DNA of 64,000 nt, taken from the NCBI GenBank assembly GCA_044236265.1, contig JBIIGV010000233.1:15187-79186 (forward strand). Reading direction: 5' to 3'. The position numbers and the translations under genes were made by a program. Below the pieces are notes generated by a model, which made no database searches, was not told the origin of the DNA, and was given only the letters and a program-made list of their open reading frames with translations. The stretch's first letter is position 1; each line of letters opens with the position of its first letter. The DNA is from Oligoflexales bacterium (GTDB lineage Bacteria > Bdellovibrionota_B > Oligoflexia > Oligoflexales > RGVZ01). Shown here piece by piece: positions 1 to 64,000 of this stretch.

Positions 1-912
1 CCAATTATTTGTATTCCAACTTCCCGTGGCCAAAGGCGAAACTAAAAGTGGCTTACTGGTATCGATAATTCCAGATCCTGTCAGAGATAGGCTGCATGAG
101 GTCGTCGTGGCCTGGCGAGATGCTGTCAATGAGCAAGATGGTGGAGTTAACTTCGGTGCTGTCGCTGAGCATGTTGAACTTCCGTCGTTTCCATAGACTG
201 TTGCGGTTAATAGAGTGTCTGACGTCTGGCTACAGGCTACGTTGTTACTGGCTGGACTGCTGCCATCCCAAGTTACCGAGCTCCCGAGGATGCTAAAACT
301 CGATATGGTTCCAGCCAATGACGTTCTTGTTAAAGTATAGGTACAATTGGCACTGGTTCCTATGCGCGAAAAACTTAGACTGCAATCCGGCGCTGTGGTT
401 GTCTTTGGCACTTCATTGCTAAAGCACTCTTGCCCTTTTCCATCATCAGACTCTAGAGCTGCAGCAAAACGAGTGATATTCGCTTTGGCGCAATAAGTAG
501 ATCCAGTCCAAGTTGTCCCTGACTGAACCAAATTTGTCGGTGCGGAAGGTGATATTGTGGCGCTCTTGGCGTTTTTGCCAGCGATCTGAGTGATGGTCAA
601 TTCACAGGTGTCAGTTTGATCCTTCCTTTTTGCAGTCATCGTGCAACTTGGAAGAGTCACAACGGGAGCGATCACCCCAGTTTCGCAAGGGCGACCGGTG
701 CCGCCTTGCCCTGTGAGTGTTGCATTAAATACTGTTGATGAACTTGTGGCGCAAGCTGCGTTACCTGTCCACACGTTGCCGGACTTTGTCCAGGATGATG
801 GCCCAACTGGTGTTATGGACGGATTACCGTTTATAGGATCAGCAGAGCCTGTGACTGTTAACGAGCACCCTCCGGTATTTCCGATGCGGCTAGCGGTAAT
901 GGAACACGATGG
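1..912 (-). repeat. Tandem ~85-aa four-Cys protein repeats (3 complete, 1 partial) in the protease C-terminus
   Basis: P-x-C-x-x-x-x-x-R-x5-C motif recurs with the first Cys codon at 906, 645, 384 and 135 (spacing 261, 261, 249 nt): PSCSITASRIGNTGGC, PSCTMTAKRKDQTDTC, PDCSLSFSRIGTSANC, PSCSLTASRQATTTSC. Confidence 0.85.
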
Positions 913-1908
913 TACCGCGATCGGCGCAGCGGGTGGGGGAGCTGTGATGATTTTATGTGAGTCGCCAAAACTCTGAATTGCAGATTGAATTTGCGGAGCC
1001 AGTACGCTCATTCGCGGTCCCTGACCTGGGCCTGAATAAGTAACAAGTCCAAATAAGATAGGCATGATTCCATTAGCGGTATTCATGAGTAGAATTGAGG
1101 GAGAACTCGAATCGCCGGAGATCATGTTTTCGTAGTAAAGCTGATAGGCGCTTCCCGGTGGGTTATATTTTGGATCAATAGTAATACCTTGAGGGCCGAA
1201 AGGACTAGCTTGGACGATGAGCGCCTTATTCTCTTGATCAATTCTGAGCAGGGGGCTGTATTGTGCCGCGTAGGTAGCTGCATTGGGATCCAATATTTTC
1301 ATCGGTGTGATGCTGCCAGGTAGGTCGCTGTCAAGGCGAACAACAGCGACGTCGGGATCGAATGTGGACGATAAATATTTCACTTCGATTATTTTTCGAG
1401 AAATAACTCGATTATCCAGAGTTAAAAAGCTAAGCGTTTGGCCAACCTGACCGTGAAATCCATAATGTTTGGTGTAGATCACATGTCTAGAGGTGATAGC
1501 TGTACCTCGTGGCACATTCTGAGTTACGGCCGTAAGATTGATCCCTGCGATCCAGCTGGCTGGGTTGTATGCTTCTTTTGAACGCCAAATTTTTGCAACC
1601 GATGGGTCTTTTCCGCAAATTCTTTGCAGTACAGCTCGACTCATTGATTCTCGCCAAGCTCTGTCGGATGTTGTCCCAAAAGTTGAAATTTGCGAGACAC
1701 ACGGCGTTGTATTTGCTGTGAGCTGCAGTTCCTGGCCCTCCTCGCCAAATGGTGCTCTGGTTGGATTAGGGTCCTTGAGCATCTCGCCTGGGAAAGAATT
1801 ATATTTTTCTGAGCCAGAATTAGTTTCTCTAGATTTACAGCTGATTGAATGCGCAAAAGTAAAAGCTAGAATTGATATAAATCCTATACGCATATATCTT
1901 GGATCCAT
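1..1908 (-). CDS. Lipoprotein trypsin-like (S1/PA clan) serine protease with C-terminal Cys-rich repeats; 3' end runs off the window start (>=636 aa)
   Basis: Manual translation of the minus strand from ATG 1908 (alternative ATG 1893) is open to position 1. Lipobox-like MRIGFISILAFTFAHSIS-C (Cys 1839-1837). Triad-like motifs: GTAITSRHVIYTKH (His 1467-1465), DVAVVRLDSDLP (Asp 1353-1351), MISGDSSSP (Ser 1110-1108). Absent from the ORF track because there is no stop in the window. Confidence 0.8.
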   Translation of the reverse strand, partial: MDPRYMRIGFISILAFTFAHSISCKSRETNSGSEKYNSFPGEMLKDPNPTRAPFGEEGQELQLTANTTPCVSQISTFGTTSDRAWRESMSRAVLQRICGKDPSVAKIWRSKEAYNPASWIAGINLTAVTQNVPRGTAITSRHVIYTKHYGFHGQVGQTLSFLTLDNRVISRKIIEVKYLSSTFDPDVAVVRLDSDLPGSITPMKILDPNAATYAAQYSPLLRIDQENKALIVQASPFGPQGITIDPKYNPPGSAYQLYYENMISGDSSSPSILLMNTANGIMPILFGLVTYSGPGQGPRMSVLAPQIQSAIQSFGDSHKIITAPPPAAPIAVPSCSITASRIGNTGGCSLTVTGSADPINGNPSITPVGPSSWTKSGNVWTGNAACATSSSTVFNATLTGQGGTGRPCETGVIAPVVTLPSCTMTAKRKDQTDTCELTITQIAGKNAKSATISPSAPTNLVQSGTTWTGSTYCAKANITRFAAALESDDGKGQECFSNEVPKTTTAPDCSLSFSRIGTSANCTYTLTRTSLAGTISSFSILGSSVTWDGSSPASNNVACSQTSDTLLTATVYGNDGSSTCSATAPKLTPPSCSLTASRQATTTSCSLSLTGSGIIDTSKPLLVSPLATGSWNTNNW

Positions 1909-2083
1909 CGATCGTCTCGCGATAAGTAAGTCATAAAAATTTGTCGTTAACTTGGTTTTAAGGATGCCATAGAAAAAGTCCAAAAAACAGGCGTATTTTG
2001 TACCCGTGCGGCTTAGGCGGCCGCCTTTGTGACGCTCCTAGATATGACTGCGTGAACCCGTAGAGGCGTTTTTAATTTATGGG

Positions 2084-2857
2084 TCAAATGTGACGACGAA
2101 CTTGGAGCATTTTTAGAAGAAAATAACATCCGAGCGCAGCCCATAGGTGTTTGAGTGCGTGACCACTCGTTAGCTCTCTGGTGCTTGCCCAAATTGCTTG
2201 GTCCATGTCTTCGCAAATTTTTGCAAGAACATAGCAGCCGATGGCAATCCCGATATACCCTGCGTGAGTGAAGCGTGCTGGGCATAGCCAAATAAGACAA
2301 GGTATGGCGAGGATCGGGTAGAACTGTACAAACGCGTAAGGGCGCAGGTCACCAGATCCTGAATCCTCCGTCATAATCCAATACACGACGCTCAGTAAGC
2401 CAAGGGCGATCAGTGGCCATAATACAAATTGGTAGGCCCTATTGCTAATGCGCTCACCAATGATGGATGCAAATAACGCGGAAAAACCGATTGTCATGGG
2501 TAAGCGATCCCAAAATAGTCCCCAGTTATCAGGGCGCCAATGGTAGTAGCCAGAGCCAAGAGCCGTCATAAGAACGCCGGAAAAAAATATGATCCAACCT
2601 GTCTTTTGTTCGCCAACTGCATATCCGTTTAACTTGGAGCTTGCAATGCTCATGATTCCCAATATTCCAACGATAGCAAATGGCACATTCGAAAGCACAT
2701 TTTGCCAATTAGGCAGATGCATGAAAGGTAGTTCATCAGCAAAGCGGTGATAGGATGGGTCCTGCGCGATTGGATCCAAAGAGGCAATAATACTGGCCAC
2801 AATTAGTGCTGATACCATGAGGAAAGAAAGCCGTTGGCGCTCGGTCGTTAACTGCAT
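2084..2857 (-). CDS. Alkaline (phyto)ceramidase-like multi-TM membrane hydrolase (CREST superfamily)
   Basis: Motifs YHRFAD, NVLSNVPF, GSGYYHWRPDN..LFWDRLPMTI and SGHALKHL; several hydrophobic segments. GAGGG lies upstream of ATG 2857 (the track starts at GTG 2860). Confidence 0.85.
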   Translation of the reverse strand: MQLTTERQRLSFLMVSALIVASIIASLDPIAQDPSYHRFADELPFMHLPNWQNVLSNVPFAIVGILGIMSIASSKLNGYAVGEQKTGWIIFFSGVLMTALGSGYYHWRPDNWGLFWDRLPMTIGFSALFASIIGERISNRAYQFVLWPLIALGLLSVVYWIMTEDSGSGDLRPYAFVQFYPILAIPCLIWLCPARFTHAGYIGIAIGCYVLAKICEDMDQAIWASTRELTSGHALKHLWAALGCYFLLKMLQVRRHI

Positions 2858-2929
2858 CACGCTGCCCTCAAAAATGAATCAAATCTTTCAGGTTGTTAGA
2901 ATCGGAACGCTTCTCTTAAACAGAGAAAA

Positions 2930-4471
2930 TTATTGTGTCGCAGTCCCTCTGATTGCGATTAAATCATCGCGCAGTTCTCCGAGGCTGTCACCCATGAGCA
3001 TTCTAAAGTCATCAACGGTCTCAGGGGTCGGCCAAAGGTAGTCGGTAATGACGCGAAGGCCAATGTTCAAAAAGAAATTATCCTTGATCTCAGTCGAAGT
3101 GATAGTGCGAATGATTGTTGATTGATGAACCGTTGAATTAACTTCCATGGATCCAAATGTTCCTCTGCCGCCATTTCCTTTAACCAGGCCAACCGTTAAG
3201 ATCTTCGAGTACTCTCGAAGATTGCCGGGCATCATAACGTCCAGAAATCCAGGGGGCATTAGCCCAAAAAGAGCGCCGCTAAAGCTAGGAATTGGCATGC
3301 CAGTAAGTTTCCAGTCAAAGCGAGCCACCGTCCCATCGCGGTAAGACATACTGAATTTTGTTTCCTTGGAGTTCATTCTTAAACCCAGTACGGACAGATC
3401 TACGGCAGAATTTAGCTCACCATCAAAGGTTTTAAGTTCTGATGGAATCAACGCTTTACTAAAAACTGGTTCGCCGCTCTCGTCTTCAGGCAGGAAGGCG
3501 CCACCAGCGGTTAAAAAACTCATGCTGATTTCATGCGAGGCGCTATTGTAGCCAAAATTTATAATTTTCAAGCCATCACTCGTGAGCAATTCAGTCGAAG
3601 ATTTAACAACCACAAACCTCATGATGCGTTCCAGGTAGGCTCCTAAGTTTGCGTAGGATTCTTGTATGCGATCGATATTCAAGCTTGCCCGGATGGTGAA
3701 CTTGAGCCACTGATTTGAGCCAGATGATTTTGTCTCTGCTTTGACAGTGACTTTAGAAACATCGTTCATAAAAGCGGAAAATTTTGGTACGACACTGCCC
3801 ATTTCGTTGAGGATAGTTCGTCCTAATCCTTCATTGTTTGTGAAGTAAGGTAATTGCTTGGGCGTAAGTTTTGCAAGATTGCTCGGATCAATGACTTTTA
3901 ATTGGCGTGACGTGAGTGCCATTTGTGCTTTGTGGTTCAGCTCATCAGTTTGTAAAAAGCCCAGCCATGACATCCGGTATCCTGGACCGTATTTTTCCTT
4001 TTTGCCGTCATTGTACAAAATGCCAAATTGTAGGCCACCATCGAGAAATTTTTGTGGCGATAGGCCATTTGGAGGCGACTTTACATAGTCAACCACATAA
4101 GAGTCGCCTGCTGTTTTACCTGTGAAGGAGAAAAATCTTGTGCCGTCGCTTTGGACGTGCGCGATGGGAGTTGAGGTAAATAGTTGTAGCGAGAGACTTT
4201 GCAGCGCATCCGACGTAAACCGCAGGGCATTTGACGCAGCGGGAGTGAGTTTGAGTGAATTGGCGATCTGCCATTGAGCTGAGATCCATTTCTCAAATGG
4301 TTGCAACTCATGGCAGGCAGCCGTGTCACCGCATAACGCCTGGCGTGCCGTGTATGCAGGAGTGTCAGCGCCTTTGCTAACTTGTGCTTGATGAGCAATC
4401 AGCAATACTAGTGTTGCTTGCAGTAAATGGCTTAAATTTTTGCTAAATTTTGGGGTTATTTGTCTCACCAT
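2930..4471 (-). CDS. Hypothetical secreted protein (513 aa)
   Basis: Long ORF with an N-terminal signal-peptide-like segment and an AAGG motif upstream of the start; no family recognised. Confidence 0.75.
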   Translation of the reverse strand: MVRQITPKFSKNLSHLLQATLVLLIAHQAQVSKGADTPAYTARQALCGDTAACHELQPFEKWISAQWQIANSLKLTPAASNALRFTSDALQSLSLQLFTSTPIAHVQSDGTRFFSFTGKTAGDSYVVDYVKSPPNGLSPQKFLDGGLQFGILYNDGKKEKYGPGYRMSWLGFLQTDELNHKAQMALTSRQLKVIDPSNLAKLTPKQLPYFTNNEGLGRTILNEMGSVVPKFSAFMNDVSKVTVKAETKSSGSNQWLKFTIRASLNIDRIQESYANLGAYLERIMRFVVVKSSTELLTSDGLKIINFGYNSASHEISMSFLTAGGAFLPEDESGEPVFSKALIPSELKTFDGELNSAVDLSVLGLRMNSKETKFSMSYRDGTVARFDWKLTGMPIPSFSGALFGLMPPGFLDVMMPGNLREYSKILTVGLVKGNGGRGTFGSMEVNSTVHQSTIIRTITSTEIKDNFFLNIGLRVITDYLWPTPETVDDFRMLMGDSLGELRDDLIAIRGTATQ

Positions 4472-4616
4472 CCTGCCTTCACAAGCTGAAATTTTTGAAG
4501 CGACAGATCATAGTTGAGGTTGTCATAATTAATTTTGTCGTTACGTTAATGATAGCAGCTCTATGACCAAGCCGTAAAATTGCGCTCGAAGCGATTAGGG
4601 GTATCGGTTAAAAAAC

Positions 4617-4651
4617 AAAAAGCCCCGGGGCTTTAAGCTCCGGGGCTTTTT
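4617..4651 (-). terminator. Rho-independent terminator downstream of the 65-aa peptide gene
   Basis: AAAAAGCCCCGG...CCGGGGCTTTTT inverted repeat; on the minus strand the stem is followed by TTTTTGTTTTTT. Confidence 0.85.
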
Positions 4652-4687
4652 CGCGGACTTTATAGGTCCACAATTGATCGCCGTAAA

Positions 4688-4885
4688 TTAGCGAGGAACG
4701 CAGCTTCCACGCCATGTGCAATGTGGCTGAGCCTCGCAGGTCGCTGGCTTGGTGTAGCCACCGCATGTGTTGAAGCTCATCTCAAAAGAGCCAAGATCCG
4801 TAGCAACTGCTGAGGACTGGAATGTTGAGCCCATCATGAACGCACTAGCCAATACTGCGGCTGCCAATACAAAAGCTTTTTTCAT
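4688..4885 (-). CDS. Small secreted Cys-rich peptide (65 aa)
   Basis: Strong SD (GGAGG) before ATG, classic signal peptide MKKAFVLAAAVLASA, C-terminal C-x8-C-x5-C-x-W-x3-C, and its own terminator. Confidence 0.8.
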   Translation of the reverse strand: MKKAFVLAAAVLASAFMMGSTFQSSAVATDLGSFEMSFNTCGGYTKPATCEAQPHCTWRGSCVPR

Positions 4886-5210
4886 TTTTTCCTCCGTTGG
4901 AAAACTTGGTTGGTGTTTGCCTTAGCGCCCAGCATTCAAGATAAGCCAACCCGTTTGAACGTCTGGGTTAATAATGAGCATGGTAACTAAGGCTGCCTGT
5001 GGGTAGAAACTAGTATGTCAAACTGACCAACGCAAGATTTTTTAACTCTAATGATTTTAGCACCTTGGCAAGACAGGTGTGAGTGAGTTCTGGCCTCTCA
5101 ACCCGATGAACGTTGATTGTTTCGATAATCGTGATTGCCTGTGAGGTGGAGGTGCTGGTAAGAAGCGGCCTCTAAATAAGCAAGATGTCCTATGTTTTTG
5201 CAGGTTCGGC

Positions 5211-5468
5211 ATGAAATCACTAGTGTCTATCATCGTCTTGAGTGTGGTCTCTGGTGTGTTTGCATCGCGTGTCACGGCGCATGACGAAAATAAAGCTGAG
5301 CTGTGGTCATGCAGGGGCTACTGTTTTATGGGCGGTGATACGCCAACCAATCCTTGGATCCCAGTTAGTTCTACTGGTGCTTCGGAGGAAGAAGCTAGGG
5401 ATAATATCGACTGCGGATCATTCATCGAGGTTGAAATCACTTGCCGAAAAGTGGAATACATTAGGTAG
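5211..5468 (+). CDS. Small secreted four-Cys protein (85 aa)
   Basis: Signal peptide MKSLVSIIVLSVVSGVFASRVTA; mature part with WSCRGYC...IDC...ITC; followed by a terminator. Confidence 0.7.
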   Translation: MKSLVSIIVLSVVSGVFASRVTAHDENKAELWSCRGYCFMGGDTPTNPWIPVSSTGASEEEARDNIDCGSFIEVEITCRKVEYIR

Positions 5469-5482
5469 TGCGATCATTAATT

Positions 5483-5522
5483 AAAAAACGATTGGCTGTA
5501 TTGATGCAGCCAATCGTTTTTT
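5483..5522. terminator. Bidirectional intrinsic terminator between convergent genes
   Basis: AAAAAACGATTGGCTGTAT-TG-ATGCAGCCAATCGTTTTTT, with A/T tracts on both sides, between stops at 5468 (+) and 5540 (-). Confidence 0.9.
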
Positions 5523-5539
5523 GTCTTCAAAGGAACCGA

Positions 5540-6592
5540 TTAGGACCTTTTCTTCTCGATCATGACGATGGAGAACTTTTTTGATGATCCATTGAATGAG
5601 CAATAACCAGTTTTAATATCGCGTTTTAGATCACTGATGTAGTGGTCAACTACTGCCGGTTTCGCTGTTGCACATGCTTCAATAGATTCATAGACGGTTT
5701 CAGGCTTGATGATGAGCATCTGAGAGGGTGTCTGTGACATGCTAACTAAAGCCGCACCAGTGCGTGCCAATGGGTCCTTTGCACAATAGACACCAAAGCT
5801 TCGCAAATCCGAGTCATTAAGAATTCTTTGAGTGTCCTCAACAAGCTGGGTACAGTCTGTGGGGTTTTGAAATTCAGATATCGTCATTTCTTCCAGGCGA
5901 ATGGTTTGGTCGCCGTAGTATCGTACTGCTAGGTTTTGGTGACTGAGAGCATTCTCAACTGTGAGCTGTGCGACTTCGAAACCAAACTTGGCAAATTCCC
6001 GGCTCATCATGTCCGTAAATGTTTCCCGCGTATGGCCGAGAATTGTTCCAAAAACATTGCTGGAAACAGCGTATGGACGGCGCTCCGGATTGCCAAAGCT
6101 TGTGACATTGATTTCCCATGAATCACTGCTGTACGAGGGAATCACACAGTAGGCGGAAAAAATATCAAGCTTCGTTTGGCGGGTGAAGATTTCTTTTTCA
6201 GAATCAATCGTGGCAATGCACGCCTCTTTGGTCTTAAATTGTGGTCTGAAATAACTAAAAACTTCGTAAGTCGAAACAATCGGAAGCTGCTTTTCTGCGG
6301 TGTAGCTGATCTCAACATCCCATCGCGCAAGTGGTCCGTGGCTTCCGTTATCAACACATCTTGCATCCGTAACGTCGATTTGCAGGCCTAGTGTGTTCGC
6401 CAAGAAGGTTTTGAGACGCTGTCCCTCCGAGTAGGCGACATCGTCACAAAGAGTGCTGCTATCAGGGGTTAATCCATCGATTCTGAACAAAAAGTTACCT
6501 GCCACTGCCGCGGACGAAGAAATAGCCGCAAGCATAGTCGCAACTATGGCTTTTTTGCTGATGATCTTAAATGACGCTAAATTAAAACGCAT
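5540..6592 (-). CDS. Secreted Cys-containing hypothetical protein with internal repeats (350 aa)
   Basis: Signal peptide; GGAG SD; three similar segments FKTKEAC...SAYC, FQNPTDC...GVYC, YESIEAC...TGYC. Confidence 0.75.
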   Translation of the reverse strand: MRFNLASFKIISKKAIVATMLAAISSSAAVAGNFLFRIDGLTPDSSTLCDDVAYSEGQRLKTFLANTLGLQIDVTDARCVDNGSHGPLARWDVEISYTAEKQLPIVSTYEVFSYFRPQFKTKEACIATIDSEKEIFTRQTKLDIFSAYCVIPSYSSDSWEINVTSFGNPERRPYAVSSNVFGTILGHTRETFTDMMSREFAKFGFEVAQLTVENALSHQNLAVRYYGDQTIRLEEMTISEFQNPTDCTQLVEDTQRILNDSDLRSFGVYCAKDPLARTGAALVSMSQTPSQMLIIKPETVYESIEACATAKPAVVDHYISDLKRDIKTGYCSFNGSSKKFSIVMIEKKRS

Positions 6593-6619
6593 AAGAACTC
6601 CATTTCTTGTGGTTAAGAT

Positions 6620-7741
6620 TCATTTACAGGATGACTGAATGCGATCTGAAAAAGACTGATCGAGTTTGACCACTCGATTATTTTCCTTATCGCAAGGTTC
6701 AAGGATTGGATTGCAGGCATTGGCAGCGCGTGCAAAAACCGTTGACGTTTTGTCGTCGATGACAATGCTCTTGATGCCAGAGAATTCATCAGCCCCCATG
6801 TTGATCTCGTCAGCAAACATCGGCAAGGATGCCTCACCATTCAAGTCAAAAACCTCAACTACATTTGATTCGTCATTGCCGACAACGACGCAATGCCCGG
6901 TGATAACAAAAGATCGTGGATAGCCTTTAGTCTTGAATTCATGGCGGGTCTCTCCGGAGACTGTGTCGATTACCCTGACTTTGCTCTCCGATAATGCGCT
7001 GGTGACGATTTGTGATGTTCCAGGAAGTACTGCGATGCCGCGGTATTTTGCTGCTTTTGATTTTGTGATGACCCTGGTCGCTGAGGTCTTTGGATCCACT
7101 TCCACGATGCTGGATGCGTCCTGGCCCATCCCTTCACTCGAGACTAGCAGCAGTTTTCCATTGAGACTTGTGCCAGACACTGGCATGCGCACTCGCGCAG
7201 CAAGGTATTTGGAATCTGTGCCTGTCGAGGAAAAGATTGTTTGGGCTGGAAGACCAGCCGCCGGATCACTTGTATCGTTTGGATTGCCGCCCATATCGGT
7301 GAAGAAGTGGCGACCATTCACGGTGGAAACCCAAAAGGTAATAAAACCGCCGAGGGCGATTTCTTTAGTTGTCTTTTTGATTTTTCCATTTTCGAGACGC
7401 GCCAATGTATACTGCGTCAGACGAGATTCTGGGCTGATCCCGGTGATGATGATGGAGCCGTTACCTGCCACTTTCATGGAATTAAGACTATGCGATAGCG
7501 TGACTCTATCAATCAGGGTGCCATTAGGTTGGTAAGCTTCGAGTCTATAATTTGCGTTAAACTGCAGGCGAGACTGACCAATCCACAAGACGTCTCCGTC
7601 TGCCACCATGGAGTCATAAGGCTCTCCTCGATCTAGTAAAGTCACAGTTTCTGCTGCGTTAGCCCACGTGGACGTTACAATCAGCGCAGCAAAAAATGAA
7701 TTTAAAAAGCTTATCCTCAGCATCATCGTGGTCCTCTTCAT
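6620..7741 (-). CDS. Secreted beta-propeller-like (YncE-like) protein (~373 aa)
   Basis: AAGGAG precedes ATG 7741, a better start than the track's 7789. Signal peptide ends in ANA-AET. Propeller-blade-like strands such as SKVRVIDTVSGETRHEFKTKGYPRSFVIT and NVVEVFDL. The fold call is an inference. Confidence 0.65.
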   Translation of the reverse strand: MKRTTMMLRISFLNSFFAALIVTSTWANAAETVTLLDRGEPYDSMVADGDVLWIGQSRLQFNANYRLEAYQPNGTLIDRVTLSHSLNSMKVAGNGSIIITGISPESRLTQYTLARLENGKIKKTTKEIALGGFITFWVSTVNGRHFFTDMGGNPNDTSDPAAGLPAQTIFSSTGTDSKYLAARVRMPVSGTSLNGKLLLVSSEGMGQDASSIVEVDPKTSATRVITKSKAAKYRGIAVLPGTSQIVTSALSESKVRVIDTVSGETRHEFKTKGYPRSFVITGHCVVVGNDESNVVEVFDLNGEASLPMFADEINMGADEFSGIKSIVIDDKTSTVFARAANACNPILEPCDKENNRVVKLDQSFSDRIQSSCK

Positions 7742-7898
7742 AATGTTGTATCTCCTTGTGAGTATGGTTGAGCTAACACGCCGGCGCAACGGCTAATTTT
7801 TGGGTCAAACCGCCATCATCAGGTTTAAAATATGAGCTTTAGCTGGCATTGCAAGAATGTTCGTCATGTTGGCTATTTTCACTGAGCGCAGGAATCAA

Positions 7899-7926
7899 TT
7901 GATTTGCGCTTTTTGCGGGCTATACT
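7899..7926 (+). promoter_or_regulatory. Putative sigma70 promoter, probably giving a leaderless mRNA for the nuclease-helicase operon
   Basis: TTGATT (7899-7904), 16-nt spacer, TATACT (7921-7926); ATG 7933 lies 6 nt after the -10 element and has no SD. Confidence 0.5.
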
Positions 7927-7932
7927 TTAGCT

Positions 7933-9450
7933 ATGCTTAATTCCTATGCATTGCTTTTTGTTGATTGTCAGTCCACGGGGGCAAGCCCTCAAACAAGCTC
8001 ATTGCTGGAGCTTGCCGTCAATGGGCAGTCCTGGGTTTTACGTCAGGACGAGGCAGTTAGTCCCAAAATACTGCGTCTAATTGGCATATCGTCCGAGGAG
8101 ATCGCAATCGGCAAGTCGGCTGACGAGGTGTTCGCTGACTTTACACAGTTGATCGACGATGCACGGGAAGGTTTTGGCGAGAAGATTTTTGCGGTCGCTC
8201 ATTTTGCCAGGCTCGAGCAGTCTTATTTGGACCGCCTTTGGCAAAATTTTGCCCAAACAAATTTTCCACTACCTTTGATTTGTACACACAAGTTGGCAAA
8301 AATACTTCACCCGCGTCTTCCCAACTATGGGCTAAGAGCACTTGGTGGTTGGTTTGGCAAACCTTTAGACGATGGTAAACGTGCCGCCCATCACGTTGAC
8401 GCTACGCGTTGCATTTGGAATGCGCTCTCAGTCGAACTTGATCGGCGGGGCATCGGAACACTGGATGATCTAATAAAATTCATGGAGCAGAAGCCAGCTC
8501 GCGCCAGTGGTCGTCGCGAGTTTTTGATTACTCGCGAGAGGCGTTTGGGGCTTCCCTCTGATCCAGGTGTTTATCGTTATCTGGATCGTAATGGAAAAAT
8601 CCTTTATGTGGGTAAGGCTACATCGCTAAAATCACGTGTTAACAGTTACTTCACCGGTGGATGTCGTGGAGATCATCGTAAACTTGAAATGCTGGCGCAG
8701 GCAGTCGAGGTTGAGGTCACCACCACTGAAGCTCCTCTCTTTGCGGGTCTCCTGGAATATGACGAGATTCGTAGGTTAAAGCCACCTTACAATATCGCCT
8801 TCAAGGGCCGTGGGCGCGATCACTTGCAGGCTCTGCAGATCCTTATGGTTCCTCCGACTCAGATTGTCATGTTTGAATATGCAAATATCATGAAGGAGTA
8901 TTTTTATGATCTTGAGGATCAAAATATTCTCGTTGATGGATTAAAGTTGTGGCGTCACAAAAGAGGTGTATCGGTAGAGGATACGCTATCAGAGAGAAGC
9001 CTCCTAAATCTTGGAATGCCCCTTCTAAAAAACTGGATTGCTGAAGAACGACAAAGACGAAATTGTCGTGAGATAGACGTGGACGATGCCACGGATTCAG
9101 AGGAAGAATACATTGACGGCGTCGATGACGAAGATAATTTTGTATGGACTGCTGAAGTTGTGGTAGCCGTTTGTGAGAGAATCGTCAGACGGGCGACACG
9201 GAATTATATCCGGTCCAAATGGTTGCGCCGGATTGCTGGAGCGACAATACAATTGAAATTTACAGCAGGACGGAAACAGAAACATAACACTGCAGATCGA
9301 GAGGCCACGATTTTTCCGTCAGAACGATATCCTGAGGTAGATCTTCGTCGGGTTGGCGTGTTGGTGCACGAGCTTCGTCGTATGGAATCCAAAGGCGACA
9401 AGTGGCAGATTATCAGTCCGTGGCCCATGACGATTCCCTTTTGGATTTAG
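7933..9450 (+). CDS. DnaQ/DEDD-like exonuclease domain (degenerate) fused to a UvrC/Cho-type GIY-YIG endonuclease
   Basis: N-terminal FVDCQSTG...LLELA, VAHFARLE and ICTHKLAKILHPRLPNYGL resemble the DnaQ fold. Central LPSDPGVYRYLDRNGKILYVGKATSLKSRVNSYF...LLEYDEIRRLKPPYN is a GIY-YIG domain. Confidence 0.85.
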   Translation: MLNSYALLFVDCQSTGASPQTSSLLELAVNGQSWVLRQDEAVSPKILRLIGISSEEIAIGKSADEVFADFTQLIDDAREGFGEKIFAVAHFARLEQSYLDRLWQNFAQTNFPLPLICTHKLAKILHPRLPNYGLRALGGWFGKPLDDGKRAAHHVDATRCIWNALSVELDRRGIGTLDDLIKFMEQKPARASGRREFLITRERRLGLPSDPGVYRYLDRNGKILYVGKATSLKSRVNSYFTGGCRGDHRKLEMLAQAVEVEVTTTEAPLFAGLLEYDEIRRLKPPYNIAFKGRGRDHLQALQILMVPPTQIVMFEYANIMKEYFYDLEDQNILVDGLKLWRHKRGVSVEDTLSERSLLNLGMPLLKNWIAEERQRRNCREIDVDDATDSEEEYIDGVDDEDNFVWTAEVVVAVCERIVRRATRNYIRSKWLRRIAGATIQLKFTAGRKQKHNTADREATIFPSERYPEVDLRRVGVLVHELRRMESKGDKWQIISPWPMTIPFWI

Positions 9451-9458
9451 GTGAGATC

Positions 9459-11807
9459 GTGGCAAAGCTCAAGATTGCAGTGACAGATTTCGCGCAAAAA
9501 AATCAGTTGTCTGGTGATATTGATGAATCACAGGCTACAGGTCAGGTTTCTCCAGAATTGGGAATGGAGATTCACCGTGAGATTCAGGATCGCCGCGCGT
9601 CCGAGTTTTTGGACTACCAACGTGAACATCAAGTCAAAGGCTGTCTCACAACATCCAGGGATCTAGAGATTGATCTATCCGGACGCATAGACGGCATGTG
9701 GTCAGAGGGAGACTCTCTCCTTGTTGAGGATGTTAAAAGTACGCTTAATCTACGTAAGCTCCGGCGAAATCTTTTGGAGGATCCGGAGCATGATTATATC
9801 TTGCAGGTTAAAACCTATGGTTGGCTGCTTTGGAAACAGCGCGGCATCGTGCCAAGACTTAGACTTTTACTCGTGTCCGCAGGGAGCCGCGAGGAAGAAG
9901 TCTTTCCCGTGGAGTTTGACCCGGAAAAATTTTCTGAATGGGTAGAGCTGCGCCAAGAGTTTTTGGAAAAACTATGGGTCGAGGTTCGTCAATTCAAGAT
10001 GCGGCGCAAAGAGATGGTAAAAGATCTGAAATTTCCCTTTGCGCGTAAACGCTCAGGTCAGTCTGAATTAATCAAAGAGGTTGAATCGGCATGTAAATCA
10101 AAGTTACAACTCATTATTCAGGCGCCGACAGGACTTGGTAAGACTGCCGGAGTGCTTTTTCCGTTGCTTAAGTCGGGTCTTCGCCGTGGTGACAAAGTTT
10201 TCTATGTAACTCCTAAAAATAGTCAGCTTCGAGAGGCGGAAAAATTTCTTAAATCTGTATCTGCTGATGGTAGTGGTCCGTTAGGTTTGGTTCTGACGGC
10301 CAAGCCCAAGATTTGCATGAATACAGAGGTTCGCTGCACGCCGGATGCCTGTCCGTTCGCTAAAGGTCACTACGATAAAGTTAATGAACATAGACTTATT
10401 GACGCTTTGAGGCATGAACCGATGATTACCGGTGACTTGCTTCGGGATTACGCAGCCCGTTATCAAGTCTGTCCTTATGAATTAAGCAGGCTGCTTTTGC
10501 CATGGGTGGATCTCGTCGCGGGAGATTATCATTATGCGCTTTCGCCACAGGCAAACCTGAGAGAGATTGCAAAGCTACCGCTGGTTGATGATCCCAAACC
10601 TTTACTTGCGATTGATGAGGCGCACAATCTCGCTGAGCGTGCGCTGGATTGGTATAGTCATCCTGTGGGTCCAGTTCCCGATGCGGTCTTAGCCATTAGT
10701 CCAAAAAAATTACGGCGACGGATGGCAAAAGCTAATGAGTGGCTACTGTCTTGTCTGTCAGGCGCTCCTGCCGGTTCTGTTCTTCGCACGCTTGATCGCA
10801 AAGCTCTGATAGAGGTTGTTAATCTTTGGTCGGCAGAAATGCCCTTGGTTCTGGAGTCTGCGACAGGTGATGATGACATTAAGCCGATCATCGAAAACTG
10901 GTTTAGTTGGCTAAGCCTTAGTGAGCTGTGTCAGTGTCCCGATGAGCTTTTTTTCGCCACAAGAAGCCAAGATGGGCTCGGGTTGACGCTCCATTGTGTC
11001 AATGCCGGTCCTCTTATGCGGGAAACGTTGAGTAAATATCATTCCATAGTCGCATTCTCTGCCACGATGAAGCCATTTTCCTATCATCAAACCATGGTCG
11101 GCTTTACAGAGGATCGCACCATCACAAAGGAATTTACTTCACCTTTTCCCCGAGAACACAGGAAAATTATTGCGATTCCGCAAATTTCGACGGCTTGGCG
11201 CGACCGGCCGCGAAGTTTGAATAGAATCGTTGAAGTTGTCGAGCGAGTGATTGCCATGAAACGCGGCAACTACATCGCTTTTTTTCCGAGCTTTGAACTC
11301 TTGAGACAGGCGTTACCTTTGGTCAGTGCTGAAGGCTTTGAAGTAATCGAGCAGCCTGCCGGTGCATCCATAAGCTGGGTGCAGGATGTTTTGCGTAAGC
11401 TACGTAAACGTCGCAATATTTTACTTTTTGCTGTGCAGGGCGGAGTCCTTTCCGAAGGTATCGATTTGCCTGGTGATCAGTTGATAGGTGCCTTCATTAT
11501 CGGTCCAGCGTTATCGATGATTACCACTGAGCGAGAGGAGCGTCGAAAACGTCTCAGTGCAGACGGTACAGATGGATATGCTCTAACTTATGGTTACCCA
11601 GCCATGGCCAAAAGTATTCAGTCCGCAGGGCGAGTCATCAGATCGTCAAAAGATCGAGGACTCATCATCCTCATGGATCCCCGATTCCTAAAGCCGCCAT
11701 ACTCCGACGCTATACCATCCGATTGGATTGGCGAGGGCGGGTCGGCCGAAACATTGATAAGTCGTTCAATTTTGTCAGATATTGCAAGCTTTTGGTCAGA
11801 GTCCTAA
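9459..11807 (+). CDS. PD-(D/E)XK nuclease fused to a Rad3/XPD/DinG-family Fe-S DNA helicase
   Basis: Nuclease motifs GMEIH, SGRIDG, VEDVKS, QVKTY. Helicase motifs QAPTGLGKT, Fe-S Cys (KIC..RC..ACPF..CPYE), DEAHNL, FSATM, FFPSF, SEGIDLPG, QSAGRVIR. GTG 9459 with AGGTGA SD is preferred over the track start at 9402. Confidence 0.92.
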   Translation: MAKLKIAVTDFAQKNQLSGDIDESQATGQVSPELGMEIHREIQDRRASEFLDYQREHQVKGCLTTSRDLEIDLSGRIDGMWSEGDSLLVEDVKSTLNLRKLRRNLLEDPEHDYILQVKTYGWLLWKQRGIVPRLRLLLVSAGSREEEVFPVEFDPEKFSEWVELRQEFLEKLWVEVRQFKMRRKEMVKDLKFPFARKRSGQSELIKEVESACKSKLQLIIQAPTGLGKTAGVLFPLLKSGLRRGDKVFYVTPKNSQLREAEKFLKSVSADGSGPLGLVLTAKPKICMNTEVRCTPDACPFAKGHYDKVNEHRLIDALRHEPMITGDLLRDYAARYQVCPYELSRLLLPWVDLVAGDYHYALSPQANLREIAKLPLVDDPKPLLAIDEAHNLAERALDWYSHPVGPVPDAVLAISPKKLRRRMAKANEWLLSCLSGAPAGSVLRTLDRKALIEVVNLWSAEMPLVLESATGDDDIKPIIENWFSWLSLSELCQCPDELFFATRSQDGLGLTLHCVNAGPLMRETLSKYHSIVAFSATMKPFSYHQTMVGFTEDRTITKEFTSPFPREHRKIIAIPQISTAWRDRPRSLNRIVEVVERVIAMKRGNYIAFFPSFELLRQALPLVSAEGFEVIEQPAGASISWVQDVLRKLRKRRNILLFAVQGGVLSEGIDLPGDQLIGAFIIGPALSMITTEREERRKRLSADGTDGYALTYGYPAMAKSIQSAGRVIRSSKDRGLIILMDPRFLKPPYSDAIPSDWIGEGGSAETLISRSILSDIASFWSES

Positions 11808-11919
11808 TTCGGACTTATATAGCGACATTGCGAAAGCGAGAACTCATCTGTCTATAATAGAGAGAGTTGATGGTTTTTATTTAGGTATTAAGTCGGCTTA
11901 CGTCCAGAGGTAGTCATTT

Positions 11920-13074
11920 ATGATGAGTTTCAAATTATCGTCAGAGCAACAAGCAATTATTGATATGGCGCGAGAGTTTGCTCACAAAGAAATGATGCCA
12001 AAAGCGGCGCATTTCGATGAGACGATGGACTATCCTTGGGACATCATTAAAAAAGCTCACGCAAACGGTTTGCTGAATCTTGGTCTGAAAGAAGAGCATG
12101 GTGGACTCGGGGTTGGATCGCTTGTGCAAAGCATGGTTGTCGAAGAGCTCGCATATGGCTGCTCTGGGATGTCGACTGCAATTACAGCCAATGATTTAGC
12201 ACTCGGTCCATTATTGGTGGCCGCCAATCAGGAACAAATCGAAGAATTTGTGAAGCCGATGGTTAACGAGGCTAAAATGGCGGCCTACTGTGTAACGGAG
12301 CCAGGAGCCGGAAGTGACGTTGCTGGAATTAGGACGAGCTGCAAAAAAGACGGCGATAACTATATTTTAAATGGCGAAAAAATGTGGATCACGAATGGTT
12401 CCGTTGCGTCTTGGTATTTTGTTTTGGCAACCATGGACTCCTCACTTGGTCACAAAGGAATGTGCGGTTTTGTTGTGCCGTCAAATTTGCCCGGTATCAC
12501 TGTTGGCAAGAAAGAGGTCAACCTGGGACAGCGTTGCTCTGACACCCGAGGCATTGTCTTTAAAGATGTGAAGGTTCCGAAGAAATATTTGCTTGGCAAA
12601 GAGGGCGAGGGATTTAAGTACGCTATGAAAGCGTTTGACCATTCGCGCCCATTCGTTGCGGCAGTTGGGGTTGGTATTGCCCAATGCGCGATGGATCATG
12701 CCGTCAAATATTCTTTGGAACGCAAAACTTTTGGAAAGCCGATTGCAGAGCACCAAGCAGTGGCATTTATGATTTCTGATATGGCAACTGAAATAGAGGC
12801 ATCGCGACTACTCTACCAAAAAGCGGCTTGGATGGCTGATGCAGGAATCAAAAACACCAAGTGGTGCTCCATGGCAAAATGTATGGGTGGAGACATTGCT
12901 GTCAAAGTATCGCAGGATGCTGTCCAGATCTTTGGTGGTTATGGCTATAACTCCGAATATCCGGTTGAGAAGTTATACCGTGACTCAAAAATTTGTCAGA
13001 TCTATGAAGGCACTCAGCAAATCCAAAGAGTCATTATCAGTAGAGCTGTTTTTGCTGAGTACTCCCAAAGTTAA
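11920..13074 (+). CDS. Acyl-CoA dehydrogenase (medium-chain/MCAD-like)
   Basis: AYCVTEPGAGSDVAG, LNGEKMWITNG, ERKTFGKPI, QIFGGYGY..EYPVEKLYRD.KICQIYEGT (catalytic Glu); AGAGG SD. Confidence 0.96.
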   Translation: MMSFKLSSEQQAIIDMAREFAHKEMMPKAAHFDETMDYPWDIIKKAHANGLLNLGLKEEHGGLGVGSLVQSMVVEELAYGCSGMSTAITANDLALGPLLVAANQEQIEEFVKPMVNEAKMAAYCVTEPGAGSDVAGIRTSCKKDGDNYILNGEKMWITNGSVASWYFVLATMDSSLGHKGMCGFVVPSNLPGITVGKKEVNLGQRCSDTRGIVFKDVKVPKKYLLGKEGEGFKYAMKAFDHSRPFVAAVGVGIAQCAMDHAVKYSLERKTFGKPIAEHQAVAFMISDMATEIEASRLLYQKAAWMADAGIKNTKWCSMAKCMGGDIAVKVSQDAVQIFGGYGYNSEYPVEKLYRDSKICQIYEGTQQIQRVIISRAVFAEYSQS

Positions 13075-13139
13075 AATTTGGTCACTCTGAAACAAATAAT
13101 GAATTTAGCAATCATCTCAGCATAGCTTGATCGATGCGG

Positions 13140-13166
13140 TTAAGCTGTGCGCGTAACCTCCGATAA
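13140..13166 (+). promoter_or_regulatory. Putative sigma28 (FliA) promoter for the lipoprotein/FadL-like operon
   Basis: TTAAG-N14-TCCGATAA compared with the consensus T(A/C)AAG-N14-GCCGATAA. Confidence 0.55.
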
Positions 13167-13222
13167 CTACTAGGTTAAATTAAAACTGACTAGATGGTCA
13201 CCTAGGGGCGGAGGATCAGCTT

Positions 13223-14248
13223 GTGATTCTGCGGATGATAGCCAGTGTTGCTTGTATGCTGTTTGGCATTAGCTTTTTTACTGCGTGTGGTGGCAAGGCT
13301 GGTGATCGAGTTGGCCAAAGAATGGCGCCTTCATTATCTGGTGATGCAGATTCCGAGATGGGCGAAAGTGATGATGCAACATCTGAGCCACCTGTCGATG
13401 CCGTGCTTCCGGGCGAAGAAGACATGGAATACCACAATCTTTTGAGAGCCTGTGGCGGAATCAATCCTGAGACTCCTGAAGCTTTGATTCTCGATCAGAC
13501 GCTGAAAGCATATGCCACAAGGCAGCAAGGGACAGAGTCTATTGGTGGAATTCCCGTGCGCTATCAGGTCGACTTTGATGGCGAGCTGATCATCAAGTCA
13601 TCTATCAATAAAAACGATTTGAATCGAACGCTTAGCCTAATTGAAGCAACTCCACAACTTGCAGCTAGAAAAGCACGTGAGCGCTTGGCTGCTCAAAGTG
13701 GTGAGTTGGCGACGGACTATGTTCCGTATTCCGAGCGGTCTGCGCTCTCTGACGTCGATGCTGCCTGGGATGGTGTGATCTGTACAATTCAACCTGCTCT
13801 TAAGACGGTCAATACCGTTGGTCGGCGCGTCGTTGTCACCTACAATAAACCGCTGCCCATACATGTTTCTCCGATTGCGGTGCGCGAGCGCTATGAATTG
13901 GAACACACCGGCCAGCGTCGCTGGGAGCTGGAGGCCACGATTGTTGAGTCTGAGCGTCCTGATTTGCCGGTTGGCAGCGTAGTTCCTGGTTTTGTGGTAA
14001 TCGAACCAGTCTCTCCAGAGCAAGTGGTCACTTTACCTGACGCATCGTCGATTGTGGTACGAGGGGATTTTGGCATTCGCATCCAAATTCGATTCGGTAG
14101 TGATCAGATGACAAATATGATGGGATTAACTCCAGATTCAACCTATCTGATTGATCACACCAGGCGGATATTTCGTTCAATCACCGCTGATGTAAAAGAT
14201 GGTTCGACTCCTGTCGTGACGTTCGCGGCTCAGGAGGCCGAACTGTGA
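13223..14248 (+). CDS. Hypothetical lipoprotein (341 aa)
   Basis: GGAGG SD; lipobox-like FFTA-C followed by an acidic disordered linker; stop overlaps the next start (GTGA). Confidence 0.8.
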   Translation: MILRMIASVACMLFGISFFTACGGKAGDRVGQRMAPSLSGDADSEMGESDDATSEPPVDAVLPGEEDMEYHNLLRACGGINPETPEALILDQTLKAYATRQQGTESIGGIPVRYQVDFDGELIIKSSINKNDLNRTLSLIEATPQLAARKARERLAAQSGELATDYVPYSERSALSDVDAAWDGVICTIQPALKTVNTVGRRVVVTYNKPLPIHVSPIAVRERYELEHTGQRRWELEATIVESERPDLPVGSVVPGFVVIEPVSPEQVVTLPDASSIVVRGDFGIRIQIRFGSDQMTNMMGLTPDSTYLIDHTRRIFRSITADVKDGSTPVVTFAAQEAEL

Positions 14249-15159
14249 AATATCTTAGCTTGATGCCAATTATCTTCGTCTGCGTATCGTGCGGTGCTAA
14301 TCCGCCAGCAAAAAAGCCCTTGGCGAATGAATTTGAGTCAGATGCCAGTGCCGCGAATGTGGATGGCAAGTCTCCTTATGCGCTCGCATGCTCAGAGGCT
14401 GTCAGACGTGATGCTTACGGCCAAACTCTTGATGAGGCATTCAATATTTTGTGTGCCGGTGATTTGAAACCAAGTGGCACGTTTGTGAAAACACTAGCTG
14501 GAGATCCCTGGGACGGCTCGTCAGGCCTAAAGATTTTCAAGATTGGAAACGCTGAGCACGACACGGCAGCAAGAACGACAAAACTAACGGGCGGCGGCAC
14601 AATTCTAATTCCGATCGAGGCTGAAAAGTTTGCGGAGATGTCTCTTCTATATGCTGCGAATCCAGATTTGGCGGAGGAGCACGGAATTCGTCTTGTCGAT
14701 GGATTGAGGTCAGAACGGAAACTCGATGAAAATCTTGGGTCGATGGATGGCGTTCTCATGGGTAGAGTTACGTCGCGCTTATTGATCGAAAAAGAAATCA
14801 ATCATCAGAGAATCACGATTGAATATGACGCATCTCGCTCATCAGCCAGGTTCTCCCGAGATGTTTTTGTAACAGCGACAAAACTCATACGCCCGATCCA
14901 GGGCATCAAAGACATGTACAGCGTCAGTCTTTCTTACCCATGGGAGGGTGCAGTCGCCGTCACGACATTGATTATGACAAAGACCGACAATAAAAATCAG
15001 CCTGGTGTCGCTGCCGAAGCATTAATGAAAACATTTAAAGAGGGGATTCAGAACCTGCGCGCTAACGCAGTTGTCATGGGGCTGCGAGAATCAGAGTTAT
15101 GGCTTCATGCCCCCGATGCGTGGGATGATCTATTGAACGGGGTTGCAAATGTGGATTGA
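14245..15159 (+). CDS. Hypothetical lipoprotein (304 aa), possibly START/SRPBCC-like fold
   Basis: GGAGG SD; lipobox CVS-C; a run of beta-strands followed by a long C-terminal amphipathic helix (AAEALMKTFKEGIQNLRAN). The fold is inference only. Confidence 0.75.
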   Translation: MKYLSLMPIIFVCVSCGANPPAKKPLANEFESDASAANVDGKSPYALACSEAVRRDAYGQTLDEAFNILCAGDLKPSGTFVKTLAGDPWDGSSGLKIFKIGNAEHDTAARTTKLTGGGTILIPIEAEKFAEMSLLYAANPDLAEEHGIRLVDGLRSERKLDENLGSMDGVLMGRVTSRLLIEKEINHQRITIEYDASRSSARFSRDVFVTATKLIRPIQGIKDMYSVSLSYPWEGAVAVTTLIMTKTDNKNQPGVAAEALMKTFKEGIQNLRANAVVMGLRESELWLHAPDAWDDLLNGVANVD

Positions 15160-16414
15160 AAAACAATTGAAGTTACATTCAGCCGCATTGATCTATTCTT
15201 TGTTGAACCCCTCAGTTGCAAGTGCTTATCCGTTTCTTTACACAGGAATTCATCAGATTGCTAACTCCGGTTTATCGGCTCTCGGTAGTTCGGATGCCAC
15301 AGCAACTGCAGCAAATCCTGCGAATCTTTCGGACGCCCAAGCGACGAGTTCCTACGCAGATATGGCGATTGTATCCATGCAATACATATATGCACATACA
15401 AACTACGATCCAGTTTATCTGAAGACCGTTGCCCCTCCAGTCAATCTTGGACTTAACGTGAAGACTGACTCAGGTCTCAGTTTCGGTCTTCTTGTGAGTC
15501 CTCGTACTGCTCCTGGCGCTAAACCTATCCGTGTGAATTCTGTGCCGACATTTACTGGTGCGGGATACGCCTTATTTAATCTAGATATTGAGCAAAGCGG
15601 ATTTATGGGTGGACTTGGTGCAGGTTACAAGCTTCCTGGAACAGGTTGGTCTGTCGGATTAACACTTCTTTATGGAGAGGATGCTCAGGAGATCTCCGCC
15701 TATGCATCAGAAGGTGATCAAAGTTTGCCGGGCATGGATATGAAGTATTCTGGGCGTAGTATCCAGGGACTAATGGGAATCGCCTACGCAGGTGGTCGAT
15801 CATCTCTAGGTATGACTTTTAGGAGTCCTGCTGCCAGGCGTTATGATGGCGATATCGCAAGTGCATTGACAGATAACGTTTATGACCACTACAACGGCGT
15901 TTCTTATCATCCTGCACAGCTGACTGGAGCCGTGCAAGTTGGTAGAGGTGTGATGGATTATATGATGCAGGTAAATCGTGACTTTTGGTCGCTCGGACGC
16001 AACGTCGCAAATCGCGGTTTACCTTATGGATCTCCAGAAACTGACTTCAAGGATAGTTTTGGGGTGTCCTTCGCTGCAAAGCTTCGCCAAAGCGACTCAA
16101 CGTCGCTGTCGGCGTCCTGCGGGTATTATTCAGCTAACACGGGAGACGGAAGTGCCATCGATCACGGCTCAACGGCTCTCGATGACACCGCTATTCCGGT
16201 TCAAACTGGGATGGAGTTCGGTCAAATGGAGGCCATTCCCCGGGCTGTGCTGGGTGCTGGAATGATAAGAACCCTCGGAGACAACAGAGGATCTTGGGTT
16301 TTTTCCGGTAATTACCAAACGGGTACTAGGACCATTCCCGTGGGCCACAAGGGTGAAGGTTGGTACCATATCGACGTTTTCACGGTGGCGAGCGGGCTAA
16401 ATGTGAAATTTTGA
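15149..16414 (+). CDS. Outer-membrane beta-barrel, FadL/OmpP1-like
   Basis: Signal peptide; N-terminal DATATAANPANL matches the FadL-family NPA motif; amphipathic strands; C-terminal aromatic (GLNVKF). ATG 15149 overlaps the upstream stop. Confidence 0.7.
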   Translation: MWIEKQLKLHSAALIYSLLNPSVASAYPFLYTGIHQIANSGLSALGSSDATATAANPANLSDAQATSSYADMAIVSMQYIYAHTNYDPVYLKTVAPPVNLGLNVKTDSGLSFGLLVSPRTAPGAKPIRVNSVPTFTGAGYALFNLDIEQSGFMGGLGAGYKLPGTGWSVGLTLLYGEDAQEISAYASEGDQSLPGMDMKYSGRSIQGLMGIAYAGGRSSLGMTFRSPAARRYDGDIASALTDNVYDHYNGVSYHPAQLTGAVQVGRGVMDYMMQVNRDFWSLGRNVANRGLPYGSPETDFKDSFGVSFAAKLRQSDSTSLSASCGYYSANTGDGSAIDHGSTALDDTAIPVQTGMEFGQMEAIPRAVLGAGMIRTLGDNRGSWVFSGNYQTGTRTIPVGHKGEGWYHIDVFTVASGLNVKF

Positions 16415-16683
16415 ATTTGGAACGATTTCCACTAACCGAAAATTCTTATTTTCTTCCGCATGGTTTGCACCGCTTTTTATTAAAATTCAGATGGGTAGAT
16501 CTGGAATATTTGCAGAGCCATTATGCGCTCTAAAGTCCTATTTTGACTTTTAAAATCAGGTACTTTTGCGCTAGTGGGAAAGGCCTGCGATTCTTGATGG
16601 GCCCATATTTCCTTGTTAAAATTAAGATATCGAAATCTCTAAGAATTGCGAATTTGGTTTTGTATCTCAAACTCGAGAGTTGA

Positions 16684-18393
16684 ATGCGAAGCAAAGCACG
16701 ACAAATTTTATCGTCGTTTAGGCAGCGGCTGCTCTTTTTGTGCATTTGCATATTCAGCACGATATTCATTAGCGCAAACGGTGATCCAATCGATGCGCAA
16801 ACTACTGACAACTCCGTCGCCTCTCGCATTTACTACGTCACAATACCCATTGATCGTAGCGTCGGTCCATATCTCAGACAGCTTAAATTACTGATTCCAG
16901 ACGTTCCTGCGCCTTATAACGATTCGAAGTTGTACGATGGTGACACGTGGGATCAACTCGTTGATAAATTATTAACGAAGAAAGATTCTAACGTGCGAGA
17001 TCGTCGTACTCCGACGCAAGTGGTTGTTCCACTTCCAGCAGGATGTTTTGATTCTTCGATGAGTATGGAGAAGCGTGAACAGTGTTTGCAAAATCCTGCT
17101 GCATTTGCAAAAGGCTATTTGACCCTTCGCCTCTATGACGTCAAGGACGGCGATTCACTTCCTGACGTTTTGTCTCGTCACGGCGTTTACCCGACTCGGG
17201 AAGGTTCCTCTTACTATAATCAGCAGCGATGGAGTGACGTTGTACAAAACTTCAACCCGCGCATTAATCAGTGGAATAATCTCAATGCAGGTTCAGTCTT
17301 TATTCTTCCGCTCTTAAATGAGAGCGAATCCCGGGCAAGAGATGCTGCCAAGACTGTGGCTTCTGCTCCTGTCGTTGAATCTGAGCCAGCAATCTCGAAT
17401 GCTTCTGATGTTAAGGACGCAGGCGAGCAGTTGCCTGTTGACGGGCAAGCGGTACCGCTTGATGTTGTTTCCCCGGTCACTGAGGTCGCGCCAACAGCGG
17501 CCACACCGCCTGCACCAATTCCGCAGCCAGTTGTACCAGTTCCTGTGAAGCCGGCTCAACCGGTAGTCGCTGAAACGCCGGCTCCGCCGCGGCAGCCATC
17601 TCCTGCACCGAAGCCAGTGCAGATTGTTGCCGAGCCTCAAGCGCCAGAGGAAGAGGTTGTCTATGTAGACGAGCTTCCTCCTCCTAAAAAGATTGTATAC
17701 GCACGCGAACCACAGTCCGATCTATCGTTTAGTGTAGCCAGGAATGTTCTCTCTTCTGTTCGCATTCCAATGATGGCCCGTCAGAATCATTTGAATTTGA
17801 GCTATACTCGCTCGGATCCAGGTAATTCTGATTGGTGGATCAATGTCTATCAGTCTCCGATTGTCAAAGGTAAATCAGATTCGCCTTATTTGATCGAGAC
17901 CGACGACTCTAGTGAACGTTTTAAATTCAGTAATCTTGAGTTGGGCACGAAGTTCTACATGTCAGCTCCAGTTCCAACCTGGAGTATCTACGCCGGGTTG
18001 TACGCAAGATGGATGGCCCTCGATCTACGCTATTGGATTAGTAACAACAGTGATGAAACAGCCTATCTCGTAAATCGCAAAGCCTTTAGAAATGTTGGGG
18101 CTGGTGTAACTGCTGGGGTAGATCATTCACGAGGCAATGTCCGCTATCGTTTCAATGTTGCCAAAGACCTTTACGAATTTGTCGATCAGGCGGTGCATAT
18201 TGATCGAACGAATGCGCGCTTTTCTGCATCGTTCCGATTCCCGAAAGTTAAGGAACGTGGAAAGACGCAGCGACATGTGGATCTCTTCACAGAGTCTGAG
18301 ACGCTAAATGTGAATGTAATCAGTGATTCGGCAATGCTTCAGGTGACAATGAAGCGCTTGTCGGTGGGTGTTGGTGCTGGTTTGGTGTGGTGA
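16684..18393 (+). CDS. Secreted protein with LysM-like domain, Pro-rich linker and C-terminal outer-membrane beta-barrel (569 aa)
   Basis: Signal peptide; YDVKDGDSLPDVL...FNPRINQWNNLNAGSVFILP (~17131-17313) is LysM-like; P/A/V/E-rich tract ~17360-17700; alternating strands ending SVGVGAGLVW. Confidence 0.7.
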   Translation: MRSKARQILSSFRQRLLFLCICIFSTIFISANGDPIDAQTTDNSVASRIYYVTIPIDRSVGPYLRQLKLLIPDVPAPYNDSKLYDGDTWDQLVDKLLTKKDSNVRDRRTPTQVVVPLPAGCFDSSMSMEKREQCLQNPAAFAKGYLTLRLYDVKDGDSLPDVLSRHGVYPTREGSSYYNQQRWSDVVQNFNPRINQWNNLNAGSVFILPLLNESESRARDAAKTVASAPVVESEPAISNASDVKDAGEQLPVDGQAVPLDVVSPVTEVAPTAATPPAPIPQPVVPVPVKPAQPVVAETPAPPRQPSPAPKPVQIVAEPQAPEEEVVYVDELPPPKKIVYAREPQSDLSFSVARNVLSSVRIPMMARQNHLNLSYTRSDPGNSDWWINVYQSPIVKGKSDSPYLIETDDSSERFKFSNLELGTKFYMSAPVPTWSIYAGLYARWMALDLRYWISNNSDETAYLVNRKAFRNVGAGVTAGVDHSRGNVRYRFNVAKDLYEFVDQAVHIDRTNARFSASFRFPKVKERGKTQRHVDLFTESETLNVNVISDSAMLQVTMKRLSVGVGAGLVW

Positions 18394-18465
18394 TTTGGGC
18401 TGGGGGCGGACCAACTGTGATTAAGGGCGCAAGTTGGTGAAATTCATAACTATAATAGGAAATGC

Positions 18466-18492
18466 TTAAGCATTCCTGTAGTTTGCCGAATC
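18466..18492 (+). promoter_or_regulatory. Putative sigma28 promoter of the giant gene, with the -35 element inside a palindrome
   Basis: TTAAG-N14-GCCGAATC; perfect palindrome AATGCTTAAGCATT at 18461-18474. Confidence 0.5.
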
Positions 18493-18532
18493 CCTCCTAG
18501 TACGGGCGTGAGAACTAATTCGGGTAGTGCTA

Positions 18533-21500
18533 ATGTTTCTCAAACGACTGAAATTTATGGCGCAGTTCAAAGCTGGTCAAGCTTTGCTATCTATTGTCAT
18601 ATTCAGTTTCCTACTCTCCTGTGAATCCAACTTTTCGGGTAAAGTCCTTAACTCCAATAGAAAAAATAATCCATTTGCTACGGCAAATCTGTTGGAGGGT
18701 CAGGTTGCGTTTAAAACAACAAAGTTGTCGACAAAAGCACGCGGAACTCGCCTTTCTGGAGAAGCCTGTACCGATCAAGCAACGGTCTACTTGACACACT
18801 TTGCCACATATCAAGACAGCTTAGTTATTGAGGTTCGCAAACGCATTCTATCGGTTAAGGCCGATAGCGATGGGCGCTTTAAATTTACGAACTTGAAAGA
18901 ACAGGGCGTAAATCTTCAGTCAAAAAATGATATTTATAAGGTGGAAGCAGAGCGTTGCAGCGACTACTACTCAAGGGTCGTGACAGGAGCGCAGGAGCAA
19001 AACCTAAGTGCAGCTGGTACCGCATTTGACTTCACACTCGACAAAACTGTTATCAAAGCAAGTCTTGGATCAGACGACTTTTACGCCAAACTGGAGGATT
19101 TGGATAAACTGTACAGTCTTGCTGACACTCGCAACTCGGTCGAAGGTGTATTGGAAACACTTCGCACGAGTCGTGAAACACAAAAATCATATAGCAATAT
19201 TTTTGGTGCTGAAGATGTCACTCTTCAGAATATCGAACCCCGAATTGTAATTGAGTCCGTACCCCTTAAAATTCCCGCAACTATTCTGACCCGTTTTGAA
19301 GTTTTAGCTGTTTACTATTCCGCCGAATTCAATGTCGATTATCGGTGGAAGTTAGACGGCGAAGTTGTCAGCACTGACCCTGGGTTTAGTTGGCGCCCGA
19401 CGTCGACCCAGCTCGGTCTGCACACTATCGAGTTGAGTGTTGGGGTGCGAAGCCAGTTTAACCTGGACGCATACCTTAACTCTAAGATCATGAATTACTC
19501 GATCAATGTTGTTGAAGCAACCTCCGATCCACGAACGCCCGTCGTGTCGAGTTTTGCTTTGGCTAACGCCGCGGCTGGTGGATTTATCAATAATGCTCAT
19601 GCTTCGGACGCAGAAGCTGTCGCAAGTTTGGTTGCCACCAATTATGATCAAGCCTCATATGCAATTGTCGCCCCGAACGTCACTTGCAATGAGTCTACGT
19701 CATTCCCGCTTGCTTCGATCCCGACTTTTGGAAGCTTTACAGTAGATGGAAGTTACAAAGTCTGTGCAAAGGTTTCGCGAAGTGATGGGGGCACTGTTTA
19801 CGTAGCAACTCAAACGTTGCAACGGGATGTTGTGATACCATCCGTGAGCTTTGTCGATGTGTTGCCCAAGGCTGGATCGACGAACCCGAAGCCGACAATC
19901 AAAGGAACGGCATCCGAGGCATCTTTAGTCTCTCTGTACTACGATGCAAGTTGTTCTTCTGCGAAGTCTTCAGCAACGGCAAACACAGTTTTTGCGTCAC
20001 CAGGAATGACCGTTGCATCTGATGTTAATTTAAACAATACGACGACAATCTATGCGCAGGCGGTTGATCCGGCTGGAAACCCATCGCCGTGCTCTTTGAT
20101 GTTGACGTACACCCACGACGACGTAACGCCCATTGTTAAAAATATCAAAGCTAATGTGGCCGATAATGGCTACAAGGCTGGCGATGTTATCCCGATTGAA
20201 GTGGAATTCTCTGAGCCAGTAAAAGTAACTGGCGTGCCGACTTTGACTCTTGAAACAGGATCGTCTGATGTTGTGGTTAATTACACATCTGGATCTGACA
20301 CCAAGTTTCTGATTTTCAACTTTACGGTCGGATCAAACCAGACAGCTGCGGACCTCGACTACATTTCAGCGACGGCTCTGTCTGCTTCCGGTGGTAGTAT
20401 TCAGGATCAAGTTCAAACTGATGCAGTCCTAACATTGCCAGCCCCTGGGGCAGCTGGCAGTTTGTCGGCAAATAGTAACATTCTGATTGATACGACCATA
20501 CCAGTAGTCACATATGCGTCGATCTCTCCTTCGTCCCCAGGTACAAGTCTGACACCAGCCGTATCGATGTCTCTAAGTGAAAACGCGACCGTGACCTTAT
20601 ACGGTAACAGTAGCTGTTCGGATGCAATTTCATCGGCTACGGCCCTGTCGGGAACCGGTTTACAAGTTATTACGACGAATACGCTCGCAGCTAACGCTGC
20701 GACAACGATCTTTGCCCGCGCCGTTGATGGTGTGACAAATCAGTCTGTTTGTCACAGTATGATTGTCTATACGCATGACAATATTGCGCCAACCGTCGCG
20801 TCTTTTGCGAGATCATCTGGCCAAAATTCATTCACTAATTCCGTACCAATAAATTTTGGCGTTCAATTTTCTGAAGTGATCGACCCATCAACATTCACGG
20901 CAAGTGATATTTCTAACACGGGTACTGCGACCGATATCGTTTGGACTGTTACGGACTCTGGTGATCACCGCAACTTTGTTGTAGCTGCGACGCAATCTGG
21001 AAACGGTACATTAAAGCCATCTTTTGCAGCGACTGCGGTGAGTGATCCGGCAGGGAATGCAATTCAGTCCATTTCGACGTCATCTAATGACGTGGCATAT
21101 TCTATCGCCCTATTCACTGTAACGTTGAATCAAACAGCTGGGCAGGTTGATCCTGCAAACTCGTTGCCGATATCGTTCACAGCCGTGTTCTCTGATGAGG
21201 TGGGTACAGGTCAGTTTGTCGCTCAAGATATTGTTCAGCAGGGCACTGCTTCAGGAATCACCTGGAATTTGGCAACTACGGATAATATCACATGGACGAT
21301 CACAGCGACTGCGATAACGGGTCAGGGAACCGTCGTTCCTCATATTCCTCAAGATGCAGTTTTAGACCGCTACGGAAACAAAAATGGTGCGTCAACTCAC
21401 ACAGATAACTCCGTGGTTTATGACATTACGGCTCCGACGATCACATTTACAAATCTTACTCCAGCAAACCCTTCTTCGGAGCTGCGTCCAACGCTCAAAG

Positions 21501-24500
21501 GTACGGTGTCTGAAGCGTCGATTGTAACCTTGTACTTTGATAGTAGCTGTTCGGCAGCCAAATCCGATGCTGTTGCGAACACAGTGCTGCCTATGCCTGG
21601 TCTTGCACCAAATATTGATGTAGCTGCCGATACAATGACGCCGATTTATGCGCGCGCCATCGATCCCGCAGGCAATATTTCGGTTTGTACGTTAATGGTC
21701 AATTACAACCACGACGGCACGCCTCCGTTCGTGGTGTCAGTTGGCTCGACTAAAGCTGATGGCTTCTATAAAGCTGGCACGGTCATCCCGATCGCCGTCA
21801 ATTTCTCTGAAAATGTATTTGTGGTTGGTACTCCGCAAATAACGCTCGAAACTGGCTCTACAGATCGAGTTGTAAATTATTCAAGTGGATCAGGCACTCC
21901 GACATTAGTCTTCAACTACACGGTTCAGGCTGGTGATACGGCAGCCGACCTTGATTATCTGGATACCTCAGCCTTCGCACTAAATGGCAGCACCATTAAA
22001 GACTGGGTTGATAACGATGCTGTCATGACTCTTCCATCCACCGGCAGCGCGACCAGTATCGCTGGCCAAAAATCAATCGTCATCGATACAGCCGTACCCG
22101 CTGTCTCGTTCGTGTCAATCTCACCTGTATCTCCAGGAATGAGTCGAACTCCCTCGGTGACCGTCAATGTGTCAGAAAATGCGAGTGGGATCGCCTTATT
22201 CAGTAACCCAACGTGTGGATCTGCAATCTCGGCGAGCATAGCGGGATCATCCGGCAACAATACTGTGGTGACGAATACGCTGACCGCTGATGCTCTGACT
22301 CCAATTTACGCTCAAGTGACAGACCTCGCCGGTAACGTTTCCTCCTGTGCGAATATGACCGGCTACCAGCATGACGGTACGCCTGCCGTTGTCACGTCCG
22401 TGTCTTCATCTTTGGCGAACGGAACATATGGTGTCGGCCAAGTGATTCCAATCGAAGTCAGCTTCTCGGAAGTCGTTTATGTCAACGGGACACCGTTTTT
22501 GACGCTCGAAACTGGCGCTACGGATGCCGTCGCCAACTACGCATCTGGTTCCGGTACCAACAAGCTGACTTTTAACTACACTGTCGTGGCCGGCGAAAAC
22601 ACTCTTGATTTGGAACTGACGTCACTGAGTGCGATAAATCTTAATTCCGGCACAATCAAGGATCTCGCTGGCAATGACTCAACCGTGACGGTAACGCCAC
22701 TGGCTGGCGGTAGTAGCTTATCTGGACAAAAGGCTATCGTCGTGGATACGACAGGGCCGACGCTAACATATGCCTCAGTCTCTCCGGTGCCTCCGGCTAC
22801 TTCAAGAACACCCGCGGTGACCATGAGTCTTTCTGAGCCTGCTGCCGTGACTCTGTACAGTGACAGCGATTGTTCTGCCGCGATATCGTCGTCAGTGAGT
22901 TTTGCTGCTGGCGTAGGTCGAACAATCACGACCAACACACTGACAGCTAATGCGACGACGCCGATTTTTGCAAAAGGTATAGATGCTGTAAACAACGCAT
23001 CAGCTTGTACAAGTATGATTGTGTACACGCACGATGATACGCCGCCAGTTGTGATGTCCTTTGCTCGTGCATCGAGTCAGATTGCCCAGACGAACTCTGT
23101 TCCAATTAATTTCACGCTGACATTCTCTGAGCCTATTAATCCCTCGAGTTTGACGGCGGGAGATATCTCCAATATTGGAAACGCGACAGGAGTTACATGG
23201 TCGATCTCTAATTCAGGCGACAATGCAACTTTCACGGTATCTGCAATCGCAGCAAGTAACGGAACCCTCCAGCCAAGATTGGCTGCGGCGAGCATTGCTG
23301 ATCATGCCGGCAATACAAACGTAGCCGGTGCGGACTCGCCAAACAATGTCGGTTATTTTGTAGCGGTGTTGACGGTGACGATGAATCAGGCTGCTGGACA
23401 AGGGGATCCAGTCAACGGTTTACCAATTAGTTACAACGTTGTATTCTCTGGAGCAGTAGGTGCGAATAGTTTTACGACTGGTGATATCGTTCAGAACGGC
23501 ACAGCTGGGGGAATTACTTGGACACTGTCGACCACTGACAATATTAGTTGGCTCCTACGGGCTACTGCGATAGCGACTCCGGGTACAGTCATCCCGTCGA
23601 TTGCAGCAAGCTCTGTCATCGATGAATTCCAGAACCAGAATGCGGCTTCAACATCGACCGACAATACAGTCGTCTACGATATTACGCCGCCGACGTTAAG
23701 CTTTTCATCTTTGACGCCATCCAATCCTTCGCAGTCAATGACGCCGACGATTATCGGTACAGCGTCTGAGCCGTCGACGGTGACGCTATACTACGACTCC
23801 GGATGTTCTGTCGCTAAGTCAGCCACGGTTCCGAACACCTCGTTTGCAAGTCCTGGTATCACGCCGACAGGTAATGTGGCTGCTGATACTGCCACCGTGA
23901 TTTACGGTATGGCTACCGATACGGCAGGGAACATTTCTGCTTGTACGAGTCTTGTCTCTTATGTTCACGATGGTACCGGGCCAAGCGTGACGAGTGTCAC
24001 GTCTACATTAGCTGACGGTCCTTATAAGGCAGGTCAAGTTGTCCCTGTCTTCGTGAACTTCAATGAAAATGTAAACCTCGCTGGTACTCTGCAATTGGCA
24101 CTAGAGACTGGTGCGATTGATGCAGTTCTAAACTATGTGTCTGGAAGTGGTACGAGCTCCCTAAGATTTAACTACACAGTGGTTGCTGGAGATACCTCGC
24201 TAGATCTTGACTATGTCAGTTCAGCTTCTCTGGCTCTTTTAACAGGTACCCTTCGCGACGCTGTCGGAAACGATGCAGTCCTCACGTTACCTGCTCCTGG
24301 AGCGTCTGGAAGTATGGGTGCAAATAAAGCGCTCATCATCGACACGACGGCGCCAACGATGACTTTCTCAAATACGTTGCCGGTTTCGCCTGGTAACACT
24401 CAAACCCCACAGGTGACGTTCACTATTTCAGAGAACGTACCTACCGTAAGGCTGTTTACAGATAATGCTTGTTCGGTGGGTGCCGCTCCTGCAAGTACTG

Positions 24501-27500
24501 GATTAATGGGCAGTAACACGGTCACGACGAGTGCGTTGCCAGCTAATACTGGTACTAGCCTATACGTGCGCTCCACAGATGCCGCAGGAAACGTGTCGAG
24601 TTGTACGCTTCTGACTACTTACACCCATGACGGCATCCCAGCGACCGTGACAAACGTATCTTCCTCATCAACGAACGGTACTTACGGGGTTGGTAATACC
24701 GTTGCGATTGTGGTGACGTTCTCTGAAATCGTAAATGTGACTGGCGCTCCTCAGTTGACCTTGGAAACAGGCGCAATCGACGGTGTCGCGAATTACGTCT
24801 CCGGCAGTGGAACAACGGCGCTAACATTTAATTATGTGGTTTCAGCTGGCGAGTCGTCCCTTGATCTGGATTATGGAAGCACGACGGCTTTGGGTTTGAA
24901 TGGTGGAACCATTCGCGATCGGGCCGTGAATAACGCCGATCTGACCCTGCCTGCTGTGGGTGGTGCCAGTGCAATTGCAGCACAAAAAGGTATCATCATC
25001 GATACGACGGCACCGACTATTACATATTCGAGCATTTCTCCTGTGCCACCATCAGCTAGCATGTCCGCTTTCGTGACCCTGCAGGTCTCAGAGGCGTCAA
25101 CAGTAACTCTCTATAGTAATCCTGGGTGTTCTGCCGCTATCTCGAGCGCTAAGGCTATGATCTCTGGCGGCGATCAAATGATCTCAACTGTCAATCTTCC
25201 TACAAACACATCGACGACCATCTATGCGCGTGCCGTAGATCCTGTTAATAACGTCTCTGAGTGCACGAACATGGTTGTCTATACGCACGATAACATTGCG
25301 CCTCAAGTAGATTCCTTTACACGGGCAGCGACTCAGGCATCATACACGAACTCCCTGCCAATGAACTTCACACTGACGTTCTCTGAGCCGATTATTCCTG
25401 AGACACTAACTGGCAGCGATTTTGTGAATATGGGAACAGCAACCGCAGTAACCTGGGGTGTAGCTGATTCTGGTGATCACCGAACATTTACAGTTTCTGC
25501 AACGGCTTCTGGCAATGGGACTCTGAGACCTCGTTTGGCCAGTGGCGCTATCACTGACCTTGCAGGTATTGGTAACCCGCTCAACGCAACGTCTGACAAT
25601 AGTGTGAATTATTCGATTGCTGCGTTTACTGTCACCGTGAATCAGGCTCCTGGCCAGGGCGATCCGGTGAACTCGCTGCCTATTAATTTTAGAGTCGTAT
25701 TCTCCGGAGCCGTTGGTTCAAATAGCTTTACCGCGTCCGATGTTGTTCAAAACGGATCGGCAGAGGGTGTGACCTGGAATCTTTCTACAACCGATAACAT
25801 CACATGGACCGTTTCGGCGACCGCTGTGAATATTCAGGGCACCGTGATTCCATTTATCTCTCCAAATACAGTTTTGGATGAATTTGGGAATAATAACGCG
25901 GCATCAACAAGTACTGATAGCAGTGTCGTTTACGATATCGCTGCACCAGTCCTAACGTTTGCGTCGGTGACGCCGTCAAATCCTGCTGCAACGCGTACGC
26001 CGACAGTTTTGGGGACCTCGTCTGAACCGTCAACTGTCACCCTCTACTACGATTCCGATTGTAGTACCGCCAAATCTTCGGCTGCATCTAACACAGTCTT
26101 CGCGAGTCCAGGTATCGCTCTTACCTCGAATGTTGACGCTGACGTAACGACAACAATTTATGGTCGTGCTGTTGACGTGGCAGGAAACGTTTCTATCTGT
26201 ACGAGTCTTGTCGGCTACCAGCATGATGGAACAAGTCCGACGGTAACGAACGTGACATCCACACTCGCCAACGGACCCTATAAAGCTGGCCAGCTTATTC
26301 CTATTCAGGTCACCTTCTCGGAGCCTGTCTTTGTTACGGGCGCTATGCAGCTGACTCTGGAGACAGGATTGTCCGATGCGGTGGTGGCGTATACCGTGGG
26401 GAGTGGAACAAGTACTTTGACCTTCAACTACACCGTTGCTGCTGGTAATACGGCTGCCGATTTGGATTATGTGGGAACCTCAGCGTTGGCACTGATTTCG
26501 GGAACCATCAAAGATAGCGTCGGTAATGATGCTAATCTCGCCCTGCCAAGTCCTGGGTCGTCTGGAAGCTTGGGTGCCAATAAGAGTCTTTGGATTGACA
26601 CCACAGCGCCGGTCTTGGCATTCACCTCGATCAATCCTGTGTCTCCTGGTATCAGCCAAAATCCACAGGTCACATTCACAGTGTCTGAGTTGGTGCCGAC
26701 TCTAAGGCTTTATACGGACGCGATCTGTAGTGCCGCCATTTCAGGTTGGAACACGGGTAGTGCCGGCGCGAACACGATCGCGACAAGTACATTGGCCGGC
26801 AATGTTGCAACCAGCATCTTTGCTCAGGGAACTGACCCAGCAGGTAACACATCAAATTGTACGAGCCTGACGACTTATCTTAACGACGGCTTGGCGCCAA
26901 CGGTGACAGGCGTCACGTCAACTGCGGCGGATGGAACTTACGGCGGCGGCCAAGTTGTACCAATCAAGGTTGATCTTAGCGAAGTTGTTTTTGTGACGGG
27001 AACTCCCCAGTTGACTCTTGAAACCGGTGCCTCCGACGCGGTGGTCAACTATTCATCGGGTAGCGGAACCACGTCTTTGATCTTCAACTACACAATCGTT
27101 CCTGGTCACGACTCCGTTGACTTGAACTATGCGTCGATGTCTGCGCTTGTTGCGAATGGTGGTAGCATTAAGGACCTTGCCGGTAATGATGCTAACCTTG
27201 CATTAGCGGCCCTTGATGCTGCGTCGAGTTTGGCGAGTCAGAAGGCTATCGTGATCGACACGACGGTCCCGGTGATGTCTTATGTTTCAATCTCTCCGGT
27301 TCCGCCGGCGCAAAGCCAGACACCAACTGTAACGTTTAGCTTGTCTGAGCCTTCAACCGTAACGCTGTACCGTGAGTCGGGATGTTCGACGGCGATTTCC
27401 AGTGCGATTCCACTAGCTGCCGGACCTGCTCAATCAATCACGACGAACACGTTGACATCAAACGCAGCGACAACGATTTTTGCCAAGGCCATTGATACGG

Positions 27501-30500
27501 TTACCAACCCGTCGGAGTGTACCCAATTAGTTGTTTACTCTCACGACAACACATCGCCTGCGGTCTCGTCTTTTGCTCGCAATGCAACACAGCCAGCAAT
27601 GACCAACTCGTTGCCGATCAACTTTACGATCACATTCTCTGAACCAATCAATCCGTCGTCGTTCGTCTCAACTGATTTATCCAATGGCGGAACCGCGACA
27701 GGTGTTACCTGGTTTATTAATAATACCGGAGACAATCAGTCATTTACGGTTTCCGTCACAAACTCAGGAAACGGTACCATTATTCCGCGGCTTGCGAGCG
27801 GGTCAATTGCAGATATCGCCGGCAATACGAATTCAGGTATCACGTCTGCGTCGAATAGCGTCAACTATTCAGTTGCGCCATATACAGTGTCCGTTAATCA
27901 AGCGCCAACCCAGATTGATCCTGTCAATACACTTCCGGTTAACTTTAGAGTTGTTTTCTCGAGTGCAGTTGGAAATAACACATTCACGCCTGCAGACATT
28001 GTCCAAAACGGTACGGCAACAGGTATAACTTGGAGTCTTTCGACCACAGACAATATCACCTGGACGGTAGCTGCGACTGCGATTTCGGGCGGATCCGGCA
28101 CTGTCATTCCGTCGATCGCTGAAAATACTGTTACTGATGAGTTTGGAAATATCAACGGTGCATCCACATCGACTGACAACACTGTTATCTACGATGTGAC
28201 GCCACCAGTGGTCACTTATTCGTCCTTGGCTCCAGCCAATCCATCGTCTGAGTTGAGGCCGTCTTTCCTTGGAAGTGTGTCCGAGATATCGACGGTAACA
28301 CTTTACTATGATGGATCTTGTGCAAACGCTCGCTCAGCAACGGTTCCAAATACTCAATTTGCATCGCCTGGCATCACAGTTAACTCGAATGTTACGGCGA
28401 ATAACTCGACAATAATTTATGCGAAGGCCGTTGATACAGCGAACAATGAGTCAGCCTGTACAAGTCTTGTGTCCTATTTACACGATAGTATTGGCCCGTC
28501 TGTGGTTAGTGTCAGTGCAAACATTGCTGATGGTAGCTATAAGGCAGGAATGGTCCTTCCGATCACAGTGACGTTCACTGAAAATGTGTATGTGAATGGA
28601 ACTCTGCAGATCACTCTTGAAACGGGAACCTTCGATGCGGTCGTAAACAATTCATCTGGTAGTGGCACAGATACATTAGTGTTCAACTATGTTGTTGCTC
28701 CGGGCGAGGTGACGCCTGACCTTGAATATAGCGGGTCGGCGGCGTTAGCTCTTATTTCAGGGACTATTAAAGACGCTGTTGGTAACAATGCAGTATTGAC
28801 GTTGCCGGCAACGGGAGCATCCGGAAGTCTTGGCCTCAACAAGTCTATTATCATTGATACAACGGCGCCGACGCTAACGTATACAAACATTTTCCCAGCT
28901 TCACCTGGCAACACCCAAACACCGCAAGTCTCTTTGGATTTGACTGAGCCAGTAACCGTCCTTCGACTATACAGTGATGCAAGCTGTACTGCTGCGATAT
29001 CGCCTGCGTCGACAGGGACTATTGGTCCAAATACGGTCACCACAAATACCTTGACTGCGAATGCATCGACTACCATCTATGGTCAGGGAACAGATGCTGC
29101 TGGCAACGTCTCGCTTTGTACGCTTCTGACCTCTTACCAGCACGACGGTATTTCACCAACGGTAACCTCGGTTAGTTCGAGTTCAGCCAATGGTTCTTAC
29201 GGTGTTGGGCAAACTGTCGCAGTGACAGTGGTGTTCTCCGAGCCAGTGCTTGTTTCCGGAACGCCACAAATTACGCTTGAGACCGGATCTAGTGATGCTG
29301 TGGTTAATATGACCACTGGCACCGGAACCAACACGCTGACCTTTAACTATACTGTTCGCGCTGGTGACACGACTGGCGACCTTGATTATCTGTCAAATGC
29401 TGCACTGGCATTGAATGGTGGAATCATTAAGGATCCCGCAGAGAATCTCGCGGTATTAGCGCTTCCAAACACAGGAGGCGCTACCAGTATTGCGGGTCAA
29501 AAGAATATCGTGATCGATACCACCGCCCCAGTCATAACTTATCAATCCGTATCCCCGTCGTCGCCAGCCATGAGCCAGACACCCACGTTGACAGTGACCA
29601 TGTCTGAGACGGCCACTGTGACTTTGTACAGTAACGGTTCATGTTCATCAGCTGTTTCGACTCCGACGGTTTTAAATGGCGGCGTGGGCCGAACGATTTC
29701 TACCAACGCCCTCCCAGCTAATACCACGACGACGCTTTACGCGAAGGCTGTCGACCCAGTTAATAACGTGTCTAGCTGTTCGGTGATGGTGGTTTACACA
29801 CACGATATCACGAGCCCAACAGTCAGTTCATTTACGAGATCGGCTGGGCAGCTTGCCTCTACAAACTCCGTGCCGGTCAATTTCACTTTGACGTTCTCAG
29901 AGCCAATTAATCCAAATAGCTTCACTGCAGCTGATATCAGTAATTTCGGTACGTCCACGGGCGTCCTCTGGACGGTCACCAATACAGGGGACAATACGTC
30001 ATTTATTGTAGCTGCCACTGTCGCCAGCAATGGAACGTTGCAGCCTCGACTGGCAAGCGGTGGAGTTACGGATGTGGCCGGCAACTCAAACTTTGGTAAC
30101 GTGAACTCCAGCAATACGGTTAATTATTTTGTTGCTGCCTACACTGTAATGGTCAACCAAAATGATGGACAAGCTGAGAGTACAAATGCGCTGCCAATCA
30201 ATTTCACCGTCGTATTCTCCGGTGCTGTCGGCAATAACACCTTTGATACATCGGACATTGTGCAAAATGGTACGGCATCTGGTATCACATGGTCGCTATC
30301 AAGTAGCGATGGAATCACTTGGAATCTTTCTGCGACTTCGATTCTTGGAGACGGAACAGTTATTCCGTCAGTTGCAGCCAACACTGTTGTGGACGAATTT
30401 GGAAACAACAACGGCGCTTCAACGTCATCCGATAACTCGGTGAATTACGATGTCACCCTTCCAATCGTTGCGTTCTCGTCGGTCAGCCCATCTAATCCGG

Positions 30501-33500
30501 CTGCAACTCTGAAGCCTACGATTCGCGGTACTGTGACAGAGTCCTCGACAGTGGCTCTTTACTATGATTCAGGATGTTCGACTGCAAAATCTTCGGCAAT
30601 GTCCAATACGGTATTTGCAAGTCCTGGTATTACGGTGACTGGTAACGTCAATGCAAATACCACGACAGCGATTTATGCTAAAGCCGTAGACGCCGTTGGC
30701 AACGTCTCAAGTTGTACTTATCTTACGACCTATAATCACGACGGCATTGGCCCAGTAGTCACGGGTGTCAATGCGACCATGAGTGATGCAAACTACAAGG
30801 CTGGTCAGACGATTCCGATTACGGTGACTTTCAATGAGTTGGTTTTTGTTACGGGTACGCCTCAGATAACTCTCGAAACCGGTTCAGCTGACGCGATCGT
30901 AAACTATACGTCTGGTTCGGGTACGAATACCTTAACGTTCAACTATATCGTCTTTGCTGGTGATACATCTGCTGACCTGGATTACATCAGTACCACGGCG
31001 TTGACCTTTAACGCTGGTACTATCAAGGACGGTGTAGGCAACAGTGCGACTCTGACATTAGCTGCGCCTGGAAGTTCGGGAAGCTTGGGTGCTAATCGGG
31101 CTATCATTATTGATACAACTGCGCCCGTGATCACTTATAACAGTATTGCGCCGACATCACCAGGAATCAGTCTAGCTCCACAACTGACGTTGACGTTGTC
31201 TGAGGCTGTAACAGCGTTCCGCTTCTACTCAGACCCAGTCTGTAGCTCTCCGATATCTTCGTCCGCTTCAATGGGTTCAGGTTCTAATACCCGCGCTACG
31301 GACACTCTTGCTGCAAACGTGGTAACGACCATCTATGGGCAAAGTGTCGACCAAGCTGGCAACACATCGCTGTGTACCATGCTGACCAGCTATCGCCACG
31401 ACGATGTCGGTCCGACTGTTTCAAGTGTCACATCAACAGCCAATAATGCGACTTATGGTGTTGGTGCGGTGATCCCTGTAACGGTCACATTTACGGAACC
31501 AGTTTTTGTCACCGGAACGCCGCAGATAACGTTGGAAACTGGCGTAACTGATGCAGTTGTGAATTATTCATCAGGATCCGGTACATCGACCTTACGATTT
31601 AACTATACTGTTGCATTGGGACAGAATACGGGTGACCTGGAGTATGTGGGTACATCGTCCCTGTCTCTCAACAGTGGCTCAATTCTCGATACGGCCGGAA
31701 ACGCCGTCGATCTGGCTCTTCCAGCCCTCGGCAGTGCTGGAAGCATTGCAGGTCAGAAAAATATTGTGGTCGATACGACCGCGCCAACATTGACGTATGA
31801 GAGCATTGCGCCGGTTTCGCCTGGTATGAGCCAGATGCCGATTGTGACGGTGGCTCTCTCAGAGCCAGCAAACGTGACTTTATATAGTGATCACACATGT
31901 TCGGCAGCTATTTCTGGTTCGACATCGCTCAGTTCTGGATCCGGTCAGGCAATTACAACTTTTACATTGACAAGCAACACGACGACCGACATCTACGGTA
32001 AAGCCGTCGACCCTGTGTCGAACGCATCATCATGTCTGAACTTAGTGGTCTATACGCACGATAACGTCGCGCCATCGGTGGCGTCATTTGTTAGAGCTGC
32101 TGGCCAGCCATCGTTCACCAACTCAATTCCTATCAATTTCACGATGACGTTGAATGAGCCAGTCGACGTATCAACAATTACTGCGAGTGATATCAGTAAT
32201 ACCGGTACAGCCACAGGAATCACCTGGTCAGTTACATCTGTGTCGAATACTGTCTTCACGGTTTCGGCGACGTCCAGTGGAACAGGGACTTTAATTCCAA
32301 GACTTGCAAACGGAAGCTTCCAGGACGTCGCAGGAAATGTGAGCATCAGTCAGTTCACGGCCAGTGAATCCGTTAATTACACGGCTTCGCCGTTCACAGT
32401 GACGATCAATCAGGCATCCAGCCAGGGTGATCCATCTGCTACGGATCCGGTTAACTTTACGGTGGTCTTCTCTCGTGCGGTTGGTTCAGGAAGCTTTACG
32501 GCTGCTGATATCGTTCAGAACGGATCTCTGGGTTCCATCACTTGGACGTTAACCACGTCAGATGATATCACTTGGAATCTTGCTGCGAGCGGTATGGCAG
32601 CTACTGGGACTTTGATACCATCTATTGCCTCCGGAACGGTTGTTGACCTATATGGCAATAGCAACGCGGCTTCAACCTCGACTGATAATACGGTTAATTT
32701 TGACATCACGCCGCCAACACTGGCGTTTGCATCGTTGAGCCCATCAAATCCAGCGGCGACCCTAAGGCCAACCATCAGGGGTACGGCGTCTAAGGCTTCA
32801 ACAGTGACGCTTTACTATGATGTCTCTTGTTCGACAGCTAAGTCTGCTGGCGCATCTAATACGTCGTTTGCAACGCCGGGTATTACGCCAACCGCCAACG
32901 TGAATAGCAACACGACGACAATAATTTACGCAAAAGCTGTGGACAGCCTTGGCAATGCTTCGTCCTGTACAAGCCTTGTGACTTATTCACATGACGGCGT
33001 TTCACCAACAGTGACCGGTGTGAGTTCAACGCTTGCTAACGGTCCCTATAAGGCTGGCCAGTTAATACCGATTACGATTTCGTTTACCGAGGTGGTCACT
33101 GTAACCGGTACACCATCTCTTACGCTTGAGACAGGTGCCGCTGACTCTGTCGTGAATTACTCCTCCGGATCTGGAACCAATACATTGACCTTCAATTATA
33201 CGGTCTTCAACGGTGATACCGCCGCAGACCTGGACTACGTTAGTTCGGCGGCTCTGGCCCTTAATAATGGTTCTATCAAGGATCCTGTTGGTAATGATGC
33301 AACCCTAACGCTTCCAGCGCCGGGGGCTCTAAACAGCCTTGGATCGAATAAAAATCTTGTGATCGATACAACCGCGCCAGCGTTGACCTACACGTCGATT
33401 CTGCCCGTACCTCCTAGCTCCAGCAGTACGCCACAAGTCAGCTTGTCTAGCAATGAGGCAGCAACCAATCTACAGCTTTATTCCAATTCTTCATGCTCGA

Positions 33501-36500
33501 CCGCAATTTCGTCTCCCGCTTCTGGAACCGTCGGCGGAAACGTTATTTCCTCAACCGGTGTCAATCTCAATGCTCCTACAACGGTCTACGCCCAAGCAAC
33601 AGATTCTGCTGGTAACATCTCGACCTGTACCCTCATGACCACTTACGTCCATGATGATGTGCCGCCAACTATTACGTCGGTTAGTTCGAGCTCAGGAAAC
33701 GGCACTTACAGAGTCGGCCAGTCTTTGGCAATTACGGCCACGTTCTCGGATCCCGTCACCGTTTCTGGCGTACCGCAGTTAGCGATGGAAACTGGTGCTG
33801 TTGATACGGTCGCAAATTATTCGTCTGGGTCAGGATCAAGCACTCTCACATTTACGTATACGATCGCACTAAACGATACGTCATCAGATCTGGATTATGC
33901 GGGAACAAGTGCTCTGGCGTTAAATGGTGGCTCGATTATCGATGCTGCTGGCAACAATGCAGCATTAACGCTGCCTGCGCCCGCTGGTACCGGAAGTTTG
34001 GGGGCACAGAAGGCTTTGGTGATCCAGACGGCGCCTCCAGTATTGTCTTACACATCGATTGCCCCAACCTCTCCTGGAACCAGCCGTCAGCCTGTAGTCA
34101 CATTAAGTGTTAACGAAGCTGCAACGGTTACGTTATACAGTGATTCTGGCTGCGGGACAGCGATTTCGACGGGTACAGCGATTTCCACGGGAGCAGGTCA
34201 GACAATCACTGCTTACACACTTCCATCAAATACAGGCACCTCGATATACGGCAAAGCGGTAGCGGCTTACGGTAACACGTCAGCTTGTACTAACTTGGTT
34301 GTCTATACGCACGATAATATCGCCCCAACCGTGACGTCTTTTGTGAAGGCAGCCGGCCAGAACTCATTCACAAACTCGATTCCTCTGAACTTCACATTGA
34401 CCTTTAGTGAACCTATCAATGCGTCTAGCTTCACGGTTAATGATTTGATGAATATTGGCACCGCTACCGGCGTGTCATGGGAGATTGTGCCCGTTAGCTC
34501 TACAGTCTACACGGTGTCCGTAACATCGGCTGGTAACGGCAGTGTCACGCCGCAGTTGGTTTCTGGCACTGTGACCGATCCAGCCGGCAACGCGACCGCA
34601 AACAACTATGATTCCGCCGACACGGTAAACTATACGGCCGCTGCATTCACGGTTTCGGTGAACCAAGCTTCTGGTCAGGCTGATCCAGTCAATGTCCTGC
34701 CGGTTTCGTATACGGTGGTATTCTCAGGTGCTGTTGGTTCGTCCAGTTTTGATGTGTCGGATGTGACCCAGGCTGGTACAGCGTCAGGTGTGACTTGGGG
34801 CCTTAGCACCGCAGACAACATCACATGGACGTTGACGGCAACAGCTGCTTCGTCATCTGGAACGATCATTCCTTCCATAGCAGCAGACCGGGTTGTAGAT
34901 GCTTTCGGTAACAATAATTCTGCTGCAACATCCACGGATAAGACCGTGACCTATGACATCACGAGTCCTACAGTCACATTTGCTTCATTAAGTCCTGCTA
35001 ATCCATCGTCTAGCTTGACACCAACCATTCGTGGAACTGTGTCTGAGGCGTCTACTGTGACGCTATATTATGATGTGAATTGCTCGACTGGTAAATCGGC
35101 AGCGACCGCAAGCACGGCTTTCGCAAGTCCTGGTATCGTCGTGAACGCGAACGTGAATAGCAACACATCAACGGCGATTTATGCAAAAGCTGTCGATAAT
35201 GTTGGAAACGAATCTTCCTGTACGTCGCTTGTTAGCTACACCCATGACGGCGTATCGCCAACGATTACCAATGTGACCTCTGGTCTAGCTGATGGAACCT
35301 ATAAAGCGGGTCAGGTCGTCCCTGTGTCCCTCACATTCTCTGAAGCTGTCACGGTAACCGGCACTCCAAAAATTAGTCTTGAGACAGGAGCCACTGACGC
35401 GGTGGTTGCGTACAGCTCCGGTTCAGGAACCAACACGCTAACATTCAATTACACGGTCTTCTCCGGTGATGTGTCTGCAGATCTTGATTACATCAGCACC
35501 ACAGCGTTGGCTCTTGATGGTGGAACGATCAGAGATCATGTGGGTAACAATGCGGTTGTGACTTTGCCGGCACCCGGAACCTCCGGAAGTTTAGCGGCGA
35601 ATAAGGCACTTGTAGTTGATACGGCTCCGCCGAGTGTTACGTTCACAAGTATCTCGCCAGTGTCTCCAGGAAGCTCGCGTACGCCTCAGTTGGTAGTCAA
35701 TACATCCGAGGCGATGTCTGACATCCAGATTTACACGGATGCAAGTTGTACGACCTCGGTCTCGAGCTCTCAGTCGGCAGGCGTAGGATCTAAGTCCATC
35801 ACAACGTCACCCTTGCCTGCAAACGCGCAGTCCTCTCTTTATGCTTATGGATTGGATATAGCCGGAAACCCTTCTGCTTGTACGCTCATGACCAGTTATC
35901 TCCACGATGACCTTGGCGCTACGATTGCATTTGTCACATCGACAAGTTCAAACGGTACCTATGGTGTCGGCAATCAAATTGTGATTACGGTTCGCTTCTC
36001 GGAAGCAGTTTATGTGACCGGAGTTCCGCAATTAACACTTGAGACTGGTGCTTCTGATGCCGTGGTGAACTATGCCTCTGGTTCTGGCACAAACACCCTT
36101 TCATTCAACTATAATGTCTTGTCTGGCCAATCATCGGTTGATCTTGATTATCAATCGACGACGTCGCTCAGTCTGAATAGCGGTACGATCAAGGACGTCT
36201 CAGGTAACAATGCGACTCTAACACTTCCAACTCCTGGTGACTCCAATAGCTTGGCTGGTCAAAAGGATATTGTGATTGATAATACGGCTCCAACGATCAC
36301 TTACACATCCATCTCGCCGCCATCGCCTGGCATAAGTCAGACTCCAACAGTGACGATGGACTTGTCAGAGAGCGCAACGGTTACTCTGTATAGCGATAAC
36401 ACTTGCACGGCCGCCATCTCTAACGCGACGCTCTTAAGCGGTGGGGCTGGCCAGACGGTCACAACGATTTCTTTAACTCCAAATGCTACAACCACGATCT

Positions 36501-39500
36501 ACGCGAAGGGTCTCGACGCCGTTAGCAACGCGTCAACCTGTACAAACTTGGTGTCCTATGTCCACGATAATACGCCGCCACTTGCGAGCACGTTCGCGCG
36601 GGCCTCTGGTCAACCAGCACTCACTAATTCGCTGCCAATTAACTTCACAGTTGCCTTCAATGAGCCAATCGCAGCCTCCTCATTCACCTCGGCTGATATC
36701 AGTAACGGCGGAACTGCGACGGGAACGACTTGGACGGTGACCGCTGTCAGCTCGAACACTTACACAATTGCTGCAACGACGGCTAATAACGGAACCCTGA
36801 TTCCACGTATTGCTCTCGGTGGTGTAACAGATATCGCGGGCAACGCGACGACATCCATGAATAATAGCTCTGAGACGGTGAACTATTCGACGGCCGCACT
36901 TTCTGTGGTTATCAATCAGGCAGCTGGGCAAGCTGACCCAGTTGCGTCTGGGCCAATTACCTTTACGGTTCAGTTCTCTAACCCGGTAAATCCTGGGACC
37001 TTCACTGCGGCAGATATTGTTCAAAATGGTACGGCGACTGGAATCAGCTGGGCATTAACGACAACTGATGACACCACATGGAACCTGACAGCTTCCGGTA
37101 TGGCGGGTTCTGGAACCGTTATTCCAAGTATTGCGGATACGACCGTTGTTGACGTCTTCGGCAATAACAATGCGGCTTCAACCTCAACCGATAATACTGT
37201 CACTTACGACATTACGGCTCCGTCCTTGACGTTCTCGTCTCTGTCTCCTTCAAATCCCGGTTCTACCTTGACTCCAAGTGTGCGGGGTACGGCGTCTAAA
37301 GCGTCCACAGTTACGTTGTACTTCGATAGTCTTTGTTCAACCTCTAAGTCAGCTGCGACGGCGAGCACAGCATTTTCCTCGCCTGGTATCACACTGACCG
37401 GTCTTGTGAATTCAAATACGACCACGACAATTTATGCAATGGCAGTTGACGCCTTGGGTAATGCCTCTGGTTGTACACAGATGGTTGTTTACACCCACGA
37501 CGGAGCGCCGCCAACCGTGACATCGATCAGCTCGACTTTAGCTGATGGTTACTATATGGCAGGTCAATTGATCCCAATTACAGTGACGTTCTCAGAAAAT
37601 GTTACTGTGACCGGTACTCCTAATTTGGCGCTAGAGACCGGCTCGACGGACGCCACGATCAACTATACGTCGGGAAGTGGTTCAAATGTTCTGACATTCA
37701 ACTACACAGTAGCTGCAGGTGATACATCCTCGGACCTTGATTTTGTTGGATCCTCTTCGCTCGTTCTTAATGGTGGAACGATTCGCGATGTCATTGGTAA
37801 CAATGCAATCCTGACGCTTCCGGCACCTGGAACCGCAGGAAGTCTTGCTGCCAACAAAGCACTTGTAGTTGATACAGCAGCACCTTCGCTGACCTACACG
37901 TCCATCAATCCAGTTTCACCGAATTCAAGTCAAACACCACAGGTAACGCTTGTGCTCTCCGAAGCTGCTCAGAACGTTCAGCTTTATTCAAATCCTGTCT
38001 GTAACAATGCGATATCGTCCTCCAGTGTAGGTTCAGTCGGGACCAATGTGATCACGACGACCACTCTCCTCAGTAATGCGACGACATCGATCTTTGCCAA
38101 AATGACGGACTTAGCTGGAAATGATTCATTCTGCGTATCGATGACGAACTATGCGAACGACATGACGGCACCAGGTGTTTCGTCCGTCACTTCGACCTCA
38201 ACCAACGGCACCTACGTTGTGGGTCAAACGATTCCGGTTTCGATTACCTTCTCAGAGAACGTTTATGTAACCGGCACACCGCAGCTCACCATGGAGACGG
38301 GAGCCACTGATACTGTTGCAGACTATGCTTCTGGATCTGGAACGAATACGCTCGTCTTTAATTATGTCATCGCTTTAAATGACGCGTCTCTTGATCTTGA
38401 TTATCATTCGGCCGGTGCCTTGGGTGCCAATGGCGGAACGATTAAAGATCTTGCTGGTAACAACGCTGTTCTTACGTTGGCATCCCCGGGGGCTGCTAGT
38501 AGCTTGGGCGCCAACAAAGCGATTGTGATTCAAACGACTCTGCCGACCATTAGCAGTGCTTCAATTAGTCCTGCGTCTCCAGGTAGCACTCGTACGCCAA
38601 CGGTTTCGATGACTCTATCAGACGCATCGACGGTCACTCTGTATAGCAACTCTGACTGTTCAACAGCGATCTCGGCAGCAAAATCTCTGGTCGCTGGTTC
38701 AGGTCAAACAGTGACGACTTACACGCTAGCGTCCAATGTTGCGACACAGATTTATGGAAAGGCTGTAGCTGCCTTTGGTAACACGTCGGTCTGTACATCT
38801 TTAATTAGTTACACACACGATGATGTGGCGCCATTCGTGAGCAGCTTTGTGCGCGCTAGCGGTCAAAATGCATTCACAAATTCCACTCCAGTGAACTTCA
38901 CTCTCACCCTGAGCGAATCGATCAACGTAAGCACGCTGACCGCGGTAGATATTTCCAATGCCGGTACTGCGACGAATGTGGTTTGGTCTGTAGCATCAGT
39001 TAGCAGCTCAGTCTTTACAATCTCCGCTAACTCGTCTGACAACGGAACAATTATTCCTCGCCTGGCCGCCAATGCTGTGGCAGATCCAGCTGGAAACACG
39101 AATGTTGCTCAGGCAAGCGCAACTGATACAGTGTCATACACGGCAGCAACCTACACCGTGACCCTCAACCAGGCCACGGGACAATCTGATCCGATCAATG
39201 CACTGCCAGTAAACTTCACAGTTGTATTCTCAAGTGCCGTTGGTTCTTCGAGTTTTGATGTCTCTGATATCACTCAGACAGGTACAGCTAGTGGAATTAC
39301 TTGGACTCTTGCGAGCGCTGACCAGATTACGTGGACGCTTTCTGTAACAGCTGTAACGACTCCGGGTTCTATCGTTCCAATGATAGCGTCGAACCGAGTG
39401 GTAGACGAGTTTGGTAACCAGAATGGACAGTCTGCCTCTACCGATAATTCCGTTGTCTATGACACGGCCGCACCTGTGGTCACGTTCTCGTCGGTTACAC

Positions 39501-42500
39501 CAGCTAATCCGTCTTCAAGTTTGAATCCTCGCTTCTTTGGCTCTGTATCAGAAGCCTCAGTGGTAACCCTTTACTATGACGTAAGCTGTACGACGGCCAA
39601 GTCCTCGGCGACAGCGAATACGGTATTTGCGAGCCCAGGCATTCTTGTAACCGGTGCGGTGAATGCGAACACGACGACCACAGTGTTTGCAAAGGCGGTC
39701 GATACTGCAGGAAACGCATCGGTTTGTACCAATATCGTAACGTATACTCATGACGGAATTGGGCCGACTGTCACTGATGTGACCACAGGCCTGGCGAACG
39801 GTAGTTATAAAGCTGGTCAGGCTGTGCCGATCAGTGTCACCTTCTCCGAGGTGGTGACTGTAACCGGTACACCAAATCTAACCCTTGAAACTGGTGCAAC
39901 AGATGCTGTTCTTGCTTACAGCAGTGGATCTGGCTCGAATACAATCACATTCAACTACACAGTATTCGCTGGTGATACATCTGCTGACCTGGACTACGTC
40001 GCAACAACCTCGCTTGTGGCCAATGGCGGAACGATCAAAGACGCGGTAGGTAATGACGCGACTTTGACCTTACCGGCTCCGGGTGCAGCAGGTAGCCTCG
40101 GTGGAAATAAAGGGGTCATTATCGATACGACAGCGCCGTCCGTATCGTATACATCCATCTCACCAGTATCCCCTGGAGCGACCCGCACACCTCAGGTCAC
40201 GATTAGTCTTTCTGAGGCGGCATCTTCTGTTGAATTGTTCTCAGATGCAGGCTGCTCTGCCTCAGTTTCGGCTGCAGCAGCTGCGGCGGCGGGAAGCAAT
40301 ACAATTACGACAACGAACTTGACTGCAAACGGTAGCACATCGCTTTTCGCGAAGATGACTGACATTGCGGGTAATGCTTCAAGCTGTTCGTTAATGACCA
40401 GTTATACCCACGACGGTAATGATCCGACGGTTACGGTTGTCAGCTCGACTAAGGCTGATGGAACTTACGGAACAGGAACCTTGATCCCAATCACCGTGAC
40501 ATTCTCAGAGAATGTTTATGTGACAGGCACTCCACGTATCACCCTTGAGACGGGTGCTACGGACGCTCTTGTTGACTACACCTCAGGATCTGGCACAACC
40601 ACCTTGACCTTCAACTACACTGTGGGAGCGGGCGAGGCGAGTGCTGACCTTGACTACGAATCGACCGGAGCGCTAGTCCTCAATAGCGGTACGATCAAAG
40701 ATCTCTCTGGCAACAACGCGAACTTGGCACTTCCTGCTCTAGCAAGTGCAAGTAGCCTTGCCGGTCAGAAGGCGATTGTCCTCGACCAAACAGCACCAAC
40801 GATTACCTTTACGTCGATTAACCCAGTCAGCCCCGGCATGAGCCAGACTCCGACCTTGACCCTAAGCTTGTCTGAGGCAGCAACGGTCACTCTATATACA
40901 GATAGCGGCTGTTCGGCTGCGGTATCGTCAGCGACCTCGCTGGCTTCTGGTGCAGGTCAGACAATCGCGACAAATAGCCTCAATGCTAACGTTTCGACCT
41001 CTCTGTGGGCGAAGGGTGTAGACCTTGTTGGTAACGTGGGAAGCTGCTCTAGCATGGTCACCTATATCCATGACAGTGCAGCACCGACGGTCAGCACATT
41101 TGCCCGCGCTGGTGGCTCGCCAACGAATTCGTTGCCAGTCAACTTCACACTGACCTTCAATGAACCAATCAATCCTGCCAGCCTGACCTCGGCTGACTTT
41201 ACAAATGCTGGTACGGCAACAGGAGTCGCTTGGTCTGTAACCAACTCTGGCGATAGCACAACCTTTACGGTAGCAGCGACGGTATCGGGTAACGGTACAC
41301 TGCAGCCTCGCCTTGCTAGTGGTGGCATGACTGATGTGGCAGGCAATGCCAATGCTTCTGCAGTAACCGCCAGCAACAGTGTTTCCTACTCTGTGGCAGC
41401 GTTCTCGGTGGCAATCAACCAGGCAGCTGGCCAGTCTGATCCAGTGAGAACCTTGCCGATTACATTTACGGCGGTCTTCTCTGATGCGGTGAACCCAACA
41501 ACGTTTGATGCCAGTGATATCGTCCAAAACGGTACGGCGGGTGGTATCACCTGGAACTTGAGCTCGACGGATAATATCACGTGGACAATCACAGCGTCTG
41601 GTCTTGGTGCTTCTGGCAGTGTGATTCCATCGATTGCATCGAGTACGGTCAAAGATACATTTGGTAATGACAATGCGGCTTCGGCTTCAACTGATAACAC
41701 GGTGTCCTATGACATCACTGTGCCGACCTTCTCGTCGATTACAGTCAGTCCAGCAAATCCTGCAGCGACTTTAACCCCAACCGTTCTTGGTGTCGTGTCC
41801 AAGGCCTCGACTGTGACTCTATACTACGACTCAAGCTGTACGACGGCTAAGGCGACCCCAGCCGCTAACACCGTGTTTGCAACGCCAGGCATCACAGTCA
41901 CCGGTAACGTTAATCCAAATACGACGACCGTAATCTACGGTCAGGCTGTCGACGCTTTGGGTAACACATCACTGTGTACAAACCTTGTAACTTACACCCA
42001 CGACGGAGCCGCACCAACAGTCAGTGGCGTCAGTGCTAACTTGGCTAATGGTCCATATAAGGCTGGTCAGGTGGTTCCAGTTGAAGTGACCTTCAGTGAA
42101 AATGTCACAGTGACCGGCGTACCACAGATCACTCTTGAAACGGGAGCAACCGATGCGGTGGTCACTTATACAAGTGGCTCAGGTACAAATAAACTGACCT
42201 TCAACTACACAGTCTTTGCTGGTGACACGTCAGCCGACCTTGATTACGTAGCGACGACGTCCCTAGCTCTTAACGGCGGCACGATTAAAGATAGCGTGGG
42301 TAACAACGCGACCTTGACCCTGCCAGCTCCGGGCGCAAGCGGTAGCCTTGGCGCGAGCAAAGATCTTGTGATCGACACGACATCTCCGACTTTGGCTTAC
42401 ACATCGATCACTCCAGTATCTCCTGGTACGACCCGTACGCCTCAGGTGGCCTTGACCATCTCTGAGGGCGTCACCAATATCCAGCTTTATTCGAATGCTC

Positions 42501-45500
42501 TTTGTAATGCAGCAGTATCTAGTGCTGCCGCAGGTACATCGGGTGCTAACACCATCACGACCAATAACCTGACGGCTGATAATTCGACGTTGATCTTTGC
42601 TCAGGCTACAGATGCAGCGGGTAACGCTTCGGCTTGTACATCGATGACAAGCTACACCCATGATGGCACGGCACCAACGATCACGGGCGTAAGCTCGACC
42701 TCGGCTAACGGCACCTACCGCGTCGGTCAGACCATTCCAGTAACGGTAACCTTTGCAGAAAATGTCTACGTCACTGGAACTCCATCCTTACTCATGGAAA
42801 CAGGCTCCACGGATACGGCTGCAAGCTATGTCTCTGGATCTGGTACAAGCACTCTGACCTTCAACTACGTGGTGGCGTTAACTGACCAGTCATCTGATCT
42901 TGATTATCAGAGTGCTGCAGCACTGACGGTCGCTGGCGCAACGATCCAAGATCTTGCTGGCAACAACGCGACCTTAACTTTGGCTGCACCAGGTGCAACC
43001 AATAGTCTTGCTGATCAGAAGGCAATCGTCATCCAAACGACCAAGCCAACGATTGCTTACACATCAATTAGCCCAGCCTCACCAGGCACAAGCCGTACTC
43101 CAACGGTCTCGATGACTCTGTCTGAGGCGGCAACGGTCACGCTGTACACCGACAACACATGCAATACAGCCAAGTCTGCAGCAACAGCATTGTCTGCGGG
43201 TGCTGGCCAGACGGTGACAAGCTACACACTGACAGCGAACGCTGCGACAGATCTCTACGCCCAGGCGGTGGGTGCATTCGGCAATACGTCACTTTGTACG
43301 ATGCTCGTCTCCTACACCCATGACAGCATTGCACCGACAGTGACGTCATTTGTCAGAGCAAGTGGTCAGGCAGCGTTTACCAACTCTGTTCCTGTGAACT
43401 TCACTATGACCTTCAGCGAAGCCATTGATCCGGCATTGTTCACCGCAAATGATATTAGTAACTCTGGTACTGCTAATGGTGTAACCTGGACGGTCACCAA
43501 CTCTGGTAATAACACGACCTTCACAATCGCAGCGACCAGCTCAGGCAATGGTACATTGATTCCTCGCCTTGGAGTGACAGGAATTGCTGACCCTGCAGGC
43601 AATACGAACGGCAGCCCTTACGATACAACGCAAAACGTCAGTTACACGGCAGCCACATTCACAGTCACAGTCAATCAGGCGTCTGGCCAGGCAGATCCAG
43701 TGAAGACGCTGCCTGCCCAATACACCGTCGTATTCTCAAGTGCAGTTGGCAACTCAAGCTTTGATGTCATTGACGTCAGCAATAGTGGTACCGCAACCGG
43801 TGTTGTCTGGGGACTTGCGACGTCTGATAACATCACCTGGACACTGACGGCAACGTCTGCGTCTTCTGATGGAACGATCATCCCAGTTATTGCGCAGAAC
43901 ACGGTTCAAGATGAGTTCGGAAACCAAAACGGCGCTGCAACAGCCACCGATCGCTCGATTACATTTGACAGCGCTGCTCCGACATTCTCCGGACCATACA
44001 CTGTCAGCCCAGCCAATCCTTCGAGCAGTCTAACTCCAACCATTCGTGGTGTAACGTCAGAGGCTTCGACGGTAACGATGTACTACGATTCAGGTTGTAT
44101 TACGCCTAAGTCTGCTGGCACAGCAAACACAGCCTTTGTCACCCCAGGCATTACGGTTAACTCAAATGTTAATGCTAACGGTACAACGACGATCTACGCC
44201 AAAGCGCAGGACACAGCCGGAAACGAGTCCAGCTGTACAACGATTGTGGCTACTTATACGCACGATAGCATGGGTCCATCTGTTACAAACGTGACCTCCA
44301 GCCAATCAAATGGAAGCTACAAGGTCACAGCGGCGCAGATTATTCCAATTAGCTTGACCTTCTCAGAGGCTGTCAACGTGACGGGTACGCCGACCTTGAC
44401 CCTTGAGACTGGAGCAACGGACGCTATTGCAACTTATGCAAGTGGATCCGGAACATCCACTCTGGTCTTCAACTATACGGTCTTCGCAGGCGATACAAGT
44501 AGTGACCTCGACTATGCTGGAACGGCGGCTCTGGCCCTCAGCGGTGGAACGATGACTGATGCTGTTGGTAATAATGCAACATTGACTCTTCCTGCTCCTG
44601 GTGCTGCTGGAAGTCTTGGTGCGAACAAGGCTCTGATTATCGATACGACCTTGCCGACCGTAGCGTTTACGTCGATTTCACCTGTATCTCCGGGCGCAAG
44701 CTTGTCACCACAAGTGACCATCAATAGCTCGGAAGCTGGCAGCATGGAGCTCTTCTCGACCAGCAACTGTAACTCGTCGATTTCGACTGCCATCACGGGC
44801 TCGGTTGGAGCCAACACGATTGCCACGAATAGCCTTGCACCCAATGCTTCGACCTCTATCTTTGCAAAAGTCACTGATGCTGCTGGTAATGCATCGAGCT
44901 GTACATCGATGACCACCTATCTCCACGACGGCGTCGATCCAACCGTTACTTCAGTTAGTTCGACTGCAGCAAACGGTAGTTATGGAACCGGTCAGACCAT
45001 GGCTATCACGGTTTCATTCTCTGAGGTGGTTTACGTCACGGGTACACCAAATCTGACCCTTGAGACTGGTGCAACCGATGCTGTCATCAATTATGCTTCA
45101 GGATCTGGTACGAATACGTTGACCTTCAACTACACAGTTGCTTCAACTCATAACTCTCTAGATCTTGATTATGAGTCCACCACGGCACTTCTACTGAATG
45201 GTGGAACGATTAAGGATGTGTCTCTCAATAACGCCGTATTAACCCTGCCAACAGTTGGCGGTGTTAACAGTATTGCAGGTCAGAAGGCGATCGTTATCGA
45301 CAACGTGGTTCCGACGATCACCTACACATCGATGACTCCAGCGTCTCCTGCGATGGGTCTAACACCAACCTTGACCATGTCCTTGTCTGAGGCGGCGACG
45401 GTCACTCTCCATAGCGACCACACATGTACGGCGCCAATTTCTGTAGATACAGCGCTGTCTTCTGGTGCTGGCCAGACGATTACGACTCAGGCGTTGACAG

Positions 45501-48500
45501 CAAATGCTACAACCTCGATTTACGCTAAGGCAATTGATGTTGTGAATAATCCGTCGGTCTGTACGTCGTTAACGACCTATACTAATGACAGCCTAGCACC
45601 GACAGTCGTCTCCTTTGCGCGTGCGGCTGGGCAGGGTAGCGTTACGAATTCCGTGCCGGTGAACTTTACCATCACCTTCTCCGAGGACATGAGCGCTGCA
45701 AGCTTTACGGGTGCTGATATTAGCAATACGGGAACGGCAACTGGTGTTACTTGGGCTGTCACTCAGGTTAGCAGCACAGTCTTCACGGTAGCTGCATCGA
45801 GTGCAAATAATGGTACTCTCATTCCACGCCTGGCAAATGCAAGTGTCACTGATGTTGTCGGCAATGCGACAACTGCACAAGCTGATGCGACCAATAGTGT
45901 GAACTTGGTCAATGGTGGATTGACAGTGACCGTCAACCAAGCCTCGGGCCAGGCTGATCCAACCAATGGCAGCACAATCAACTACACGGTTGTCTTCTCG
46001 AGAGCAATCGACCCAACAACCTTCGCGTCAGACGACATATTCCAAAACGGCACGGCGACTGGTTTAACATGGACGATCACCACATCGGACAATATAACCT
46101 TCAATCTTGCTGCAAGCGGTATGAGTGCAACGAGTACGGTGATTCCATCGATTTCTTCGACTCGGGTCAAAGATACCTTTGGTAACGATAATGCTGCATC
46201 AACGTCGACCGATAATACAGTCAACTACGATGTCACTGCCCCAACACTAACCTTTGCATCTATTTCACCTTCAAGTCCTGCATCCACATTAATGCCGATG
46301 GTTTCAGGTACAGCGTCGAAGCCATCGACGGTCACGCTCTATTATGATTCCGGTTGTTCGACGGCTAAGTCCTCTGCGGAGTCCAATACGGTATTTGCGT
46401 TGCCAGGTATTGCCCTGACAGCCAATGTCAGCAGTAATACAGCAACATCAATTTACGGTAAGGCTGTCGACGCATTGGGCAACGCATCAAGCTGTTCGGC
46501 ATTGACGACCTACACTCATGATGGAATCAGTCCAACAGTCACGAACGTCACAGCTGTCCACGCCGATGGCACATTCAAGGCTGGTGAGCTGATTCCAATC
46601 AAGGTTACCTTCTCTGAAGCGGTTACCGTTACTGGAACTCCGCGCTTAACCCTTGAAACAGGCTCTGTCGATGCAGTAGTGAATTATACGAGCGGTTCGG
46701 GTACGGCTGAGCTGACCTTCAACTATACAGTCTTCGCTGGTGACACAACCTCAGACCTTGACTATATCAGCACGTCAGCTCTCGCGCTTAACGGTGGAAC
46801 CATTGTTGATCATGTGGGCAATGCGGCTAGTGTGACGTTGCCAGCCGTCGGCGGTGTCGCAAGTATTGCTGGTCAGAAGTCCCTAGTTATAGACACGACG
46901 GCGCCGACGGTGGCGTTCACGTCCATCACGCCGGTTTCACCATCTAATAATCTAACACCAGCAGTCGCTCTAACATTGTCGGAGACAGCGTCAGATGTTC
47001 GTCTCTACAGTGACTCTGGCTGTAGTAGTGCTCTCTCGAATGCAGCCAATGCAGCCGCCGGTCCATACACCATCACGACAACGACTTTGACGGCGAATCA
47101 AACCAACAATATTTACGCTCGTACAACCGATGTGGCGGGTAACCAGTCTGCCTGTACTTTGATGACAAACTACGCACACGATGGCGTGGCGCCTACCGTG
47201 ACGTCGGTAAGCGCATCATCAGCGAACGGAACCTACCACGTTGGCCAAACCGTTGCGGTGACGGTCGCATTCAGCGAAGTCGTTACAGTCTCCGGAACGC
47301 CACAGTTAACACTTGAAACAGGTGCAAGCGATGCGGTGATCGATTACGTATCGGGATCAGGAAGCAATACGCTCACCTTCAATTACACAGTTGCACTCAG
47401 TCATGCGTCACCCGACCTTGATTACACATCGACCGCGTCTTTGGCGGCTAACGGAGGATCTGTTCAGGATGGATCTGGAAACAATGCGACGTTGACGTTA
47501 CCTGGTGTCGGTGGGCCGAACAGTATCGCGGGCCAAAAAGCGATTGTGATCCAAACGTCAAAACCAACGATCGCGTTCACATCTATTACGCCTAGCTCAC
47601 CGGGAACCAGCCAGACTCCGACTGTGACGATGTCGCTATCGGATGCATCAACGGTCACGCTTTACAGCGATGGTGGTTGCTCGACAGCGATTTCTGCTCC
47701 AACGGCGCTATCAGCTGGAGCAGGTCAATCGGTTATTACGCAGACATTGGCTGCAAATGGTCAAACTCAGATCCACGCTCAGGCAGTGGCAGCGTTCAGC
47801 AATACATCACTGTGTACGAGTTTGGTTAGCTACACCCATGACAACGTGGCTCCAAGTGTGACATCTTTTGCGCGCGCAGGTGGTCAGGTTGAGTTCACAA
47901 ACTCTGTTCCTGCTAACTTCAGTATTACATTCAGCGAGGCGATCAATCCTGCGTCCCTTACTGCGGCTGATATCACAAACGCTGGTACTGCTGCGGGAGT
48001 TACCTGGACAGTCACCAACTCCGGTAATAACACGACCTTCACAGTGGCGGCCTCGACTGCAGGTAACGGCACGATTCAGCCACGCCTCGCTATTGGGGCA
48101 GTGACCGATCCAGCGGGCAATGCAAGTGGTAGCCAGGTCGATGCGTCCAACAGCGTTAGCTACACTCAAGCAACATTCACCGTCACATTGAACCAGGCTT
48201 CTGGCCAGGCAGATCCAGTTAAAACCTTGCCAGTGCTCTACACGGTTGTATTCTCTAGCCCTGTAGGTGCTTCGAGCTTTACGGATGCTGATATCCAAAA
48301 TCAAGGTTCTGGTACGACGGTCACCCAGTGGCAGCTTGAAACCGCCGATAATGTCACATGGACTTTGAAAGCGATGGCTGTCACCGGCAATGGAACGATC
48401 ATGCCAGTGATCACAGCAAATAGCGTTCAGGATGCCTTCGGAAACTTAAACGGTGCGTCGACCTCTACCGATCGCACTGTGACCTACGATACGACGGCGC

Positions 48501-51500
48501 CGACACTGACATATGTCGCATTGACTCCAGCTAACCCGTCGACGTCGCTGATGCCGACCATCTTGGGAACAGCTTCAGAGACATCGACAGTGACTCTCTA
48601 TTACGACGGAGGATGTAGCACTCCTAAGTCGGTTGCTACAGCGAATACTCAGTTTGCAACTCCAGGAATTGCCGTTACCGGTAACGTCAATAGTAACGCT
48701 TCAACCGTCATCTACGCACAGGCAGTGGACACGGCAGGAAATCTCTCAAGTTGTACAAGCCTTGTGACCTATAACCATGACGGCGTTGGTCCGACCGTAA
48801 CGAATGTGACGTCTACGGCAAGCGACGGCAACTACAAGGTCACGAATGCCCAAACAATTCCAGTGACGGTGACCTTCTCAGAAGTGGTCACAGTTACAGG
48901 AACTCCAACCCTGACTTTGGAAACAGGAGCTACTGACGCGGTCGTTAGTTACAGCACGGGTTCAGGCACGAATACACTCACATTCACTTATACGGTCTTT
49001 GCTGGTGATACGGCTGCTGATCTCGACTATGTGTCAGCCTCGTCTCTAGTATTCAATGGCGGAACTGTTAAAGACGGCGTTGGCAACAATGCGACTTTGA
49101 CATTGCCAAGTCCAGGTGCTGCCGGAAGTTTGGGCGCAAACAAAGCGATTATCATTGATACAACGGCTCCAACTATTGGCTTTGCAGTGATTTCTCCGAC
49201 GTCGCCGGCGACCTCTCAGACGCCAACTGTAACAGTCACTCTCTCGGAGGGATTGTCTGCTGTACAGTTGTTCTCTGACTCAAGCTGTACAGCGTCAGCC
49301 TCCGTATCGTCAAACGGATCTGCAGGAAACAAAAATATCGTCACGACCACGCTGAATGCGAATGCGACAACATCGCTCTACGCTAAAGGGACCGACATTG
49401 CTGGAAACGTCTCTATCTGCGCAAGCTTAACAAGCTATACCCATGATAACGCTGGTCCAACAGTTGTATCTGTAACATCATCCCTGGCCAATGGTACCTA
49501 CGGACTGGGTCAGGTCGTCCCAGTGGCCATCACATTCTCAGAAGTTGTGTCTGTCACTGGAACGCCAACGCTGACTCTGGAAACAGGAGCTGTTGACGGT
49601 GTTGCAAGCTATGTTTCAGGATCAGGCACCAACACCCTCAACTTTAGCTACACCGTGGGTGCTGTCGACGGGACTGCAGACTTGAACTACGCGTCTACGA
49701 CGGCCTTGGCTCTTGCTGGTGGTTCAATTTTGGATGCGTCAACGAACCCAGCCGATTTGACTCTACCAGCCTTGGCAAATGCAAGTAGCTTAGGCGGTCA
49801 AAAGGCTATTGTTCTTGATCTCACAGCTCCTACAATCACCTACGCTAGCATTGCGCCGACATCTCCGGGCACAACTGCAACACCGACAATCACGATGACT
49901 TTATCCGAAGCAGCAACTGTGACTCTCTACAGTAACTCAGGGTGTTCGGCTTCTATTTCTGATGCGAAGGCACTTGTCAGTGGTGTGGGTCAGACCATCA
50001 CTACGAATGCTCTGACCGCAAATACGGAAATTTCCATCTATGCTAAAGGAATTGACACCGTTAATAACGCTTCAGGTTGCGCGTCTCTGACCACTTATAC
50101 CTATGATAGTGTGGCTCCTGCGGTTAGCTCCTTCGCAGTCGCTGGTGGTCAGGTAGCGGTAACGAACTCGGTGCCGATCAACTTCACATTGACCTTCTCT
50201 GAGGCCATTAACCCTTCCAGCTTTACGGCAGCAGACATTTCGAACGCTGGCACCGCAACGGGTGTTGATTGGTCGGTGACGAACTCTGGTGATAATACAT
50301 CCTTTACAGTTTCGGCGACGTTGGCTGGTAATGGAACCATTCAGCCACGACTTGCAACCGCAAGTGTTGCCGATCCTGCAGGAAACCTTAATGCTGCAGT
50401 CAGCACTGCCACCGGCAGTGTCAGCTACTCTCAAGCAGCATTCACGGTTGCAATTAACCAGGCCTCAGGTCAGTCCGATCCAGTTCGTACAGGTCCGATC
50501 ACCTTTACAGCAGTCTTCTCGTCTGCCGTTGGTTCCTCAACATTTAGTGCGGGCGATGTAGCTCAGTCGGGTACGGCAGCTAATGTGACATTTGCTGTAA
50601 CGAGCCTGGATGACATCACATGGACAATTACCGCTAGTGGCATGAGTGGTTCCGGTACGGTTGTTCCGACCATCGCTTCGAACCGAGTCAAAGACCTCTT
50701 CGGAAATGACAACGCTGCGTCCACCTCAACAGATAACACTGTCAGTTACGATGTTACGACGCCGACCCTTACATTCGCGTCTGTCGGTAGTGGAAACCCA
50801 GGCTCAAGCTTGACCCCAACCATTCTTGGTACAGTGTCGAAGGCGTCCACAGTCACCTTGTACTTCGACTCTGGCTGTTCAACTGCTAAATCAGCGCCTA
50901 CAGCTAACACAGCATTCGCAAGCCCAGGTATTACGCTAACCGGAAACGTTAACGCTAACACCTCAACGACCATCTATGGCAAAGCTGTTGACTCCCTCGG
51001 TAACGAAACCTGCTCACTCTTGACGACCTATAATCATGACGGTGCTGGTCCAAGTGTTGTGAGTGTTGCCGTGAACAAGGCTAATGGCAGCTATAAGACT
51101 GGGGAAGTGATTCCTGTGCAGATCACGTTCTCTGAGGCAGTCACGGTCACCGGAGCGCCACAAATTACCCTTGAAACCGGAGCAACCGATGCGGTCGTGG
51201 ATTATACATCCGCGGCAAGTAGTACAGTCTTGAATTTCAACTACACAGTCTCTCCAGGGGACACCACAGCAGATCTTGATTACGCCTCAACCACAGCGTT
51301 GGCGTTGAATTCTGGCACGATCCGCGATGCGGTTGGAAATAACGCGACCTTGACCCTTCCAGCTGTCGGTGGCGCAGCCAGCATTGGCGGAAATTATGCA
51401 ATTGTCATTGATACAACAGCACCGTCTGTGACCTATAACTCGATCACCCCTGCGTCTCCTGCAAGTAATCTCAATCCGCAAGTTGCTCTGACCCTTTCAG

Positions 51501-54500
51501 AGGCGGTTGCAAACGTTCAGCTTTACTCAAACTCTGGCTGTAGTGCTGCGGTGTCAACGGCTACGGCCGGAACTGCTGGCGCTAATACGATTACAACGTC
51601 CGCACTCAGTGCGAATACGACGACGAACCTATTTGCTCAAGCAAGCGATGCCGCTGGTAACCAATCGGCATGTACCTCGATGACAGCCTATCTTCATGAC
51701 GGAGTGGCTCCTACGGTGCAATCTGTAACTGCTACGGCAGCCAACGGCACATACCGCGTCGGTCAGACGATTCCAGTCACGGTTACTTTCAGTGAGGCTG
51801 TGACGGTCAGTGGAACTCCACAGTTGACCCTTGAAACAGGAGCGACCGATGCAGTCGTGAACTATGCTTCAGGATCTGGCACGGCCACTCTGACCTTCAA
51901 CTATGTTGTTGGTCTCAATGATAGTTCAGCAGATCTTGATTACACGTCGACGGCAGCTCTTGCTCTTAATAGCGGCACAATCGCCGACGCTGCTGCTAAC
52001 AATGCCACATTGACTCTGCCAACTGTTGGCGGCGCTGGAAGCTTGGGAGCTAATAAAGCACTTGTCATTCAGACCACTCCTCCAACGGTCACCTACAACT
52101 CGATCTCTCCAAGTTCGCCAAACAGTAGTCAGACACCAACAGTAACCATGACTCTATCTGATGCGGCTACCGTGACTCTCTATAGCAATGGCGGATGTTC
52201 GACGGCGATTTCGGCTGGCGCTGCTCTCTCTGCAGGATCTGGCCAAACAGTGACGACCTATACTTTGAGTCCAAACGTTACGACTCAGATTTTCGCCCAA
52301 GCGGTCGCCGCCTTCGGCAATACCTCTAGCTGTACAAGCCTCGTGTCCTACACCCATGATAATGTTGCGCCAACAGTGTCGAGCTTTGTCAGAGCGACGT
52401 CGCCTGTTCAGGCACAGTTTACAAACTCGGTACCCGTTAACTTCAAGATCACCTTTAGCGAGGCGATTAACTCAGGAAGCTTTACGGCATCGGATATTAT
52501 CAATACGGGAACTGCATCCGGCGTAACCTGGACGGTTTCAAATAGCGGAGACAATATTAACTTTACAGTTGCGGCGTCGGCTTCTGGAAACGGAACCTTG
52601 ATTCCTCGACTGGCGGCGAATGCTGTCACGGATTCTGCAGGTAATAATAACGGTAGCCAGTACGATGCGACCGAGTCCGTAAGTTACACAGCAGCTCTAT
52701 ACACTGTGACTGTAAACCAGGCGTCGGGTCAGGCTGATCCAGTCAATAGCTTGCCAGTGAACTATACTGTCGTCTTCTCAAGTGCAGTAGGTAGCAGCTC
52801 GTTTGCTGTCGGCGATGTAACCAACATTGGATCGGCCTCCGGTGTGACATGGACGCTAACAGACAGTGGCGACGGCATCACCTGGAACCTGTCTGCGACG
52901 GCAACGGGTGCTGGAACTATTATTCCATCGATAGCAGCCAACACAGTTAAAGATGCATTCGGCAACGACAATGCCGCAGCCACAACAACGGATCGCACGG
53001 TCACTTACGACAATGTTGTCCCGACATTCTCTTCGATCTCGGTCAGCCCAGCAGCAACATCGTCTAGCTTGACACCGACGATCCTCGGTACCGTCTCTGA
53101 ATCCTCGACGGTGACGTTATACTTCGATTCCGGCTGTACAACGCCGAAATCAGCAGCTGCAGCCAATACAGTCCTTGCCTCCCCCGGTGTCCAAGTTACG
53201 TCGAACGTTAACAGCAACACGACGACCACGATTTACGGTAAAGCGATTGATGCGGCTGGCAACGCATCTGCTTGTGCGACACTGGCGACCTATACTCACG
53301 ATGGTGTTGGGCCAACAGTCACCAATGTTTCTTCGACGGCGGCTGATGGCACCTATAAAGTCACAGCTGCTCAGACGATTCCAGTCACGATTACCTTCTC
53401 TGAGAATGTTGTTGTAACCGGAACCCCAACCATCACACTTGAGACTGGCTCTACGGACGCTGTGGTCAGCTTTAGCAGTGCATCTGGCAACACGATGACC
53501 TTCACGTACACGGTCTTCGCGGGTGATACGGCTACAGATCTTGATTACGTCGGTACCGGATCGCTTGTTTTGGCTGGCGGTACGATTAAAGACACTTACG
53601 GTAACAACGCAACTCTGACATTGCCAAGTCCGGGTGCTGCTAGCAGCCTCGCTGCGAACAAGGCCATCGTTATTGACACGGCGGCTCCAATGATTAGCTA
53701 TACATCTATTGCTCCAGTTTCGCCAGGTAGCTCTCTAACTCCACAAATCAGCATCAGCCTTTCAGAGGCTGTCTCGAGTGTCCAGCTCTTCTCTGATGGA
53801 AGCTGCTCAAGTTCTGCGTCAAGTGCATCCACGGGTTCTGCGGGTGCTAAGACGATTACCACAAGTGCACTGACCGCCAATGCGACCACGGCACTCTACG
53901 CTCAGGCAACGGACATTGTTGGAAACATCTCGAGCTGTTCGCTTATGACAAGTTATCGTCACGATGGTGCTGCGCCGACCGTATTGTCGGTCAGCTCGTC
54001 TTTGGCAAATGGTACTTACGGTTTGGGACAGGTGATCCCGGTTACCGTAACCTTCTCTGAGGTCGTCACCGTCACTGGTACTCCACAACTGACCCTTGAA
54101 ACTGGCGCAACTGATGCAGTCGTTAATTATGTGTCTGGTTCTGGCACGGCGGCTCTGACCTTCAACTACACGGTAGCAGTAGGTCATGGGTCAAGTGACC
54201 TCGATTACACAACCAATACCGCGCTTGCATTCAATGGCAGTACGATTGTAGATGGATCCGGAAATGCCGCGGTCCTGACGCTACCGGCCCCTGGTACTGG
54301 ATCAAGTTTAGCGGGTCAAAAAGCAATTGTGATCGACCTGGTCGCTCCAACGATTGCTTACAGCTCGATATCTCCTGCATCACCAGGCATGTCGCAGACG
54401 CCAACACTCACCATAACCTTGAGTGAGGCAGCAACGGTGACGCTCTACAGCAACAACTCATGTACAGCATCGATCTCGGCAGCGACGTCGCTCGCGAGTG

Positions 54501-57500
54501 GCTCGAGAACGATCACCACGAGCAACCTGACATCAGATACGGCGATATCGATCTACGCTATGGCAGTGGATGCTGTTAATAACGCCTCTGGTTGCGAAAT
54601 CATGACGTCATATACCTATGACAGTATTGCACCAGCAATCAGTAGCTTCTCAGTCAAGGTTCCACAGGTTGCTGTGACAAACTCTGTACCAGTGAACTTT
54701 ACGGTGACATTCTCTGAAGCCATCAATCCGTCGAGCTTCACGGCTGCTGATATTTCTAACGCAGGTACCGCAACGGGTGTTGCTTGGTCAGTCACAAACT
54801 CAGGCGATAATACAACCTTCACTGTGGCTGCAACACTCTCAGGTAACGGTACGATTCGTCCGTCCCTTGCGAGTGCGAGTGTTAACGATGTAGCCGGAAA
54901 TGCGAATGCCCTATCAGGTCAGTCCTCTGGAAGCGTGGACTACTCTGTCGCAGCGTTTACAGTTGCCGTTAACCAGGCAAGTGGCCAAGCTGATCCAGTA
55001 CGGTCCGGAACGATTAGCTATACGGCGGTCTTCTCGTCAGCCGTGGCTGGAAGCTCTTTCACAGCTGGTGATGTGACTAATGCGGGTAATGCTCCAGGAG
55101 TGAGCTTCGCGGTCTCAAGCATTGATAATATTAATTGGACTATTACCGCAAGTGGCATGAGTGGATCTGGCACTGTGATCCCAACGATCGCCAGCGGCGC
55201 CGTCACCGATGCTTATGGCAATACCAACGCCGCCTCCACATCGACAGACAATACTGTAACCTGGGATGTGACCGTTCCAACACTTACATTCTCATCGGTT
55301 AGCGGTGGTAATCCAGGCAACAGCTTGACGCCAACGGTCCTGGGAACTGCGTCGAAGGCATCGACGGTGACCTTGTATTACGATGCAAGCTGTAGCACTG
55401 CCAAGTCAACGCCAGTTGCGAACACTGCGTTTGCAAGCCCAGGTATCACAGTCAGTGGTAACGTCAATGCCAACACTACGACGATCATCTATGCAAAAGC
55501 TGTCGACGCTCTCGGCAATGAATCGAGCTGTGCTAATTTGGTCACCTACCAGCATGACGGCGTAAGCCCTGCAGTAGCGAGCGTTACGGCGAACAAAGGA
55601 AACGGTAGCTATAAAGCGGGCGAGATCATCCCGATTGAAGTTACATTCAATGATACGGTTACTGTGACCGGTGCCCCAACATTGACCCTCGAGACCGGAG
55701 CAGTTGATACGGCCGTAAATTACACCAGTGGTTCAGGAAGCGCTGTCCTCACCTTTAACTACACAGTGGCTGCCGGTGATACCTCGGCCGATCTTGATTA
55801 TGCAACAACGACGGCTCTGTCGCTTGCTAGCGGAACAATCAAAGACAGTGTTGGTAACAACGCAGACCTCACCTTGCCAGCCGTAGGTGGCGCATCAAGT
55901 ATCGCAGGTCAGAAGGCTGTCGTGATTGATACCACCATGCCAAGTGTGACTTATACGTCGATGTCGCCATCGTCTCCAGGAAGCAGCTTGACGCCTCAGA
56001 TTACGCTAAGCCTCTCTGAAGCGGCTGGTACAAGCTTAAGACTCTTCTCAGACTCTGGTTGTTCGCTGGCAATATCTGCAGTAGGCACAGGCACAGCGGG
56101 TAGCAATACGGTCACAGTGACATCAGTAAATGCTGAGGCTGCAACGTCTATCTATGCTAAGGCTGTGGATACGGCAGGCAACGGTTCAGCGTGTACATTG
56201 ATGACCAGCTACACTCACGATAGCGTCGCGCCAGCTGTGACATCTGTCTCATCAACTGCGGCTAACGGAACCTACGCAGTGGGTAGCCTAGTTCCAATTA
56301 CAGTCACCTTCTCGGAAGCTGTCACTGTCACGGGAACACCAACCCTGGCAATTAACAGCACGGCATCTGCGATTAGCTATGCCTCTGGATCCGGAACGAA
56401 TACGCTCACCTTCAACTATACGGTCGCTCTTGCAGACGCTGCTGCAGATCTAGACTATACCTCGACGTCAGCTCTGTCTCTTGCTGGCGGTACCATCAAA
56501 GATGCGGCGTTGAATAGCGCGACCTTGACTTTGGGTGCTCCAACAAGCGGCACAAGTCTAGGCGGTCAGAAGAACATTGTCATTTCGACCGTTGCTCCAT
56601 CTATGGCTTATACATCTATCGCCCCAAGCTCGCCAAATATCAGTCAGACGCCGACAATTACATTCAGCTTGACGCAAGATGCAACAGTGACTCTTTATAA
56701 CAGCGGTGCATGTAGCACAGCTGTATCTGGTCCTGTAGCGCTGACGGCAGGATCTGGTAAGACTATTCAAACTTATTCGCTGCCCGCGAACTCAAGTACG
56801 CCAATTCATGCTAAAGCCGTGGCTGCCTATAGCAATGTATCGTCCTGCACGAGCTTGGTATCTTATACCACTGATACAACAGCTCCGACGGTGAGCTCGT
56901 TTGTTCGCGCAACATCTCCAGTTCAAAGTCAGTTTACGAATTCTATCCCCGTATATTTCAAGGTCACATTCAGTGAGCCAATCTCACCAGCAAGCTTTAC
57001 TGGAGCTGATATCACCAATATTGGTACCGCAACCGGTGTCACATGGACGGTCACAGATCAGGGTGATGCAACAAACTTCACAGTCGCTGCAGTCACGGGT
57101 AACAACGGAACGATCCAGCCTCGCTTAGCTGTCGGTGCGGTTACAGATCCAGCCGGCAACATCAGCGGTAACCAAGCTGACGCAACAGAAACAGTCACCT
57201 ATACTGCAGCTCTCTACACTGTGACCCTCAATCAGTCTGCAGCTCAGGGTGATCCAGTCAAGACCCTGCCGATTAACTTCACGGTGGTCTTCTCGACAGC
57301 CGTTGGCAACAACACATTCGCTGTCGGGGATATTTCGAACGCTGGCAGTGCGACTGGCATCACATGGAGTCTCAGCAGTGCAGATAACATTACCTGGACA
57401 CTGTCTGCGACTGCTATCACAGGTGCTGGAACAGTGATTCCAGACTTGGCAGCCAATACGGTCAAGGATGTGTATGGCAATGATAACGGTGCTGCAACAT

Positions 57501-60500
57501 TTACTGATCGCTCTGTGACCTACGACGTTACCGCGCCGTCGTTCTCATCCATATCGGTCAGCCCAAGCGCGACGGGTGCTACCTTAACCCCAACAATTCT
57601 TGGTACAGCGTCTGAGACCTCGACGGTGACCTTGTACTATGACTCAGGTTGTACAACGCCTAAGTCAGCAGCCACGGCCAATACCGCATTTGCGACCCCA
57701 GGTATAGCGGTGACCGGTAACGTTAACACGAACGGCGCAACCACAATCTATGCGAAAGCAGTTGATGCCGCTGGCAACGCATCGTCTTGCGAAAATCTGG
57801 TGACCTATACTCATGACGGCACAGGCCCGACGGTCACGAATGTTACATCAACCGCTGCTAACATGACCTATAAGGTAGATGCTGGTCAGAGCATTCCTAT
57901 CACTGTCACATTCTCGGAAGCCGTCACTGTTACAGGTAATCCGACCCTGACACTTGAAACCGGATCAACTGATGCAGTCGTGACCTATAGCTCTGGTTCG
58001 GGTTCAACCACCCTCACATTCACCTATACAGTGTTTGCGGGTGACAACTCCACCGATCTTGACTACGTCAGCACGTCGGCTCTTGGTCTAAATGGTGGAA
58101 CAATTAAGGATGCTGTCGGTAACAATGCGACATTGACCTTGCCAGTCCCAAGCCAAGCTGGAAGTCTCGGTGCCAACCGCGCAATCGTGATCGACACGAC
58201 GGCGCCGGCTTTAACTTACACATCAATCCTGCCAGCAACCCCAGGAAATACGCCAACTCCTCAGGTCACACTCAGCCTGAATGAGGCAGCGGCCACACTG
58301 CGTCTGTTCACAGATGCAGCCTGCTCGTCGACGGCATCGGCACAAGTGGCAGGCAGCATTGGCAGCAACACAGTGACAACAACCGCGCTGACAGCGAACC
58401 AGGTCATTTCGATCTACGGAAAGGCAACGGATGCAATTGGTAATGCGTCCAACTGTACGCTGTTGACTTCTTATACCTATGACAGTGTCAATCCGACGGT
58501 TACCGGCGTCACGTCAAGCTTGGCGAACGGCACATATGGACTCGGACAGCTGGTTCCAATCACAGTCACCTTCTCTGAGTCTGTCACTGTAACAGGAACT
58601 CCTCAGCTTGTTCTTGAAACAGGTGCAACAGATGCGGTGGTCAACTACGTATCCGGATCTGGTACGAACTCACTTCTATTTAACTATACCGTTGGTGCAG
58701 GTCATCAGTCGGCTGACCTCGATTACGCAAGTCAGTCTGCACTTTCAACTAACGGTGGAACCATCCGCGATGTGGCCGGCAATAATGCGACTCTGACATT
58801 GGCAGCGACTGGATCGGGTTCAAGTATCGCTGGACAGAAGGCCATCGTCCTTGACCAAACGCCAGCCAGTATAACCTTTGCTTCGATAACGCCAACGTCT
58901 CCAGGAACTTCGGCTACGCCAACCGTTGCGATCGATTTAGATAAGGCATCCACCGTTACACTCTATAGTGATAGTAGCTGTACAGCCGCGATTTCCGATG
59001 CAACGTCTCTCACGGCAGGATCTAGCAGAACGATCACGACCAACGCACTAACCTCTGATGTAGCGATATCGATCCATGCTAAGGCTGTCGATGCAGTTAA
59101 TAACGCTTCTGCTTGTACGAGCCTCGTGTCCTACACCTACGATAGTATTGCGCCAACCGTCAGCTCCTTCGTCGTCAAGGCCGGTCAGCCATTGATTACA
59201 AACTCTCTGCCAGTCAACTTTGATATTACATTCAGTGAGGCAATCGATCTGTCCTCTTTCACTGCAGCCGATATTTCAAATGCTGGAACGGCTAGCGGTG
59301 TTGCGTGGACGATCACAGATTCCGGCGATCATATGACCTTTACTGTGGCAGCAACGGTATCGGGTAATGGAACAATCCAGCCACGTCTTGCAGCCAGTGC
59401 TGTTACCGATGTTGCGGGTAACGTCAGCGGCTCAATTGTCCCTGCATCAGCGTCTGTCAGCTACTCCGTGGCTGCGTTTACCGTGGCTATCAATCAGGCG
59501 TCAGGCCAGGCAGATCCAGTTCGCACTGGTCCGATCACGTTTACTGCGGTCTTCTCGTCAGCAGTTGGAAGCAGCTCCTTCACAAATGGCGATGTCATAC
59601 AGTCTGGCTCGGCGGCGAACGTCACATTCACAGTATCGTCGATAGACAACATCAACTGGACCATCTCCGCATCAGGAATGAGTGGAACAGGTTCAGTGAT
59701 CCCAACGATTTCCTCAGGTGTTGCGACCGATACCTTTGGAAATACGAATGCCGCTTCGACCTCAACTGATAACACAGTGGCTTATAACGTCACACCACCG
59801 AGTATATCCTTTGTATCTGTTAGTGGTGGTAATCCAGGATCTGGCTTGACGCCGACAATCCTTGGTTCCGCGGGTGCCGGATCGACCGTGACGCTCTACT
59901 TTGACTCCGGCTGTACTACCAGCAAGTCGGCAGCAGCGGCCAATACCGTCTTTGCAAGTCCCGGTATCGCCCTGACTGGCTCGGTAAGCTCTGACACAGC
60001 GACGACCATTTACGGCCGTGCTGTGGATACGCTTGGCAACGAGTCGAGCTGTACGCTATTGACAACTTATAATAACGACACGACCAGTCCAACGGTCACC
60101 AGTGTAACCGCAAACAAAACTGACGGTACCTATAAGTCTGGCGTTAGTATACCGATTGAAGTGACCTTCTCTGAGTCGGTCACGGTAACCGGCACACCGC
60201 AGATCACTCTGGCGACTGGTGGTGCTAACACGGCTGTCAATTATGTCAGTGGAAGCGGAACGACGACGTTGAGCTTCACATATATTGTGGCCGCAGGTGA
60301 GACCTCCATTGACTTGGATTACGCAAGTACTAGTGCTCTCGGCCTTAACCTCGGTACGATCAAGGATGCAGTTGGTAACGACGCCAACCTGACGCTGCCT
60401 ACGGTCGGATCTGGAAACAGTATTGCGGGCCAAAAAGCAATCGTGATCGACACGACTGCGCCGACGATTACTTATAGTTCAGTCAGCCCCGCGTCGCCTG

Positions 60501-63500
60501 CGACAAGCACGACGCCAAGCGTCTCGATGACTCTCTCTGAGGCTGCGCCATCGAACGGTCTAAGACTATATTCAAATGCAACCTGTACTGTGGCGATCTC
60601 GTCGGCGATTTCTGGCACAGTCGGTGGAAATACTTTAGCCACCACGACCGTAGGGACTAACGCGACAACGGCTATTTACGCGAGGGCTACAGATAGTGCC
60701 GGAAACGACTCGATCTGTACGCTTATGACTAACTACACCAATGACTCGGTTGCGCCTAGTGTTACCAATGTCACATCAACGGCTACAAACGGCACCTACC
60801 GCGTTGCACAGACCATCCCGGTCACTGTGACGTTCAATGAGTCGGTGACTGTCACTGGAACGCCGACGATCACTCTTGCGAACGGCGGGGCAGGGGCGAC
60901 AGCATCTTACGCCTCAGGCTCTGGAACGACCACATTGACATTCAATTATGTTGTGGCTTTAGCTGATGTATCTGCTGACCTTGACTATGCATCGACCTCA
61001 GCCCTCACGCTGGCGGGTGGTTCAATTAATGATGCCGCTGGAAACGGCGCTTCTCTGAGCTTGCCGGCAGTTGGTGGTGCGAACAGTATTGGTGGCCAGA
61101 AGGCTATTGTCATTCAGACGGCAGCCCCAACCATCACGTTTGCATCCATCTCGCCTACATCGCCTGGTACGAGCTTCACACCAACCGTGACCATGACTTT
61201 ATCCGAGGCAGCAACGGTCACACTATATAGTGACAGTGGTTGTTCGACTGCGATTTCGTCTCCAACCGAGTTGTCTGCTGGTTCCGGCCAGGCTGTGACG
61301 ACGTCGACACTCGCGGCGAATAGCTCAAGAACAATCCATGCCAAAGCAGTTGCGGCGAACAATAACCAGTCAAGCTGTACAAGTTTGGTAGCTTATACCC
61401 ATGACAATGTTGCTCCGACTGTCTCATCTTTTGTTAAGAAGGTTGGCCAGGCTTCGTCGACAAACTCTGTGCCGATTAACTTCACGTTAACGTTCTCGGA
61501 AGCTATCAATCCAGCTAGCTTCACTGCTGCTGATATTACAAATATCGGAACAGCAACCGGCGTTACCTGGTCCATCACCAACAGCGGCAATAACCAGACA
61601 TTCAATGTTGCGGCCGCTTCATCAGGCAATGGAACGCTGCAGCCACGTTTGGCAGCTGGTGCGGTGACAGATCCTGCTGGTAACACCTTTGGAACGCAGG
61701 TGGATTCTGCCGACACCATCAGTTATTCTGCAGCAGTATACAGCGTCACGTTGAATCAGGCATCGGGTCAGTCTGATCCTGCGAATACACTTCCGATTAC
61801 GTATACGATCGTCTTCTCAAGTGCGGTTGGCTCAAGTAGCTTTACGACCGCAGATCTTTCAAACGCCGGCACGGCGACGGGCATTTCTTGGGCGCTATCC
61901 ACCAGCGATAACACGACTTGGACGTTGACGGTATCTGCATCCGGTCAAGGAACAATCGCTCCAGTGGTAGCAGCGAACGGAGTCACCGACGCGTTCGGTA
62001 ACCAAAACAGTGCCTCGACGGCGACAGATGGCTCTGTCACGTACGATAACGTGGTGCCAACCGTAAGCTTCTCTTCGGCTAGCCCAGGTACAACATCATC
62101 ATCTCTAACCCCGACCATCCTCGGAACAGCGTCCGAGACGTCGACAGTCACCCTGTACTACGATAGCGGTTGCGTCACGCCAAAATCGGCGGCTACGGCA
62201 AATACTGCATTTGCGAGTCCTGGTATTACAGTAACTGGCAACGTAGGTAGCAACACAGCGACCACGATTTACGGTAAGGCCGTCGATGCTGCAGGTAATG
62301 CCTCCACATGTGCGACATTAACCACCTACAATCATGACAGTAGCGGCCCAACCGTTTCCAGCGTGACATCAAGCGCTGCAAATGGATCCTATAAGGTCAA
62401 TGCAGCACAGTTGATTCCTGTCACAGTGACATTTAATGAAGCGGTTGTTGTGACTGGCACTCCGACATTGACTCTCGAAACTGGCACAAATGACGCAGTT
62501 CTGAGCTACAGCTCGGGATCGGGAACGGCAACGCTCACATTCAATTACACAGTCTTCGCAGGGGACACATCGAGTGATCTTGATTATGTCAGCACATCGT
62601 CTCTATCGCTGGCCAGTGGCACGATCAAAGACCAATATGGCAATGATGCAACCTTGACACTACCTGCACCAGGCGCGGCTGGAAGTCTGGGAGCAAACCG
62701 CAGTATCGTTGTTGATACAACAGCTCCGACATTCACTTATACGTCTGTTACGCCAGCGTCACCAGGCACGAGTGCGACACCTCAGGTGGCGTTCGAAATT
62801 TCTGAAGCCTATAGCTCGGCAGGCCTATACTCCGATGCTTCCTGTAACACAGGTATCTCAGCAACTTCCAGTGGCAGTGCGGGTGGTAAGACCATCACCA
62901 CAAGCTCGCTAACGGCTAATGTCACGACATCGATTTATGCAAAGGTTACTGACTCTGTCGGTAACATTTCGAGCTGCTCGCTATTGACGACCTACGTTTA
63001 CGACGCCGCCTCACCAACCGTTACCAGCGTCTCGTCGACCACTGCAAATGGAACCTACGGAGCTGGTAGCACAATCGCTATCAACGTTGTCTTCTCTGAA
63101 GCAGTGACGATTACCGGCACGCCACAGTTGACCCTTGAGACTGGAACAACTGATGCTGTGGTCGACTACGTTTCCGGAAGCGGCACAAATACACTTCTAT
63201 TCAACTATAGTGTCCTTGCAGCGCACTCCAGTGCTGATCTTGATTATCAGTCGACAGCTGCTCTTTCGGCAAATGGCGGAACGATCAGAGACGCGGCTGG
63301 AAATACGGCGACGCTGACATTGCCGGCTCTTGCGGGTGTTAACAGTATCGCTGGTCAGAAGGCCCTTGTGATTCAAACCGTTGCACCAACTGTCACTTAC
63401 GCATCCATTGCACCGACATCGCCAGGCAGCAGCCGTACGCCGACTGTGACCATGACACTATCAACCGCTGCAACTGTGACCCTTTACAGCGAAAATACCT

Positions 63501-64000
63501 GTAATACGGCTATCTCCGGTGCGACCGCGCTGTTGGCTGGGGCGGGTCAGACGATAACGACGGCCTCATTGACCGCAAATGGTTCAACGACCATCCATGC
63601 CAAAGCTGTAGCCGCAAATAATAATCCATCGGCGTGTACGTCTCTGGTTACTTACACCCATGATAACGTCGCTCCTACGATTGTGTCCTTTGACAAGGCG
63701 TCAGGTCAGGGATCCTCAACGAATTCGACTCCGATTAACTTCACGCTGACGTTCTCTGAAGCAATTTCTGCTGCGTCGCTTACAGCTGCTGATTTCACAA
63801 ACCTTGGAACGTCGACGGGCATCACTTGGACCATTACGGATTCTGGTAACCAAACGACGTTCAATGTGGCCGCAGCTGGTCTCACTAACGGTACGGTTCG
63901 TCCACGTCTTGCAGCTTCCGGTATTACCGATGGTGCAGGCAATGCGAACGTGGCAGCTAGTGACTCTGTTAGTACGATCACCTACAATGCTTCTCCGCTC
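18533..64000 (+). CDS. Giant Ig-like-repeat surface lipoprotein/adhesin, >15,156 aa, 3'-truncated by the window end
   Basis: ATG 18533 follows an in-frame TGA at 18509; MFLKRLKF...IVIFSFLLS-C (Cys30). All repeat markers checked from 21128 to 63371 and the last codons (DSVSTITYNASPL) are in frame +2. The ORF track lists no stop-terminated frame +2 ORF here, consistent with no internal stop. Bacterial Ig-like signatures DTTAP, VTFSExVxVTGTPxLTLETG, SGSGTNTLTFNYTV and DxAGN recur throughout. Confidence 0.95.
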   Translation, partial: MFLKRLKFMAQFKAGQALLSIVIFSFLLSCESNFSGKVLNSNRKNNPFATANLLEGQVAFKTTKLSTKARGTRLSGEACTDQATVYLTHFATYQDSLVIEVRKRILSVKADSDGRFKFTNLKEQGVNLQSKNDIYKVEAERCSDYYSRVVTGAQEQNLSAAGTAFDFTLDKTVIKASLGSDDFYAKLEDLDKLYSLADTRNSVEGVLETLRTSRETQKSYSNIFGAEDVTLQNIEPRIVIESVPLKIPATILTRFEVLAVYYSAEFNVDYRWKLDGEVVSTDPGFSWRPTSTQLGLHTIELSVGVRSQFNLDAYLNSKIMNYSINVVEATSDPRTPVVSSFALANAAAGGFINNAHASDAEAVASLVATNYDQASYAIVAPNVTCNESTSFPLASIPTFGSFTVDGSYKVCAKVSRSDGGTVYVATQTLQRDVVIPSVSFVDVLPKAGSTNPKPTIKGTASEASLVSLYYDASCSSAKSSATANTVFASPGMTVASDVNLNNTTTIYAQAVDPAGNPSPCSLMLTYTHDDVTPIVKNIKANVADNGYKAGDVIPIEVEFSEPVKVTGVPTLTLETGSSDVVVNYTSGSDTKFLIFNFTVGSNQTAADLDYISATALSASGGSIQDQVQTDAVLTLPAPGAAGSLSANSNILIDTTIPVVTYASISPSSPGTSLTPAVSMSLSENATVTLYGNSSCSDAISSATALSGTGLQVITTNTLAANAATTIFARAVDGVTNQSVCHSMIVYTHDNIAPTVASFARSSGQNSFTNSVPINFGVQFSEVIDPSTFTASDISNTGTATDIVWTVTDSGDHRNFVVAATQSGNGTLKPSFAATAVSDPAGNAIQSISTSSNDVAYSIALFTVTLNQTAGQVDPANSLPISFTAVFSDEVGTGQFVAQDIVQQGTASGITWNLATTDNITWTITATAITGQGTVVPHIPQDAVLDRYGNKNGASTHTDNSVVYDITAPTITFTNLTPANPSSELRPTLKGTVSEASIVTLYFDSSCSAAKSDAVANTVLPMPGLAPNIDVAADTMTPIYARAIDPAGNISVCTLMVNYNHDGTPPFVVSVGSTKADGFYKAGTVIPIAVNFSENVFVVGTPQITLETGSTDRVVNYSSGSGTPTLVFNYTVQAGDTAADLDYLDTSAFALNGSTIKDWVDNDAVMTLPSTGSATSIAGQKSIVIDTAVPAVSFVSISPVSPGMSRTPSVTVNVSENASGIALFSNPTCGSAISASIAGSSGNNTVVTNTLTADALTPIYAQVTDLAGNVSSCANMTGYQHDGTPAVVTSVSSSLANGTYGVGQVIPIEVSFSEVVYVNGTPFLTLETGATDAVANYASGSGTNKLTFNYTVVAGENTLDLELTSLSAINLNSGTIKDLAGNDSTVTVTPLAGGSSLSGQKAIVVDTTGPTLTYASVSPVPPATSRTPAVTMSLSEPAAVTLYSDSDCSAAISSSVSFAAGVGRTITTNTLTANATTPIFAKGIDAVNNASACTSMIVYTHDDTPPVVMSFARASSQIAQTNSVPINFTLTFSEPINPSSLTAGDISNIGNATGVTWSISNSGDNATFTVSAIAASNGTLQPRLAAASIADHAGNTNVAGADSPNNVGYFVAVLTVTMNQAAGQGDPVNGLPISYNVVFSGAVGANSFTTGDIVQNGTAGGITWTLSTTDNISWLLRATAIATPGTVIPSIAASSVIDEFQNQNAASTSTDNTVVYDITPPTLSFSSLTPSNPSQSMTPTIIGTASEPSTVTLYYDSGCSVAKSATVPNTSFASPGITPTGNVAADTATVIYGMATDTAGNISACTSLVSYVHDGTGPSVTSVTSTLADGPYKAGQVVPVFVNFNENVNLAGTLQLALETGAIDAVLNYVSGSGTSSLRFNYTVVAGDTSLDLDYVSSASLALLTGTLRDAVGNDAVLTLPAPGASGSMGANKALIIDTTAPTMTFSNTLPVSPGNTQTPQVTFTISENVPTVRLFTDNACSVGAAPASTGLMGSNTVTTSALPANTGTSLYVRSTDAAGNVSSCTLLTTYTHDGIPATVTNVSSSSTNGTYGVGNTVAIVVTFSEIVNVTGAPQLTLETGAIDGVANYVSGSGTTALTFNYVVSAGESSLDLDYGSTTALGLNGGTIRDRAVNNADLTLPAVGGASAIAAQKGIIIDTTAPTITYSSISPVPPSASMSAFVTLQVSEASTVTLYSNPGCSAAISSAKAMISGGDQMISTVNLPTNTSTTIYARAVDPVNNVSECTNMVVYTHDNIAPQVDSFTRAATQASYTNSLPMNFTLTFSEPIIPETLTGSDFVNMGTATAVTWGVADSGDHRTFTVSATASGNGTLRPRLASGAITDLAGIGNPLNATSDNSVNYSIAAFTVTVNQAPGQGDPVNSLPINFRVVFSGAVGSNSFTASDVVQNGSAEGVTWNLSTTDNITWTVSATAVNIQGTVIPFISPNTVLDEFGNNNAASTSTDSSVVYDIAAPVLTFASVTPSNPAATRTPTVLGTSSEPSTVTLYYDSDCSTAKSSAASNTVFASPGIALTSNVDADVTTTIYGRAVDVAGNVSICTSLVGYQHDGTSPTVTNVTSTLANGPYKAGQLIPIQVTFSEPVFVTGAMQLTLETGLSDAVVAYTVGSGTSTLTFNYTVAAGNTAADLDYVGTSALALISGTIKDSVGNDANLALPSPGSSGSLGANKSLWIDTTAPVLAFTSINPVSPGISQNPQVTFTVSELVPTLRLYTDAICSAAISGWNTGSAGANTIATSTLAGNVATSIFAQGTDPAGNTSNCTSLTTYLNDGLAPTVTGVTSTAADGTYGGGQVVPIKVDLSEVVFVTGTPQLTLETGASDAVVNYSSGSGTTSLIFNYTIVPGHDSVDLNYASMSALVANGGSIKDLAGNDANLALAALDAASSLASQKAIVIDTTVPVMSYVSISPVPPAQSQTPTVTFSLSEPSTVTLYRESGCSTAISSAIPLAAGPAQSITTNTLTSNAATTIFAKAIDTVTNPSECTQLVVYSHDNTSPAVSSFARNATQPAMTNSLPINFTITFSEPINPSSFVSTDLSNGGTATGVTWFINNTGDNQSFTVSVTNSGNGTIIPRLASGSIADIAGNTNSGITSASNSVNYSVAPYTVSVNQAPTQIDPVNTLPVNFRVVFSSAVGNNTFTPADIVQNGTATGITWSLSTTDNITWTVAATAISGGSGTVIPSIAENTVTDEFGNINGASTSTDNTVIYDVTPPVVTYSSLAPANPSSELRPSFLGSVSEISTVTLYYDGSCANARSATVPNTQFASPGITVNSNVTANNSTIIYAKAVDTANNESACTSLVSYLHDSIGPSVVSVSANIADGSYKAGMVLPITVTFTENVYVNGTLQITLETGTFDAVVNNSSGSGTDTLVFNYVVAPGEVTPDLEYSGSAALALISGTIKDAVGNNAVLTLPATGASGSLGLNKSIIIDTTAPTLTYTNIFPASPGNTQTPQVSLDLTEPVTVLRLYSDASCTAAISPASTGTIGPNTVTTNTLTANASTTIYGQGTDAAGNVSLCTLLTSYQHDGISPTVTSVSSSSANGSYGVGQTVAVTVVFSEPVLVSGTPQITLETGSSDAVVNMTTGTGTNTLTFNYTVRAGDTTGDLDYLSNAALALNGGIIKDPAENLAVLALPNTGGATSIAGQKNIVIDTTAPVITYQSVSPSSPAMSQTPTLTVTMSETATVTLYSNGSCSSAVSTPTVLNGGVGRTISTNALPANTTTTLYAKAVDPVNNVSSCSVMVVYTHDITSPTVSSFTRSAGQLASTNSVPVNFTLTFSEPINPNSFTAADISNFGTSTGVLWTVTNTGDNTSFIVAATVASNGTLQPRLASGGVTDVAGNSNFGNVNSSNTVNYFVAAYTVMVNQNDGQAESTNALPINFTVVFSGAVGNNTFDTSDIVQNGTASGITWSLSSSDGITWNLSATSILGDGTVIPSVAANTVVDEFGNNNGASTSSDNSVNYDVTLPIVAFSSVSPSNPAATLKPTIRGTVTESSTVALYYDSGCSTAKSSAMSNTVFASPGITVTGNVNANTTTAIYAKAVDAVGNVSSCTYLTTYNHDGIGPVVTGVNATMSDANYKAGQTIPITVTFNELVFVTGTPQITLETGSADAIVNYTSGSGTNTLTFNYIVFAGDTSADLDYISTTALTFNAGTIKDGVGNSATLTLAAPGSSGSLGANRAIIIDTTAPVITYNSIAPTSPGISLAPQLTLTLSEAVTAFRFYSDPVCSSPISSSASMGSGSNTRATDTLAANVVTTIYGQSVDQAGNTSLCTMLTSYRHDDVGPTVSSVTSTANNATYGVGAVIPVTVTFTEPVFVTGTPQITLETGVTDAVVNYSSGSGTSTLRFNYTVALGQNTGDLEYVGTSSLSLNSGSILDTAGNAVDLALPALGSAGSIAGQKNIVVDTTAPTLTYESIAPVSPGMSQMPIVTVALSEPANVTLYSDHTCSAAISGSTSLSSGSGQAITTFTLTSNTTTDIYGKAVDPVSNASSCLNLVVYTHDNVAPSVASFVRAAGQPSFTNSIPINFTMTLNEPVDVSTITASDISNTGTATGITWSVTSVSNTVFTVSATSSGTGTLIPRLANGSFQDVAGNVSISQFTASESVNYTASPFTVTINQASSQGDPSATDPVNFTVVFSRAVGSGSFTAADIVQNGSLGSITWTLTTSDDITWNLAASGMAATGTLIPSIASGTVVDLYGNSNAASTSTDNTVNFDITPPTLAFASLSPSNPAATLRPTIRGTASKASTVTLYYDVSCSTAKSAGASNTSFATPGITPTANVNSNTTTIIYAKAVDSLGNASSCTSLVTYSHDGVSPTVTGVSSTLANGPYKAGQLIPITISFTEVVTVTGTPSLTLETGAADSVVNYSSGSGTNTLTFNYTVFNGDTAADLDYVSSAALALNNGSIKDPVGNDATLTLPAPGALNSLGSNKNLVIDTTAPALTYTSILPVPPSSSSTPQVSLSSNEAATNLQLYSNSSCSTAISSPASGTVGGNVISSTGVNLNAPTTVYAQATDSAGNISTCTLMTTYVHDDVPPTITSVSSSSGNGTYRVGQSLAITATFSDPVTVSGVPQLAMETGAVDTVANYSSGSGSSTLTFTYTIALNDTSSDLDYAGTSALALNGGSIIDAAGNNAALTLPAPAGTGSLGAQKALVIQTAPPVLSYTSIAPTSPGTSRQPVVTLSVNEAATVTLYSDSGCGTAISTGTAISTGAGQTITAYTLPSNTGTSIYGKAVAAYGNTSACTNLVVYTHDNIAPTVTSFVKAAGQNSFTNSIPLNFTLTFSEPINASSFTVNDLMNIGTATGVSWEIVPVSSTVYTVSVTSAGNGSVTPQLVSGTVTDPAGNATANNYDSADTVNYTAAAFTVSVNQASGQADPVNVLPVSYTVVFSGAVGSSSFDVSDVTQAGTASGVTWGLSTADNITWTLTATAASSSGTIIPSIAADRVVDAFGNNNSAATSTDKTVTYDITSPTVTFASLSPANPSSSLTPTIRGTVSEASTVTLYYDVNCSTGKSAATASTAFASPGIVVNANVNSNTSTAIYAKAVDNVGNESSCTSLVSYTHDGVSPTITNVTSGLADGTYKAGQVVPVSLTFSEAVTVTGTPKISLETGATDAVVAYSSGSGTNTLTFNYTVFSGDVSADLDYISTTALALDGGTIRDHVGNNAVVTLPAPGTSGSLAANKALVVDTAPPSVTFTSISPVSPGSSRTPQLVVNTSEAMSDIQIYTDASCTTSVSSSQSAGVGSKSITTSPLPANAQSSLYAYGLDIAGNPSACTLMTSYLHDDLGATIAFVTSTSSNGTYGVGNQIVITVRFSEAVYVTGVPQLTLETGASDAVVNYASGSGTNTLSFNYNVLSGQSSVDLDYQSTTSLSLNSGTIKDVSGNNATLTLPTPGDSNSLAGQKDIVIDNTAPTITYTSISPPSPGISQTPTVTMDLSESATVTLYSDNTCTAAISNATLLSGGAGQTVTTISLTPNATTTIYAKGLDAVSNASTCTNLVSYVHDNTPPLASTFARASGQPALTNSLPINFTVAFNEPIAASSFTSADISNGGTATGTTWTVTAVSSNTYTIAATTANNGTLIPRIALGGVTDIAGNATTSMNNSSETVNYSTAALSVVINQAAGQADPVASGPITFTVQFSNPVNPGTFTAADIVQNGTATGISWALTTTDDTTWNLTASGMAGSGTVIPSIADTTVVDVFGNNNAASTSTDNTVTYDITAPSLTFSSLSPSNPGSTLTPSVRGTASKASTVTLYFDSLCSTSKSAATASTAFSSPGITLTGLVNSNTTTTIYAMAVDALGNASGCTQMVVYTHDGAPPTVTSISSTLADGYYMAGQLIPITVTFSENVTVTGTPNLALETGSTDATINYTSGSGSNVLTFNYTVAAGDTSSDLDFVGSSSLVLNGGTIRDVIGNNAILTLPAPGTAGSLAANKALVVDTAAPSLTYTSINPVSPNSSQTPQVTLVLSEAAQNVQLYSNPVCNNAISSSSVGSVGTNVITTTTLLSNATTSIFAKMTDLAGNDSFCVSMTNYANDMTAPGVSSVTSTSTNGTYVVGQTIPVSITFSENVYVTGTPQLTMETGATDTVADYASGSGTNTLVFNYVIALNDASLDLDYHSAGALGANGGTIKDLAGNNAVLTLASPGAASSLGANKAIVIQTTLPTISSASISPASPGSTRTPTVSMTLSDASTVTLYSNSDCSTAISAAKSLVAGSGQTVTTYTLASNVATQIYGKAVAAFGNTSVCTSLISYTHDDVAPFVSSFVRASGQNAFTNSTPVNFTLTLSESINVSTLTAVDISNAGTATNVVWSVASVSSSVFTISANSSDNGTIIPRLAANAVADPAGNTNVAQASATDTVSYTAATYTVTLNQATGQSDPINALPVNFTVVFSSAVGSSSFDVSDITQTGTASGITWTLASADQITWTLSVTAVTTPGSIVPMIASNRVVDEFGNQNGQSASTDNSVVYDTAAPVVTFSSVTPANPSSSLNPRFFGSVSEASVVTLYYDVSCTTAKSSATANTVFASPGILVTGAVNANTTTTVFAKAVDTAGNASVCTNIVTYTHDGIGPTVTDVTTGLANGSYKAGQAVPISVTFSEVVTVTGTPNLTLETGATDAVLAYSSGSGSNTITFNYTVFAGDTSADLDYVATTSLVANGGTIKDAVGNDATLTLPAPGAAGSLGGNKGVIIDTTAPSVSYTSISPVSPGATRTPQVTISLSEAASSVELFSDAGCSASVSAAAAAAAGSNTITTTNLTANGSTSLFAKMTDIAGNASSCSLMTSYTHDGNDPTVTVVSSTKADGTYGTGTLIPITVTFSENVYVTGTPRITLETGATDALVDYTSGSGTTTLTFNYTVGAGEASADLDYESTGALVLNSGTIKDLSGNNANLALPALASASSLAGQKAIVLDQTAPTITFTSINPVSPGMSQTPTLTLSLSEAATVTLYTDSGCSAAVSSATSLASGAGQTIATNSLNANVSTSLWAKGVDLVGNVGSCSSMVTYIHDSAAPTVSTFARAGGSPTNSLPVNFTLTFNEPINPASLTSADFTNAGTATGVAWSVTNSGDSTTFTVAATVSGNGTLQPRLASGGMTDVAGNANASAVTASNSVSYSVAAFSVAINQAAGQSDPVRTLPITFTAVFSDAVNPTTFDASDIVQNGTAGGITWNLSSTDNITWTITASGLGASGSVIPSIASSTVKDTFGNDNAASASTDNTVSYDITVPTFSSITVSPANPAATLTPTVLGVVSKASTVTLYYDSSCTTAKATPAANTVFATPGITVTGNVNPNTTTVIYGQAVDALGNTSLCTNLVTYTHDGAAPTVSGVSANLANGPYKAGQVVPVEVTFSENVTVTGVPQITLETGATDAVVTYTSGSGTNKLTFNYTVFAGDTSADLDYVATTSLALNGGTIKDSVGNNATLTLPAPGASGSLGASKDLVIDTTSPTLAYTSITPVSPGTTRTPQVALTISEGVTNIQLYSNALCNAAVSSAAAGTSGANTITTNNLTADNSTLIFAQATDAAGNASACTSMTSYTHDGTAPTITGVSSTSANGTYRVGQTIPVTVTFAENVYVTGTPSLLMETGSTDTAASYVSGSGTSTLTFNYVVALTDQSSDLDYQSAAALTVAGATIQDLAGNNATLTLAAPGATNSLADQKAIVIQTTKPTIAYTSISPASPGTSRTPTVSMTLSEAATVTLYTDNTCNTAKSAATALSAGAGQTVTSYTLTANAATDLYAQAVGAFGNTSLCTMLVSYTHDSIAPTVTSFVRASGQAAFTNSVPVNFTMTFSEAIDPALFTANDISNSGTANGVTWTVTNSGNNTTFTIAATSSGNGTLIPRLGVTGIADPAGNTNGSPYDTTQNVSYTAATFTVTVNQASGQADPVKTLPAQYTVVFSSAVGNSSFDVIDVSNSGTATGVVWGLATSDNITWTLTATSASSDGTIIPVIAQNTVQDEFGNQNGAATATDRSITFDSAAPTFSGPYTVSPANPSSSLTPTIRGVTSEASTVTMYYDSGCITPKSAGTANTAFVTPGITVNSNVNANGTTTIYAKAQDTAGNESSCTTIVATYTHDSMGPSVTNVTSSQSNGSYKVTAAQIIPISLTFSEAVNVTGTPTLTLETGATDAIATYASGSGTSTLVFNYTVFAGDTSSDLDYAGTAALALSGGTMTDAVGNNATLTLPAPGAAGSLGANKALIIDTTLPTVAFTSISPVSPGASLSPQVTINSSEAGSMELFSTSNCNSSISTAITGSVGANTIATNSLAPNASTSIFAKVTDAAGNASSCTSMTTYLHDGVDPTVTSVSSTAANGSYGTGQTMAITVSFSEVVYVTGTPNLTLETGATDAVINYASGSGTNTLTFNYTVASTHNSLDLDYESTTALLLNGGTIKDVSLNNAVLTLPTVGGVNSIAGQKAIVIDNVVPTITYTSMTPASPAMGLTPTLTMSLSEAATVTLHSDHTCTAPISVDTALSSGAGQTITTQALTANATTSIYAKAIDVVNNPSVCTSLTTYTNDSLAPTVVSFARAAGQGSVTNSVPVNFTITFSEDMSAASFTGADISNTGTATGVTWAVTQVSSTVFTVAASSANNGTLIPRLANASVTDVVGNATTAQADATNSVNLVNGGLTVTVNQASGQADPTNGSTINYTVVFSRAIDPTTFASDDIFQNGTATGLTWTITTSDNITFNLAASGMSATSTVIPSISSTRVKDTFGNDNAASTSTDNTVNYDVTAPTLTFASISPSSPASTLMPMVSGTASKPSTVTLYYDSGCSTAKSSAESNTVFALPGIALTANVSSNTATSIYGKAVDALGNASSCSALTTYTHDGISPTVTNVTAVHADGTFKAGELIPIKVTFSEAVTVTGTPRLTLETGSVDAVVNYTSGSGTAELTFNYTVFAGDTTSDLDYISTSALALNGGTIVDHVGNAASVTLPAVGGVASIAGQKSLVIDTTAPTVAFTSITPVSPSNNLTPAVALTLSETASDVRLYSDSGCSSALSNAANAAAGPYTITTTTLTANQTNNIYARTTDVAGNQSACTLMTNYAHDGVAPTVTSVSASSANGTYHVGQTVAVTVAFSEVVTVSGTPQLTLETGASDAVIDYVSGSGSNTLTFNYTVALSHASPDLDYTSTASLAANGGSVQDGSGNNATLTLPGVGGPNSIAGQKAIVIQTSKPTIAFTSITPSSPGTSQTPTVTMSLSDASTVTLYSDGGCSTAISAPTALSAGAGQSVITQTLAANGQTQIHAQAVAAFSNTSLCTSLVSYTHDNVAPSVTSFARAGGQVEFTNSVPANFSITFSEAINPASLTAADITNAGTAAGVTWTVTNSGNNTTFTVAASTAGNGTIQPRLAIGAVTDPAGNASGSQVDASNSVSYTQATFTVTLNQASGQADPVKTLPVLYTVVFSSPVGASSFTDADIQNQGSGTTVTQWQLETADNVTWTLKAMAVTGNGTIMPVITANSVQDAFGNLNGASTSTDRTVTYDTTAPTLTYVALTPANPSTSLMPTILGTASETSTVTLYYDGGCSTPKSVATANTQFATPGIAVTGNVNSNASTVIYAQAVDTAGNLSSCTSLVTYNHDGVGPTVTNVTSTASDGNYKVTNAQTIPVTVTFSEVVTVTGTPTLTLETGATDAVVSYSTGSGTNTLTFTYTVFAGDTAADLDYVSASSLVFNGGTVKDGVGNNATLTLPSPGAAGSLGANKAIIIDTTAPTIGFAVISPTSPATSQTPTVTVTLSEGLSAVQLFSDSSCTASASVSSNGSAGNKNIVTTTLNANATTSLYAKGTDIAGNVSICASLTSYTHDNAGPTVVSVTSSLANGTYGLGQVVPVAITFSEVVSVTGTPTLTLETGAVDGVASYVSGSGTNTLNFSYTVGAVDGTADLNYASTTALALAGGSILDASTNPADLTLPALANASSLGGQKAIVLDLTAPTITYASIAPTSPGTTATPTITMTLSEAATVTLYSNSGCSASISDAKALVSGVGQTITTNALTANTEISIYAKGIDTVNNASGCASLTTYTYDSVAPAVSSFAVAGGQVAVTNSVPINFTLTFSEAINPSSFTAADISNAGTATGVDWSVTNSGDNTSFTVSATLAGNGTIQPRLATASVADPAGNLNAAVSTATGSVSYSQAAFTVAINQASGQSDPVRTGPITFTAVFSSAVGSSTFSAGDVAQSGTAANVTFAVTSLDDITWTITASGMSGSGTVVPTIASNRVKDLFGNDNAASTSTDNTVSYDVTTPTLTFASVGSGNPGSSLTPTILGTVSKASTVTLYFDSGCSTAKSAPTANTAFASPGITLTGNVNANTSTTIYGKAVDSLGNETCSLLTTYNHDGAGPSVVSVAVNKANGSYKTGEVIPVQITFSEAVTVTGAPQITLETGATDAVVDYTSAASSTVLNFNYTVSPGDTTADLDYASTTALALNSGTIRDAVGNNATLTLPAVGGAASIGGNYAIVIDTTAPSVTYNSITPASPASNLNPQVALTLSEAVANVQLYSNSGCSAAVSTATAGTAGANTITTSALSANTTTNLFAQASDAAGNQSACTSMTAYLHDGVAPTVQSVTATAANGTYRVGQTIPVTVTFSEAVTVSGTPQLTLETGATDAVVNYASGSGTATLTFNYVVGLNDSSADLDYTSTAALALNSGTIADAAANNATLTLPTVGGAGSLGANKALVIQTTPPTVTYNSISPSSPNSSQTPTVTMTLSDAATVTLYSNGGCSTAISAGAALSAGSGQTVTTYTLSPNVTTQIFAQAVAAFGNTSSCTSLVSYTHDNVAPTVSSFVRATSPVQAQFTNSVPVNFKITFSEAINSGSFTASDIINTGTASGVTWTVSNSGDNINFTVAASASGNGTLIPRLAANAVTDSAGNNNGSQYDATESVSYTAALYTVTVNQASGQADPVNSLPVNYTVVFSSAVGSSSFAVGDVTNIGSASGVTWTLTDSGDGITWNLSATATGAGTIIPSIAANTVKDAFGNDNAAATTTDRTVTYDNVVPTFSSISVSPAATSSSLTPTILGTVSESSTVTLYFDSGCTTPKSAAAANTVLASPGVQVTSNVNSNTTTTIYGKAIDAAGNASACATLATYTHDGVGPTVTNVSSTAADGTYKVTAAQTIPVTITFSENVVVTGTPTITLETGSTDAVVSFSSASGNTMTFTYTVFAGDTATDLDYVGTGSLVLAGGTIKDTYGNNATLTLPSPGAASSLAANKAIVIDTAAPMISYTSIAPVSPGSSLTPQISISLSEAVSSVQLFSDGSCSSSASSASTGSAGAKTITTSALTANATTALYAQATDIVGNISSCSLMTSYRHDGAAPTVLSVSSSLANGTYGLGQVIPVTVTFSEVVTVTGTPQLTLETGATDAVVNYVSGSGTAALTFNYTVAVGHGSSDLDYTTNTALAFNGSTIVDGSGNAAVLTLPAPGTGSSLAGQKAIVIDLVAPTIAYSSISPASPGMSQTPTLTITLSEAATVTLYSNNSCTASISAATSLASGSRTITTSNLTSDTAISIYAMAVDAVNNASGCEIMTSYTYDSIAPAISSFSVKVPQVAVTNSVPVNFTVTFSEAINPSSFTAADISNAGTATGVAWSVTNSGDNTTFTVAATLSGNGTIRPSLASASVNDVAGNANALSGQSSGSVDYSVAAFTVAVNQASGQADPVRSGTISYTAVFSSAVAGSSFTAGDVTNAGNAPGVSFAVSSIDNINWTITASGMSGSGTVIPTIASGAVTDAYGNTNAASTSTDNTVTWDVTVPTLTFSSVSGGNPGNSLTPTVLGTASKASTVTLYYDASCSTAKSTPVANTAFASPGITVSGNVNANTTTIIYAKAVDALGNESSCANLVTYQHDGVSPAVASVTANKGNGSYKAGEIIPIEVTFNDTVTVTGAPTLTLETGAVDTAVNYTSGSGSAVLTFNYTVAAGDTSADLDYATTTALSLASGTIKDSVGNNADLTLPAVGGASSIAGQKAVVIDTTMPSVTYTSMSPSSPGSSLTPQITLSLSEAAGTSLRLFSDSGCSLAISAVGTGTAGSNTVTVTSVNAEAATSIYAKAVDTAGNGSACTLMTSYTHDSVAPAVTSVSSTAANGTYAVGSLVPITVTFSEAVTVTGTPTLAINSTASAISYASGSGTNTLTFNYTVALADAAADLDYTSTSALSLAGGTIKDAALNSATLTLGAPTSGTSLGGQKNIVISTVAPSMAYTSIAPSSPNISQTPTITFSLTQDATVTLYNSGACSTAVSGPVALTAGSGKTIQTYSLPANSSTPIHAKAVAAYSNVSSCTSLVSYTTDTTAPTVSSFVRATSPVQSQFTNSIPVYFKVTFSEPISPASFTGADITNIGTATGVTWTVTDQGDATNFTVAAVTGNNGTIQPRLAVGAVTDPAGNISGNQADATETVTYTAALYTVTLNQSAAQGDPVKTLPINFTVVFSTAVGNNTFAVGDISNAGSATGITWSLSSADNITWTLSATAITGAGTVIPDLAANTVKDVYGNDNGAATFTDRSVTYDVTAPSFSSISVSPSATGATLTPTILGTASETSTVTLYYDSGCTTPKSAATANTAFATPGIAVTGNVNTNGATTIYAKAVDAAGNASSCENLVTYTHDGTGPTVTNVTSTAANMTYKVDAGQSIPITVTFSEAVTVTGNPTLTLETGSTDAVVTYSSGSGSTTLTFTYTVFAGDNSTDLDYVSTSALGLNGGTIKDAVGNNATLTLPVPSQAGSLGANRAIVIDTTAPALTYTSILPATPGNTPTPQVTLSLNEAAATLRLFTDAACSSTASAQVAGSIGSNTVTTTALTANQVISIYGKATDAIGNASNCTLLTSYTYDSVNPTVTGVTSSLANGTYGLGQLVPITVTFSESVTVTGTPQLVLETGATDAVVNYVSGSGTNSLLFNYTVGAGHQSADLDYASQSALSTNGGTIRDVAGNNATLTLAATGSGSSIAGQKAIVLDQTPASITFASITPTSPGTSATPTVAIDLDKASTVTLYSDSSCTAAISDATSLTAGSSRTITTNALTSDVAISIHAKAVDAVNNASACTSLVSYTYDSIAPTVSSFVVKAGQPLITNSLPVNFDITFSEAIDLSSFTAADISNAGTASGVAWTITDSGDHMTFTVAATVSGNGTIQPRLAASAVTDVAGNVSGSIVPASASVSYSVAAFTVAINQASGQADPVRTGPITFTAVFSSAVGSSSFTNGDVIQSGSAANVTFTVSSIDNINWTISASGMSGTGSVIPTISSGVATDTFGNTNAASTSTDNTVAYNVTPPSISFVSVSGGNPGSGLTPTILGSAGAGSTVTLYFDSGCTTSKSAAAANTVFASPGIALTGSVSSDTATTIYGRAVDTLGNESSCTLLTTYNNDTTSPTVTSVTANKTDGTYKSGVSIPIEVTFSESVTVTGTPQITLATGGANTAVNYVSGSGTTTLSFTYIVAAGETSIDLDYASTSALGLNLGTIKDAVGNDANLTLPTVGSGNSIAGQKAIVIDTTAPTITYSSVSPASPATSTTPSVSMTLSEAAPSNGLRLYSNATCTVAISSAISGTVGGNTLATTTVGTNATTAIYARATDSAGNDSICTLMTNYTNDSVAPSVTNVTSTATNGTYRVAQTIPVTVTFNESVTVTGTPTITLANGGAGATASYASGSGTTTLTFNYVVALADVSADLDYASTSALTLAGGSINDAAGNGASLSLPAVGGANSIGGQKAIVIQTAAPTITFASISPTSPGTSFTPTVTMTLSEAATVTLYSDSGCSTAISSPTELSAGSGQAVTTSTLAANSSRTIHAKAVAANNNQSSCTSLVAYTHDNVAPTVSSFVKKVGQASSTNSVPINFTLTFSEAINPASFTAADITNIGTATGVTWSITNSGNNQTFNVAAASSGNGTLQPRLAAGAVTDPAGNTFGTQVDSADTISYSAAVYSVTLNQASGQSDPANTLPITYTIVFSSAVGSSSFTTADLSNAGTATGISWALSTSDNTTWTLTVSASGQGTIAPVVAANGVTDAFGNQNSASTATDGSVTYDNVVPTVSFSSASPGTTSSSLTPTILGTASETSTVTLYYDSGCVTPKSAATANTAFASPGITVTGNVGSNTATTIYGKAVDAAGNASTCATLTTYNHDSSGPTVSSVTSSAANGSYKVNAAQLIPVTVTFNEAVVVTGTPTLTLETGTNDAVLSYSSGSGTATLTFNYTVFAGDTSSDLDYVSTSSLSLASGTIKDQYGNDATLTLPAPGAAGSLGANRSIVVDTTAPTFTYTSVTPASPGTSATPQVAFEISEAYSSAGLYSDASCNTGISATSSGSAGGKTITTSSLTANVTTSIYAKVTDSVGNISSCSLLTTYVYDAASPTVTSVSSTTANGTYGAGSTIAINVVFSEAVTITGTPQLTLETGTTDAVVDYVSGSGTNTLLFNYSVLAAHSSADLDYQSTAALSANGGTIRDAAGNTATLTLPALAGVNSIAGQKALVIQTVAPTVTYASIAPTSPGSSRTPTVTMTLSTAATVTLYSENTCNTAISGATALLAGAGQTITTASLTANGSTTIHAKAVAANNNPSACTSLVTYTHDNVAPTIVSFDKASGQGSSTNSTPINFTLTFSEAISAASLTAADFTNLGTSTGITWTITDSGNQTTFNVAAAGLTNGTVRPRLAASGITDGAGNANVAASDSVSTITYNASPL
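19826..64000 (+). repeat. Degenerate tandem super-repeat of ~2256 nt (7 Ig-like domains): 1 short unit, 18 full units, 1 partial unit
   Basis: NQxxxQx(D/E) marker at 21128, 23384, 25640, 27896, 30155, 32408, 34661, 36914, 39167, 41417, 43673, 45935, 48191, 50456, 52715, 54971, 57230, 59492, 61754 (spacing 2250-2265 nt, all multiples of 3). Confidence 0.95.

Follow-up and report, generated by a model that had tools for sequence, protein, structure and literature searches.

A predicted giant lipoprotein, at least 15,156 residues long, with a seven-domain Ig-like super-repeat in an Oligoflexales bacterium

Titin is built from Ig-type domains in a fixed order whose blocks were duplicated as whole blocks, and intimin combines LysM, a barrel and an Ig passenger. 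MpIBP of Marinomonas primoryensis is, according to the accessible text of PMC5550230, a protein of 1.5 MDa with more than 130 domains and a length of 0.6 μm. LigA and LigB of Leptospira are described in the available part of PMC7821625 as lipidated surface adhesins of 12–13 tandem Ig-like domains, LigA having about 130 kDa. For the lipoproteins InvL and PulA, surface anchoring by way of type II secretion (T2SS) is an established route (PMC12802150, available part). MAT fibres are trimeric and of a different class from the protein reported here (PMC10769870, available part), proteins of the Omnitrophota reach 147,155 aa (10.64898/2026.06.07.730766, available part), and predation by Oligoflexus is predicted and unconfirmed in the accessible text of PMC10385382.

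In this study, we analysed a window of 64,000 nt (C202:15187-79186) from an Oligoflexales bacterium, in which the original prediction had placed one open frame (+2) from ATG 18533 to the end. Positions 18512-64000 were indeed stop-free in this frame, with 15,156 codons and 0 in-frame stops from the ATG, and the remaining five frames contain 489–1,084 stops over the same stretch. A single unbroken gene encoding more than 15,000 residues was thereby confirmed as real at the level of sequence. Contig C202 (79,186 bp) ends at position 64000, which means that the assembly truncates the gene; the extension into a next window that had been suggested was impossible, because the ORF runs off this contig. 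The predicted product of at least 15,156 aa has a mass of 1.519 MDa, in line with the expected minimum of about 1.5 MDa, and a pI of 4.1. Its anticipated richness in Thr, Ser, Ala, Gly and Val agreed with the computed composition (T 15.9, S 13.3, A 12.5, V 9.2 and G 8.0%; Ser+Thr 29%), and 357 N-x-S/T sequons were counted. The gene makes up 1.4% of the assembly, and its codon use compared with the rest of the genome gave an r of 0.75. The features of the locus are listed in Table 1.

Table 1. Features of the giant gene and its upstream partner in the window.
Feature	Position	Strand	Evidence or remark
Partner gene, 569 aa: signal peptide, LysM-like region, Pro-rich spacer, predicted C-terminal outer-membrane beta-barrel (aa 339-569), terminal Trp	16684..18393	+	ESM Atlas, alignment
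Giant ORF, 15,156 aa	18533..64000	+	3' end open at contig end
Predicted Sec/SPII signal peptide ending in lipobox FLLS-C30	18533..18622	+	Pattern match, hydropathy
N-terminal family module, ~aa 31-337, invariant Cys79/Cys142, PKD-like domain at end	18623..19543	+	Common to large Bdellovibrio lipoproteins
Single extra domain, Cys385/Cys411	19544..19825	+	Profile matches to positions 300-400
Unit 1, shortened to five domains (E-A1-B2-C-D)	19826..21421	+	Shortened likewise in G001 and G004
Units 2-19, 18 complete seven-domain super-repeats (E-A1-B1-A2-B2-C-D), 750-754 aa each	21422..62044	+	Repeat profiles
Unit 20, cut after domain C by contig end	62045..64000	+	Public-run contigs continue past

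Among named records, those of Oligoflexales and Oligoflexus matched the adjoining acyl-CoA dehydrogenase gene best. The super-repeat also occurs in the Oligoflexales bacterium records L133 and L136 and in two more records labelled Polynucleobacter by the depositor, and the giant sequence is present in lake and freshwater metagenomes; no RNA data set was among those listed, which has no bearing on expression. A promoter/terminator scan of the locus stayed at chance level and an Rfam scan gave no match. Elsewhere in the window, at 13223-16414 (+), a barrel-like ORF of 423 aa and two ORFs that resemble lipoproteins overlap at their ends and lack Pfam matches; they have paralogues on C73, C204 and C109 and are not kept upstream of the giant gene in relatives. 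A DEDD exonuclease/GIY-YIG gene overlaps that of a DinG-like helicase whose N-terminus weakly matches PD-(D/E)XK (7933-11807, +), and the minus strand carries secreted-looking ORFs without clear family (1-1983, 2930-4471, 5540-6592 and 6620-7789), a run that includes a region resembling serine proteases and bearing repeats with Cys, a weak match to LIC10025 and a protein of propeller-like type.

The N-terminus of the giant shows a basic N-region, then a hydrophobic stretch, then FLLS-C30, which we take to match the PROSITE-type lipoprotein pattern; the alternative start Met9 yields the same lipobox Cys. The lipoprotein signal with LLS-C30 proposed originally was upheld, as this Cys is kept in 4/4 orthologous N-termini (the window, L005, L007 and L008) and LspA and LolA are encoded. 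The lipidated Cys would be followed by ESNFSGK, with 3 G/S and 1 N/D in P1'-P8' of the giant and 4 and 1 in the orthologues. No hydrophobic segment above 1.62 was found in the giant outside the signal peptide. Exactly two cysteines are present in each E/B domain (59/59) and none in the A/C/D domains (78/78); the other five are C30 and two pairs, giving a total of 61 Cys pairs. Paired cysteines in the E/B domains fit Sec export and periplasmic oxidation.

Using profiles built from the repeats, we counted exactly 137 Ig-like domains over residues 432-15,151, the number that had been estimated as approximate, and matches of some domains to Pfam Big_5, Big_12, Big_13 and Big_6 are in line with an Ig-like type. 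The domains form 20 units with a super-repeat period of seven domains (752 aa) and fall into two sequence classes, E/B of ~96 aa resembling Big_13/Big_6 and A/C/D of 107–125 aa resembling Big_5/Big_12. When single domains (n = 28) were scanned against Pfam, seven lay above the Big cut-off (Big_5 six times, Big_13 once), 11 gave weaker matches and 10 none; one E/B domain scored Big_5 at 22.7, below the cut-off. PDB sequence searches with the super-repeat and with A/C/D domains returned nothing significant, a stalk-domain match to 6m3a was weak (E 0.023), and the N-terminal alignment matched PDB sequences through its Ig part only. A plasmid search gave partial A-domain matches only. The extra domain type (aa 338-431) belongs to no Pfam family and is found in 15–32 copies in other proteins of 1,800–4,200 aa (P0013-P0019 and others). 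Identity among units 6-20 was 63.6% at lag 2 versus 57.6% at lag 1. In a tree built with 44 units of four genomes, odd and even units were separated with a support of 0.99, with lineage-specific sub-clusters. The lag-2 excess and the odd/even clades together point to growth by 14-domain blocks, and this 7/14-domain register is a clear bacterial case of hierarchical block duplication. At an assumed 3.5–4.5 nm per domain the stalk would be 0.48–0.62 μm long.

Because the source is a short-read metagenome assembly (234 contigs, 88.7% complete), the length might be an artefact, with repeats multiplied by the assembly or joined across paralogues or strains; the entire stretch is contained in no single public contig, and the comparison with four public runs (X1-X4) covered the final 20 kb of the 45.5-kb gene. 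However, the 20 units show 50–69% protein identity and no more than 64% DNA identity, and their longest exact DNA repeat of 26 nt is too short to mislead an assembler, which argues that the array is not inflated. Run X1, which may be the source of the assembly, had a depth of ~9 that was flat along most bins, and its contigs measured 8,170 and 9,925 nt. Runs X2-X4, from three other lake studies, covered 30/30 bins with 0 indels, the longest piece being 2,775 nt and none spanning the stretch. The runs showed 128 differences in total; among the 40 listed, 35 were third-position synonymous and none created a stop. Relatives also show the identical domain order across 116 domains. An artefact is thus extremely unlikely, and the inflation that the original prediction had named as a danger was not borne out by unit divergence, X1 depth or the indel-free runs over these last 20 kb. 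At the open end, contigs of X2 and X3 extend 125 and 147 nt beyond 64000, respectively, and the continuation of an X1 contig matches 57602, a point inside an E domain and 382 nt beyond the in-register position, so that the array probably extends into a 21st unit. Strain differences are concentrated in the last kilobase before the contig end and are a plausible cause of the break at 64000. Among the other contigs of this assembly, none overlaps the 64000 end and none has C/D domains at high identity.

The N-terminal 340 aa were matched in 3/12 same-genus Oligoflexales genomes and in 0/47 other relatives searched. All three orthologues keep the lipobox Cys and run off their contigs; the domain order, including the shortened unit 1, is kept in G001 and G004, and G012 has a 20-domain piece. 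In G001, 56 domains on C1 and 60 on C6 follow the order of the window giant with no overlap between the contigs, and the C6 units carry on the odd/even alternation of the N-terminal piece, a register that fits one gene of probably at least ~14,400 aa. C6 closes with E-A-B-A-A, Big_12, 13 RCC1 matches (E 1e-122), a final ~95-aa domain and a stop. A functional tip beyond the window, as had been predicted, is therefore probable, and given a G001-type end the window protein would have a full length of ~16,700 aa. In its own genome the RCC1 tip found only a weak match of 22–29%, on C199; an exact 23-nt search of metagenome contigs for the missing 3' end gave 0 matches, and a protein search with unit 20 gave 18 loci, all distant (39–55%). 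Smaller same-genus proteins that consist of these domains carry a Kelch, RCC1 or glycine-rich head at their end, and since their tips vary, that of the giant may differ from RCC1.

Two candidates for the missing C-terminus were rejected. C30 continues C28 (96% over 394 nt) and has A/B domains only; the 7,822-aa ORF on C64 has a different repeat and a probable lipoprotein start of its own on C106, and G001 contains a distinct counterpart of 7,605 aa. C28 (1888-2, minus) and C30 (1-3378) appear to encode a smaller probable lipoprotein with A/B domains and an FN3-like and glycine-rich end, where the assembly is broken at near-identical repeats. The C64 ORF (minus, 53407-29942; L205) is a second giant with an open 5' end and about five 1,100-aa repeats without Pfam match; its probable 854-aa lipoprotein start lies at C106:1652-4214 and its G001 counterpart on C2. 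Other giants of at least 6,876 aa, with 28–34 A-type domains in a shared irregular order, were found on unrelated metagenome contigs (L118, L128, L117 and L131). G001 additionally encodes a 1,184-aa Sec-signal protein (L095:4825-8376, minus) with an unassigned 333-aa N-terminal region followed by E-A-B-C-D-E-A-B, which resembles an inverse autotransporter that shares its stalk domains with the giant.

A profile made from the four giant N-termini detected 430 proteins at E 0.001; the best 150 listed mostly matched the extra domain, and the 25 listed proteins whose best match fell in the N-terminal module were taken as the distant set. A lipobox-like motif was present in 21/25 of these (18 strict) versus 167/1,394 (12%) long ORFs of this genome. 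Most of the distant proteins have 1,000–3,000 aa and a Big_13 stalk, several have NHL-type ends, and one comes from an uncultured Bdellovibrio record (L176). Among 101 genomes around L176, 33 gave matches to a profile that included members of that group, and in 26 of these the match covered the N-terminal module. A giant-free profile of 10 Bdellovibrio-type proteins matched the window N-terminus at 101.6 bits (E 4e-31), the best of 200 shuffles scoring 5.4. Nine of these 10 members carry a lipobox-like motif, and five were found in the protein collection under the automatic names Bdellovibrio 'Ig-like domain repeat', 'beta strand repeat' or 'putative hemagglutinin/hemolysin-related'. In 130 genomes of its own phylum the module occurred only in the four giants, G102 and G098; a search of named genomes with the N-terminus alone gave no match, and an ESM Atlas search of the module scored at most 0.85, a lead only. 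These profile matches place the window protein at the giant end of a lipoprotein family reaching cultured Bdellovibrio, which is new.

The Acinetobacter T2SS lipoprotein sorting motif (GGG or ND(N/D), or more than 4 G+S or N+D in P1'-P8'; PMC12802150, available part), which was defined in Acinetobacter, is unmatched in the giant (3 G/S, 1 N/D). LspA and LolA were above cut-off in 5/5 genomes tested, VKOR was present in 4/5 and DsbB in 0/5. GspD was above cut-off in 4/5 genomes, and the own genome has a gspC-C-D-E-F-G operon; no GspN was seen on the short T2SS contig, and the T2SS genes are unlinked to the giant locus. Slam (PF04575) was found in 0/5 genomes, and control genomes gave no match either.

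The barrel of the upstream partner had an ESM Atlas feature score of 0.95 and a TM of 0.73 to outer-membrane barrels. Its presumed LysM-like region was identified by motif and has no Pfam match, the spacer is Ala-rich in relatives and Pro-rich in the window, and a PDB sequence search with the partner returned nothing significant. The gene is single copy and stands directly upstream of, and co-oriented with, the giant in 4/4 genomes with a giant N-terminus; as kin share gene order, these four cases are not independent. It was present in 5/60 relatives, all of the same genus (the fifth as a contig fragment), and 11 homologues in all were found. No gene of this type was seen beside family members at 12 other loci read by eye, so the partner belongs to the giant clade. 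In three relatives a gene co-oriented with the giant precedes the partner (L006:3849-4346, L007:12594-13367 and L008:139-912); it is absent there in the window and presumably encodes an FKBP-type peptidyl-prolyl isomerase.

The plan of anchor, stalk and variable tip leads to an adhesin reading. We consider it probable that the giant is a lipid-anchored surface stalk of ~0.5–0.6 μm presenting a predicted C-terminal beta-propeller binding head, whose ligand might be a prey cell, an alga or a particle. The chain would be exported by Sec, lipidated by Lgt/LspA and provided with periplasmic disulfides by a VKOR-type system; its domains would fold in the periplasm, and the T2SS might then surface the chain, as for InvL and PulA, a step whose chances we put at about even. 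Judged from the relative, the chain would have about two RCC1-type propellers and one final Ig-like domain at its end, and, speculatively, the LysM-like/barrel partner could link outer membrane and cell wall at the site of the stalk's pull. It is conceivable, but rather doubtful, that the Bdellovibrionota possess an undescribed class of lipid-anchored stalk-and-propeller adhesins with a shared 300-aa module and a length tuned by block duplication to more than 16,000 residues, in which the giant, with its titin-like 7/14 super-repeat and its own partner, would serve as a sub-micrometre tether for prey or host capture and rank among the largest Sec/SPII substrates reported.

For the outer-membrane step, the main alternative to the T2SS is the partner barrel. 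It could be a dedicated translocon or anchor, making the pair a split (two-partner) inverse autotransporter like intimin, and its adjacent, co-oriented position in all four genomes with the giant N-terminus, its predicted barrel fold, its confinement to the genus (5/60 relatives) and the fusion of a Sec signal and a 333-aa N-terminal region to the same E-A-B-C-D domains at L095 in G001 speak for this. However, a barrel of only ~230 aa (~10 strands by eye) is small for exporting disulfide-bonded domains, the 12 other family loci show no evident gene of this kind, and the L095 N-terminal region has no Pfam barrel match, so we regard this role as unlikely.

The chain might also be a non-adhesive coat or spacer, an acidic Ser/Thr-rich brush against grazers, phages or competing predators, or one raising drag, with the propeller tip secondary. 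This would suit the pI of 4.1, the 29% Ser+Thr and 357 sequons, the lake-water habitat, and an investment of 1.4% of the assembly in one gene, beside which another giant lipoprotein with 7,822 aa or more exists. But a strictly ordered stalk with interchangeable propeller heads is the plan of an adhesin, and a coat has no need of a conserved 7/14-domain register, which makes this explanation improbable. Since a lipobox alone gives no surface exposure and no known surface-sorting motif was matched, the protein could instead remain off the surface, as a periplasmic envelope scaffold or as a matrix fibre shed after export; LigA is partly released in truncated form according to the available part of PMC7821625. 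Yet a chain of 0.5–0.6 μm with a propeller head is hard to fit into the periplasm and the family members have adhesin-like tips, and we hold this location to be very improbable.

Our search found no paper on the giant, its family or a bacterial Ig super-repeat, with subscription journals thinly covered; supplementary giant-protein tables may list the family. In the accessible parts of these sources, 'lipoprotein' or 'Ig-like' was absent from 10.1101/2023.11.21.568195, 'lipoprotein' or 'Bdellovibrio' from PMC11573180, and 'lipoprotein' from 10.64898/2026.06.07.730766. No functional study of the Bdellovibrio module lipoproteins was found in the literature. As cultured Bdellovibrio, which are genetically tractable, have 1–3 members of the family, its export route and any part that it plays in prey attachment can be tested without culturing the present organism. 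Like the giant, those lipoproteins (for example P0184 = AHI05303.1 and P0172 = WP_374000339.1) have the 300-aa module behind a lipobox, an Ig-like stalk and a propeller-type C-terminus, but they have 1,600–3,000 aa, no seven-domain super-repeat and no partner barrel seen.

In conclusion, the giant shares with MpIBP, LapA and SiiE an N-terminal anchor, a very long Ig-like extender and a distal binding region, predicted in the present case. RTX adhesins of type I secretion lack a Sec signal and bypass the periplasm, whereas the giant has a lipobox signal peptide and 61 Cys pairs. No RTX nonamer occurs in the window protein, whose own C-terminus is missing, and one isolated copy occurs in the 7,342 aa of the G001 C-terminal piece; the proposed distinction from type I-secreted adhesins was thus supported. 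That known giant Ig adhesins are much shorter held for LapA and SiiE but failed for MpIBP with its 1.5 MDa (PMC5550230, accessible text). Size alone is no record, since MpIBP is equal in mass and Omnitrophota proteins are longer. LigA and LigB are likewise lipidated and built of tandem Ig-like domains, but they have 12–13 domains against at least 137 and no super-repeat, the giant uses other Big families (Big_5/12/13/6), and no Lig match arose in Pfam, NCBIfam and PDB scans of the giant. In inverse autotransporters (type Ve) barrel and Ig passenger form one chain, whereas here the barrel is a separate ORF ending at 18393, and scans of the window protein gave no match to the intimin/invasin family. 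InvL of Acinetobacter baumannii and PulA are lipobox proteins too, and a T2SS is also encoded here, but their GGG or ND(N/D) motif is absent from the giant. InvL and PulA are far smaller. The likeness to titin is one of organisation only, with no homology shown. Known adhesins of this size use type I secretion; a 1.5-MDa chain with ~60 disulfides that passed through Sec, was lipidated and crossed the outer membrane would, if true, stretch known lipoprotein surface export. The giant Ig-stalk adhesin plan is known, and function, export route and tip are predicted here; what is new is the lipid anchor, the disulfide-bearing domains, the hierarchical repeats and the link to Bdellovibrio.

Follow-up and report, generated by a model that had tools for sequence, protein, structure and literature searches.

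A giant Oligoflexales gene with a seven-domain super-repeat of Ig-like modules and a nested 14-domain period

The giant open frame and its surroundings

The window analyzed here is a stretch of 64,000 nucleotides from an Oligoflexales bacterium (GCA_044236265.1, JBIIGV010000233.1:15187-79186). It contains an open frame (18527..64000) on the plus strand, as are all features below unless otherwise stated, that spans at least 15,158 codons and is still open where its contig (C202) ends. The visible part of the encoded protein, at least 15,158 aa long, has a computed mass of 1.52 MDa and a pI of 4.1, and the gene accounts for 1.4% of the assembly. The protein is rich in Thr, Ser, Ala and Gly (16, 13, 13 and 8%, respectively). 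Along the gene, the GC content climbs from about 0.48-0.51 to 0.52 (positions 41000-64000), mainly at second codon positions (0.544 to 0.586), which amounts to more Thr, Ala and Ser at the far end.

An assembly artefact can be ruled out as the source of the array, because the giant gene has no exact 30-base repeat and because a 41-kb contig from another run spans positions 16001-36000 of the window unbroken, with 630 differences and no gaps. Among the 40 strain differences listed, 33 are synonymous, and 161 further differences lie outside those listed. The runs that contain DNA of the giant gene are mostly labelled as lake or freshwater metagenomes, and no RNA run is among those listed.

The frame starts with a predicted lipoprotein signal peptide (18527..18622), in which the putative lipidated Cys32 is encoded at position 18620; a later ATG may be the true start. 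The Ser-Cys motif of this lipobox-like N-terminus is conserved in one related genome (G001) and in two metagenome loci (L091 and L092). In total, 433 residues of non-repeat sequence precede the array. Their part after the signal peptide (18623..19825) includes a weak PKD-like stretch and one Ig-like module with a Cys pair, and is 43-45% identical to that of orthologues. The Ig-like module (19538-19825), located just before the first array domain, forms tandem arrays of its own in many genomes of the genus, with matches in 12 of 13 genomes (e.g., G001, G005, G007, G010 and G012). The genome at hand (G000) also encodes LolA and two secretins. A promoter scan gave counts at chance level.

Immediately upstream of the giant gene lies a gene for a 569-aa protein (16684..18393) that consists of an N-terminal domain, a Pro-rich linker and a predicted outer-membrane beta-barrel (aa 335-569; Atlas features 0.93-0.95, TM 0.60-0.74 to barrel clusters). 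We found this barrel gene in 5 of 40 genomes. It is located immediately 5′ of the giant gene wherever the start of the latter is assembled (G000, G001, G004, G006, L091 and L092), and was not found in G012, which is 94% complete. Its N-terminal domain (about 200 aa), which also occurs in locus L014, has no Pfam or NCBIfam name and is doubled in G001, G004 and G006, and the linker in G001 is rich in Ala, Glu and Lys in place of Pro.

No type I secretion system (T1SS) genes are present in positions 1-18500 of the window. In G001, genes that appear TolC/AcrB-like from their sequence occur a few kilobases downstream of the giant gene. We found no repeated partner protein encoded near the giant gene. 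Elsewhere in the window are three overlapping genes without family matches (13223-16414), with two lipoprotein-like starts and one end resembling an outer-membrane barrel; an overlapping exonuclease plus GIY-YIG protein and DinG-like helicase, the latter with an N-terminal PD-(D/E)XK stretch (7933-11807); and a Ceramidase-family membrane protein on the minus strand (2084-2860, E-value 2.6e-09).

A seven-domain unit with position-specific domains

The visible array consists of a five-domain starter, 18 complete units and a cut-off last unit, for a total of 137 domains. A preliminary description of this DNA had proposed a seven-domain unit of fixed order, A1-B1-A2-B2-A3-C-D, along positions 19826..64000. 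This order is present in all 18 of the units U02-U19, each of which is 750-754 aa long. The two ends depart from it: the starter U01 (19826..21421) has only the domains A1-B1-A3-C-D, as it does in G001, G004, L091 and L092, and U20 (62045..64000) is cut after its C domain by the end of the contig. The coordinates and lengths given earlier for the second unit (U02, 21422..23677) are exact, with domains starting at 21422 (A1), 21713 (B1), 22085 (A2), 22373 (B2), 22745 (A3), 23033 (C) and 23363 (D). Units U03-U06 (23678..32701) start at 23678, 25934, 28193 and 30449. Units U07-U19 (32702..62044) start at 32702, 34955, 37208, 39461, 41711, 43967, 46229, 48488, 50750, 53009, 55265, 57524 and 59786. 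Past position 64000, contigs of two runs continue into A1-like sequence, and the array is therefore longer than the window shows.

Domains were also said to resemble their positional equivalents in other units most closely, and this holds: the closest match by identity is to the domain's own position for 135 of the 137 domains, and both misses are B2 domains that are closest to a B1. Phylogenetic trees, which the preliminary description had suggested as a check, agree. In an IQ-TREE analysis of 59 A domains, A1, A2 and A3 each occupy one side of a branch, with supports of 100/100, 98/94 and 99/74. In FastTree analyses of 39 domains each, B1 and B2 as well as C and D separate without a misfit (0.945 and 1.0). 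Along the chain (132 domains), mean identity rises from 0.287 between adjacent domains (lag 1) to 0.575 at a lag of seven and to 0.621 at a lag of 14, compared with 0.234 for shuffled sequence, and whole units are 0.50-0.69 identical to one another. The proposal of four distinct domain classes needs adjustment. B1 and B2 are 0.56 identical, and C and D are related (0.36), so the seven position types are made of three domain families and not of four.

A nested period of 14 domains

The array also has a 14-domain period, nested above the seven-domain one, that the preliminary description had missed. Within U06-U19, two units resemble each other more if both are odd or both are even than if their parity differs (difference 0.045, p=0.0002 with 5,000 shuffles), and this odd/even signal is significant at all seven positions (p<=0.011). 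There is no such signal in U02-U06 (p=0.24). The last unit, U20, is mixed in that A1-B1 are of the even type and A3 is of the odd type.

The array of G001 has its own copies of two units and of four units (82% and 71% identical), as well as one recent, exact copy of 219 aa (100%). Given these copies and the odd/even signal, the later growth unit was 14 domains or multiples thereof. Units of G000 and G001 can be paired only weakly, and only for the first few units, which indicates that the two arrays grew separately; by contrast, units of G001 and G004 pair one to one at about 70-89%. Assignment of units to odd and even types across species is weak when whole-unit identity is used (differences mostly below 0.04), and is clear only in the predicted metal-binding residues of A3 that are discussed below. 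It is likely that the array was lengthened by copying blocks of seven and then of 14 domains. Such block duplication accounts for the pattern without a ruler.

Relatives of the array

Part of the unit is matched in 27 of 40 related genomes. Whole units, however, occur only in G000, G001, G004 and G012, which belong to one genus. The same four are the only ones among 130 genomes of the phylum to have full-length A3-C-D-A1 matches above 45%, while G014 has a match at 34%. A starter is present at a contig end in G006 and a C-D piece in G005. The seven-domain order was also found in 4 of 65 metagenome loci (L091-L094), and an A-C-D core is present in 5 of 120 proteins among the matches listed. Among 63 genome loci, those with the order repeat the arrays already counted. 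A search for the order in other genomes, which the preliminary description had suggested as a further check, thus finds both the order and the length of the unit outside G000: of 44 spacings between units in relatives, many of them from close orthologues of each other, 43 measure 750-758 aa and the remaining one 769 aa. Neither in U02-U19 nor in G001, G004, G012 or L091-L094 is there a complete unit with a domain too few or too many.

The G001 gene is distributed over two contigs, with an N-terminal part of 6,449 aa and a C-terminal part of 7,342 aa. Genes flanking the two parts are neighbours on contig C130 of G000, which shows that the parts belong to a single gene that encodes at least about 13,800 aa. 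The flanks of this cassette of barrel and giant genes (on contigs C1 and C6 of G001) are about 550 bases apart in G000 (C130:38597-41080), and the cassette is therefore at different sites in the two species.

In G001, the array ends with A1-B-A2-B-B, followed by a Big_12 domain, 13 RCC1 stretches and a short Ig-like tail. L093 and L094, which are 78-82% identical overall, end in the same order plus a tail of about 890 aa. We did not find a full-length orthologue, as every array breaks at a contig or locus end. A tblastn search of G000 with the G001 tip did not find an orthologous tip; the best match (26%) was to a separate 546-aa RCC1 protein, in addition to isolated Big_12-like modules.

Two other G000 contigs were rejected as continuations of the giant gene. 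The A-B repeats of C30 match those of C28 nearly letter for letter. These near-identical repeats (C28:2-1888, minus strand, and C30:1-3378, plus strand) are likely one shorter paralogue with a Gly-rich end that was split by the assembly. A frame on C64 is built from a different type of repeat, and we see no link between it and the giant gene. It is a second giant frame (C64:29942-53407, minus strand) of 7,822 aa with an open 5′ end and repeats of about 1,100 residues, and it has no match to the A-D profiles.

Other shorter paralogues have A-B or A-only stalks ahead of propeller-type or Gly-rich tips. One short paralogue in G001 (L015, contig C1) has the order A1-B-A3-C-D-A1-B1-A2, stops after A2 without a tip and is possibly a truncated copy. 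Surface proteins of Chloroflexota, spirochaetes, cyanobacteria and Bacteroidota also contain domains B, C and D, frequently as runs of B alone or of D alone, and A-only and A-B runs likewise occur in other proteins. Two metagenome proteins (L126 and L127) have an alternating B-C two-domain repeat. The modules are thus common, but the seven-domain order is not. Judging by these arrangements, the unit reads as (A-B)2-A plus C-D, i.e., as a mosaic of working stalk modules.

Structure prediction and domain families

A structural model of one unit plus the next A1, calculated from 41 aligned units, is all-beta, with a pLDDT of 91.4 and a pTM of 0.45. The individual domains are thus modelled confidently, while the overall shape is unsettled in the model. 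A single-sequence fold of one unit (pLDDT 38) was discarded. Prediction of a complex of three A3-C-D copies scored 0.00, which counts neither for nor against association.

Structure searches with single domains gave matches to FnIII, PKD-like and bacterial Ig domains at Z 8-9.6, including FdeC and SiiE (2yn3, Z 8.3), though B1, C and D were hardly sampled. These Z values are middling, and whole-unit matches reach a TM of at most 0.32. The best Foldseek hit is GhpA (TM 0.26, 14% identity). By sequence, no solved structure matches the 41-unit profile at E<=1.

Among the 41 units, Pfam finds Big_5 in 28 and Big_12 in 6, and finds no I-set or fn3 domain in any. NCBIfam gave no name above its cut-offs for any of the seven proteins searched. 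Atlas clusters close to A1 (0.88-0.90) are unnamed or of Big_13 type, and serve as a lead only.

Predicted calcium joints

In the giant adhesin SiiE, the joints between domains are stiffened by type I calcium sites, each of which combines an Asp at the junction with one in mid-domain and one from a DxAGN motif; loss of these sites raises tilting (PMC5466336, PMC6272769). We assigned a corresponding triad by sequence pattern, consisting of a junction Asp, a mid-domain Glu and the Asp of a DxxGN motif. By this pattern, SiiE-type triads appear at five to six of the seven joints per unit, and most joints are predicted to be SiiE-like and to bind calcium. In U02-U20, the triad is complete in all 19 domains at each of the positions A2, B1, B2 and C, and in none of the 18 D domains.

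Over six arrays, none of the 47 C-D joints has the junction motif, 13 of 48 B-A3 joints lack it as well, and nearly all other joints have it. In other proteins, the junction Asp motif was found at 378 of 517 D-D joints and 9 of 13 C-D joints, and three of the four C-D exceptions are kin. All 47 C-D joints descend from one joint.

The losses in A3 are periodic. The A3 triad is intact in U03-U06, and there is no alternation within U01-U06. From U07 to U19, A3 of the odd units lacks both Asp residues, until the alternation breaks at U20 (the affected units are U07, 09, 11, 13, 15, 17, 19 and 20). Alternate units of G001, G004 and G012 also have an A3 domain without one or both Asp residues. In a tree of 43 A3 domains from which the triad columns had been removed, all 16 broken domains fall on one side, together with two intact ones and with low support. 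Given that the broken domains fall together, one old loss that was copied with the 14-domain block would suffice, and the A3 alternation may be a single inherited loss without function.

In odd A1 domains, Lys is found in place of the middle Glu. The same residue occurs in 77 of 512 outside D domains, and Lys in the odd A1 domains therefore need not mean a lost lock.

Proposed function and alternative explanations

We think that the gene probably encodes a giant surface adhesin with a lipid anchor, whose stalk is assembled from common modules, grew by duplication of 7- and 14-domain blocks and is predicted to be stiffened by calcium, with unlocked joints at periodic positions. This reading builds on features that are directly observed, namely the frame, the block order, the 14-domain period, the conservation across the genus, the RCC1 end of the orthologues and the positions of the triad residues. 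The giant protein would be exported by Sec and anchored to lipid through Cys32, perhaps with help in export or anchoring from the adjacent beta-barrel. Each A domain would form one disulfide. Outside the cell, the junction Asp, mid-domain Glu and DxxGN Asp would bind Ca2+ as in SiiE type I sites and stiffen the chain.

If we scale from SiiE (175 nm for 53 domains; PMC5466336, PMC6272769) and GhpA (240 nm for 52 stem repeats plus a hook; 10.1101/2024.01.29.577165), the 137 domains seen would form a rod of about 0.45-0.6 micrometres, with about 23-32 nm per unit. The C-D joints (every seven domains) and every second B2-A3 joint (every 14 domains), which lack the triad, would flex more readily or be held by some other means, resulting in a segmented rod. 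A propeller tip at its end might bind a surface, prey or particle. Mixing classes also keeps neighbouring domains only about 29% identical, which would reduce misfolding between them (PMC4647330, PMC9704523).

The most serious alternative is that the pattern is a neutral footprint of duplication, in which A-B, A and C-D modules came together by chance and were then copied as a block, and in which order and joints are unselected beyond the need for a long stalk. This explanation overlaps with the adhesin stalk and differs from it only in denying the joints any role. We consider it quite possible, if not favored: the same modules occur in many other orders among relatives, the triad-broken A3 domains resemble one lineage, and the arrays expanded separately. 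However, no domain has been lost or gained in any complete unit even though units are only 50-65% alike, and the C-D joint never regains a triad while the other joints keep theirs almost perfectly.

Another possibility is that the unit is a true structural module, as the preliminary description had inferred. The unlocked joints would then be fixed bends, and 7 or 14 domains would make one turn of a coil or set the register of a bundle, as in a spring or a GhpA-like cable. The near-constant unit spacing in relatives is consistent with this idea, as are the strict on/off alternation at B2-A3 in G000, G001, G004 and G012 and a borderline length compensation among domains (p=0.049). Nevertheless, we regard it as unlikely. 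The alternation is missing from the first six units and breaks at U20, and indels are rare in every domain of the unit regardless. That the top Foldseek hit is GhpA, whose Ig-repeat hook is heptameric (10.1101/2024.01.29.577165), would fit a bundle, but similarity at this level reflects a generic likeness of Ig chains, and the low pTM does not define a global shape. The joints with and without a predicted calcium site do follow a fixed pattern, which gives the unit some structural identity. A helical turn, a ruler or a periodic binding site is unsupported in view of the model, the separately grown arrays and the plain one-type arrays elsewhere. A specific form of the module idea is a programmed segmented fibre, in which five or six of every seven joints are locked by calcium and the fixed unlocked joints set the bends, so that a half-micrometre single chain would have a defined coil or spring and would be kept for its mechanics; this, too, seems doubtful to us.

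Alternatively, the fibre could be no adhesin but could shield the cell from grazers or phages, or act as a drag element that slows sinking, with the tip being secondary. The share of the assembly devoted to the gene and its presence in lake plankton samples would suit such a role, and the many Thr and Ser sites could carry glycans. However, the varied propeller and Gly-rich tips on stalks of varied length follow the grammar of fibrillar adhesins (PMC8286594), and we find the shield improbable. Least plausible is a titin-like ruler or periodic scaffold that binds one partner copy per unit and so sets spacing or length. The array does share position-specific conservation with titin (PMC11040099), but the neighbouring genes do not encode a repeated partner, and neither the number nor the identity of units is conserved between species. 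In addition, the surface is rich in Thr, Ser, Ala and Gly, and the invariant columns of the unit consist of core residues and of Pro, Gly, Cys, Asp and Asn.

Whichever reading is right, species only about 55% alike have kept the seven types of domain position, the nested period of 14 domains and the predicted pattern of calcium joints. The stalks of bacterial Ig proteins are generally regarded as monotonous spacers. The array raises the question of whether super-repeats specify the form and rigidity of a protein or are no more than a trace of duplication. Joints that act as programmed hinges would provide a design rule for segmented protein rods. Otherwise, the array is a clean case of giant-gene growth and a new family of giant surface proteins in a poorly known freshwater group.

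Comparison with known systems

We found no published description of the seven-domain architecture in the main texts of mostly open-access papers, and the available part of a preprint on giant genes (10.1101/2023.11.21.568195) makes no mention of Oligoflexia. This family of giant Ig-stalk surface proteins apparently has not been described so far. Repeat subtypes that are arranged in larger blocks occur in Synechococcus SwmB.

SiiE of Salmonella enterica, with 53 BIg domains, is likewise a long chain of bacterial Ig domains; its distal binding part has a putative counterpart in the RCC1 end of the G001 orthologue. The Asp at its junctions, its mid-domain acidic residue and the Asp of its DxAGN motif are in corresponding positions, and it is among the structural matches (2yn3, above). 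However, the domains of SiiE are near-uniform, and its export as a T1SS substrate relies on a C-terminal signal (PMC5466336, PMC6272769). The giant protein has no sequence match to solved SiiE, and differs from it in its Cys pairs, its at least 137 domains in a seven-type order and its periodic loss of the triad. Export in the manner of SiiE, by a T1SS and with no N-terminal signal peptide, is contradicted by an N-terminal hydrophobic stretch with a lipobox-like Cys.

Fibrillar adhesins and Bap-type proteins combine an anchor, which is predicted here, with a repeated Ig-like stalk and a distal adhesive domain, which here would be the RCC1 part seen in orthologues only (PMC8286594, PMC4647330). 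The stalk of the giant protein fits this group, with 137 Ig-like domains, Big_5 and Big_12 matches and a pLDDT of 91. In Acinetobacter baumannii, BAP is likewise composed of more than one type of module and has TDnAGN motifs (PMC4647330). Unlike the varied module arrangements described for these proteins, a fixed multi-class block is present here in 18 or more copies.

GhpA of Aureispira is a giant Ig-repeat surface fibre with disulfides (predicted in our case), many Ser and Thr residues and an adjacent gene for an outer-membrane barrel (10.1101/2024.01.29.577165). By contrast with the giant protein, the available description of GhpA is of a T9SS substrate with a C-terminal anchor that is heptameric and has an N-terminal hook. 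Pfam and NCBIfam searches found no T9SS match at the end of the G001 orthologue, which consists of RCC1 and a short Ig-like stretch. Periscope proteins are similar in that a repeat stalk presents a distal domain and varies in length through recombination (PMC9704523), but their tandem repeats are near-identical, whereas the units here are 50-69% alike.

Finally, the array had been called titin-like. Like titin, it has a fixed multi-domain order with a period of seven, in which domains are nearest to their own position, and in this respect the comparison is apt. The titin A-band has super-repeats of seven domains in the D zone and of 11 domains in the C zone; the titin repeat corresponds to the 43-nm spacing of myosin and determines how long the filament is (PMC11040099). 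We see no partner and no fixed unit number for the giant protein. Moreover, the domain families and their order differ: titin has Ig-Fn3-Fn3-Ig-Fn3-Fn3-Fn3, while the giant protein has A-B-A-B-A-C-D and no I-set or fn3 domains. The likeness to titin is one of analogy, not homology. New in the present analysis are the 14-domain period, the order shared across a genus together with an RCC1 end and a barrel gene, and the periodic loss of the triad.
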